From: a virus | Taxonomy: Duplodnaviria > Caudoviricetes | Reading direction: 5' to 3' (one strand) | IMG/VR virus record: IMGVR_UViG_3300042288_000046 | Location: 1 to 35,073 of that record | DNA: 35,073 bases | In this document: piece after piece, positions 1-35,073 of the stretch | Layout of the letters: each line of letters starts with the position of its first letter | How positions within the stretch are numbered: the first letter of the stretch is position 1 | Position numbers and translations under genes: made by a program | The notes under the pieces: generated by a model | The model's input: the letters and a program-made list of their open reading frames with translations, nothing else | Database searches by the model: none | What the model was told of the DNA's origin: nothing

Positions 1-14
1 TTGTAGACCATACA

Positions 15-50
15 CCCCCCCTCCCCCGCGCCCGCATGCGGGGGGGGGCG
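15..50. repeat. GC-rich inverted repeat/hairpin near the left end
   Basis: C-runs at 15-33 can pair with the G-run at 40-48; palindrome CCCGCATGCGGG at 31-42. Confidence 0.55.
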
Positions 51-305
51 AGCGCGATACTAGGAAAGAGCGCGAGCCTATACAGAGTCAGTGCCTCAGC
101 CTGCCCTAGCCCTGCCTTGTCCTAGCCAAGCCTGCATGCATAGCCTTGCAAGCAGGTGCTTATCGTTTAAACATGCAAGCATTGCAGGTGGGTGAGTCAT
201 CACCCCAGGGTTATTAAACTGCTGGTATCGGTATCGGTATATCTCTACCTACATAACTTTGATAGTGGTGGGGGTCTGACCTGCACTTTTACCCCACAAG
301 GGCTA

Positions 306-321
306 TGTGATGTAAATCACA
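306..321. promoter_or_regulatory. CRP/GlxR-type binding site
   Basis: Exact TGTGA-N6-TCACA (TGTGA tgtaaa TCACA), extending to ATGTGAT...ATCACAT, in intergenic DNA upstream of terminase. Confidence 0.6.
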
Positions 322-340
322 TGCCCTAAGATGTCCAATA

Positions 341-368
341 GTGTCCTTCTGGACACCTATAGTATAGT
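341..368 (+). promoter_or_regulatory. Putative promoter for the packaging/structural operon with a GACAC palindrome
   Basis: GTGTCC-ttct-GGACAC (341-356) followed by TATAGT -10 candidates at 358-363 and 363-368; no good -35. Confidence 0.45.
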
Positions 369-518
369 GAGAGGCGAAATTATCGGAGCCTCTCTGCTAA
401 GCAACAGCGCCCTCTAGGGGCGCACCCTAAATGAAGCCCTAACCTTCGGCTTCGTTTAGACTTCGCCTTCGGTTAGAGTTTGCCCCAAAACTCACCACAA
501 ATGGTTTTGGAGCATGCT

Positions 519-2378
519 ATGGAAAGAAAGAGAACAACCTCTGCTTCGCATAAAAGCGATGCTATTAAAAAGCAAGTCATTGACTTCCTAATGCAGGGGT
601 ACTCTGTCCAAAAGGCGATGGATGCCGTAGGTCGAAGTGTTAAGACCTATGAGTACTACCGAAAGACCGATGAGCAGTTTGCCTTAGCCATTGATAAGAT
701 TCGCTCTTTAACAGCACGGGGTGAGGTCGGCTCTCCACGAGGGGAAGTACCACCCTTCCCAGAGTTTTCAGAAAAATTTTTAGGGGTCCAAGTATTCCCC
801 CATCAAAAGCACTGGATTGATTTACTAGAGGGTCGAGAGCCTGAGGATGTACATCCTGCTATCTCCTATGAACCTGGGTCATCAGACCTAATCATAGTCA
901 ACACCCCACCAGAACACGCTAAGTCTACGACCATTACAGTAAACTATGCGGTATATCGGATTTGCCAGAACCCTAATATCAGAATAATGATTGTGTCTAA
1001 GACACAGGCTATGGCACAGAAATTCCTGCTTTCTATCAAGAATCGTCTAACCCATCCTCGTTATCAGGATTTACAACTAACCTTTGGTCCGCCAGGGGGA
1101 TATGAAAAAAATTCCGATTCGTGGAAGCAGGACCTAATTTACCTATCCTCCGAGTCTCGTGACTCTGGAGAAAAGGACCCTACAGTTCAGGCTGTGGGTA
1201 TTCGTGGTCATATCTATGGTGCCCGTGCTGACTTAATCATCATGGACGACTGTGTTGACCACACTAACGCCCATGAGTACGAGAAGCAGATTGACTGGAT
1301 TCAATCCGAAGTTATGTCTCGTATTGACAATGACGGCGGACGACTACTGGTTGTAGGCACTCGACTACGCCCACGAGATTTATATTCCGAATTGCGTGAC
1401 CCTATGCGCTATCCAGACGAGACATCCCCTTGGACATACTTTGCCCAACCTGCCGTATTGGAGTTCGCAGATGACTCGAAGGACTGGGTTACGCTCTGGG
1501 CTAAGACCAACATGCCTCCCGTATCTGGCAATGGTGTACCTGATGAGGACGGACTCTACGACAAGTGGACAGGTCCAGCACTGCATAAGAAGCGAAGCCG
1601 TATGTCCCCAAACTTGTGGGCGATGGTCTACCAACAGCAACAGGTTCACGAAGATTCTGCTTTCCCATCAGATGCTATCAAAGGCGTTATTAACGGCGCT
1701 CGCAATATTGGGATTATCCCGAAAGGTAAGCATGGCGTTCGACCTAATGGTATGGACGGGCTTATTGTGGTTGCTGGTCTTGACCCCGCTGGCTCTGGTT
1801 ATACCGCCGCTGTGGTTCTTGGCTTGGATGTTTCTACGCAGAAGCGTTACTTGCTGGATGTCTCCAATGTTGCGGGGATGAAACCAGATGACATTCGTAA
1901 TTTAATTAAAGACTGGACTGAACGCTACAGAGTTACAGAGTGGCGTGTTGAGAAGAACGCATTTCAGACAATGCTTACGCAGGATAGAGAAGTCCGTGAG
2001 TTCTTAACTCGCAGTGGCTCTATGTTGCGTGAACACCATACTGGTCAGAACAAGTGGGACTCAGACTTTGGTGTGGCATCTCTAACAACTTTGTTTTATG
2101 GATGGGATGAAGGCAATGCTCTTATTGAGTTCCCTTCAACACATTCTTCCGAGGGTCTTAAGGCTCTCATTGAACAACTTGTGACATGGTATCCAGATTC
2201 ACCTAAGTCACAAAAGACAGATACAGTCATGGCGTTCTGGTTCGCAGAACTTGGATGTCGTGACCGCTTGGCAAGTGCAACTAACTTTTCTAAGAATCAC
2301 AACAGAATGGGTATGTTTCATACGCCGTATGACCGCTCACAACAATACACCGTCAATCTTGACGAACTATACGCATAG
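519..2378 (+). CDS. terL: Terminase large subunit with an N-terminal HTH (TerS-like) extension
   Basis: Walker A-like PPEHAKST, Walker B LIIMDD, coupling motif VGT, RNase H-like nuclease GLDPA...DTVMA; ATG 519 preceded by GGAG (ORF track starts at 480). Confidence 0.92.
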   Translation: MERKRTTSASHKSDAIKKQVIDFLMQGYSVQKAMDAVGRSVKTYEYYRKTDEQFALAIDKIRSLTARGEVGSPRGEVPPFPEFSEKFLGVQVFPHQKHWIDLLEGREPEDVHPAISYEPGSSDLIIVNTPPEHAKSTTITVNYAVYRICQNPNIRIMIVSKTQAMAQKFLLSIKNRLTHPRYQDLQLTFGPPGGYEKNSDSWKQDLIYLSSESRDSGEKDPTVQAVGIRGHIYGARADLIIMDDCVDHTNAHEYEKQIDWIQSEVMSRIDNDGGRLLVVGTRLRPRDLYSELRDPMRYPDETSPWTYFAQPAVLEFADDSKDWVTLWAKTNMPPVSGNGVPDEDGLYDKWTGPALHKKRSRMSPNLWAMVYQQQQVHEDSAFPSDAIKGVINGARNIGIIPKGKHGVRPNGMDGLIVVAGLDPAGSGYTAAVVLGLDVSTQKRYLLDVSNVAGMKPDDIRNLIKDWTERYRVTEWRVEKNAFQTMLTQDREVREFLTRSGSMLREHHTGQNKWDSDFGVASLTTLFYGWDEGNALIEFPSTHSSEGLKALIEQLVTWYPDSPKSQKTDTVMAFWFAELGCRDRLASATNFSKNHNRMGMFHTPYDRSQQYTVNLDELYA

Positions 2379-2392
2379 AACAGGAGGCGAAT

Positions 2393-4222
2393 GTGGCTCT
2401 ATCTTTAGATGATATTAAAGATAACTATGACCGCTACCGCCAGCAATTCGCCGAGCGAGACAGCCGCATGGAAGCAGTGCTGCTTGTCCGCAAGGGTCGC
2501 ATGCGTGATGTTTACCCAGACCTTTTCCCCGATGGTCCTTTTGAAAATCCTATCGTGGCAAATATGGTGGACATCGCAGCACGCGATTTGTCAGAAGTAA
2601 TTGCTCCGCTACCAGCATTTAACTGCAACTCACCTACAATGGTGTCAGAGTCTGCTCGCAAGAAGGCAGACAAGCGTGAAGAAATTGTTAACTCTTATGT
2701 TGACTTTTCTGATTTGCAAAGTCAAATGTTCACAGCCGCTGACCGCTATATCAGTTATGGTTTTGTTCCAGCACAAGTAGAGTTCGACATGGAAGCGCAG
2801 ATGCCTCGCATCCGTTTCTTAGAAGCAGTTGGTTCTTACCCAATCATTGACCGCTTTGGAAATGTTAACGCTCTCTACCAGCGCACAATGAAGCCAGTAT
2901 CTGAACTTATGGCTTTGTACCCAGAGTACGCACACATCTTGTACGACAAGGATGAGCACAACTCAATGACATCTTTGTTAGAAGTTGTGCGTTATCACGA
3001 CAAAGACCAAGATGTTTTATTTGTACCAACACGCAATAACCTTGTTATTGACCGTGCTAAAAATCCTATTGGCGAATGTATGGTCCGCGTTGTTATGCGC
3101 CCATCACTTGACTCACAGGCTCGTGGTCAATTTGATGATGTATTGCCAATCCAAGTAGCAAAGGCACGCTATGCACTTCTCTCACTTGAAGCAGCAACTA
3201 AAGCAGTTCAAGCACCCATGGTCGCGCCAAGAGATGTCAGTGATATTGCTCTTGGACCAGATGCTATCATTCGTACAGAACGACCTCAGGATGTCCGAAG
3301 AATCCCATTGGAGATACCAGCAGGTGCTTTTGCACAGCAGCAGGTTCTTGAAGGAGAGTTGCGTTTAGGCTCTCGTTATCCTGAATCTCGTACAGGTAAC
3401 ATTGATGCTTCAATCGTTACAGGTCGTGGTGTTCAAGCCCTTATGGGTGGATTCGATACACAGATTAAAACAGCACATGCAATGTTTGCTCGTGCATTTG
3501 TCGAATTGATGAGCCTTGCTCTCAAGGTTGACGAAATGGTATTTGCCGATGTTGAGAAGAACCTGCGCGGTACTCGCAATGGAACTCCATATAACATCAA
3601 GTACAAGCCAAAGAAGGACATTGATGGTGATTACACTGTAGATGTTCAATATGGTTTGATGGCAGGACTTGACCCTAACCGCGCTTTGGTATTTGGTCTA
3701 CAGGCTCGCGGAGATAAGTTGATTTCACGCGATTTCCTACGCCGTCAGATGCCTTTTTCTTTCAATGCAACACAGGAAGAAGAAAAAGTTGACACCGAAG
3801 AACTACGCGATGCAATGAAGCAAGCGATTGCTTCTTATGCTCAGGCTATTCCAGCCCTTGCTTCTCAAGGTCAAGACCCGTCTGACATTCTTTACAAACT
3901 TTCAGCCGTTATCAATGCACGCCAGAAGGGAACCTCTATTGAGGTTGCGGTTTCTGATGCGTTTAAACCACAGAATCCCCCACCTGGTGCGATGACCCCT
4001 GAGGGTATCGTAAGTCCTGACATGATTGGGCAGCCAGGAGCGGTCCCGCCAGGTGAGGGCGAACTTCCACTAGGTATGTCTGCAACTGGTCGTATGCAAG
4101 GTGTAGCACCAGGACAGATTGCTCCAGGCGGTCGTCCAGATGTTCAATCTCTTTTAGCAGGATTAACAGCGAGAGGCGAACCTAATCTACAGGCTTCTCT
4201 CCAAAGACGAGTACCAGTATAA
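2393..4222 (+). CDS. Portal protein
   Basis: 609 aa directly after terminase; SD AGGAGG; size, position and Pro/Gln/Gly-rich C-terminal tail typical of podovirus portals. Confidence 0.85.
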   Translation: MALSLDDIKDNYDRYRQQFAERDSRMEAVLLVRKGRMRDVYPDLFPDGPFENPIVANMVDIAARDLSEVIAPLPAFNCNSPTMVSESARKKADKREEIVNSYVDFSDLQSQMFTAADRYISYGFVPAQVEFDMEAQMPRIRFLEAVGSYPIIDRFGNVNALYQRTMKPVSELMALYPEYAHILYDKDEHNSMTSLLEVVRYHDKDQDVLFVPTRNNLVIDRAKNPIGECMVRVVMRPSLDSQARGQFDDVLPIQVAKARYALLSLEAATKAVQAPMVAPRDVSDIALGPDAIIRTERPQDVRRIPLEIPAGAFAQQQVLEGELRLGSRYPESRTGNIDASIVTGRGVQALMGGFDTQIKTAHAMFARAFVELMSLALKVDEMVFADVEKNLRGTRNGTPYNIKYKPKKDIDGDYTVDVQYGLMAGLDPNRALVFGLQARGDKLISRDFLRRQMPFSFNATQEEEKVDTEELRDAMKQAIASYAQAIPALASQGQDPSDILYKLSAVINARQKGTSIEVAVSDAFKPQNPPPGAMTPEGIVSPDMIGQPGAVPPGEGELPLGMSATGRMQGVAPGQIAPGGRPDVQSLLAGLTARGEPNLQASLQRRVPV

Positions 4223-4234
4223 AGGGGGTGAAAA

Positions 4235-4408
4235 ATGAAGAAAGCGACAGCAAAGAAAGCAACAGGAAAGAAGCCAGCGAACCAAGGTTCAGCAGGTAAG
4301 CCTAACTACCAGAAGCCTATGAAGTCATCTGTTAAGAAGATGTCTAATAAGTCAGGTATGTTGTACACAACAAAGCAACCAAGCGGCACACGCGGGTCAG
4401 GTAAGTAA
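4235..4408 (+). CDS. Small Lys-rich basic protein (57 aa, MKKATAKKATGKKPANQGS...)
   Basis: Translated by hand (below the ORF track cutoff); SD GGGGGTG; fills the gap after portal. Confidence 0.7.
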   Translation: MKKATAKKATGKKPANQGSAGKPNYQKPMKSSVKKMSNKSGMLYTTKQPSGTRGSGK

Positions 4409-4413
4409 TTCTT

Positions 4414-4441
4414 AATCCTGAGCATGATTTAAAACTGCTCA
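4414..4441 (+). other. Candidate compact H-type RNA pseudoknot
   Basis: AATC/GATT stem plus TGAGCA/TGCTCA stem with an A-rich connecting loop. Confidence 0.35.
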
Positions 4442-4479
4442 ACTAATTTTAAAAGACTGAACTTAATTGTGAGGGAACT

Positions 4480-4911
4480 ATGGCACTGCCAAAAAATCAG
4501 AACTTTGAGGTATCCGCAACAGGCGGAGCGGGAACTAATGGTCAACCAGCACGCTATGCAGCAGGCATAGACGGCGCACAGGACTTCTATGACCTACAGA
4601 CTGCAGCACAAATGAGTGGCTCAAACCCAGCGTTCTCTACAGTTCCTTCCCCATCAGGTCAACGCCCATTCCGAGGCGACAGCGCAGCAAAACTTGTACC
4701 ACTAGATGCACCTACTCAACGCCCTGAGGAAGATGTCCGCACTGGTGGAAGCATGGCTACAGACACAATGTATGCAACAGATTCAATGGCTAACTCAGAA
4801 GATGCAGACCGTATGCGTGCAGCACTTCCATACTTGTCAACACTTGCAGAGTTGCCACAGACATCAAATAATTTCCGCAACTATGTACGATACCTAAAGA
4901 GTGTACTTTGA
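4480..4911 (+). CDS. Hypothetical protein, probably virion-associated
   Basis: 143 aa, SD GAGGGA, stop overlaps the start of the next gene. Confidence 0.75.
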   Translation: MALPKNQNFEVSATGGAGTNGQPARYAAGIDGAQDFYDLQTAAQMSGSNPAFSTVPSPSGQRPFRGDSAAKLVPLDAPTQRPEEDVRTGGSMATDTMYATDSMANSEDADRMRAALPYLSTLAELPQTSNNFRNYVRYLKSVL

Positions 4912-7900
4912 GTTTTTCCGAGACACTTGGCGGTTTTGCCAAAAAACTTCAAGGTAACGGATTTGCCAACGACATAGGCTTACCGACTTTATTGTTTGAC
5001 CTTGCTTCTGTGTCATCTAATGACAAGAATTGGGTAGGCGATGCTTTTAACATTGCTGGCGATACTTTTCGTTCATCAGTGTTAGCAGCATCTTTCCCAA
5101 TTCGTAAAGCATCAGGTTTTGCAATCCAAAAGGCTTTGCTTCCAGCAGCACAGTTGTCATACGAAACTGGTGGTCGTTACCTTCGTGAGCCATTATCAGC
5201 AGCATTAACAACACTTGCAACTGGTGATGTAAAAAAGTCATGGGAAAACCGTGATGAGATTTCTCCAGGACAAGCACTTGCTTATTTGCAGTCACGCTTT
5301 CCTGTAACAGGTAATGCGGTAATGGGATTTGATGAAGGTTTTGACATCTTCAATCCTAATGACAGAAAAGACTTTGAAACAGACTGGAATCTTCGCACTA
5401 TCACTGGTGCTTACGACACATTCTTTACAACAGTAACTGACCCACTAGGCAAAATTGGCAAGGCTGCAGGTCTTGCTCGTAAGGCTTTGGTTACACGCCC
5501 AATGGGTGCTGTTGATGCTAACGCTTCAACTTTGGCTCGTGACTTCTTTATGCCAAAGAGTATCCGTAAGACAACTATTATTTCTCCTGAGACTCTTGCA
5601 AGAACAATTAACGAGGGTCGTGAAGAAGGCGGAGAACTTTACAATACGCTTTCATGGTTTGCTAAGAGTGACCAAGTTTCATCACGCAGCCATCCAACTG
5701 TTGAACTTTCTAATGATGCAGATACATTGTCATACCTTTTAGGTGAGGCAAAAACTGTAGATGATGTAGCAGATACATTTATGGCTACAGCGCTTAAGGA
5801 CAAAGAAGCAATGGCTCGTCTTGTCGCCAAGCGTAAAGACCTAGCCTTTGTTATGGATAAGATTAAAGATACATCTACAACAGAACTTAATATGTTGGAC
5901 AATATCCCAACTAACGGCATTGTAGATGACATCAACAAGTTAGATTCAGCAGATGCTCTTGTCAAGAATCTTGATGAAGATGTTTATTTCCGCTACTTAA
6001 CAACCCTTAATGACAAGGGTGCAGATTTAACTAAGCGTACTTTTGGTGCATCACCATTTGAAAAGATGGCTATTAACCGAGCAGAGCGGCGTGCAGCAGG
6101 CATCCGTGGCAAAGTTGATGATATTGATTCACCAACAAGTTTCCCTACAGTAGGTTACTTCCAACCTACAAAGTATCATCCGCTAGTTGCGGTTGTTAAC
6201 TTCGGCGTGAAAAAGGTAGGCGATGCTTTCCAGGAAAAGCCAGCAGGATATATTAACCTTAACGATTCTGATTCGTATAACGAAATTGCGGCATTTGGCA
6301 ATCTTCTTCGCCGTGTTGTTGGAGACGAAGCAAACCCGATTGTCCAAAGACATTTAAACGATTACATCCAGTCAGGTGGCACACCAGAACTTCGTGCTCG
6401 TGTAGTTGAGTCATTTGAAGATTTAGCGATTACATCTATTAACCGCAAACTCGGTATCTCCGATGAAGCAGGCGCACAAATCTGGGGAGCATACAAGTCT
6501 CGCCGTGAGACTGCACGCTCTATGATTAAGGACCGCAAGTTCTTAATGACTAATGATGATGTTATTCTTAAGATTCCTTACTTAGAACGCCAAGGCGCTA
6601 ACGCTTTACCAATGGTTGACTTGGAAAACTACGAGCGTGTTCTTATGAAGAACAAGGGACTTCTCAAGGCACTAGAAGGTGGCTTTGATGTTGTAGACCC
6701 AGACTCATGGCGCTATACCACTGGCATTATGAATGACATGTGGAAGGCATCAGTTCTTCTACGCCTTGGTTACACAGTAAGAAATGTGTCAGAAGGTGCG
6801 CTGTCTATCATGGCTAAGGGCTACGGCTTAATGGCTCTAGGTGACTTAAACCGCGAAGGCTTTGATGCATGGTACTCAAATCGTGTACGCGACATTGAGC
6901 GCATCACTGACCGCCGTTTAGTATCACAAGGCGCTCGTGAAGATTCTATTCAACTGCGCCGTTTATTTGCTGAGAAGCAATATGAGTTTGGTGCTGCTGA
7001 CCGCATGTACAACGAGTTGCTTGCATACTTGCCAGCAGCAGAGCGTGCGTTCCTTAATGGCAAGTTAGATGAAGCGCAGTTAAAAGAAATTATTGATGTT
7101 TTCCAGTATGCAACTGGTGAGTATCTATACCATGGAACACCTACTCCTATCAATGGTTTAGATAACACTCGTCCATTTGCGATGAGCCTGTCACAGGATA
7201 TTGCTAACCGCTATGCCGATGCTGCAATGCCAACTGTTTCTGCCGCTGATATTTACAAGCGCATGACTGGTCGTGCTGGTCGCTTGCCTAAGAACATTGA
7301 GCGTTCTGCTGCTGATGAAATTGGTTCAGAAGCAATTATTGACAGACTCAGTGAAGATGAATTTTTAGAACTTACAGAGTATGTAGCAGGAAACTTTCAA
7401 GATATTCAAGCAGGATTGCGTGATGCAAATTTTGCAATATCTCGTGGACGAAATATACCAGAACTTCCAAAAACATTACAGAGAACAATTCAGCGAAGCG
7501 TTCTTAAAGAACCACTAACTGTATATCGTGGAACTACTAACCCAAGAAATATTTTTGCTAACGCGCAAGTTGGCGATATTATCGAAGAACCTGCTTTTGT
7601 TTCAACAAGTTATAGCGATGATGTTGCAAGAAATTTTGCAACTCCAAATCCTTTAAATAAAATACCAACATTAAATACAAATCTTAAACCTGGCGAAGAT
7701 ATGTTTATACCAGGAGAAGAAACCATTTCTACGCAAATAAAAATGAAACTTCCTAAAGGTTTAAACGGTTTAGATGTTGGCGCAACTTATCAAGATTTTT
7801 CTAATAAAACAGGAACTCAAATTAGCCGTGAAACGCTAATGATGGTTAACAGAGAGTCGGAAGTTTTACTTCCTGCTGGAACAAAGTTTCGTGTTATTAG

Positions 7901-10900
7901 CCGTGGCGGAAATGTAGATTCTGGATTTGTAGTTACTGTTGAAGCAATCCTTCCAAAGGCTGCTCCTAAGCAGAAGCCATCACTTGCTATGGAAACTATC
8001 GGTGCAGACATGCGCGATGGCTTCATCAACACAGTAAACAATGGTAATCAAGTAGAACTACTGAACCCTCAAACAGGACAGTGGCGAACCATTGACCCAA
8101 ATACAGTTTCTCAGAAGATGCTTGTTCAAGGCACATTCCGTATTCGTAAACCTGGCAATCAAGGTGCAGTCCTTGGCAACAAGGTTTATGGAGAAAGCAT
8201 TGACCTTCGTTTATTCCAAGGTAACCGAGCCAAACTAGGTTTAAAAGACTACCCAGAATTGCAAAAGATTCTTGGTGTTGGAGAAACTGCTGGTTGGAAA
8301 ACTCGTGCAGCATGGGAAGGCAAAGAGGACCAACTCCTTGGCTGGATGCGTGCTAATGGCGTAGGAAAGTTAGTACTTCCTGATACTAAGGCTAATGGCA
8401 ACGCTACAGTTCTTGTAGACCCAGAGATGGTAGAAGCCTTTGGTGAACAGCCTGCTGTTCTGCTTGCTGAAAAGCGTTTAAACGCAATTAAAAACCAGCA
8501 GCAATTACTTTCTGATGAATCTCGTGTGGCTAAACTAATCGAGGACACCATCAAGAATGGTGGCGCAACAGTTTCATTTACTGGCGATGTTCCTACATCA
8601 GGATTCTCTGTTGCTATCCGTGGTGCTACACATACATTCTCCGTAGAAGATGCTCGCAATAATCCTCAAGCATGGATTGATTCTATGGCTGAGCACTTTG
8701 AGAAGAACCTTGAGAAGTTTGGCACAGCAGACCATTTTGGTACTTGGGTGCAAGACATTGATGGCGTGCCACATATCTGGGCTGACCCTACGAATGTTAT
8801 TGTAGATAAAGCAAAGGCTGCTAAACTAGGACTTGAAAGAAACCAAGTTGAAGTTGCTGACCTTGCCGCCATTCAAAAGGGCGACTGGGACAATGCAATG
8901 ATTAACACTAAGGGTACAGGAGATAAAAATGCCAGCGCAGAATTTGCATTGGGTCAAGGCACCAAAGCCAGTATCGGAAATGTCCCAGGAGGAACGCAGG
9001 GCGTTCGCCGAGTTATTGGCACGGAGGGCTTTGGAAAACGCATTGATGAACTCGAAGCCATCCTCAGCACAAGAAAGTATCCAACAGACGGGCTTGTAAG
9101 TCTTGTTCGTGAGTTTGCCGATGGGCAGGCTGCAGCAAAGCGTGACATGAATGGTCTACTAAGTAGACTTGATGCACGCCTTGTAGAAGAAGGTCGCATT
9201 GCTGCACCTCGCCAGATTCAAGGCACAGGTCGCCGTACAGAAAGACTTTACGATGGCAGCATGGTTGAGTTTGACGATTCATTTAGAGGTGAAGGTGGAG
9301 CAATCCTACTATCTCAAACTGATAACGCTCAAACCTACCGCAATTTTGTAGACCATCCATCACAGTTATTCGCAGCAGAACACTCAAACTTTACAGAGGC
9401 TCGCCTCACAGCCAAGATGCCTGAGTACTACACAGGTTATGCTAACCAACTGAACTCATTCTTCCGCTCACCTGATGGTCGTATTGACCCTATCGTTGAA
9501 ATGTTCCTTAATGGAATGAAGCCAGAGCAGGCTGTTGCATGGTTACGCAAGCCAGAGAATGTTGCTTACGCTCGTAAGTTTAACATTGATGTTCCTGGTA
9601 TCAAGGTAATGTCAGAGCGTTTAAATGTATCTATGGATGCAGAAGATTTTGTTGGTGACTTGTATAGCGCCTATCAGCGCTACCTTCCAGACAATGAAGT
9701 GCAAGAAGCCTTCCGTGCTGGTGATGCAACAGAGCAATGGTTGCGTACACACTTTACTGATAACCCAAATATGCCAGACATTATCGGTCGTATTGTGCCT
9801 ACAAGCCAAGAAGCCCGTACATGGCAAGAGGGTATGAGTAAGGTTGTAGAGCGTGCTTTCCACTTCTTAGGTTCATTACCCGAAACTACAGTGGCTCGTC
9901 ACCCACTAGCCCGTCAGATTTATCGTGCAGAGTACAAGAATCGTTTAGATATTGCTCTTGCCACAAAGCGTTTAAACGAAGGCGATGCTGCCGAACTTAC
10001 AGTAGATGACATTAACAACCTACGCGGACAGGTCATTGAGGCTACACGCAAGGAAGTTAACAGCACACTCTTTACTATTATTCGCAAATCATACGCAGGC
10101 GAAAAGATGCGTTTCATTATGCCGTTCTTTAACGCATGGGAAAACACTATTCGCCGTTGGTATGGACTTACTAAGGATAATCCAGCAGTTGTCGCCCGTG
10201 CAGGACAGGTTATTTCTTCTCTGCGTAACCAGCCAAATGTGGTTGACCAAGATGGTAACCAAACTACTGAGTTTAGTTATGACAACAAGATTGTCCTACC
10301 TATGCCAGAAGGTGCAATCAAAACAGTTAGCATGATTCCTGGCTGGGGTAAGGGAATGGCAGAGGCATTGCGTTCATCAGGAACTCAGATGTCTATTCCA
10401 ATCCGAAGCCTTGACATCCTGTTCCAGGGTGAAGCGATTGCAGGATTTGGTCCTATTGTAACTATGCCAGTCAATGAGATAGTTAAAATAAAGCCAGACC
10501 TTGAGGACTTGGTTACATCAACAGTGTTGCCAGTGCTTCCATTTGGTCCACAAGAAGGCTTTCTACGCCAGTTGTTCCCACCTGCAGCACAGAAACTTAT
10601 CTCATTACGAGGTCAGGATGAAGCGTGGAGCCGTACATTTAATACTGTTTACCGCTATGAATTGATTCGCTTTAACCTTGGCGAGCGCAATACATTGCCT
10701 GAACTTGGTGAGATTAAAACAATGGCAGATAACCTCTACAAGGTTAAGATGCTTTCTAACTTGGTAATGCCATTTGCTGCACAGTATGACTCAACATTAA
10801 GTTTCTACACACAGCAGTTCCGCCGTCTACAGCAGGTATACGGACAGGATGCAGAGGCTTTGTTCCTTGAGATGTACCCTGAAATGTCACCTGCTTTGAT

Positions 10901-11645
10901 TAGCGCTTCTTACAATCCAACGGGTGTTAACGCATCACAGGCTGCATTTAAGAATACTCAGAAGTACAGCGGTTTGATTAGCAAAATTGGTCAGACTACA
11001 CCTGAAATGATTGGCTTCTTGGTCAATGACCCTGATGGCAAGTATGATTTCTCAGAGGCTGTGTACGCATGGCAGTATGGCAATGCACCTGTTCCTGGTT
11101 CTACAGAGAACTACAGAGGTCGCCGCAACCCAGCAGACTTGAAGAAGGATGCTAATGTAAAGATGGGTTGGATTGAGTTCCGTAAGAATATGAACCTTTT
11201 GGACTCACAACTATTTGCACAGGGCTACACATCATTCAATGACAATGGTGCTGAGGAACTACAGACCCTTAAGCAGATGATGGTTGCTGACATGACTAAC
11301 CGCAATAAAGATTGGGCTGCTGACTACTACAGCGTAGATAGAGGCAAGTGGATTTATCGCATGCAGTCTATGACTACCATGCTTTCAGACCCAACATGGA
11401 TGAAGGAAAACGGTAACCGACCTGTTGTTCAATCTATCGCTGTATATCTAAATCTACGCAGCCAGATTGCCAGAGAGTTAGCAAGCCGTAAGGCATACGG
11501 AATGTCATCCACCCTAACAGCAAAAGATAACTCAGACCTTGATGGTTTGTGGAATCAGACTATCGCTCAACTTCTTCAAGGCTCTGGTGAGTTTGAAGAT
11601 TTCTATAACCGTTTCTTGCAAAATGACCCTGTGACATTGGGATAG
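4908..11645 (+). CDS. Giant internal virion/ejection (polyvalent) protein containing ADP-ribosyltransferase domain(s)
   Basis: 2245 aa in the structural operon; VIP2/Alt-like motifs YRG (7524), FVSTS (STS at 7602), ESEVLL (7854); YHGT motif at 7128; helical C-terminal part (FIMPFFNAWEN) reminiscent of podovirus internal proteins. Confidence 0.8.
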   Translation: MSFSETLGGFAKKLQGNGFANDIGLPTLLFDLASVSSNDKNWVGDAFNIAGDTFRSSVLAASFPIRKASGFAIQKALLPAAQLSYETGGRYLREPLSAALTTLATGDVKKSWENRDEISPGQALAYLQSRFPVTGNAVMGFDEGFDIFNPNDRKDFETDWNLRTITGAYDTFFTTVTDPLGKIGKAAGLARKALVTRPMGAVDANASTLARDFFMPKSIRKTTIISPETLARTINEGREEGGELYNTLSWFAKSDQVSSRSHPTVELSNDADTLSYLLGEAKTVDDVADTFMATALKDKEAMARLVAKRKDLAFVMDKIKDTSTTELNMLDNIPTNGIVDDINKLDSADALVKNLDEDVYFRYLTTLNDKGADLTKRTFGASPFEKMAINRAERRAAGIRGKVDDIDSPTSFPTVGYFQPTKYHPLVAVVNFGVKKVGDAFQEKPAGYINLNDSDSYNEIAAFGNLLRRVVGDEANPIVQRHLNDYIQSGGTPELRARVVESFEDLAITSINRKLGISDEAGAQIWGAYKSRRETARSMIKDRKFLMTNDDVILKIPYLERQGANALPMVDLENYERVLMKNKGLLKALEGGFDVVDPDSWRYTTGIMNDMWKASVLLRLGYTVRNVSEGALSIMAKGYGLMALGDLNREGFDAWYSNRVRDIERITDRRLVSQGAREDSIQLRRLFAEKQYEFGAADRMYNELLAYLPAAERAFLNGKLDEAQLKEIIDVFQYATGEYLYHGTPTPINGLDNTRPFAMSLSQDIANRYADAAMPTVSAADIYKRMTGRAGRLPKNIERSAADEIGSEAIIDRLSEDEFLELTEYVAGNFQDIQAGLRDANFAISRGRNIPELPKTLQRTIQRSVLKEPLTVYRGTTNPRNIFANAQVGDIIEEPAFVSTSYSDDVARNFATPNPLNKIPTLNTNLKPGEDMFIPGEETISTQIKMKLPKGLNGLDVGATYQDFSNKTGTQISRETLMMVNRESEVLLPAGTKFRVISRGGNVDSGFVVTVEAILPKAAPKQKPSLAMETIGADMRDGFINTVNNGNQVELLNPQTGQWRTIDPNTVSQKMLVQGTFRIRKPGNQGAVLGNKVYGESIDLRLFQGNRAKLGLKDYPELQKILGVGETAGWKTRAAWEGKEDQLLGWMRANGVGKLVLPDTKANGNATVLVDPEMVEAFGEQPAVLLAEKRLNAIKNQQQLLSDESRVAKLIEDTIKNGGATVSFTGDVPTSGFSVAIRGATHTFSVEDARNNPQAWIDSMAEHFEKNLEKFGTADHFGTWVQDIDGVPHIWADPTNVIVDKAKAAKLGLERNQVEVADLAAIQKGDWDNAMINTKGTGDKNASAEFALGQGTKASIGNVPGGTQGVRRVIGTEGFGKRIDELEAILSTRKYPTDGLVSLVREFADGQAAAKRDMNGLLSRLDARLVEEGRIAAPRQIQGTGRRTERLYDGSMVEFDDSFRGEGGAILLSQTDNAQTYRNFVDHPSQLFAAEHSNFTEARLTAKMPEYYTGYANQLNSFFRSPDGRIDPIVEMFLNGMKPEQAVAWLRKPENVAYARKFNIDVPGIKVMSERLNVSMDAEDFVGDLYSAYQRYLPDNEVQEAFRAGDATEQWLRTHFTDNPNMPDIIGRIVPTSQEARTWQEGMSKVVERAFHFLGSLPETTVARHPLARQIYRAEYKNRLDIALATKRLNEGDAAELTVDDINNLRGQVIEATRKEVNSTLFTIIRKSYAGEKMRFIMPFFNAWENTIRRWYGLTKDNPAVVARAGQVISSLRNQPNVVDQDGNQTTEFSYDNKIVLPMPEGAIKTVSMIPGWGKGMAEALRSSGTQMSIPIRSLDILFQGEAIAGFGPIVTMPVNEIVKIKPDLEDLVTSTVLPVLPFGPQEGFLRQLFPPAAQKLISLRGQDEAWSRTFNTVYRYELIRFNLGERNTLPELGEIKTMADNLYKVKMLSNLVMPFAAQYDSTLSFYTQQFRRLQQVYGQDAEALFLEMYPEMSPALISASYNPTGVNASQAAFKNTQKYSGLISKIGQTTPEMIGFLVNDPDGKYDFSEAVYAWQYGNAPVPGSTENYRGRRNPADLKKDANVKMGWIEFRKNMNLLDSQLFAQGYTSFNDNGAEELQTLKQMMVADMTNRNKDWAADYYSVDRGKWIYRMQSMTTMLSDPTWMKENGNRPVVQSIAVYLNLRSQIARELASRKAYGMSSTLTAKDNSDLDGLWNQTIAQLLQGSGEFEDFYNRFLQNDPVTLG

Positions 11646-11649
11646 GACT

Positions 11650-12750
11650 ATGGACGAAAAAGTAATATATCAGATACTTAAAGAGGAAAATCCTACTTGG
11701 TCAGAGAGCAAACTTCGTTCTGCCGCAACAGATATTGCAGCCAACCCAAAGGTGCTTGAGGCTGGTGCTGGTGGTTTAAGAAAAGCAGTTGTTAGTTTAG
11801 CAAAGACATTTCTTAAGAAGCCAACTAAGAAGCAGGTATTGCTTGGCGGTGGAGCACTTGGTCTTGGTGGTTTAGCCGTACAGGGTGGTGGAGATTCAGG
11901 CGTGCCTGATGCTACAGCAGCACAAGCCAACACAGACCTTATGATGGCAGCAGCACAATATGAGGCAGCAGGTGGAGACATCAATGCCCTTGCAAATACT
12001 GCAGCAGGTAAGCAACTGTTTAGCAATCCAAACTTTAGTCTTGGTTCTATTATGAATAGCGGAAGTTTTGCAAACCTAACCACTGGCGGTGTTTACACAG
12101 GCAAGCCAGTAACTGTAAGCGAGTATCAATGGGGTAGCGGAGGCGCTAAGCCTAAGACAACTATGAAAGATGTTGTTTCATTGACAGACTGGAAGAATCA
12201 ATTTCCTATTGCAGACCCAAAGGCTTTGTCTCAATGGAAGGCAACTCTTGTATCTGCTGGTGTAGTTAGCGCAAGCGCAGGCTTGGCTGAACTTAAGCAA
12301 CAATGGGAAGCATGGGGGCAGGCATCACAAGATGCTGGTCGCCAAGGACAGAAGTTAACTCCTTACCAACTCCTTGACATCCAACGCGGACTATGGGGTG
12401 GTGGCGGAAAAGACTACTCCACTTCATACCAGGTTAATCTTCTTAAAGAAGAAAATGTTAAGTCTATGTACAAGGCTGCCAGAGAACAAGAGGCAGGTCT
12501 TGTCGTAGGAGATGAGCAGGCTGCTGCATTTGCAGAGCGTATTAAGGCTCGCCAAATGGCAACACCTACAAAGACTGAGTACAAGAAGATTAAGGGCAAG
12601 ATGACACCTGTAACCACACCAGGTTTCGGTGAAGCAGAGACTGCTGCTGCCGCTTTAGAACTTGCTAAGAAAGACCCACTATATGCAGAATTCCAAACAG
12701 CAAATGTGTTTGGTTCAGCACTTGAGAAGGCATTGGGGATTAGACCATAA
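11650..12750 (+). CDS. Putative internal virion protein
   Basis: 366 aa; Gly-rich hydrophobic segment LLGGGALGLGGLAV; tightly packed in the structural operon. Confidence 0.6.
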   Translation: MDEKVIYQILKEENPTWSESKLRSAATDIAANPKVLEAGAGGLRKAVVSLAKTFLKKPTKKQVLLGGGALGLGGLAVQGGGDSGVPDATAAQANTDLMMAAAQYEAAGGDINALANTAAGKQLFSNPNFSLGSIMNSGSFANLTTGGVYTGKPVTVSEYQWGSGGAKPKTTMKDVVSLTDWKNQFPIADPKALSQWKATLVSAGVVSASAGLAELKQQWEAWGQASQDAGRQGQKLTPYQLLDIQRGLWGGGGKDYSTSYQVNLLKEENVKSMYKAAREQEAGLVVGDEQAAAFAERIKARQMATPTKTEYKKIKGKMTPVTTPGFGEAETAAAALELAKKDPLYAEFQTANVFGSALEKALGIRP

Positions 12751-13733
12751 TGGTAGATACAACAACTATTCAAGGTATTAACGCTGCAAGCGCAGCGGAC
12801 CCATTTGGTCAAAGCAAAGGCGACAAGTCTGTACCAACAATGACGACTTGGATTGTCAACCTGCTCAAGAATGTTCCTGAACTTAAGAACATCTACGACT
12901 CAGTACGCAACCCAGATGGTAGTTTTAATAGAACTATTGATGCCATTGTAGATATGATTAACAGCAGTTCTTGGTACCTAGATAATGGACCAACTGTTGC
13001 TGCAAATGTTGCTGCACGCTATAAGTTTGGTGAGAAATACTACAACCAAAAGGTTGGTCAGTACAAGATTACTATCTCTGGTCTTGCTACAGCCATTGGC
13101 TTAGATGTTAATGACCCAACTATTGCTGACTACCTAGAGGGCTTGGCGGAAACATCATTCCTTAATGGCTGGGATGATGACTACATTGAGAATACAATCA
13201 TCGGCAATGCTGATATTGTTAATAAAATCGGTGGCGGTGCCTACGAAAAGTCAGTACAAGACTTGGCTCAATATGGAAATCTTATGGGTTTTACACTCAG
13301 CGATACAACAAGAAAAGATTACCAGCGCCGTCTTATTGGTGAAATAACCGAAGGTGGACTTCGCTCTCGTTCTACACCAGAACAGATTAAAAAAGAAATT
13401 CGTGATAAGCAGGCTTTGCTTTATCCAATGTTTGCTGATGACTTTGCAGTAGGTCGTACCCTTTGGGATGTAACAGCATCACAGCGTAAGAAGTGGGCTG
13501 ACCTTCTTGAGCAAAACGAAGATGACCTTGACTGGAATGACCCACTGTGGAAGGATGGCAAAATCTTTACTATGGTTGACGAGAAAACTGGCAAAGTTGT
13601 TGCTCGTCCAGCATGGGATGCCGAAAAACTTATCAAGCAAGATGAGCGTTGGCAGTACACAGAAAATGCCACAAAGACCTACGACAAGTGGGGTACTGCA
13701 ATTCTTACTAAATTTGGAATGGCGGCTATCTAA
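12750..13733 (+). CDS. Putative internal virion protein
   Basis: 327 aa; TAATG stop/start coupling on both sides. Confidence 0.6.
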   Translation: MVDTTTIQGINAASAADPFGQSKGDKSVPTMTTWIVNLLKNVPELKNIYDSVRNPDGSFNRTIDAIVDMINSSSWYLDNGPTVAANVAARYKFGEKYYNQKVGQYKITISGLATAIGLDVNDPTIADYLEGLAETSFLNGWDDDYIENTIIGNADIVNKIGGGAYEKSVQDLAQYGNLMGFTLSDTTRKDYQRRLIGEITEGGLRSRSTPEQIKKEIRDKQALLYPMFADDFAVGRTLWDVTASQRKKWADLLEQNEDDLDWNDPLWKDGKIFTMVDEKTGKVVARPAWDAEKLIKQDERWQYTENATKTYDKWGTAILTKFGMAAI

Positions 13734-15106
13734 TGTTTAACTTTAATCAACAAGTATCTGATGGCGGCGGTTCACTAACTGCTGACGAAGTATTATTAGG
13801 CAGAGCACAGGCTCAACTAGAAAAATCAAAAGCCCGTCTTGCTGAGTTAGAAAAACAACAGAAGGCTGAAAATGTTGCCAAAGGATTAAATCCTGATGGA
13901 AGCAAAAAAACTAACACGCAACTTCTTCAAGAAAGACAAGCAAAAGAAGAAGCAGACAGAGCGGCTTTAGCAGCAAGCAATCCATTATTTAATAAGGCTT
14001 CAAAGCCAACCGATGCGCCTGCTGGTATGTACTACCAATGGATTGGTGGAACTAATACAGGTCAATGGCAACTCTATAAGATTCCTGCAAGCAGCACTAC
14101 TCAAAGTTCTGGGTTTACACCAACCCCTACCCCTACTCCAACATCAACAACGACTACTAAAGCAATTACTCAGGCAGATGTAGATGCAGCGGTTACTAAA
14201 GCGGTTGCTGATGCTACTGCAAAGACTGATGCATTGATTGCACAGCAAAAAGCAGATGCTGCTGCGGCTAAGTTTGCTACAAAAACAAAAGCATCTGACC
14301 GCCTTAAGTCTATGTTTGATGCTGTTGGCTTAGCAAGCCTTGCTCCTTTTATTAACAAACGAATTATGGAAGATGCTTCTGAGGAAGCAGTGCTTCTTGA
14401 ACTCTATGACCAACCAGAATATCAAGCGCGTTTTCCAGGCATGAAAGCATTGCGCTCTAAAGGTAAGACAATTACCGAAGCCGAATACATCAAGGATGAA
14501 AAAGCATTTGCTCAGACAGCACGCTTCTTTGATGTACCAGTAGGTTTCTATGACACGCCTGATGATTTTGGAAAACTTATTGGAAACCTAGTTGCACCAA
14601 AAGAATTCCAAGACCGCTTACAGATAGGTCAGGACTTGGCTCGCGCTATGTCTCCAGGTCTTAGAACACAACTACAAGAGTTGTACAACATTGGAGAAGG
14701 TGGCATTACTGCCTATGTTCTTGATTCAGATAGAGCACTTCCACTTCTCCAGAAGCAAGCAAAGGCTGCACAGTTTGTTGGCTTTGGTCGTGAAAAGGGC
14801 TTTAAGTTAGAAGGCATTACTGCTGCTGAGGCAGAACAGATTGCTGGAACAGAAGCATATTCCAAACTATCAGCACAACAAATGCAGACATCACTTGCTC
14901 AAGCAGCACGATTACGCGAAACCCAATCACGCCTTACAGGAATTGAAGGTGAAGTTTACAACGAGGGTGAAGCGTTAAAGGCTGTTATTGAAGGAAGCCC
15001 AGAAGCGCTGCTTGCATCACAACAAAGAGCACAGCGCGAAGGCGCACGCTTTGGTGGTGGTGCTGGAGTAACTGGCTCATCACTTCGTTCAACACCAGGA
15101 ATATAA
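13733..15106 (+). CDS. Putative internal virion protein with a PT-repeat linker
   Basis: 457 aa; coiled-coil N-terminus, TPTPTPTPT linker, helical Ala/Gln-rich C-terminus. Confidence 0.6.
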   Translation: MFNFNQQVSDGGGSLTADEVLLGRAQAQLEKSKARLAELEKQQKAENVAKGLNPDGSKKTNTQLLQERQAKEEADRAALAASNPLFNKASKPTDAPAGMYYQWIGGTNTGQWQLYKIPASSTTQSSGFTPTPTPTPTSTTTTKAITQADVDAAVTKAVADATAKTDALIAQQKADAAAAKFATKTKASDRLKSMFDAVGLASLAPFINKRIMEDASEEAVLLELYDQPEYQARFPGMKALRSKGKTITEAEYIKDEKAFAQTARFFDVPVGFYDTPDDFGKLIGNLVAPKEFQDRLQIGQDLARAMSPGLRTQLQELYNIGEGGITAYVLDSDRALPLLQKQAKAAQFVGFGREKGFKLEGITAAEAEQIAGTEAYSKLSAQQMQTSLAQAARLRETQSRLTGIEGEVYNEGEALKAVIEGSPEALLASQQRAQREGARFGGGAGVTGSSLRSTPGI

Positions 15107-15112
15107 AAGAAT

Positions 15113-15198
15113 CCCCACCGTGACCGACTAGCCCACGGGGGCGTACAAGTCTAGGAGCAATAGCCAATTTAGTTTCCCCGAACTTCATTGTGGATTGC
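15113..15198 (+). ncRNA. Candidate structured cis-regulatory RNA upstream of scaffold/MCP
   Basis: Two stem-loops (CCGTG/CACGG; GCAAT/ATTGC with inner AGTT/AACT) and possible loop pairings. Confidence 0.45.
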
Positions 15199-15229
15199 GA
15201 ATACAACTACTAACAAGGGAGATAGGCTG

Positions 15230-15688
15230 ATGCCTACAAATTACCAGTTCGATGACGAAGATGACATTGACACATCAACAGATGTGGTGTCTCAACTCCG
15301 TAAGGTAAACCGTGCGCTTGAAAAGCGTACAAAAGAACTAGAACAGGAGTTGGGTGGTCTTAAATCACAGACCCGTCAACGAACTGTCAAGGATGTATTA
15401 CAGGCAAAGGGATTAAACCCAAAGATTGCAGTATTCATACCACAAGATGTAGATACCTCTGAGGAGGCTATTACTGCGTGGGTAGATGAATACGGAGATG
15501 TCTTTGGTGTACAGCCCGCTCAAACAAATGAAGCGCCAACACAAAAGGGTCCAGACCTCTCAGCACAACACCGTATGAACAATGTCGTATCAACTGGCTC
15601 AATGCCAAGTATTGATGAGGACATGTTCGCCAAGGTCGCAGGTGTAAAGAGTAAAGAGGACCTAGATGCACTCCTTGGACTTAACTAA
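15230..15688 (+). CDS. Capsid scaffolding protein
   Basis: Acidic N-terminus, coiled coil (LRKVNRALEKRTKELEQEL), immediately upstream of MCP; ATG 15230 after AAGGGAG. Confidence 0.75.
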   Translation: MPTNYQFDDEDDIDTSTDVVSQLRKVNRALEKRTKELEQELGGLKSQTRQRTVKDVLQAKGLNPKIAVFIPQDVDTSEEAITAWVDEYGDVFGVQPAQTNEAPTQKGPDLSAQHRMNNVVSTGSMPSIDEDMFAKVAGVKSKEDLDALLGLN

Positions 15689-15724
15689 TAAACAAACATC
15701 AACCAATCACCAGGAGGTGAACAC

Positions 15725-16897
15725 ATGGCATATAACGACACTACCTCGATGGCGGGACTCGTCAAAACAGCGTATGACCGTTATGTAGAATTCGCACTTC
15801 GTGCCCAGCCAATGATTCGTGCAGTGGCTGACAAGCGCCCAGTGCAGCAGGCGATGCCAGGTTCAAGCGTTGTATTCTCACTTTACAATGACTTAGCACC
15901 AGCAACATCTGCTCTATCAGAGACATCAGATGTAGATGCAGTAGCACTACCAGATGTCAACACAGTTTCTGTAACTCTAAATGAGCAAGGAAACTCATCA
16001 CTTACAACTCGCAAGTTAGAGTTGTTCTCACTTTCAGATGTTGACCCAGCAATCGCTGACATCATCGCATACAACATGGCTGACTCACTAGATGTCATCG
16101 CCCAGACACCACTTCGTCAGGGTACAAATGTTATCTACTCAGGTACAGCAACATCAACAGCAACAATCACAGCAGGTATGACAATCACATCTGCTAACCT
16201 TCGTAAGGCAGTTGCTAAGTTGCGTACAAACAAGGCTGTTCCTCGTCAGGGAAGCCTATACTGGGCAGGTATTCACCCAGAAGTTTCACACGACCTTCGT
16301 GCTGAGACAGGCAATGTTGGATGGCGTGACATCCACACTCACACAGAGCAGTCACAGGGCAACCTATGGGCTGGCACAATCGGTACATACGAAGGTGCTT
16401 TCTATGTAGAAAACCCACGCATGTTCTCTGAGAAGGCTGGCGCTGACCAGACTGCTCTTGCAACAACAGCAGTAACAGTCGCTGGTACATCAGCAGGCTT
16501 TACATTCGGTGTTGCTTCAACAGCCGTCATTGCTTCTCGTGCAGAAGTTGGCGACAAGATTGCAGGAACAGGTATCGCTTCTGGTGCCAAGATTACTGCT
16601 ATCACAACATCAGGTTCAACAACAACATTTACTGTTGACACAGCAAACACTGCTGCTGTCACAGCAACAACTGTTGTAACCGTTACACCAGTAACAGAAG
16701 TATTCGACACAATTCTCTGCGGTAAGCAGGCATTGGCGGAGGCTGTGGCTCAAGAGCCAGGCGTTGTTATTGGTAATGTGACTGACCGCTTGATGCGTTT
16801 CCGCCCAATCGGATGGTACGGCGTACTTGGTTTCGCCCGCTACCGTGAGGCTGCGCTATATCGCATTGAATCAGGCTCATCAATCGCTGCACTTTAA
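15725..16897 (+). CDS. Major capsid protein (N4-gp56-like, HK97 fold)
   Basis: Strong SD AGGAGGTG; IHPEVSHDLR, GTIGTYEGA, C-terminal DRLMRFRPIGWYGVLGFARYREAAL typical of this MCP family. Confidence 0.9.
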   Translation: MAYNDTTSMAGLVKTAYDRYVEFALRAQPMIRAVADKRPVQQAMPGSSVVFSLYNDLAPATSALSETSDVDAVALPDVNTVSVTLNEQGNSSLTTRKLELFSLSDVDPAIADIIAYNMADSLDVIAQTPLRQGTNVIYSGTATSTATITAGMTITSANLRKAVAKLRTNKAVPRQGSLYWAGIHPEVSHDLRAETGNVGWRDIHTHTEQSQGNLWAGTIGTYEGAFYVENPRMFSEKAGADQTALATTAVTVAGTSAGFTFGVASTAVIASRAEVGDKIAGTGIASGAKITAITTSGSTTTFTVDTANTAAVTATTVVTVTPVTEVFDTILCGKQALAEAVAQEPGVVIGNVTDRLMRFRPIGWYGVLGFARYREAALYRIESGSSIAAL

Positions 16898-16904
16898 TCG
16901 TGCG

Positions 16905-16940
16905 GGAGGGGTGGGGCGAAAGCCCTGCCCCTTCACTTAT
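16905..16940 (+). terminator. Stem-loop after MCP (probable leaky terminator)
   Basis: GGAGGGGTGGGGC-GAAA-GCCCTGCCCCTTC, GNRA loop, weak U-tract. Confidence 0.7.
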
Positions 16941-16955
16941 TAGTAAGGACAAACA

Positions 16956-17216
16956 ATGACTCAGTATAAATTCACAACACCAACTGTTGAGGAAACTCCA
17001 ATGGGTGAAGGAGTATTGTTTGAGCGTTACACCATCACACGAGGTGTCACTGTGATGCGGCATAATGGTATCTACTCCTCTTACCGATACCCAAGTCAGA
17101 CAGAAACCCTATCTGCACAAGAACTGTATATGGGTGGAACTGTCACTGTTATTGACCAGGCAACCGCTGATGCCCTAACAGCACAGGGATACGGCGCTTA
17201 CATAGAGGCTATCTAA
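16956..17216 (+). CDS. Hypothetical protein
   Basis: 86 aa, SD AAGGA. Confidence 0.75.
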   Translation: MTQYKFTTPTVEETPMGEGVLFERYTITRGVTVMRHNGIYSSYRYPSQTETLSAQELYMGGTVTVIDQATADALTAQGYGAYIEAI

Positions 17217-17485
17217 TGAATTTACATCAAAGACAAACGCACCCTGAATATATTGAAGGATGCTTTGGATGCAAAGTTACAACCCTTGAAATGGGAGTAG
17301 GCGATGCCAACTCTAAGGTAGCAATGTCTACAAGCAAGTGGGATGCAGAACTAAAAGCCTATAAGGATGCTCGTGCTCAAGGTATTCAACCAGCAGGAAC
17401 AACCATGGCAAAGGTTCAAGAAGCGGTAAGAATTTCCGACAAGGTTGGTAAAGCCTTTGACGGTAATACGGGAACATTCAAATAG
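17216..17485 (+). CDS. Hypothetical protein with possible Zn site (H...H...CxxC)
   Basis: HQRQTHPEYIEGCFGC; stop/start coupled. Confidence 0.75.
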   Translation: MNLHQRQTHPEYIEGCFGCKVTTLEMGVGDANSKVAMSTSKWDAELKAYKDARAQGIQPAGTTMAKVQEAVRISDKVGKAFDGNTGTFK

Positions 17486-17493
17486 GAGGAGCC

Positions 17494-17751
17494 ATGGCTG
17501 CTAGAAAGAAACCAGCAAGTAACAAGGTGCAAAAGGTTCAGGTTATTGATGATAACTACTCACCTTTAGAGCAGTACTGCATAGCCCTAAATGAATACTG
17601 GAAGGCGCTTAAGAAGGCAGGCTTCCCTGAGTCAATCTGTATGACACTCATCATGGATAGAGATTCATACCCTGATTGGATTCTTCCTAAGCCAATTAAC
17701 CCAACCGATATACCACTGTTCGACCCCTACGAAGATGAAGATGAGGACTAA
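17494..17751 (+). CDS. Hypothetical protein
   Basis: 85 aa, SD GGAGGAG, acidic C-terminus. Confidence 0.75.
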   Translation: MAARKKPASNKVQKVQVIDDNYSPLEQYCIALNEYWKALKKAGFPESICMTLIMDRDSYPDWILPKPINPTDIPLFDPYEDEDED

Positions 17752-17753
17752 TT

Positions 17754-17933
17754 ATGTGCATTAAATGTGGATGCTACGGCTCAGTAAACCCCTACGGTGT
17801 AGGTGGTCGCGCACTAAACGCTGCTCCAGCAGAGGCAAACATTGCCTTGTATAACAACATCAAGATTGTTCGCATTGGCGAAGAAGGACCTATGGCAGAA
17901 AAGGATGACAAGAATGAAGAAAAGTACTCCTAA
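17754..17933 (+). CDS. Small Cys-containing hypothetical protein (59 aa, MCIKCGC...)
   Basis: Translated by hand; GAGGA upstream; fills the gap between neighbours. Confidence 0.6.
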   Translation: MCIKCGCYGSVNPYGVGGRALNAAPAEANIALYNNIKIVRIGEEGPMAEKDDKNEEKYS

Positions 17934-18096
17934 GAAAGACAAGGTTGCCAAGGTAATGGGTGAGTTTAAACGCGGAACCCTTAACGCAGGCAAAGACCCA
18001 AAGGGTCCAAAGAAGGCACCAGTAGTCAAGAACCGCAAGCAGGCAATCGCTATTGCATTGTCTCAGGCTGGCAAGGCTAAGAAGCGTGCCAAGTAA
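17914..18096 (+). CDS. Small basic protein (DUF6496-like)
   Basis: KVAKVMGEFKRGTL...RKQAIAIALSQA motif; ATG 17914 favoured over the ORF track start 17842. Confidence 0.7.
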   Translation: MKKSTPKKDKVAKVMGEFKRGTLNAGKDPKGPKKAPVVKNRKQAIAIALSQAGKAKKRAK

Positions 18097-18352
18097 AAAA
18101 GATTCACGGTTGGCACGAGCAGGAGTATCTGGTTTTAATAAACCAAAGCGTACTCCTTCTCACCCAACTAAGTCACATGTTGTGGTTGCCAAAGAAGGCA
18201 ATCAAGTTAAGACCATTCGATTTGGTCAGCAGGGCGTAACTGGCGATAGAAAGCCAACAGCCCGTCAAGCATCATTCAAAGCACGCCATGCTAAGAACAT
18301 TGCCAAAGGCAAGATGAGCGCGGCGTTCTGGGCGAATAAGGTGAAGTGGTGA
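18086..18352 (+). CDS. Small basic phage protein
   Basis: KSHVVVAK...IRFGQQG...SFKARH...SAAFWANKVKW, a pattern common in aquatic phages; GTG start. Confidence 0.75.
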   Translation: MPSKKDSRLARAGVSGFNKPKRTPSHPTKSHVVVAKEGNQVKTIRFGQQGVTGDRKPTARQASFKARHAKNIAKGKMSAAFWANKVKW

Positions 18353-18507
18353 AGAAGAAAGCATTTTGGGATACAAAGAATCCTAACAAGAAATCAAAAC
18401 CTTTAACTGCATCTCAGAAGGCAAAGGCTAAGGCATCAGCAAAGAAGGCTGGTCGTCCTTATCCAAACCTTGTAGACAACGCAGCAGCGAAGCGAAAGGC
18501 TAAGTAA
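18349..18507 (+). CDS. Small Lys-rich protein (52 aa, ...AGRPYPNLVDN...)
   Basis: Translated by hand; GTGA and TAATG overlaps with both neighbours. Confidence 0.7.
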   Translation: MKKKAFWDTKNPNKKSKPLTASQKAKAKASAKKAGRPYPNLVDNAAAKRKAK

Positions 18508-18782
18508 TGGCAACAGGAGCAGCAGGAAGTTCATTAGCAGACGAACTTAATCGTCTTGCAAACGGTGGCACATATCCAGTAATGACAGCATACAAAGTAG
18601 AACAAGGTGCTGCTAATGCATGGGCTGGTACATCTGGTCTGGGTCTTATTGCTGCTCTTAATTACAAGGCTGATTCAACTCGCCAGCCAGATGATTACAA
18701 AGACTATAACGCCATCTGTAATGAGTTAGCAGGAACCACTGGATTATCAGGAGTCGTAGCCCTAAGGAGCATTAACCTATGA
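18507..18782 (+). CDS. Hypothetical protein, probably virion-associated
   Basis: 91 aa with a weak internal duplication (ELNRLA...GTSGLG / CNELAGTTGLS). Confidence 0.7.
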   Translation: MATGAAGSSLADELNRLANGGTYPVMTAYKVEQGAANAWAGTSGLGLIAALNYKADSTRQPDDYKDYNAICNELAGTTGLSGVVALRSINL

Positions 18783-19675
18783 GTTCAACATTTAATGAAC
18801 TAGCAGACCGCGTTGAAGCGGTGCTGCATGGCTACACAGAAAATACTGAGCCAAGCACTTGGCTTACAACTAGCGCTACTAGCACAACTACAACGCTATC
18901 TGTGTACGATGCAACAGGCATTGGTCGTGGCTATGTACAGATTGACGATGAAATTGTATTCGTTAACAACACAGACAATGTAGCCAATACTCTTACCCTT
19001 GCACCTTGGGGTCGTGGACAGCGTGGTACTACCGCTGCAACACATGACCAAAACGCAAAGTTAATAGCCTCACCATTGTTCCCACGCAATGAGATTAAAA
19101 AGGCTATCAACAATACTATTGATGCTATGTACCCAATGGTATTTGCTACTGCTAGTACAGACTTTAAGTTTATTGCAGCACGAACCACATACCAGTTGCC
19201 AGCAGATTTCCAGAACGCACTTGGTGTTACCTACTCAACAGTAGGACCAACAAAAGAGTGGATGCCAGTTCGTGCTTACAACCTAGACCGCTCAGCAGAT
19301 ACAGATGCATTTACTTCTGCTCGTAGCATTAGCGTTTACGCAGGCATTGTGCCTGGACAGACAGTGCATGTATTCTATTCAAAGCGCCCAACACTTCTTG
19401 TCAATGGCAATGATGACTATGCTACAACAACAGGTTTGCCTTCATACTCAGAAGATGTAGTCATCTATGGCGCAGCCTTCCGTATGGTTTCATTCTTGGA
19501 CCCTTCACGCCTTGGTCCACAGTCTGCATCTGCAGACATCCTTGATGGTGTGCGACCAACAGGTTCTGGACAGAACGCTTCCAGATACTTGTACAGCATT
19601 TACCAGCAGCGTTTAAACGAAGTTGCGGACAACCAACGCCGTCAACACCCAATCCGTTCCCACTACCAGAGATAG
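18779..19675 (+). CDS. Putative head-tail adaptor / tail tubular protein A-like
   Basis: 298 aa; EIKKAINNTI...YQLPADF pattern, position between head and tail-fibre genes. Confidence 0.6.
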   Translation: MSSTFNELADRVEAVLHGYTENTEPSTWLTTSATSTTTTLSVYDATGIGRGYVQIDDEIVFVNNTDNVANTLTLAPWGRGQRGTTAATHDQNAKLIASPLFPRNEIKKAINNTIDAMYPMVFATASTDFKFIAARTTYQLPADFQNALGVTYSTVGPTKEWMPVRAYNLDRSADTDAFTSARSISVYAGIVPGQTVHVFYSKRPTLLVNGNDDYATTTGLPSYSEDVVIYGAAFRMVSFLDPSRLGPQSASADILDGVRPTGSGQNASRYLYSIYQQRLNEVADNQRRQHPIRSHYQR

Positions 19676-19683
19676 GTTAAAAA

Positions 19684-21510
19684 ATGGCAGCAGGCGACCC
19701 AGGCTCCCCAGCGCGGTACTACTCCTCGATTGCAGTAGAAACAGCGCTCTCAGGTTCCATTCCAGCACAGGCACAAGGCGCGGCAAACACCGCGTTCATT
19801 GTCGCATCTGTCTCTGGCTTTCCTTCATCATACCCATACACACTTATTGTTGACCCTGATACTTCTAAAGAAGAAGTAGTCACAGTAACTGCTGGTTCAG
19901 GTACAACACTTTCAGTAACCCGTGGTTCTGATAATACCCAAGGCGTAGCACACTCCGCAGGAGCAGTTGTCCGCCACGGTGTATCAGGTCGTGAGTTCCG
20001 TGAAGAACAAACTCACATTGCTGCCCGTGGTTTTGATATTGACCAAACAATCCTCGACCTTGCCAACCAGACACATGTGCATGGTATTGTCACAGGCGAA
20101 GGTGTCGTTGTTGGAACTCTCAAGGCACAGACACTTACACAAAAGACTCTTACTACACCTATTATTAACGGCGCTACAATTACAGGTACAGTCACTGCAA
20201 CAAGTGCAACCTTTACTAGCCCAACTATCTCAGGTTCACCAGTTATTACTGGTCTATCTAGCGCTGGCATGGTGGCATCATCTGCTACACCTAAGGATTA
20301 TGTAGACAGTATCCTTGGCTCAGCAACCTCTGCTGCAATTAGCGCAGCATCTGCTGCAGTCAGCGCAACCTCTGCTGCTACTAGCGCTACATCGTCAGCA
20401 AATAGCGCAACAGCATCTGCTTCATCTGCAAGCGCATCTGCAACTAGTGCATCTGCTGCTGCTACTTCTGCTACTTCGGCTGCAGCCTCTGCTACCGCAG
20501 CAGCCACAAGTGCTACTAGTGCTGCTGCCTCTGCTACTGCTGCTGCAACTAGCGCAACAAGTGCTGCTGCTTCTGCTACAACTGCTGCTGCTTCTGTAGC
20601 AACTATCGCAGGCTATGCAACATCTGCTGCTAACAGCGCAAGCGCTGCAGCAACCTCAGCAACTTCTGCTGCTGCATCAGCCACGGCTGCTGCCACATCA
20701 GCAACAAGTGCTGCAGCAAGTGCAACGGCTGCTGCAACAAGTGCAACAAGTGCAGACAGCGCAGCATCTATTGCTATTGCTCAAGCATCTAATGCGTCAG
20801 CATCAGCAACTGCAGCAGCAACATCTGCTACAAGTGCAGCCAACTCTGCTACAGCAGCAGCAACTTCTGCAACATCAGCAACAGCCAGCGCTACTGCTGC
20901 TGCTACAAGTGCTGCATCTGCATCTACCAGTGCAAGTTCTGCATTGACATCGGCTAATAGTGCTGCAACATCATACGATGAGTTTGATGACCGCTACCTA
21001 GGCTCTAAGACATCTGACCCTACAGTAGACAATGACGGTGGCGCTCTTATTACTGGAGCGCTTTACTTTAACTCAGTCATTAGTGCGATGAAGGTTTACG
21101 ATGGTGCAGCCTGGGACCTTGTAGCACCTGACACATCTAACTTTATTGATAAAACAATCCTTACCGCTAAAGGTTCTTTAATCTCTGCAAGTTCAGCATC
21201 AACACCTTCCGTACTAACCGCTGCTTCAACTAACGGATACATCCTTAGTGTTAACAGTGCAACAACTACAGGACTTGAATGGGTTGCTGCTAATCCTGGA
21301 GATATAACTGGAGTTACAGCAGGTACGGGATTATCTGGTGGAGGAACTTCTGGTGCAGTAACAGTAAGTCTTGACACATCAAGTGTTTATGTAGTGCCTG
21401 CACAAGCAGGGCAAGCAGGAAAATATTTAACAACAGATGGTTCAACTGCAAGTTGGGCTGTAGTAGATACAACATCAATAGAAATAAACTCCATAATGGG
21501 CGTTTACTAA
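19684..21510 (+). CDS. Tail fibre protein with Ala/Ser/Thr coiled-coil repeat
   Basis: SATSAAASATAAAT repeats; FDDRYLG...GALYFN...MKVYDG and GDITGVTAGTGLSGGGTSG fibre motifs. Confidence 0.8.
   Translation: MAAGDPGSPARYYSSIAVETALSGSIPAQAQGAANTAFIVASVSGFPSSYPYTLIVDPDTSKEEVVTVTAGSGTTLSVTRGSDNTQGVAHSAGAVVRHGVSGREFREEQTHIAARGFDIDQTILDLANQTHVHGIVTGEGVVVGTLKAQTLTQKTLTTPIINGATITGTVTATSATFTSPTISGSPVITGLSSAGMVASSATPKDYVDSILGSATSAAISAASAAVSATSAATSATSSANSATASASSASASATSASAAATSATSAAASATAAATSATSAAASATAAATSATSAAASATTAAASVATIAGYATSAANSASAAATSATSAAASATAAATSATSAAASATAAATSATSADSAASIAIAQASNASASATAAATSATSAANSATAAATSATSATASATAAATSAASASTSASSALTSANSAATSYDEFDDRYLGSKTSDPTVDNDGGALITGALYFNSVISAMKVYDGAAWDLVAPDTSNFIDKTILTAKGSLISASSASTPSVLTAASTNGYILSVNSATTTGLEWVAANPGDITGVTAGTGLSGGGTSGAVTVSLDTSSVYVVPAQAGQAGKYLTTDGSTASWAVVDTTSIEINSIMGVY
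20319..20970 (+). repeat. Degenerate 7/14-aa protein repeat within the tail fibre
   Basis: Repeating SATSAAA/SATAAAT units with diversified codons. Confidence 0.85.
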
Positions 21511-21529
21511 GCGAAAGGTACAGTAACTA

Positions 21530-21844
21530 ATGGCTGTAACATCCAAAACGCTGGCTAGAACATCAGCAGCGACAACAAGCACAACCCTATATACACAACC
21601 TAATACTTCAACGACTACGGTAGTTACTAATATTTTGGTGACTAATACTACTGCAAGCACTGCTAACTTTACATTAGATTTTGCTACTGTAACAGCGGCT
21701 ACTTCAGTATCTGTCGGTGCTTTTGACACTACGGTTATAGATTTAAAACAGGTAATCCCAGCAACTAACCCTGCTGCTACTATTACTGGCAGTGCTTCTA
21801 CCACTGGTATTAGATTTCACATTTCAGGAGTGGAGATTTCCTAA
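21530..21844 (+). CDS. Small beta-rich tail-fibre-associated protein
   Basis: 104 aa, Thr-rich, C-terminal FHISGVEI. Confidence 0.65.
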   Translation: MAVTSKTLARTSAATTSTTLYTQPNTSTTTVVTNILVTNTTASTANFTLDFATVTAATSVSVGAFDTTVIDLKQVIPATNPAATITGSASTTGIRFHISGVEIS

Positions 21845-22740
21845 TGACTCCAGTATTTAGTATGAAAAATGGAACCATCTCTGGTTCTTTTCTTAATGGC
21901 AATACTCGTTATGAGCCAAATCCTTTTGCAACTTCTAGCGGTGGTACGGATATAAGCACATCTACTGATTGGATTATGCAATTTAATTCAAGTGGTACCC
22001 TTCGTACTACTGGTACAAACAACATTACTTACCTAGTTGTAGGTGGTGGAGGTGCTGGTGGATGGTCAGGCATTTCTGGCGGTGGTGGTAGTGGAGAACT
22101 TAAAACTGGTACAGTCAATAGCGTTGCTGCTGGAAATTACACAGTTACTATTGGTAATGGTGGTGCTAACGCTACTGGCTCTTATGCTACTGGTACTACT
22201 GGTGGTGTTGGAGGTACAACAACTCTTGCCTTTACATCTTCAATCTCATCAGTAGGTGGTGGCGGTGGAGGCTCATACAATGTAAACATCAATGGTTCAA
22301 ATGGCGCTAGTGGTGGCGGTGGAGCAGGTGGTTATGGTTCTGGTGTAGGTACTGGAGGAACTGGTCAAGTTCACTATAACGGCGGTTCGGGTAGTTACTA
22401 CGCTAGTGGTGGTCAACAAGGTCAAGGCGGCGGCGGCGGCGGTGGTGGCGGTGCAGGTGGTGCAGGTGCTAATGTTGTTAAACAAAATTTAAACGCCCAA
22501 GGACTAGCAGGTGCTGGTGGTATCGGAGTTCAAAACGCTATTACTGGTACTCAAGTTTATTACGCAGGTGGCGGTGGTGGCTCTAGCGATAATGACGGAG
22601 CAGGCGGTCAAGGCGGTGGTGGAGCAGGTAGTGGCGCTCCACAAGCAAATAAAGGTGGCGGTGGCGGTGGAGAATACCGCAATACTCAAACAGGATATGG
22701 CGGTGGCTCTGGTGTTGTCATTGTTAAGACTCCGAAATAA
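21844..22740 (+). CDS. Glycine-rich tail fibre tip / receptor-binding protein
   Basis: YLVVGGGGAGG...GGGGSG...YYAGGGGG...GGSGVVIV polyglycine domain. Confidence 0.75.
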   Translation: MTPVFSMKNGTISGSFLNGNTRYEPNPFATSSGGTDISTSTDWIMQFNSSGTLRTTGTNNITYLVVGGGGAGGWSGISGGGGSGELKTGTVNSVAAGNYTVTIGNGGANATGSYATGTTGGVGGTTTLAFTSSISSVGGGGGGSYNVNINGSNGASGGGGAGGYGSGVGTGGTGQVHYNGGSGSYYASGGQQGQGGGGGGGGGAGGAGANVVKQNLNAQGLAGAGGIGVQNAITGTQVYYAGGGGGSSDNDGAGGQGGGGAGSGAPQANKGGGGGGEYRNTQTGYGGGSGVVIVKTPK

Positions 22741-22760
22741 GACCCTGAAAGGTTAATTAA

Positions 22761-23603
22761 ATGGCTACTTTTGTAAAAATAGACGACACTAATACTGTAA
22801 CAGATTGTATACTTATTGATGATTCTAACTGTTCTATTGATGGAGCAGTTAGTGAATCCGTTGGTAAAGAATTTATTGCTAGTCTTAATTTAGATGGCAA
22901 ATGGATATTATCTGCACCTGGTGTAAGAAACAAAACAGCATCTCCAGGAGATAAATATAATCCAGATAAAGATATATTTGTTATAGATGAATCTATATTT
23001 AATACAAATTTTATCACCCCTTGGCAAACAATACTTCAACCAACCAGTCCATCTATTATGATAGATGCACCAGTACGCTCTGCAAATCAGTTTACTGCAC
23101 ACGCTGTACATCATTTATTTCCAGAGGCTTTTCAAAGATGGGGATATTTGTACCAACACAACCCTAATACTTTTAAAGAAACAGTTGGATTATTTGATGT
23201 AGTTATGACTGTAGTTCGTAATCCATTAGATAGTGTTGCTTCACATATTTATGCTGGAAAGTATGAAACTGGTGCTGAAATTGACAAAGCATTTAATGAG
23301 AATAAAAAGTTTCTTGATGCTATACTTGAAGCAAAAAACAACATAGAAATATTTACTTTTGAGGAAGTAACTCAGACTCCTGAAATCTTAGGTACTAGAC
23401 TATCTCAGTTACTTGGGGTTGAAGCAGTGCCTTATGACCATGAAGCAGTCTTGGCTGAAATATCTAAGTTACCAAAAATAGATTATTATGCTATGCCAGT
23501 TAACAACTCAGCAGAACTAGAACAAATTAAATCTGATTTAAATGCAAGGTATGCAGAGAAAATCAATGAGTCCATGGTAACATATAACGCTATATTAGCC
23601 TGA
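22761..23603 (+). CDS. Tail-fibre-associated N-terminal domain fused to a sulfotransferase-like domain
   Basis: DAPVRSANQF resembles the 5'-PSB loop (PRSGxxF); VVRNPLDSVAS matches the 3'-PB motif RNPxD...S. Confidence 0.6.
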   Translation: MATFVKIDDTNTVTDCILIDDSNCSIDGAVSESVGKEFIASLNLDGKWILSAPGVRNKTASPGDKYNPDKDIFVIDESIFNTNFITPWQTILQPTSPSIMIDAPVRSANQFTAHAVHHLFPEAFQRWGYLYQHNPNTFKETVGLFDVVMTVVRNPLDSVASHIYAGKYETGAEIDKAFNENKKFLDAILEAKNNIEIFTFEEVTQTPEILGTRLSQLLGVEAVPYDHEAVLAEISKLPKIDYYAMPVNNSAELEQIKSDLNARYAEKINESMVTYNAILA

Positions 23604-23620
23604 TATGTTAAGGGGACAAG

Positions 23621-24328
23621 ATGAAAGAAATAAAGTTCTTTCCAGTAAAAAAGGAAGTTGAACTTGGGGGCAGCGCTCCAAAGCCTGCCCTTAAGTTCAT
23701 ACCTGAGTGGTATAAAAATATACCTATATATACTGATAACGAAAAAAAATTAAGTATGAAAGAAGATGCTCAAATGCATAATCATACTTTAAAAAAATGT
23801 GTTCCCTTTTTAGATGCAATGACTTCTGGATATGTATTCACACTTGATGATGATATATATGTTGAGCAAGTTAATAACGAACCATACATCAGATGGAAGT
23901 CTGAGGTAGAAATTATTACTTGGCACTCCCTCAATCAATTTCCAGGATTTTCTATACCCGATGATTATCATTATATGGTTGCTAAGTTTCACAACGATTG
24001 GAAAATAACAACACCAAAAGGTTACAGCCTTTTTTGCACACACCCGTCCAATAGATTTGATTTACCATTTAGAACTATTAGCGGTTTTGTGGATACTGAT
24101 ACTTACAGTCAGCCAATACAATTTCCTTTTATTCTTAAAAAAGGTTTTGAAGGAATAATAGAAGCAGGCACTCCAGTTGCTCAACTAATTCCAATTAAAA
24201 GAGATGACTGGAAATCAATTCAAGAACCATATAATGCAGATGTTGCTTACAAAAACTTTAGAGCGTTTAGAAGAACTTTTGCAAATTCATATCGCAAAAA
24301 CTTTTGGCAGAAAAAGAAGTATCAATAA
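23621..24328 (+). CDS. Conserved phage hypothetical protein (DUF6065/dUTPase-fold-like)
   Basis: CVPFLDAMTSGY, TPKGYS...HPSNRFDLPF...GFVDTD, IEAGTPVAQLIPIKR. Confidence 0.6.
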   Translation: MKEIKFFPVKKEVELGGSAPKPALKFIPEWYKNIPIYTDNEKKLSMKEDAQMHNHTLKKCVPFLDAMTSGYVFTLDDDIYVEQVNNEPYIRWKSEVEIITWHSLNQFPGFSIPDDYHYMVAKFHNDWKITTPKGYSLFCTHPSNRFDLPFRTISGFVDTDTYSQPIQFPFILKKGFEGIIEAGTPVAQLIPIKRDDWKSIQEPYNADVAYKNFRAFRRTFANSYRKNFWQKKKYQ

Positions 24329-24329
24329 A

Positions 24330-25076
24330 ATGATTATTCAAATTATCGGTTTACCTGGCAGTGGTAAGACAACACTTGCCACTGCTCTGGCTGACCGCAT
24401 CAATGCTGTACATTTAAACGCTGATTATGTACGGGCAACCATTAACTCTGACTTAGGCTTTGCGCCAGAGGATAGAGTTGAACACGCCCGCCGTCTTGGT
24501 GAGATGGCTAAGATGCTATCTAGCCAAGGCTTAGATGTTGTTGTTGACTTCATCTGCCCTACCGCTGCTACTCGTGCAGCCTTCGGTAAGCCTGACATCT
24601 GTATCTGGATGGACACTCTTGCCGAGGGTCGCTTTGAAGATACAAACAAACTGTGGGAAAAGCCTACTGAGTTTGACTATCATTTTGTGTCTTACGACAG
24701 TAAAGGTCAAACAGATTTAATCATTGCTCAGTCTGGTCTGCATGACTGGAAGGCACCTACAACCCTATTGCTTGGTCGGTATCAACCATGGCATGAGGGA
24801 CACCACGCACTATTGGAGAAAGCACATGAGCGTACAGCACAGGTTGTTATTGGCGTTAGGGATACTCACGGCACTAGCGAGAAAGACCCTCTCCCTTATC
24901 AAGAAGTTGCCAATCGGATACGAGCCGAAGAACGGTCATCTTTCGTTGTAAAGTTTCCTAACATTACGAACATAGTTTATGGGCGTGATGTTGGCTACAA
25001 GATTGAGCAAGTTGATTTAGGTGCAGACATACATGCAATCTCAGCAACACAGAAAAGAAAAGAACTTGGCTTGTGA
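24330..25076 (+). CDS. cysC: Adenylyl-sulfate kinase-like domain fused to an HxGH nucleotidyltransferase
   Basis: P-loop GLPGSGKTT; LNADYVRATINSDLGFAPEDRVEHARR and DFICP resemble CysC; C-terminal GRYQPWHEGH...ISATQKR; ATG 24330. Confidence 0.75.
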   Translation: MIIQIIGLPGSGKTTLATALADRINAVHLNADYVRATINSDLGFAPEDRVEHARRLGEMAKMLSSQGLDVVVDFICPTAATRAAFGKPDICIWMDTLAEGRFEDTNKLWEKPTEFDYHFVSYDSKGQTDLIIAQSGLHDWKAPTTLLLGRYQPWHEGHHALLEKAHERTAQVVIGVRDTHGTSEKDPLPYQEVANRIRAEERSSFVVKFPNITNIVYGRDVGYKIEQVDLGADIHAISATQKRKELGL

Positions 25077-25282
25077 AAGTAAGCAAGTCCCGTTCATTTA
25101 CTAAATCACTCAGTTATAGAATCTTTGGAACACTTAGTTCTTTTGCTGTTGTATTTGTTATTACTGGCGAAGGAACTCTTTCTGCGCTGATTGCGCTTTG
25201 GGAAACAGTAGTCAAGATTGGTATCTATTACTGGCATGAAAGAATCTGGGACAAAATATCCTGGGGTAGAAAATCTAATTAA
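25073..25282 (+). CDS. DUF2061-like small membrane protein
   Basis: RSFTKSLSYRIFGT...KIGIYYWHERIWDKISWG. Confidence 0.8.
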   Translation: MKVSKSRSFTKSLSYRIFGTLSSFAVVFVITGEGTLSALIALWETVVKIGIYYWHERIWDKISWGRKSN

Positions 25283-25291
25283 GGAGACATA

Positions 25292-27256
25292 GTGGCAAGT
25301 CGCCCACCTGATATATCCGAGCGCGTGATAATTGACCTGTCTGGTCGAACATCCGCCTACTATGACCCAACCACATACAAGTTTGATGTTGCTATCGGTG
25401 GCATGCCGTTTATCTATGGCATCACAGATGCAACACCATACCGCCGTCAGACTGCAGAGTTTAGAACTCAGCGCTTTGACAATGCCCGTGACCCAGGTGA
25501 GCAATCACTGTCAGGCTCAGGCTATTGGATTCGTTCACAGTCATCCTTCCACTTAGGTGGAGGCATCACATACCAAGAGCCTATCGTTGGCACGCCTGAT
25601 GAGGTTAAGTTTCAGTTCTCTGACTCAGTAGGCGTAGACCCATGGACTCCAGGACAGTTGAGCCTGCTCCACTCTACAAGCCTTACACAGGCTTCTACTG
25701 CCCGCTCTGGTGTTTTCTCTACCATTATCAGTGGCGTTGAGTACCTAGTTAAAGTCACTGGTTCAGCAGCCGTTACAGCCCGTGTAACAACCACTACTAC
25801 TGCTGGTACAACAGCAACAATTATTAACAACACAGCCATTAATGAAGAAATTCTTTATGCTGCAATGGGTGGTAATGACTTAATGATGGTCACACCTACT
25901 AAGGTATGGCGTTACTCATTCGATGCCGTTAGCCCTGCCTTACATCAGGACTACGCGATTAACACAGCCAATGCTACCTCTGCTTTTATCTCTTATGTCA
26001 AGCAACGCTTTATGTTGGGCTTTACTGATACAGCAAAGAATACATTTGTCTATGAGTTGGTACGCAACACAGGTTCAAGTATCAATATCAGTACACTTAC
26101 CGCTGTTAATGGTAGCGCTACCTTACCTATTGGATTTAGATTCATGGGTATTACAGAGTCAAGTGCTGCTATCTATGTCGGTGGATTCTCAGGTGATGAA
26201 GGTGTCGCCCTTAAGATTTCAGTAGATAACACTGGTGCACTAAGCACTATGACTACAGTACTTGTGCTACCACGAGGCGAACGCCTTACTGCTTTGTATG
26301 GATACCTTGGTACCTTTGTAGCCATTGGTACTAGCCAAGGCGTGCGGATTGCAATCTCAGATGCTACTGGCAACCTATCTTATGGTCCGCTTGTGTACGA
26401 ATCAGCCTACGATGTCTATGCATTTACAGCCAGAAACGAATACATCTGGGCTGGTGTAAAAAGTGAAGTAGATAGTTACTCAGGACTTATCCGTATTAAC
26501 CTTGGCTCACCATTAGGTAGCGGCAAGTATGCGTACGCTAAAGATATTTATGCATCAGGTACTACTGGCTACATCTGGTCTATTGCTACATTTGCCAACG
26601 GACACAAAGCATTTACAGTTGAGGACTCTGGATTATGGCGTGAGTCGCAGACAGATTATGTTGAGTCAGGTGAGATAACTACTGGCGTTATTCGCTTTGA
26701 TACTTTCGAGAACAAGGCATGGAAGCGTATTAAATTGCGCCTTGAAGGAACACTACAAGGTGACATAGATATGTTTCGTGTTATTGATGGTACAGACATA
26801 GCATTTCAGACAGTGCCAGAAGGTACTACCGCTATCTATGACTATGACTTAGCACCTGTCTTTAATGATGTTACAGCCGAAGCACAGTTCAAGTTCCGTT
26901 TAAACAGAAACAATACAGACCCAACTAAGGGTGCTGTTATCTATGGATACTCAGTCAAGGCTTTGCCTACACCTACTCGTGCTCGAGTACTACAGATTCC
27001 ATTGTTCTGCTTTGACCAAGAGACTGACCGCAATAAACAAATCATTGGTTATCAAGGCTATGCACTTGCTCGCTTGCAAGCGCTAGAACAAATGGAAGCA
27101 TTGGGCGAAACGCTCATCATCCAAGACTTTACTGCTGGTGGAGAACCTATCGAAGCAGTGGTTGAGCAGGTTACATTTACCCGCACAACACCACCTAACG
27201 GAAACTTCTCTGGTTATGGTGGAGTAATTCAAGTAGTTGCTCGTACTGTCGTCTAA
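25292..27256 (+). CDS. Putative tail nozzle / tail tubular protein B-like structural protein
   Basis: 654 aa, beta-rich (propeller-like); SD AAGGAG; last structural gene before lysis. Confidence 0.55.
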   Translation: MASRPPDISERVIIDLSGRTSAYYDPTTYKFDVAIGGMPFIYGITDATPYRRQTAEFRTQRFDNARDPGEQSLSGSGYWIRSQSSFHLGGGITYQEPIVGTPDEVKFQFSDSVGVDPWTPGQLSLLHSTSLTQASTARSGVFSTIISGVEYLVKVTGSAAVTARVTTTTTAGTTATIINNTAINEEILYAAMGGNDLMMVTPTKVWRYSFDAVSPALHQDYAINTANATSAFISYVKQRFMLGFTDTAKNTFVYELVRNTGSSINISTLTAVNGSATLPIGFRFMGITESSAAIYVGGFSGDEGVALKISVDNTGALSTMTTVLVLPRGERLTALYGYLGTFVAIGTSQGVRIAISDATGNLSYGPLVYESAYDVYAFTARNEYIWAGVKSEVDSYSGLIRINLGSPLGSGKYAYAKDIYASGTTGYIWSIATFANGHKAFTVEDSGLWRESQTDYVESGEITTGVIRFDTFENKAWKRIKLRLEGTLQGDIDMFRVIDGTDIAFQTVPEGTTAIYDYDLAPVFNDVTAEAQFKFRLNRNNTDPTKGAVIYGYSVKALPTPTRARVLQIPLFCFDQETDRNKQIIGYQGYALARLQALEQMEALGETLIIQDFTAGGEPIEAVVEQVTFTRTTPPNGNFSGYGGVIQVVARTVV

Positions 27257-27272
27257 TACATAAGGAAAATAA

Positions 27273-27476
27273 ATGACTCCTGCTCAGTGGCTAGGTTTAG
27301 CCATATCCGTTTGTACCCTCGTTGCTGCATTTGCTACAGCAGTTCGCTGGTTAGTAAAACATTACCTGTATGAACTTAAGCCTAACTCTGGCTCAAGTAT
27401 GCGTGATGAGATTACAGGTCTTAAGCACGAAGTTGCAATCATTAAAGACCTAGTTCTTGAGTTAGTAAAGAAATGA
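27273..27476 (+). CDS. Small membrane protein (lysis-associated)
   Basis: One N-terminal TM helix, then ELKPNSGSSMRD and a short coiled coil. Confidence 0.65.
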   Translation: MTPAQWLGLAISVCTLVAAFATAVRWLVKHYLYELKPNSGSSMRDEITGLKHEVAIIKDLVLELVKK

Positions 27477-27482
27477 GTAACG

Positions 27483-27983
27483 ATGAAATCTGTTGCCAAG
27501 AAAGCCACACCTGCCGCAGTTGCAGTCCTACGCCAAGCCACAGCGATAGCACCATTGCGTATGAAAGCCAGCGATGGGCTTCTCCCATCGAACGCTCATC
27601 TCAAGCAGAGTCCAGTCAGCGACCATAACACTGGTCTTGCTGTTGACTTAACGCACGACCCTAAGAACGGTATTGATTGTGAAGAAATATTTGAGAAACT
27701 TAAAGAGGATAAGCGTGTCAAGTATCTTATCTTCAAAGGAAAAATCTGGTCCAGAGAAAAGTCAAAGTTGGGAAACAGACGGTACACTGGGAGTAATCCT
27801 CATAACAGGCATCTACATATTTCTATTGAGTCCGCTATGGCTACCGATACTTCTCCGTGGTTTTGGTGGATGAATCAACCTAAGATTGTTAATCAAGTTA
27901 TCGCAAAGGTAACACCAGTGCCTGCTAAGAAGGCATACAAGACAGAGGTTTGTACCTGTTGCAAATTGCACGGTGCAAAATAA
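27483..27983 (+). CDS. Endolysin-like Zn peptidase (M15 / Hedgehog-DD-peptidase fold)
   Basis: SDHNTGLAVD (H-x6-D) and HNRHLHISI motifs; flanked by membrane proteins. Confidence 0.7.
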   Translation: MKSVAKKATPAAVAVLRQATAIAPLRMKASDGLLPSNAHLKQSPVSDHNTGLAVDLTHDPKNGIDCEEIFEKLKEDKRVKYLIFKGKIWSREKSKLGNRRYTGSNPHNRHLHISIESAMATDTSPWFWWMNQPKIVNQVIAKVTPVPAKKAYKTEVCTCCKLHGAK

Positions 27984-27997
27984 ACGAGGAGGAAACA

Positions 27998-28183
27998 ATG
28001 GAACAATTTAAGCAACTCGGACTGACATGGTTCCGTGCTGCGGCATCTGCTGCGATTGCACTTTACCTTGCTGGCGAGACGGACCTTAAGACCCTTGCTG
28101 CTGCAGCCCTTGCAGGCTTTGCAGGTCCACTACTCAAGTGGCTTGACCCATCAGCAACTGAGTACGGTCGCGGCTCAAAGTAA
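27998..28183 (+). CDS. Holin-like protein
   Basis: 61 aa, two hydrophobic segments, LLKWLDP...YGRG ending; SD GAGGAGG. Confidence 0.7.
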   Translation: MEQFKQLGLTWFRAAASAAIALYLAGETDLKTLAAAALAGFAGPLLKWLDPSATEYGRGSK

Positions 28184-28194
28184 TCGTTTAAACA

Positions 28195-28238
28195 AAAGAA
28201 CCCCCGCCTTAGAGAAATCTAAGAGCGGGGGCTTTTTT
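28195..28238. terminator. Bidirectional intrinsic terminator
   Basis: A-tract, CCCCCGC-CTTAGA-GAAA-TCTAAG-A-GCGGGGG, then T-tract; between convergent genes. Confidence 0.85.
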
Positions 28239-28274
28239 GCTTTTCCTTGACCACTTCCCCAATAGCCAAGAAAC

Positions 28275-28451
28275 TTAACCGCCAGTCTTGTAGAACCCTG
28301 GACCTCTAAAGTGTACCGCAGGTGGTGTGAATACGCGCCTCATCTCACCCTCACATAGGCTACATGTTGGCACATTGCTTGACTCTTTAACTGATAGATG
28401 CAGTTCCTGCACTACATTGCAGGCGTTACATTGGAAGTCATACTGTGGCAT
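28275..28451 (-). CDS. FmdB-family zinc ribbon protein
   Basis: MPQYDFQCNAC...CSLCEGEMRRVF...FRGPGFYKT. Confidence 0.85.
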   Translation of the reverse strand: MPQYDFQCNACNVVQELHLSVKESSNVPTCSLCEGEMRRVFTPPAVHFRGPGFYKTGG

Positions 28452-28689
28452 CTTCACCATCCGCAGGAGTAGGTACTGTTACTTGTGCTCCACACAATGC
28501 ACACTCTGCATCTGTGAACCAAAGCGAAATTTCATTTTCCTCAAACATGCAGCCGACTTTAAAAAGTCGTGAGCCACAAGGACAAACATGCGTAGGAATA
28601 CCACGATAGTTAGCCAGCATGCTAGACTTGGGCTTCCGCTTGAGCCTAGATACAATTAACCAGTTCATCACGAACAGGAGTGTAATCAA
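28438..28689 (-). CDS. Small Zn-binding hypothetical protein (start uncertain; ATG at 28620 possible)
   Basis: THVCPCGS...ECALCG. Confidence 0.65.
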   Translation of the reverse strand: MITLLFVMNWLIVSRLKRKPKSSMLANYRGIPTHVCPCGSRLFKVGCMFEENEISLWFTDAECALCGAQVTVPTPADGEDATV

Positions 28690-28780
28690 CTTTTTAAAAA
28701 ATTACATGGATGTAATTCATCGGCGTGTCGCAGAATAGATGAGACATTGTGTAGTAAACTCCTCTATTGCAAAGGAGAAA
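28681..28780. promoter_or_regulatory. Divergent control region
   Basis: Palindrome AATTACAT-GG-ATGTAATT (28700-28717), CGGCGTGTCG (28721-28730), -10-like TAAACT (28755-28760), SD AAAGGAG. Confidence 0.55.
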
Positions 28781-28781
28781 A

Positions 28782-29621
28782 ATGACACTAGAAGAAAAGA
28801 CTGGGAAGAACTACATCTCCCACAGTGCCATGTCTACATGGCTTAATTGTGGTTGGTCGTATTATCTATCCCGTATTCAGAATGTCCCGCAGAACCCATC
28901 CTACTGGCTAGTAGGGGGTAAGGCACTCCATGAGTTAACCGAAATCTACGATGCACTACCACTGGGTAGCCCGTTTGATACCACTGCTGTATTTAATCAG
29001 CGATGGAATGAGAACTACAAGCAGGCTGACAATGGCATGGAGTTCCGTGCTGGTGGCAGAGCAACCAAGGCGTATCCCAACAAAGAGGATGCATCATGGT
29101 GGTTAGATAACGGACCCAAGATGGGTGACTTCTGGGTGCAGTTCCGTCATGACAGTGGCTATCAGATGTACCACCTACCAGACGGAGCACCTGCTATCGA
29201 AACCGAACTCAATGTGGAGGTTGGTGGAGTTAACATGAAAGGATTTCTTGACCGCCTTATGGTTGCGCCAACAGGCGAACTTGTCGTGGTGGACATCAAG
29301 ACATCCAGTAAAGCACCAATGACATACACTCAGTTAGGCACCTACGCCATTATGACTGAGAAGTTATTGGGTATTCGCCCTACCTTGGGGGCATACTTCA
29401 TGGCTCGTACTGGTGAGTTAACACCTCCAGTAGACCTATCGCACTACACAGAACCACGCCTTGCACAATGGGTAAGTGGATTCAAGATTGCCGTTGACAA
29501 CAACATCTTTATCCCACAGCCAGGATTTATGTGTGGTACATGTTCAGTCAACAAGGCATGCTATGCAGTAAAAGGTGAAGATTCACACATGTACCCCGAA
29601 CTAGGAGAAACAAATGAGTAA
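28782..29621 (+). CDS. PD-(D/E)XK exonuclease (RecB/Cas4-like)
   Basis: SHSAMSTWLNC, GKALHE, GFLDRL...VVDIKT, QLGTY, C-terminal CGTCSVNKAC. Confidence 0.88.
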   Translation: MTLEEKTGKNYISHSAMSTWLNCGWSYYLSRIQNVPQNPSYWLVGGKALHELTEIYDALPLGSPFDTTAVFNQRWNENYKQADNGMEFRAGGRATKAYPNKEDASWWLDNGPKMGDFWVQFRHDSGYQMYHLPDGAPAIETELNVEVGGVNMKGFLDRLMVAPTGELVVVDIKTSSKAPMTYTQLGTYAIMTEKLLGIRPTLGAYFMARTGELTPPVDLSHYTEPRLAQWVSGFKIAVDNNIFIPQPGFMCGTCSVNKACYAVKGEDSHMYPELGETNE

Positions 29622-30048
29622 CGAAAACGCAGCAATTCAAATCAACTTCAAGACAAAGAAGGATGGCATGCTCATCAACCTTCGCGCAGGCGATGTTGCT
29701 GAACTTGACCTACTGATTGATGGCTTGACTCAGCGCCTTGCTACATTGATTGACCTTGAGACAACCACTGAATCCATGGCTACAGTTAAGACTGTATTTC
29801 CTGGAGCAGAGGTAATCAATCAAGGTGCAGCACCAATGCCTGCATACGCACAGCCAGCACAGCATGCACAACCTGCTGCTCAAGGCTACGCACCAGCACC
29901 TGCTGCTACACCAATGTGTACATGCGGTGGTGGACCAATGCGTTTGGTCAAGGCTGGTATCTCAAAGTCAACAGGCAAGCCATACCGCGCCTTCTTCTCA
30001 TGCCCACAGCCACAAGGCTCACAGTGTAACAACCGTCAGAACGCGTAG
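29614..30048 (+). CDS. Hypothetical protein with a C-terminal GRF-like zinc finger
   Basis: CTCGGGPM...TGKPYRAFFSCP...QC after a Pro/Ala/Gln linker. Confidence 0.7.
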   Translation: MSNENAAIQINFKTKKDGMLINLRAGDVAELDLLIDGLTQRLATLIDLETTTESMATVKTVFPGAEVINQGAAPMPAYAQPAQHAQPAAQGYAPAPAATPMCTCGGGPMRLVKAGISKSTGKPYRAFFSCPQPQGSQCNNRQNA

Positions 30049-30051
30049 TAC

Positions 30052-30831
30052 ATGCGCCGTTTATCCCGTGCTATCAAGACTGCCTCGCAAGGGGGTGCCA
30101 CATTACCTACGGTGTGGCGCTCACTTGCGGAGCAACAGATAGCGTTTAGACGGGGGGAAGTGAGCATGGTTGCAGGTCCTCCAGGTTCAGGTAAATCTAC
30201 CTTTGCCTTGTCACTTGCAGTCCATGCTCAAGTTCCTACCTTGTACATCTCAGCAGATACTCACTCACATACTATGAGTTTGCGTTTGCTTGCGATGATT
30301 ACAGGCAGACCACAACAAGAAGTAGAACCACTGATGGAAGCAGACAGAGAGTGGGCAGCGCAGATGCTCAAGCCTGCTGACCACATCATGTGGGAGTTTG
30401 ACTCAGCACCTACGCTTAAGGATGTAGAGGATGCAGTCCTCGCATCACGAGAACGCCTTGGTCAAGATGTTGAACTCATCGTGCTTGACAATGCAGTGGA
30501 TGTAACCCTTGATGGACAAGATGAGTGGGGTGGACTACGCCTTCTCATGCGTGAACTCAAGTGGTGGGCTAGAGAAACTGGCGCTGCTGTTGTTGTTTGC
30601 CACCATACAAGTCAGGGAGTTGTGGGTAATCCTTGCCCACCAAGCAGTTCCCTGCATGGAAAGATTGCTCAGACCCCTTCGTTAATCCTTACTGTGTATA
30701 ACCAAATCGCTTCGATGGGTGTGTGTGCGGTAAAGAATCGTTATGGTCCAGCCGATTCGACAGGCGCAAGTCCAGTGTGGCTTGCATACAACCCAGCCAG
30801 TATGCAACTGGCAGATTTATTACAGGCATAA
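30052..30831 (+). CDS. DnaB/RecA-family ATPase (helicase core only)
   Basis: GPPGSGKST, LYISAD, LIVLDN, CHH, VKNRYGP. Confidence 0.85.
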   Translation: MRRLSRAIKTASQGGATLPTVWRSLAEQQIAFRRGEVSMVAGPPGSGKSTFALSLAVHAQVPTLYISADTHSHTMSLRLLAMITGRPQQEVEPLMEADREWAAQMLKPADHIMWEFDSAPTLKDVEDAVLASRERLGQDVELIVLDNAVDVTLDGQDEWGGLRLLMRELKWWARETGAAVVVCHHTSQGVVGNPCPPSSSLHGKIAQTPSLILTVYNQIASMGVCAVKNRYGPADSTGASPVWLAYNPASMQLADLLQA

Positions 30832-30840
30832 GGAGAAGTT

Positions 30841-31167
30841 ATGACACCTAAATGGGAAATCAAAGTGGTGGAAAATGCGGGAGAACTGCAGGGTAGTTTA
30901 AACGCAGAGGATGTAGTCGTCCCAACTAAGCCATTGATTACAGACATTAAATCGCAGTTGATGTTTATACCGAAACAGTTTTCATGGACAGTGGGATGGA
31001 GAGCGTATGTTTGGCAGGAAGAAGAAAGCGGAAGATTCAAAGACCTCACAGATGAGGAATTCAAAAGACTCCTTGATGAAGGCACTATCAGTTACACCAG
31101 AGATGATGGAACAGGCAGTGATGTCAGCGAAACAAATTCCAGCGGAGATGAAACAAGCAATACTTGA
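30841..31167 (+). CDS. Hypothetical protein
   Basis: 108 aa, SD AAGGAG. Confidence 0.7.
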   Translation: MTPKWEIKVVENAGELQGSLNAEDVVVPTKPLITDIKSQLMFIPKQFSWTVGWRAYVWQEEESGRFKDLTDEEFKRLLDEGTISYTRDDGTGSDVSETNSSGDETSNT

Positions 31168-31426
31168 TGGACTACCAGAGTTTATTGAACGCATTGATGA
31201 GGCTACACAAAAAATCTACGACCCATCACAAGTCTGGTTTGAATCTTTACAGTTCGCTGATTATGTTGGGCAGTTGGCTGAACATCTTACTGAGGACCAC
31301 GGACCAGAGTGCAGAGAAGAAATCGCAACCCAACTCCGACTCATGAGTGAGTCATGGAAAGACCTAGCAGAGAACGCAATGGAAGTACTCGACAAGTCAG
31401 AGGAAGTGTTTAAACATGGCGCATAG
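31007..31426 (+). CDS. Hypothetical helical protein (start uncertain)
   Basis: 139-aa ORF, GGAG upstream, fills 31167-31416. Confidence 0.6.
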   Translation: MFGRKKKAEDSKTSQMRNSKDSLMKALSVTPEMMEQAVMSAKQIPAEMKQAILDGLPEFIERIDEATQKIYDPSQVWFESLQFADYVGQLAEHLTEDHGPECREEIATQLRLMSESWKDLAENAMEVLDKSEEVFKHGA

Positions 31427-32144
31427 TAGTAAAGAAACATTATCAGTTATTTGGTGTGACAACGGGAACACTGACGGCAAGTTCACAGAGGGCTTGGTAT
31501 ACAGCATCATCACTGGTGAGGTGCCATTCCATAACGCTATCCGTGTACAGGGTAATCAGATTGCACGCCAACGACAGGCTGCCTTCGAGATGTGGAACAA
31601 GGTCGGTACTGATTGGGCGTTGTGGGTTGACTCTGACATTGTACTTACCAAAGAAGTAGTCAAGACTCTATGGGATACCGCTGACAAGATTGCTCGTCCA
31701 GTTGTAAGTGGTGTTTACTTTATCTCTAAGCAGATGGAGAACTCATTGATGATGCCTATGCCTGCCATCTTTGATGAGGGTGGGAATGAGTACGAGATTA
31801 AACATCATCATCCACTGCCACGCAATCAAGTCATCAAGGTTGATAGCGCTGGCTTAGGTCTGGTCTTAATGCATAAGTCTATTATCAAAGCATTGCATGA
31901 GAAGTTTGGTGAGTCTGACTTTGTGTTTGCTGAGAACAACGCAAGCGGTGAACAGTTTATTGGTGAGGACATCGCCTTCTTCCGCAAGGTTAAGGCTGCT
32001 GGTGTACCAGTTGTGGCTAACACTGGTGCATTGGTCAAGCACATGAAGCGCTTTGCCTTCGATGATAATTACTATAACCTCTACTGGGCAGCCATTGAAA
32101 GCGCAGAAAGGAATCAGCAAAATGCCAACACAGCAAGCGAGTAA
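31416..32144 (+). CDS. Glycosyltransferase-like protein (GT-A / GT2)
   Basis: IARQRQ, WALWVDSD (DxD), SAGLGLVLM, GEDIAFF...VKH. Confidence 0.75.
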   Translation: MAHSSKETLSVIWCDNGNTDGKFTEGLVYSIITGEVPFHNAIRVQGNQIARQRQAAFEMWNKVGTDWALWVDSDIVLTKEVVKTLWDTADKIARPVVSGVYFISKQMENSLMMPMPAIFDEGGNEYEIKHHHPLPRNQVIKVDSAGLGLVLMHKSIIKALHEKFGESDFVFAENNASGEQFIGEDIAFFRKVKAAGVPVVANTGALVKHMKRFAFDDNYYNLYWAAIESAERNQQNANTASE

Positions 32145-32487
32145 CAAGCGCAGAGGTGCTGCATTTGAAATAGAACTAGCAGACTGGCTTATGGCACAGG
32201 GTTTAAACGCACAGCGTTTGCCAAGAGCGGGGCGCAATGACATCGGAGATGTCTACCTTCCTGCTAATACTGATGGCTATGTCATTGAAGCAAAGGCACC
32301 ACGCCGTGATGGTCGTATTGATTTGAGTGGATGGTTGCGTGAGGCTGAGATTGAAGCAGAGAACTATCGTGTGCAGAAAAGACTGGTGCTCGCACCATCC
32401 CCATTAGTAATTATTAAGGCAAGCAATAAGGGGATTGGAGAGTCGTATGTCGTACAGAGGCTCCGTGATGCACTCCCAAAACTCTAA
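32122..32487 (+). CDS. Holliday junction resolvase (Hjc-like)
   Basis: KRRGAAFE...GDV...VIEAK. Confidence 0.8.
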   Translation: MPTQQASNKRRGAAFEIELADWLMAQGLNAQRLPRAGRNDIGDVYLPANTDGYVIEAKAPRRDGRIDLSGWLREAEIEAENYRVQKRLVLAPSPLVIIKASNKGIGESYVVQRLRDALPKL

Positions 32488-32845
32488 GCATGACATCGTT
32501 AAAGTACTAGAACACTACGGATTTACAGTACCAACTAATCGTGGTGGTTGGGTAACAGTGCGCTGTGCCTTCCACAATGATAAGGTTAAGTCAGCGCGTT
32601 TAAACATAGACAACGGTGGTTTCCGCTGCTTTGCATGCGAGATGTCTGGTGATGTCTACTCACTCATTATGAAGAAAGAAGGAGTTACCTATGTCAAGGC
32701 TCTCGAAATCGCAGAGGGAATTACTGGCGAAAGCAACAGAGAACTACGAAAGAAACCTAGACGAGGTGGCTCCGTATCTGGAGAGTCGAGGTATAACCAA
32801 GGAGACAGCACTTATGTTCCGCCTCGGCTTCGTAAAGAATCCTGA
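32468..32845 (+). CDS. Primase zinc-binding (CHC2) subunit
   Basis: CAFHND...SARLN...FRCFAC...GDVYSLI. Confidence 0.85.
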   Translation: MHSQNSKHDIVKVLEHYGFTVPTNRGGWVTVRCAFHNDKVKSARLNIDNGGFRCFACEMSGDVYSLIMKKEGVTYVKALEIAEGITGESNRELRKKPRRGGSVSGESRYNQGDSTYVPPRLRKES

Positions 32846-33311
32846 GACAGGACACGAACCATACCAAGGCAAGTTGGCTATCCCATACCTGACACCATCA
32901 GGAGTAATTGACATACGCTTTCGCAGTTTAAACGCAGATAGCGGACCGAAGTATCTATCAAGACCTGGTGCAAGCACACACATTTTTAATGTGGCTGCAT
33001 TGAATACAGACTCTGATGTGCTGGTCATTTGTGAGGGTGAGATTGACACGATGATTGCTACACAAGTGGGCTTCTCTGCTGTTGGTTTGCCTGGTGCTAA
33101 TAACTGGAAACCATTTTATACAAGAGTCCTTGCGGATTGGGAAAAGATTATGTTGTTCTGTGATGGTGACAACGCTGGTAAGGAGATGGCTAAGACAATT
33201 ACTCGTGAACTGGACAATGTGTTCCCAATCTTTATGCCTGAGAACTGTGATGTGAATGATGTGTACCTCGCCGAGGGCGCAGAAGGACTACATAAACGAG
33301 CGGGTGTTTAA
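32691..33311 (+). CDS. Primase TOPRIM subunit
   Basis: YLESRGI, IPY, KYL, ICEGEID, DGDNAG, DVND; own SD AAGGAG. Confidence 0.88.
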   Translation: MSRLSKSQRELLAKATENYERNLDEVAPYLESRGITKETALMFRLGFVKNPETGHEPYQGKLAIPYLTPSGVIDIRFRSLNADSGPKYLSRPGASTHIFNVAALNTDSDVLVICEGEIDTMIATQVGFSAVGLPGANNWKPFYTRVLADWEKIMLFCDGDNAGKEMAKTITRELDNVFPIFMPENCDVNDVYLAEGAEGLHKRAGV

Positions 33312-33313
33312 AC

Positions 33314-33721
33314 ATGGCAAAGAACTCATCATTTGATTTAGATTTTGGATACGGTAGAAAAGGCGAGCAGTTAGTAGAGGAACTGTTAACCGAAGGCAAG
33401 ACTATAGAAGTCAAGCGTGACCGCAAATGGTGGGTTACTAACAATCTTTACATTGAAGTTGAGTGCTGGTTTATGAAGTCTAAATCATGGGAGCCATCGG
33501 GCATCATGGTTACTGAGGCTGCATACTGGGCATTTGTATTAGAAAAGGGTGTGCTCATGGTACCAACAAGCCATGTGTTGTACGCCATTAAAGAGTTTGG
33601 CAGAGAAATTACTTGCGAGATACCTCCGAACAAGAGTAAAGGTTATCTGATTACAGTAGATGATTTGCTCACAGCAATGCGTAAGTTAAAGAATGAGAAA
33701 GAAGAACCCAAAGATGGATGA
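33314..33721 (+). CDS. Hypothetical protein, PD-(D/E)XK-like
   Basis: GE...IEVKRD...NLYIE...PSGI pattern. Confidence 0.6.
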   Translation: MAKNSSFDLDFGYGRKGEQLVEELLTEGKTIEVKRDRKWWVTNNLYIEVECWFMKSKSWEPSGIMVTEAAYWAFVLEKGVLMVPTSHVLYAIKEFGREITCEIPPNKSKGYLITVDDLLTAMRKLKNEKEEPKDG

Positions 33722-34385
33722 GCAAGACAAGGTATGGGAAACTATCTATGGCACAGCACGACAGGTTGCATCGCGCAGTAACCGCATCCATCGTGGACTT
33801 GTAACTACTGATGATGTGTACCAACACCTATCTTTGTGGGCATTAGAACACTGGCACAAGATAGAAGAATGGGAACAGCAAGAGTCGTTGAAGTTTAAAC
33901 TGCGCCGTACTTTCTACAATGAAGCACAGAAGTATGTTGCAAAAGAACGCATGCACCATTCACGCACGCCTATGTCTGACAGTTTTTACTACACCCATGA
34001 AGTACTACACGAACTATTGCGTGATGTGTGGGAGCATGAAGGGTGGACAGATACAGCAGACTTAAGCAATGAGTATGTGTCTAAGTCAAGCAAGCCAGCA
34101 GAAGGTGGCAACCGAATGGCTTTGCTATCTGATGTGGCGGCAGGGCTAAAGCGTTTAAACGATGCAGACCAGGCGCTGCTGCGGCTAAGATACGCTGATG
34201 GTGGCATGGAGTTTGATGCTTTGGCTGAGGAATACCAAGCAACAGAGGAAGCCATACGCAAGCGTGTCAAGAGGGCGTTGACTAAGTTGCAAGATAGATT
34301 AGGTGGCGAAGCGCCAGTGTGGTATGGGCGTAGGCGTAACCGCAGTAATGCAGAAGCACGAGAGGAAGTAAAGAACAATGACTAA
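33714..34385 (+). CDS. RNA polymerase sigma-factor-like protein
   Basis: DDVYQHL (region 2-like); LKRLNDADQALLRLRY...LAEEY...AIRKRVKRALTKL (region 4 HTH). Confidence 0.75.
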   Translation: MDEQDKVWETIYGTARQVASRSNRIHRGLVTTDDVYQHLSLWALEHWHKIEEWEQQESLKFKLRRTFYNEAQKYVAKERMHHSRTPMSDSFYYTHEVLHELLRDVWEHEGWTDTADLSNEYVSKSSKPAEGGNRMALLSDVAAGLKRLNDADQALLRLRYADGGMEFDALAEEYQATEEAIRKRVKRALTKLQDRLGGEAPVWYGRRRNRSNAEAREEVKNND

Positions 34386-34467
34386 GAAGAAACTAATACG
34401 GATTGTAGTATTGATTGAGATTGTACTTGTAATTGTAATGCTTAAGTTAGTGATGGACTACAAATGA
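34378..34467 (+). CDS. 29-aa single-TM peptide (MTKKKLIRIVVLIEIVLVIVMLKLVMDYK)
   Basis: Translated by hand; overlaps both neighbours; GAGGA upstream. Confidence 0.55.
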   Translation: MTKKKLIRIVVLIEIVLVIVMLKLVMDYK

Positions 34468-35000
34468 TTATAGGTTTGAGTGGGTATGCACGCAGTGGTA
34501 AAGATACAGTTGCTGAACTGTTGTGTTTAAACTATGGATACAAGCGCGTATCATTTGCTGACCCAATGCGTGAGGCACTGTTGCGTTTAAACCCTACTAT
34601 CAACCATGAACCTCTGGCTCATCTGGTGAATGATTATGGTTGGGATGTAGCCAAGACTAACCCTGAGGTGCGCCGTTTGTTACAAGTGTTTGGCACCGAA
34701 GTTGGTAGAGAAATGTTTGGCGAGAACTTCTGGGTTGACTTAGCGTTTAAACAAGTGCAGCAAGAGCGCGTTGTGTTTGCTGATGTTCGCTTTCCTAATG
34801 AAGCACAAGCCATAATCAAAAGAGGTGGGCAAGTGTGGCGTGTACAGCGTGAAGGACACAAGCCTGTGAACTTACATGCATCTGAAACTGCAATGGATAA
34901 CTGGCGCTTTGATGATTTGATTCTTAATCATGGCAACCTTGATGACCTAGCCGATGAAGTCTTTATGTTGGCTAAGCAAAAAGAAATTAACTTGGCATAA
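34464..35000 (+). CDS. Deoxynucleoside monophosphate kinase
   Basis: IIGLSGYARSGKDT, SFADPMR, RRLLQVFGTEVGR, DVRFPNE, HASE. Confidence 0.9.
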   Translation: MIIGLSGYARSGKDTVAELLCLNYGYKRVSFADPMREALLRLNPTINHEPLAHLVNDYGWDVAKTNPEVRRLLQVFGTEVGREMFGENFWVDLAFKQVQQERVVFADVRFPNEAQAIIKRGGQVWRVQREGHKPVNLHASETAMDNWRFDDLILNHGNLDDLADEVFMLAKQKEINLA

Positions 35001-35004
35001 AAGA

Positions 35005-35050
35005 AGAAGCACCGCGAGGGACTGGAACCTCAAGCGGTGCTTCTCTGTTG
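35005..35050. terminator. Stem-loop terminator after the dNMP kinase gene
   Basis: AGAAGCACCGC (35005-35015) pairs with GCGGTGCTTCT (35034-35044); inner GAGG/CCTC. Confidence 0.7.
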
Positions 35051-35073
35051 TAGCCTATCAGACTACGAACGAA

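Follow-up and report, generated by a model that had tools for sequence, protein, structure and literature searches.

An eight-letter palindrome iterated through an uncultured phage genome co-varies with a candidate zinc-ribbon reader protein

HIP1 of cyanobacteria is a chromosome-wide 8-bp palindrome tied to a methyltransferase core, and in the KorB/OB array of RK2 and the cI/Cro system of lambda one protein reads scattered palindromes and represses its own promoter, with lambda cI joining an S24 peptidase-fold domain to a helix-turn-helix (HTH) DNA-binding domain and Cro being the stand-alone short form. A phage parallel is provided by the Cluster A mycobacteriophages and MabJ prophages which, in the sections of the published account used here, carry dozens of copies of a one-word operator or stoperator, densest near the right end, with one copy overlapping the early promoter and a word that changes with the repressor allele (PMC9934374). 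These stoperators are 13–14 bp long, asymmetric, oriented and mostly intergenic, and the phages are temperate (PMC9934374).

A second point of comparison is the phages of clusters AZ and EH, whose lysogens are immune with no repressor identified, that of cluster AZ included, and for which the “SprT-like protease” (Lizalica gp46, Elezi gp44) is one of four repressor candidates in the available text (bioRxiv 10.1101/2025.05.26.655371). Liebe, which has a truncated SprT-like copy and three other changes, is there reported to form clear plaques, and Maureen turbid ones (bioRxiv 10.1101/2025.05.26.655371). The protein has been likened to DNA-crosslink repair proteases, its small C-terminal domain being predicted to bind DNA (bioRxiv 10.1101/2025.05.26.655371, 10.1101/2020.11.21.392811), and the main text of these papers, in the portions available, gives no target word for it (0 hits for “TAAAC”). 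Neither the word discussed below nor its pairing with a reader was found described in the literature searched.

The stretch of DNA analysed here (the window) comprises 35,073 nucleotides of an uncultured phage and holds 20 exact copies of the 8-letter palindrome GTTTAAAC against 0.69–1.01 expected under Markov orders 0–3, or about 20 times chance, while the reversed-word control gives 0 copies. The count, the chance expectation of about one copy and the extension of 16 of the 20 copies to CGTTTAAAC on one strand all agree with a first-pass annotation of this DNA. The larger expectations at orders 5 and 6 (5.0 and 14.9) arise only because GTTTAAAC feeds its own sub-words. As that annotation had argued, protein coding is not the explanation: the 17 copies within the 42 open reading frames (ORFs) stand against an average of 1.4, and never more than 7, over 1000 protein-preserving synonymous-codon shuffles, seven of the eight Arg-Leu-Asn tripeptides in the window are written with GTTTAAAC, and the copies occupy three codon phases as well as intergenic DNA (12 x-Leu-Asn, 5 x-Phe-Lys, 1 Val-stop junction at 33306, and 2 intergenic at 165 and 28186). 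The flanks show only a weak Y..R bias, the change tolerated within the word is at position 3 (giving GTNTAAAC), and no doubly changed form such as GTCTAGAC occurs. Near-variants noticed earlier are present at 6352, 9618, 22487 and 24412, but at 1.4 times expectation across 11 clade genomes the ATTTAAAC forms are probably not sites, and we rejected them as such.

The accumulation of copies toward the end of the window is likewise real, 11 of 20 lying past 30,800 (binomial P 5e-6), as in the eleven earlier placed at 30.9–34.8 kb; the densest zone, however, is not the replication module but an early arm absent from the window, which between its end (break point 35073) and base 1 lacks leftward early genes amounting to about 5.7 kb. 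In G001, a genome 99.9% identical to the window, this missing piece contains 20 further copies of GTTTAAAC. Across nine near-complete genomes the density is 3–4.7 per kb in early genes, 1.1–2.0 per kb in replication genes (0.5 in one genome) and approximately 0.3 per kb (0.2–0.7) in structural genes, so that, as in Cluster A, many copies lie genome-wide with a peak in the early arm. The records of G011, G013 and MW2 lack their last 144–175 bases.

At individual sites, the same codons are recoded to whichever word the lineage uses. At 34525..34532, within the dNMP kinase gene, an unchanged Cys-Leu-Asn takes the form GTCTAAAC or GTCTTAAT, depending on which word belongs to the group, and at 32598..32605 in the primase zinc-finger gene Arg-Leu-Asn is retained, written GACTCAAC, in 5/6 other-word relatives. 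The copy in the RusA-like gene (32201..32208) is kept in 9/10 same-word relatives, takes the form GTCTAAAC in 2/2 TTAA-free relatives and is absent from 6/6 other-word relatives; those in the primase Toprim gene (32926..32933) and the sigma-like gene (34153..34160) are kept in 8/9 and 9/9 same-word relatives, and a second sigma-like site (33893..33900, Lys-Phe-Lys) becomes Lys-Tyr-Lys in 6/6 other-word relatives. The other copies past 30,800 lie in ORF 30841-31167 (30896..30903, kept only in near-identical G001), adjoining the ATG of the glycosyltransferase gene on its 5' side (31408..31415), across the primase Val-stop and adjoining the following ATG (33306..33313), and twice more in the dNMP kinase gene (34585..34592, kept in G001 only; 34745..34752, kept in 3/9 same-word relatives).

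Structural-arm sites turn over fast. The copy in the 654-aa gene (26898..26905) is kept in 0/9 same-word relatives, indicating site turnover, that in the small ORF 17914-18096 (17964..17971, Glu-Phe-Lys) shows no conservation, and that in the adaptor-like gene (19611..19618) is kept in 7/9 same-word relatives and reads GTTTAAAT in 5/6 other-word relatives. The gene for a 2245-aa virion protein has three copies, one at Gly-Leu-Asn (7759..7766) and two at Arg-Leu-Asn (8476..8483 and 9970..9977), the last two of which read GTATAAAC (Arg-Ile-Asn) and GTGTAAAC (Arg-Val-Asn), respectively, in TTAA-free relatives. The portal gene site (3961..3968, Ala-Phe-Lys) is kept in 1/9 same-word and 5/6 other-word relatives and, being better kept in the latter, is possibly incidental. 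Two copies are intergenic, the first (165..172) lying between the early-arm promoter, itself missing from the window, and the terminase gene, and the second (28186..28193) directly 3' of the stop of ORF 27998-28183 at the late-arm end, a place it also holds in G003.

The word in use co-varies with the type of one zinc ribbon. All 80 QxTR loci of the clade hold at least 3 copies of GTTTAAAC against at most 0.7 expected, and in all 80 RNTNL loci GTCTTAA occurs at 3 or more times expectation with GTTTAAAC at 0–4 copies (the RNTNL group includes all of the 76.6-kb record G014, which has two terminases); here too, as in Cluster A, the word changes with the allele of the candidate reader. On a terminase tree of 92 rows the reader type switches 10 times, and starred branches force at least 6 of these switches. 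Loci L331 and L333 are 93–96% identical to the window in terminase, 98% in helicase and 90–92% in sigma, yet use the other word, so the TerL HTH and the sigma protein, both suggested earlier, are probably not readers; the same probably holds for the 33314 protein and the primase zinc ribbon, which are present in genomes of both word types. An amidoligase and an amidotransferase co-vary with the word in the clade and were set aside because unrelated carriers do not share them. Readers of the GntR/HutC type use GTnTAnAC sites; this type was also rejected, there being no family match among the scanned genes and no doubly changed forms (GTCTAGAC).

Beyond the clade, 14/14 whole records of named, unrelated cultured phages and plasmids with QxTR or QxAR ribbons exceed expectation for GTNTAAAC. 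Observed and expected counts include 42 vs. 0.07 in Araceli, 16 vs. 0.38 in Pan1, 24 vs. 0.45 in Elezi and 36 vs. 7.3 in Venkman, with PT1 (7 vs. 2.5) and pAP4 (3 vs. 0.43) as weak positives; Liebe and Bogota have counts of 17 and 40, given with no expected values. Copy numbers are 0, 0, 1 and 1 in four SprT-like carriers whose tail is divergent, two related phages with no match to the reader gene have the word at background, and Elva, with a stand-alone ribbon, has no obvious word of its own. The reader gene is the sole ORF from five source genomes that matches all or all but one of 14 carriers, and a search that started from the word found it in 12/15 word-rich vs. 0/45 word-poor records, the three word-rich records without it being 17–20% complete (this table leaves out 46 loci that have no flanks, 2 duplicates and 5 further records). 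Together with the codon nulls, this co-variation supports the proposal of the first-pass annotation that the word is a selected signal for a phage DNA-binding protein or roadblock operators, as far as sequence can indicate.

The part that the window lacks likely contains the reader gene; the candidate in G001 (L001:12839-13408, minus strand) is SprT-like with a zinc ribbon at its end. Its G001 allele is without HExxH and has no match to Pfam PF10263 (SprT-like), and the RNTNL allele has HExxH and a PF10263 match (E 4.7e-6), as do the named homologues. Both alleles match phrog_6361, and the G001 allele aligns over its full length with HExxH-bearing family representatives at 20–38% identity; judged by these alignments, it is homologous to the SprT-like family despite the lost protease motif. 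The family numbers 1,369 clusters at 50% identity (E up to 0.001), and in many relatives the gene is reduced to the ribbon of approximately 55 aa. With the protease domain dead or deleted in this clade, DNA binding would be the activity that remains. The model of the candidate has a zinc-ribbon fold, and the protein matches neither an HTH nor a repressor family; Foldseek on the reader models (best E 0.26) and VIA structure comparison (best Z 3.6, rmsd 5.5, 52 aligned) returned generic zinc ribbons only, the ESM Atlas gave hypothetical and generic zinc-binding clusters only, and no named relative came from PDB sequence search, Foldseek with either model, VIA wide or NCBIfam. Among 39 proteins of the window and 35 of the early arm there was no match to a repressor or integrase family, nor was there an integrase match among the clade genes scanned.

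Our preferred reading, which we put at a probability of roughly 0.6, is that GTTTAAAC is the selected site of this phage zinc-ribbon protein, likely an autoregulated early-gene repressor with stoperator-like copies. The SprT-like protein, presumably the product of the first early-arm gene, would bind GTTTAAAC through its ribbon and likely repress its own predicted promoter, and the further stoperator-like copies would damp transcription of early and replication genes. A word copy lies within 160 bp upstream of 55/56 distinct clade reader genes (the predicted operator in the G001 early arm is L001:13428-13435), mostly between predicted −35 and −10 hexamers, and the context TTG..-16/18-.A...T accompanies 37/55 upstream copies vs. 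54/901 other early sites; a copy thus overlaps a predicted early promoter, as in Cluster A, the promoter here being predicted from consensus only. An upstream copy is also found within 73 bp in 10/14 named elements. It counts against this reading that such a copy lies within 130 bp for only 1/9 reader genes of the other phages in the word-first group, and within about 100 bp at only 4/26 bacterial-genome loci. We rejected the idea that every site is a promoter operator, since promoters are overlapped by 32/304 clade sites vs. 7.4% of nearby random positions and by none of the window's 20 copies. The position of most sites outside promoters, like the fast turnover of structural-arm sites, the better retention of site 3961 in other-word relatives and the lack of an integrase match in the clade genes scanned, weighs against a repressor.

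Unlikely, though deserving of some weight, is that the reader, as the first protein made, coats incoming DNA at intervals and shields it from translocating restriction enzymes or host silencers, in which case the form with intact HExxH would be a tethered protease clearing host proteins off the element's DNA and the upstream copy would only set the level of the reader. Site spacing is more even than random genome-wide in 7/14 named elements (P<0.05), so a DNA coat fits there as well as operators do. Such a coat is also favored by the intragenic location of most sites, by the top density in the arm that would presumably enter first, by extreme restriction-site avoidance (five 4-base palindromes at zero vs. 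48–202 expected), by the scarcity of the word in sampled bacterial genomes and by the position of HExxH ahead of the ribbon in 96/150 family representatives. It is disfavored by the asymmetric RNTNL word, which runs with transcription 985 times vs. 230 against (in related loci that are not independent) and overlaps or is fused to ribosome-binding sites, by the loss of the protease in this clade, where the word is densest, and by the sparseness of the sites, at 0.3 per kb, along two thirds of the genome.

We consider it improbable that the same reader is served by the scattered copies as a titration sink timing the early-to-late switch, with new sites from DNA replication soaking up the protein, or as a centromere-like array organising and segregating an unintegrated genome. 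The many exact sites of equal strength, the autoregulatory copy upstream of the reader gene, the position of that gene immediately ahead of parA and a ribbon-helix-helix gene in plasmid NZ_CP053347, and the AZ4 phages that are without integrase yet make turbid plaques (bioRxiv 10.1101/2025.05.26.655371, in its available text) would all suit such roles, but no partition ATPase was found among the phage genes scanned, and a sink would not have to track the early-to-late gradient. That the ribbon instead reads RNA and governs how early messages are translated or degraded seems very improbable: the word does stand directly before ATG at 31/304 clade sites vs. about 14 expected and, in its oriented RNTNL form, is fused to the ribosome-binding site, but the conserved upstream copy, between predicted −35 and −10, would mostly be untranscribed, the word has a palindromic form, which as such lacks an orientation, and, among the named carriers, both orientations occur in Araceli (19 with and 22 against transcription) and IAmGroot (7 and 11), the AZ ratios being 17:6 and 15:3.

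In bacteria that carry the reader gene, the word stays with the element. It reaches at most 15 copies per genome among 251 genomes drawn as a sample from the same class as a Micromonospora genome, falls below the reversed control in 19/19 sampled genomes of 1.0–1.7 Mb, and in three bacteria has 5/7, 5/5 and 3/3 of its genome copies inside the reader gene's 14–21 kb locus; a helicase scan of genome contigs found no relative. A host-made mark (HIP1-like, Chi-like or a methyltransferase target), as the first-pass annotation had raised, or a mutational bias driven by some other linked factor, is thus largely refuted already and has next to no likelihood, for although the choice of word variant tracks an avoidance of TTAA that the host probably imposes, the word is not iterated in those 251 genomes, is shared by elements of Actinobacteria and Alpha-, Beta- and Gammaproteobacteria, differs between near-identical phages, and is accompanied by no DNA methyltransferase match among the window and early-arm genes scanned.

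A broader and more tentative suggestion, to which we give rather less than even odds, is that SprT-zinc-ribbon proteins are unrecognised master repressors of phages and plasmids with a swappable code (QxTR: GTNTAAAC; RNTNL: GTCTTAA-type), with codons rewritten genome-wide to match the reader, the metalloprotease half acting as lysogeny switch, stand-alone ribbons as a Cro-like lytic form, and the family supplying the missing AZ/EH immunity repressor. A large unannotated family now labelled only “SprT-like protease” gains a candidate DNA target, and the missing AZ/EH repressor, for which the zinc-ribbon protein is a candidate, becomes testable in harmless cultured soil phages. The joint switching of word and reader between near-identical phages, together with the bending of the word around TTAA avoidance, amounts to a natural experiment in protein-DNA co-evolution.

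Among known systems, the AZ/EH SprT-like protease is a homologous protein with the same QxTR ribbon, and the AZ/EH genomes counted hold 17–23 copies of GTGTAAAC each, one beside the reader gene's predicted promoter. The AZ phages use GTGTAAAC, keep HExxH and have even sites, whereas this clade uses GTTTAAAC, has lost HExxH and has clustered sites. Since Liebe retains the ribbon and its 17 sites, its plaque phenotype points to the protease half. With HIP1 the word shares the form of an exact 8-bp palindrome placed in all reading frames via synonymous choice; unlike HIP1, it stays within mobile elements and goes with a protein that they encode. The KorB and cI systems offer an analogy rather than homology, in that a peptidase domain is joined to a predicted DNA-binding domain and a stand-alone short form exists, but the candidate domains are a zinc ribbon and a SprT metalloprotease, not HTH and S24. 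Relative to Cluster A, as described in the portions of its account used here, the site is an 8-bp palindrome and not a 13–14 bp asymmetric word, 17/20 window copies lie inside ORFs where stoperators are mostly intergenic, the candidate reader is a zinc ribbon in a clade with no integrase match in place of an HTH repressor in an integrating phage, and the word-reader pairing is found in both phages and plasmids across several phyla.

All 20 copies of GTTTAAAC that the first-pass annotation counted by hand were recovered at the same positions in the window, and the reversed-word control gave 0. The estimate of about one copy from base composition also seems reasonable, with 0.69–1.01 expected under Markov models of orders 0–3. 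Protein coding had been set aside as an explanation, and indeed shuffling synonymous codons inside the 42 window ORFs (1000 runs) yields 1.4 copies on average and never more than 7, against 17 observed, so that the enrichment persists under both the Markov (orders 0–3) and the codon-shuffle null. Within these ORFs the word is written at 12 of 18 Leu-Asn pairs preceded by R, G, S or C, and at 7 of the 8 Arg-Leu-Asn tripeptides. The clustering of 11 of the 20 copies near the window end holds as well (last 4.3 kb, P = 5e-6), while the near-variants are present at their four positions but as a class occur only at background in relatives. The enrichment of GTTTAAAC in the window is real and selected.

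The window record is linear and 87% complete in IMG/VR; after the structural genes come those for an exonuclease, a helicase, RusA, a split primase, a sigma-like factor and a dNMP kinase. The terminase shares about 50% identity with its counterparts in WRightOn, Manuel and related Streptomyces phages (Beephvirinae), and from this kinship and the WhiB gene in relatives we infer an actinobacterial host. A second record, G001, is 99.9% identical across 25.4 kb and supplies approximately 5.7 kb absent between the window end and the window start. This extra piece carries leftward early genes including WhiB, a transglycosylase, an amidotransferase and an amidoligase, the first gene of the arm encoding a 189-aa SprT-like protein with a terminal zinc ribbon. 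It also holds 20 further copies of GTTTAAAC, which means that the whole phage has about 40. Across nine near-complete relatives the word density per kb is 0.2–0.7 in structural, 0.5–2.0 in replication and 2.9–4.7 in early genes.

Several other features of these genomes can be recorded here. AGCT, GGCC, GATC, ACGT and CCGG are each absent from the window (48–202 expected apiece), 35 of the 64 six-base palindromes are missing, and TCGA, CGCG or TTAA are also among the palindromes absent from relatives; the absent 4-base palindromes suggest hosts rich in 4-base restriction systems. The virion-region gene at 4908–11645 encodes 2245 aa, of which residues 812–998 form an ADP-ribosyltransferase-like domain (PF03496, E 6e-9; phrog_832), and a head gene with ADP-ribosyltransferase is also found in the cultured soil phages of clusters AZ and EH. 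A variable block 3' of the tail fibre (21844–25282) encodes a glycine-rich protein, DUF6065, an APS-kinase-like/cytidylyltransferase fusion and DUF2061, with GC falling to 34% at 23001–24000. The 135-aa protein at 33314–33721 belongs to phrog_13596 and looks PD-(D/E)XK nuclease-like by eye, with no Pfam or NCBIfam match. In the early arms of loci L001 (from G001) and L025, a start-associated ACAGACTGGAGA precedes many early genes, its place being taken by ACAGACAGGAGA in the RNTNL group. The 76.6-kb record G014 (L119–L122), with two terminases and two helicases (85% and 45% identity), is probably two phage genomes joined.

The clade uses three dialects of the word. At least three copies of GTTTAAAC occur in 64 of 80 helicase relatives (3 of the 64 being mosaics in which a further word is present), 6 have zero TTAA and use GTCTAAAC, and 10 hold 0–2 copies, 7 of these being enriched in a GTCTTAA word. 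With whole records pooled, GTTTAAAC reaches 36 times its expectation in 11 genomes; GTCTAAAC, GTGTAAAC and GTATAAAC reach 64, 19 and 11 times in two TTAA-free genomes, which contain no doubly changed forms; and GTCTTAAGAC with three one-base variants reaches 22–62 times in six genomes. Orthologous codons are recoded to each group's own word. Arg-Leu-Asn at 32598 is spelled GTTTAAAC, GTCTAAAC or GACTCAAC and Cys-Leu-Asn at 34525 GTTTAAAC, GTCTAAAC or GTCTTAAT, according to group. Counting against this pattern, structural-arm sites turn over (26898 is retained in 0 of 9 same-word relatives), and site 3961 is retained in 5 of 6 other-word relatives.

Three gene families split by dialect. Besides the SprT-like gene these are an amidoligase and a glutamine amidotransferase, which together form a module (L001:10546–11352 and 12062–12835) in the early arm of QxTR-type relatives but not of RNTNL-type ones. 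One form of the SprT-like candidate reader carries KQ[ST]TRL without HExxH and is often reduced to a ribbon of about 55 aa alone, and the other carries RNTNL with HExxH. Every one of the 80 loci of the first form holds three or more GTTTAAAC where at most 0.7 is expected, and in all 80 RNTNL loci GTCTTAA reaches no less than 3 times its expectation, together with 0–4 GTTTAAAC, both sets including near-duplicates. The second pairing, of GTCTTAA[GT][ATC]C with an RNTNL ribbon and intact HExxH, is found at L275–L354 (e.g., L074:14600–20500), and this word is often merged with the ribosome-binding site as TTAAGACAGGAG, oriented with transcription. On a quick IQ-TREE terminase tree of 92 distinct fragments the reader form switches 10 times, at least 6 of the switches being forced by well-supported branches. 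Two loci that adjoin the window lineage (L331 and L333) have the RNTNL reader and just 4 old GTTTAAAC copies left, in replication genes.

The association was also approached from the word, by scanning 5 of the 64 parts into which the viral collection is split for two copies 5–35 bases apart (126 stretches) and searching 72 records whole with the reader family profile. The gene is present in 12 of 15 word-rich records (at least 5 extra copies, more than 10-fold excess), 1 of 12 intermediate records and 0 of 45 word-poor records (at most 1 extra copy). The three word-rich records without it are 17–20% complete, and 10 of the 12 carriers fall outside the window's clade. One separate group of uncultured phages (L356, L363, L382, L393, L413 and related), among them a 64-kb record with terminal repeats (G062), combines abundant GTTTAAAC with the QxTR gene, which in two cases lacks HExxH.

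With the 55-aa ribbon and Elezi gp44 as queries, matches were obtained in cultured phages and plasmids, and each of the 14 whole records encoding a QxTR-type ribbon has more copies of the word family GTNTAAAC than expected: Araceli (42 observed vs. 0.07 expected), Elezi (24 vs. 0.45), IAmGroot (18 vs. 0.06), VroomVroom (18 vs. 0.37), R5C (17 vs. 0.61), Pan1 (16 vs. 0.38), 4A (14 vs. 0.49), Venkman (36 vs. 7.3), Mica (7 vs. 0.68), Persinger (4 vs. 0.63), Mano (4 vs. 0.89), pDS4 (4 vs. 0.60) and, weakly, PT1 (7 vs. 2.5) and pAP4 (3 vs. 0.43). The divergent-tail carriers Katzastrophic, Elva, MW2 and Epa43 have 0, 0, 1 and 1 copies, and WRightOn and ct2KA10, with no match to the reader gene, have the word at background. 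The reader gene is the sole ORF of five source genomes to match 13–14 of the 14 records, a result that is not independent by itself since the records were picked by the gene. Records with 0–2 TTAA use GTGTAAAC. The AZ, EH and Araceli/Bogota Streptomyces phages (L123, L222, L223, L226, L227) carry 17–41 copies of it, one of them a short way upstream of the SprT-like gene; in Elezi (L123) that copy lies at 34268–34275, directly 3' of the −10-like hexamer TAGACT. Pseudomonas phage Epa43 (L242–L245) has a different word, CCCTGGGC (51 vs. 5.5 expected). In plasmid NZ_CP053347 the SprT gene is directly followed by parA and a ribbon-helix-helix gene (L126:7326–8978), and one of the three word copies on the plasmid is inside the SprT gene.

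The ribbon is modeled as a beta-hairpin, helix and cysteine knuckle (pLDDT 83), to which the model of the 189-aa protein (pLDDT 89) adds a SprT-like body; PDB sequence, Foldseek and VIA searches found no solved relative. K, Q, T, R, K and R in and before the hairpin are at least 90% conserved among aligned family members, consistent with a predicted DNA-contact surface. The family profile matches 1,369 clusters at E ≤ 0.001; among the best 150 members, HExxH stands upstream of the ribbon in 96, and 40 are short and lack it, though some of these may be fragments.

Of 56 distinct reader genes in the clade, 55 have a copy within 160 bp upstream. A sigma-A-like context surrounds 37 of these 55 copies, compared to 54 of 901 other early-arm sites, and those 37 mostly fall between the predicted −35 and −10 hexamers. 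In G001 the word sits two bases 3' of TTGACA and eight bases 5' of TAAGTT, and in 10 of the 14 named elements a copy lies 15–73 bp upstream of the gene, several adjoining a −10-like hexamer. This placement, in promoters predicted from consensus, is the known pattern of negative autoregulation. The bulk of the sites differ: a promoter-like context is found for 32 of 304 clade sites (7.4% at random) and 0 of 20 window sites, and 31 of the 304 lie directly 5' of ATG. In the word-first group just 1 of 9 reader genes has a copy within 130 bp upstream. The asymmetric RNTNL word is oriented 985 times with transcription and 230 against, as stoperators are, but orientation in AZ-type records is mixed. 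In 7 of the 14 named elements the sites are spaced more regularly than chance would give, while those of Venkman and the window clade are clustered. Weighing these, we put the zinc-ribbon SprT-like protein as predicted reader of the word at a probability of roughly 0.9, and somewhat favor repression as its main job overall, the main rival being that the word is a protective self-tag. The HIP1/Chi-like host motif also proposed for the word is not supported: no genome in a sample of 251 from the class of a Micromonospora genome exceeds 15 copies, all 19 sampled genomes of 1.0–1.7 Mb fall below the reversed control, and in bacteria where GTTTAAAC is used it gathers at the 14–21 kb gene locus, which holds all 5 copies of a Caulobacteraceae genome, all 3 of a Micromonospora and 5 of the 7 of Sphingobium vermicomposti. 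GTNTAAAC is present in 23 of 26 bacterial-genome loci carrying the reader gene.

Among known systems, HIP1, KorB and cI/Cro were compared. The literature searched, with subscription journals largely outside it, gave no description of the word or of the word-reader pairing. The cluster AZ homologue is a published repressor candidate whose target goes unnamed in the searched text of two reports (bioRxiv 10.1101/2025.05.26.655371; 10.1101/2020.11.21.392811), the first of which mentions repeats as "data not shown," perhaps listing them in its supplements. As PMC9934374 describes them, the Cluster A operators and stoperators resemble the window system in way of working, but the window system differs in site length, symmetry, intergenic placement and repressor type, which places it outside the Cluster A operator/stoperator system. 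The word system is probably a form of phage operator control through many sites, its candidate reader belonging to a family not previously known to read DNA sequence.

Follow-up and report, generated by a model that had tools for sequence, protein, structure and literature searches.

The window analyzed here, a 35,073-nucleotide stretch of a Caudoviricetes genome (IMG/VR record IMGVR_UViG_3300042288_000046), contains a gene cluster at 22761–25282 in which four tightly packed plus-strand ORFs lie between a Gly-rich gene (21844–22740) and a gene for a 654-aa protein (25292–27256), just where the initial annotation had described four co-oriented genes. The features of the region are the following:

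19684–21510, + strand: tail fibre, 608 aa, candidate sulfate acceptor (phrog_38058, tail fibre, E 2e-202)
21530–21844, + strand: conserved fibre-cassette protein, 104 aa, 27% Thr (cluster c2)
21844–22740, + strand: 298-aa adhesin-like protein rich in Gly, which may be an acceptor or may pair with the product of the next gene (PF21722, Gly_rich_2, E 8e-11)
22761–23603, + strand: 280-aa protein with an adhesin-associated N-terminal domain (residues 1 to ~80) and a predicted PAPS-dependent sulfotransferase (residues ~95–280)
23621–24328, + strand: 235-aa protein resembling DUF6065, an optional passenger in this slot
24330–24740, + strand: N-terminal part of a 248-aa fusion, a short-lid APS-kinase-type domain (residues 1–137)
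24741–25076, + strand: C-terminal part of the 248-aa fusion, a miniature HxGH nucleotidyltransferase (residues 138–248), candidate ATP sulfurylase
25073–25282, + strand: small DUF2061 protein, 69 aa (PF09834, E 3.5e-16)
25292–27256, + strand: conserved 654-aa gene that closes the variable tail slot and served as neutral anchor (phrog_11667, function not assigned)

The program-made ORF list starts the fusion gene at 24204, but we used 24330 instead because full-length homologues have 248–250 aa and DNA homology to the related contig L086 resumes at 24329. Since the same arrangement recurs in contigs L001/L082, L002/L081 and L083, it does not stem from misassembly. Scanning 21400–25500 for promoters and terminators gave counts that did not stand out above shuffled sequences (8 vs 11.1 and 4 vs 2.4). 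The 608-aa tail fibre is rich in Ser, Thr and Ala (17%, 15% and 25%). Relatives have exchanged its C-terminal half, the homology to L086 stopping near 21038. The cluster of the 104-aa protein had 41 members in 64 loci collected around the 654-aa gene.

The 280-aa protein carries both motifs (PVRSANQF and RNPLDSVAS) from which a sulfotransferase-like domain had been proposed, and its predicted fold supports the proposal. With the AlphaFold model (pLDDT 87.8), all matches listed by Foldseek against the PDB were PAPS-dependent sulfotransferases (best E 2.7e-5), and the best 16 matches of a structure search independent of Foldseek all belonged to the sulfotransferase superfamily, the top one with Z 11.8 and rmsd 3.5 over 171 aligned residues. 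At the sequence level, the protein gave no match above cut-off to Pfam PF00685, PF13469 or PF03567; Pfam sulfotransferase models matched 5 of 18 family members weakly (best E 0.0064), searches of the family sequences against the PDB found nothing meaningful, and a profile comparison of the family with gp33 of phage Sano was not significant. As its own Pfam match is absent, the sulfotransferase call is based on structure together with the weak family matches. R106, S107, H133, R153 and S161 are invariant in 18/18 family members. The stretch R106-S107-x-N109, also invariant in all 18, follows strand 1 and resembles the canonical 5'-phosphosulfate-binding loop; relatives P0138, L013 and L018 have PRSG. 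H133, located 20 residues N-terminal of R153, is by sequence a candidate active-site histidine, and R153 and S161 are eight residues apart, a spacing that matches the 3'-phosphate motif of PAPS-dependent sulfotransferases (Arg130/Ser138, PMC4199319).

The N-terminal domain of this protein (residues 1–77, phrog_7759) belongs to a family whose gene follows that of a Gly-rich adhesin for 32 of the 35 distinct sequences. Elsewhere, the domain normally stands alone, as a small gene that partners the adhesin. A predicted complex between it and the Gly-rich protein scored 0.42, vs 0.55 for one control, which speaks neither for nor against contact. From the gene order we infer a sulfotransferase tethered to the tail fibres.

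The kinase half of the fusion had been described as CysC-like, which fold, P-loop and PF01583 bear out. The APS_kinase model PF01583 matches residues 2–84 (E 8e-17, 62.1 vs a 21.1-bit cut-off), and APS kinases were the best matches in structure search (Z 17.8, rmsd 1.8, 126 aligned; E 1.5e-8). P-loop residues G7, G12 and K13 are kept in 57/58 sequences, and a family-specific segment (D104-T105...P112) is also conserved. In Mycobacterium tuberculosis CysC, APS is contacted by Asp480, Arg483, Phe492 and Arg497 (PMC4373884); the equivalents, mapped by motif position, are D32 (54/58), R35 (57/58), F44 (56/58) and R49 (56/58). LNAD replaces LDGD, the first Asp of which is Asn in 33/58, and the score to TIGR00455 (64.1 bits) is below the 138.7 cut-off. 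The lid is ~20 residues shorter and has no lysine at the position of Lys562, which together with Arg559 marks the full CysC lid. The whole 248-aa protein is spanned by phrog_10255, annotated 'kinase' (E 1.5e-61), and its homologues are named 'adenylylsulfate kinase' by JGI.

The C-terminal 110 residues had been read as an ATP sulfurylase, a claim that gene context supports in function and that fails as to Sat-type ancestry. The domain matches CTP_transf_like at residues 147–198 of the protein (E 1.6e-5) and displays the motifs GRxQPxHxGH, GRxVGY and ISATxxR. Among the motifs of Sat used for comparison, i.e. HXXH, QXRN, the GRD loop and SGTxxR (PMC3779200), it keeps HXXH (H155-x-G-H158) and SxTxxR (S238-A-T-x-x-R243), and has a GRx loop as a candidate counterpart of the GRD loop. 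This loop (G218–G222) reads G-R-D-V-G, with G, R, V, G and Y invariant and D replaced in 9/20 members. The sulfate-binding QXRN (RNP) motif of Sat is absent from the domain, with GRxQP in its place. In comparisons of the domain profile with the PDB, NadM NMNATs appeared at E 1.1e-13 and Sat was not found among 59 matches; by structure, the domain aligns with NMNAT at Z 9.9 (rmsd 2.7, 102 aligned). The Sat model PF01747 matched 6/20 members weakly (best E 2.9e-4) and this phage's own domain not at all. The NMNAT family score, 28 bits, is far below the 127 cut-off, and the centre of the NMNAT structure 1f9a (residues ~76–109), its NMN-binding part, has a counterpart of only ~10 residues. A wide structure search with the whole fusion was filled by matches to the kinase domain, so the lack of a separate Sat match in it tests little. 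Given the missing QXRN and the closeness of NadM NMNATs among solved structures, the superfamily argument alone does not carry the sulfurylase claim. By its sequence and its size (110 aa, against the three domains of Sat), the mini domain is not a member of the Sat-type ATP sulfurylases, though it may work like one.

Despite this NadM-like sequence, the gene context of the domain in bacteria points to an ATP sulfurylase. SAR11 has been reported to possess AprBA without sat or cysDN (PMC5069961). In a sample of 121 Pelagibacteraceae genomes, which are incomplete and were counted without regard to kinship, 41 had both the mini domain and aprA, 12 the mini domain only, 6 aprA only and 62 neither. 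It was present in 38 of the 44 aprA-positive genomes without a Sat match, and also in four of the five Sat-bearing genomes of the sample. By hand count, it lies within 4 kb of aprA in 19/41 genomes, and in locus L232 a stand-alone copy (L232:2206-2583) is directly upstream of aprM-aprB-aprA; within 1.5 kb of the six best aprA loci the mini-domain module was not found. Fusions to APS kinases scoring above the TIGR00455 cut-off exist in both orders (L373, L118). Furthermore, the domain terminates cysG-cysI-cysH-DUF2061-kinase operons (L386 and L390), in which the short-lid kinase is the sole kinase seen upstream of it. CysD was present in 2/25 module-bearing genomes, and nadD and coaD were separately encoded in all five mini-domain genomes checked. 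The mini domain is probably a new sulfurylase family.

Co-occurrence in relatives, suggested at the outset as a check, was found in tail cassettes. Of 17 tail-context loci with the fusion, 16 have a sulfotransferase no more than 1.2 kb away, and one is present in 6/7 of a second locus set, compared with 32/115 and 15/73 loci outside tail cassettes (within the flanks fetched), all with search profiles seeded from these same loci. When the 654-aa gene was used as a neutral anchor, 42 complete slots were recovered: five with fusion and sulfotransferase (representing two independent alleles only), one with the sulfotransferase only, none with the fusion only and 36 with neither. In the tree of the fusion, four sulfotransferase types interleave, and the sulfotransferase has been exchanged together with the adhesin, the fusion meanwhile being 99% identical. 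Gene layout, conservation and modular swapping are direct observations. The third companion, correctly recognized before as DUF2061 (PF09834, 59.8 vs a 23.1-bit cut-off), is encoded within 300 bp of the fusion in 117/132 loci, and accompanies both the fusion in phages and the bacterial operons of cysH, kinase and mini domain.

The 235-aa protein resembles DUF6065 (PF19541, E 1.1e-5, 25.5 bits vs a cut-off of 26.6; Atlas model matching a DUF6065 cluster with TM 0.75), and the dUTPase fold once suggested for it was not confirmed: neither the single sequence nor a 13-sequence profile matched any PDB entry. Its gene accompanies the fusion in 3 of the 42 complete slots, occurs without it in five and is missing from two of the five slots that carry the fusion. 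Because it does not travel with the fusion across these slots, a four-gene sulfation system was rejected; three of the genes belong together, and the DUF6065-like gene is a passenger outside the conserved sulfation module.

Our main reading, to which we give a probability of about 0.5, is that of a tail-fibre cassette with a three-gene sulfation module (fusion, sulfotransferase and DUF2061) in which the phage's own fibre or adhesin would be sulfated. The HxGH domain, a putative ATP sulfurylase whose ancestry would lie with NadM/NMNAT and not with Sat or CysD, would join ATP and sulfate into APS, a step we regard as probable. With slightly greater assurance, we expect the short-lid kinase to phosphorylate APS to PAPS, the reaction that pulls the unfavourable ATP sulfurylase step. 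That the 280-aa protein would then use PAPS to sulfate a hydroxyl group is the best founded part of the scheme, very probable given its predicted fold. It is only somewhat favoured that, late in assembly, the N-terminal domain would recruit the sulfotransferase to the tip of the fibre; an enzyme so placed would act on the Ser/Thr-rich fibre, on the adhesin or on a glycan that either of them carries. DUF2061 may act as an accessory of the module.

The presence of a sulfotransferase and a likely PAPS-making fusion among fibre genes suggests that the phage likely sulfates its own fibre parts and does not feed host sulfur metabolism. This agrees with the initial annotation, which had argued for PAPS supply over an assimilatory gene, and no slot of the 42 has the fusion without a sulfotransferase. 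A 'cysC' that boosts host sulfate assimilation and sits among tail genes incidentally would accord with how viral cysC has been interpreted in print (bioRxiv 2021.01.05.425418; bioRxiv 655167), and the same small module does serve bacterial cysH operons. We find this reading highly improbable here: besides the slot counts, there is no reductase gene among the scanned proteins of the window, and the acI-B1 lineage, a likely host type, is reported (bioRxiv 655167) to be without a complete assimilatory pathway. A better case can be made for PAPS being produced for an acceptor other than the virion. Glycans or receptors on the host surface (for superinfection exclusion), small molecules and modified DNA are conceivable candidates. 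The fusion lies outside tail cassettes in 115/132 loci, and its neighbours include oxygenases and glycosyl-, carbamoyl- and methyltransferases. Sano-like phages carry it on the opposite strand, far from tail genes, and group it with NADAR and MazG genes and the sulfotransferase-like gp33, while the RSL1 kinase heads a cluster of glycosyltransferase, sulfotransferase and thymidylate-synthase-family genes. The DUF2061 companion is, by its Pfam description, a predicted membrane protein. Stenotrophomonas phages Bhz60, Suzuki and DLP6 carry the fusion too. In DLP6, two Pfam sulfotransferase models detected no sulfotransferase genome-wide, a weak blank since the same models gave one weak match in five cultured phage genomes and failed on both gp33 of Sano and the sulfotransferase annotated in RSL1. 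Such an acceptor is possible but doubtful in this phage group, where the sulfotransferase sits inside the structural operon, is either fused to the partner gene of the adhesin or immediately behind it, and moves between phages in one piece with the adhesin, and where four unrelated sulfotransferase types occupy the same slot.

Two further alternatives concern the fusion itself. The phage might contribute the kinase step only and use host APS, the C-terminal domain being another nucleotidyltransferase, NMNAT-like or for some other phosphate ester. The nearest solved relatives and the missing QXRN fit this, as do described phage fusions of HIGH-type nucleotidyltransferases with P-loop kinases for NAD salvage (PMC7824862) and the kinases of RSL1 and RsoM2USA, which are present without the HxGH domain. 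We nevertheless judge it unlikely, as the NMNAT cut-off is widely missed and the middle part of NMNAT mostly gone, carriers already have nadD and coaD, and the informative neighbours all handle APS (aprBA, cysC, cysH, sulfotransferases). Alternatively, the mini domain could be a sulfurylase accompanied by a kinase that is weak or merely binds APS/PAPS, so that a host kinase would finish PAPS. The M. tuberculosis enzyme requires closure of its lid (PMC4373884), and the lid here is shortened and has no Lys562 equivalent; but the P-loop, D32, R35, R49 and D104-T105...P112 are conserved and in L386/L390 no other kinase was found ahead of the mini domain, which leaves a deficient kinase quite improbable.

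Loci that combine dedicated PAPS supply with a sulfotransferase are known from bacteria, i.e. rhizobial nodPQ with nodH and Xanthomonas raxPQ with raxST. In these, as proposed here, sulfate activation is private and its genes neighbour that of a sulfotransferase acting on an outward-facing molecule, but they use CysD plus CysN-CysC, whereas the viral locus would employ a single 248-aa protein with a NadM-like domain. Human PAPSS1 (PDB 1x6v, 630 aa) and Aquifex Sat-CysC (2gks, 546 aa) likewise fuse an APS kinase, in PAPSS1 placed first as in the phage protein, to an HxGH-superfamily domain, and 1x6v aligns over residues 1–247 of the fusion model (Z 16.5, rmsd 15.8). In contrast to both, the phage fusion is less than half the size, has no QXRN and a shorter kinase lid, and replaces Sat by a 110-aa domain. 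With NadM NMNATs (PDB 1f9a, 2qjt) the mini domain shares the GRxQPxHxGH start, the NP motif after strand 2 and the terminal SxTxxR; it differs from NadM and from NadR-type nucleotidyltransferase-kinase fusions in missing most of the centre and having the invariant GRxVGY loop, an APS-kinase-type partner and sulfur-gene neighbours. Mycobacteriophages reportedly encode glycosylation of their virions, which Freeman et al. 2023 are said to have shown experimentally. There too, tailoring enzymes within the structural operon decorate the particle; the group transferred is a sugar, whereas here it would be sulfate, as judged from the genes. By gene name, the fusion corresponds to the viral 'cysC' AMGs read as assimilatory in bioRxiv 2021.01.05.425418 and bioRxiv 655167; the word sulfotransferase has 0 occurrences in the available part of the former. 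In a literature search, mostly of open-access text, we did not find the fusion, a minimal ATP sulfurylase or virion sulfation described.

A wider hypothesis, which we put forward tentatively and hold at somewhat less than even odds, is that the 110-residue domain would be a third class of ATP sulfurylase, the AprBA partner in SAR11, and that phages would use it in a 248-aa PAPS synthase feeding swappable sulfotransferases that sulfate fibre tips. SAR11 seems to lack an ATP sulfurylase beside AprBA, and the mini domain is a small candidate for this role; if so, SAR11 could turn APS into sulfate and ATP through the two together. For PAPS regeneration, too, a PAPS-making enzyme of 248 aa would be useful. 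For phages, the fusion family comprises 5,855 clusters at 90% identity, and this very common viral 'cysC' would be reassigned from host sulfur assimilation to sulfation, which would join the known phage decorations of receptor-binding parts.

The window is an entire linear virus record (CheckV completeness 87%) in which genes for a terminase, portal, major head protein, SU10-type adaptor, fibre and a replication module could be recognised. As one gene matches the mycobacteriophage family PF25690, we infer a freshwater actinobacterium as host. The initial annotation had placed four genes of a putative sulfation system among the tail genes, and all four were found at those positions.

21844-22740, Gly-rich adhesin-like gene
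22761-23603, gene i, 280 aa, predicted sulfotransferase with an N-terminal domain (N-domain)
23621-24328, gene ii, DUF6065-like
24330-25076, gene iii, 248 aa, fusion of a short-lid APS-kinase-type domain (residues 1-137) and an HxGH nucleotidyltransferase or mini domain (138-248)
25073-25282, gene iv, DUF2061
25292-27256, 654-aa gene, downstream end of the variable tail slot
4908-11645 (+), gene located between those for portal and head; its 2245-aa product includes an ADP-ribosyltransferase domain (PF03496, residues 812-998, E 6e-9; phrog_832) and is likely an ejected multi-domain host-takeover protein
31416-32144 (+), replication module gene matching phrog_34859 'glycosyltransferase' (E 7e-119), without a Pfam match

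The start of gene iii was set at 24330 because its homologues have 248–250 aa and DNA homology to the relative L086 resumes at 24329, with 91% identity. The sulfotransferase and DUF6065-like genes (22700-24200) have a GC content of 33–35% vs 44–47% in the fusion, consistent with a recent exchange of that block.

The fusion belongs to a large family (5,855 of 6,850 candidates), and its structure model (pLDDT 95.2) has APS kinases as best structural matches. The APS-contact residues of M. tuberculosis CysC, our reference (PMC4373884), are kept in 54–57 of 58 diverse kinase-half sequences. Compared with that enzyme, some 20 residues of the lid are missing and there is no lysine at the place of Lys562, the alignment there being ambiguous; the kinase half scored below the TIGR00455 cut-off. 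By all signs available, this half would work like an APS kinase.

For the mini domain, an alignment of 20 members from phages and bacteria has as invariant positions GRxQPxHxGH, a proline following strand 2, GRxVGY and ISxTxxR, and the nearest solved proteins by both sequence and structure are NadM NMNATs. QXRN, the Sat motif (PMC3779200), is absent from the alignment of these 20 members, which together with the proximity to NadM places the domain outside the Sat family. The initial reading (PAPS supply plus sulfotransferase) is partly supported: the sulfotransferase fold, the APS-kinase half and the co-occurrence in relatives held up, and the argument from the HxGH superfamily is by itself not enough to make the domain a sulfurylase. 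By the tests applied the domain fits neither the Sat family nor the NadM family, and gene context indicates its likely function.

In 25 genomes carrying the module, Sat had no match (0/25), CysD was found in two and aprA above cut-off in 16. Across 121 evenly sampled Pelagibacteraceae genomes, the mini domain occurred in 53, aprA in 47 and Sat in five; 41 had both mini domain and aprA, 12 only the former, six only the latter, and both were missing from 62 (Fisher p 5e-15, with no correction for kinship). The two lay within 4 kb of each other in 19 of the 41 (hand count). SAR11 reportedly possesses AprBA but lacks both sat and cysDN (PMC5069961). The mini domain is also present in four of the five Sat-bearing genomes, so there is no clean replacement of Sat. 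At one locus (L232) it stands alone directly upstream of aprM-aprB-aprA, and no APS kinase was found in that incomplete genome. Elsewhere it is fused after (L373) or before (L118) an APS kinase passing the TIGR00455 cut-off, or is the last gene of a cysG-cysI-cysH-DUF2061-kinase run, as far as the fetched DNA reaches upstream (L386, L390). Genes nadD and coaD were present in addition to the domain in all five carriers checked.

Other arrangements were also seen. In 4/4 Pelagibacteraceae loci read (L232-L235), a TenA/PqqC-like iron-redox gene separates the mini domain from aprMBA or adjoins them. In Peribacteria (L151 6288-7901, L142 6992-7884) the domain is directly upstream of an APS-kinase-like gene amid glycosyltransferases, preceded in L151 by a Sulfotransfer_2-like gene. 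At a contig end (L236 2261-3655, -) it shares a 465-aa reading frame with an aminotransferase-like region, a fusion or an assembly error.

Gene i (18 homologues among 571 candidates) matched no recognised family in a Pfam scan. With the model built from its homologue alignment (pLDDT 87.8), all PDB entries among the Foldseek matches listed were PAPS-dependent sulfotransferases, and the top 16 of a second, independent aligner belonged to the sulfotransferase superfamily (Z 11.8 to 9.6, residues ~76-280). The invariant R106-S107 and R153...S161 fit the PAPS-binding layout described in PMC4199319, and H133 is invariant too. Residues 1-80 belong to a family of ~100–125-aa proteins. Of 35 distinct sequences of this family, 32 are encoded directly 3' of a Gly-rich gene and one comes after a sulfotransferase; for the remaining two the fetched DNA contained no gene upstream.

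We compared 132 viral loci anchored on the fusion, which were not dereplicated and include two of the window's own sequence type. DUF2061 was no more than 300 bp away in 117 of them; the flanks contained a DUF6065-like gene, at any position, in 24 loci and a sulfotransferase in 48, the sulfotransferase profiles having been seeded from such loci with weak to good Pfam support for the seeds. Sulfotransferases were within 1.2 kb in 16/17 loci with a Gly-rich or partner gene and anywhere in the flank in 32/115 of the rest; in 80 metagenome loci they occurred in 6/7 tail-context vs 15/73 other loci. To avoid anchoring on the module itself, 71 loci were fetched by the 654-aa gene, 64 with upstream DNA were analysed and 42 reaching the adaptor gene kept. 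Five of these complete slots (two alleles) had fusion, DUF2061 and sulfotransferase, one the sulfotransferase alone and 36 neither; the DUF6065-like gene was in three of the five and in five other slots. Four sulfotransferase types are interleaved in the tree of 23 tail-context fusions, and at locus L003 the fusion is 99% identical, the sulfotransferase 38% identical and the adhesin a different one; hence the sulfotransferase moves with the adhesin and the PAPS supply remains part of the backbone. The case for a cassette-specific acceptor rests mainly on this pattern. Glycosyltransferase-like genes occupy the same slot in place of the sulfotransferase in the relatives L287 (6002-7811) and L258 (4110-4763), which suggests that it generally holds fibre-tailoring enzymes.

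Gene layout, conservation and swapping are observations and the folds are predictions; the route that follows is our inference. The mini domain would convert sulfate to APS and the kinase half APS to PAPS, from which the gene i enzyme would transfer sulfate, its N-domain directing it to the tip of the fibre, where the proteins have a high Ser and Thr content. The fusion would work like PAPSS, and the module presumably like nodPQ/nodH or raxPQ/raxST. In a host with no sulfate activation, a phage would have to bring a supply along; an incomplete assimilatory sulfate pathway is reported for the acI-B1 lineage (bioRxiv 655167). The acceptor is the weakest link, because most phages, cultured ones included, carry the fusion in non-tail contexts. 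In the cultured siphoviruses Sano (L089 5957-7726) and L093 the complete fusion adjoins NADAR and MazG genes, and Sano gp33, two genes upstream, matches Sulfotransfer_4 (E 4e-4). In Ralstonia phage RSL1 (L091 6989-14348) the short-lid kinase, here without mini domain, is the first gene of a cluster whose annotation includes a sulfotransferase, a thymidylate-synthase-family gene and three glycosyltransferases, which could point to a sulfated glycan on modified DNA.

The published reading of viral cysC is that of a gene for sulfur assimilation (bioRxiv 2021.01.05.425418); no description of the fusion was found in the literature searched, and gene tables in supplements could bear on its novelty. 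In our view the mini domain probably represents a new family of ATP sulfurylases, and the locus a likely dedicated combination of PAPS supply and sulfotransferase. That the tail cassette makes PAPS with the fusion and uses it, through the predicted sulfotransferase, on the phage's own fibre or adhesin has in our estimate a probability of about 0.5. More tentatively, and somewhat less likely than not, the mini domain may be a third class of ATP sulfurylase, the partner of AprBA in SAR11, and the phage fusion may feed swappable sulfotransferases that sulfate the tips of virion fibres.
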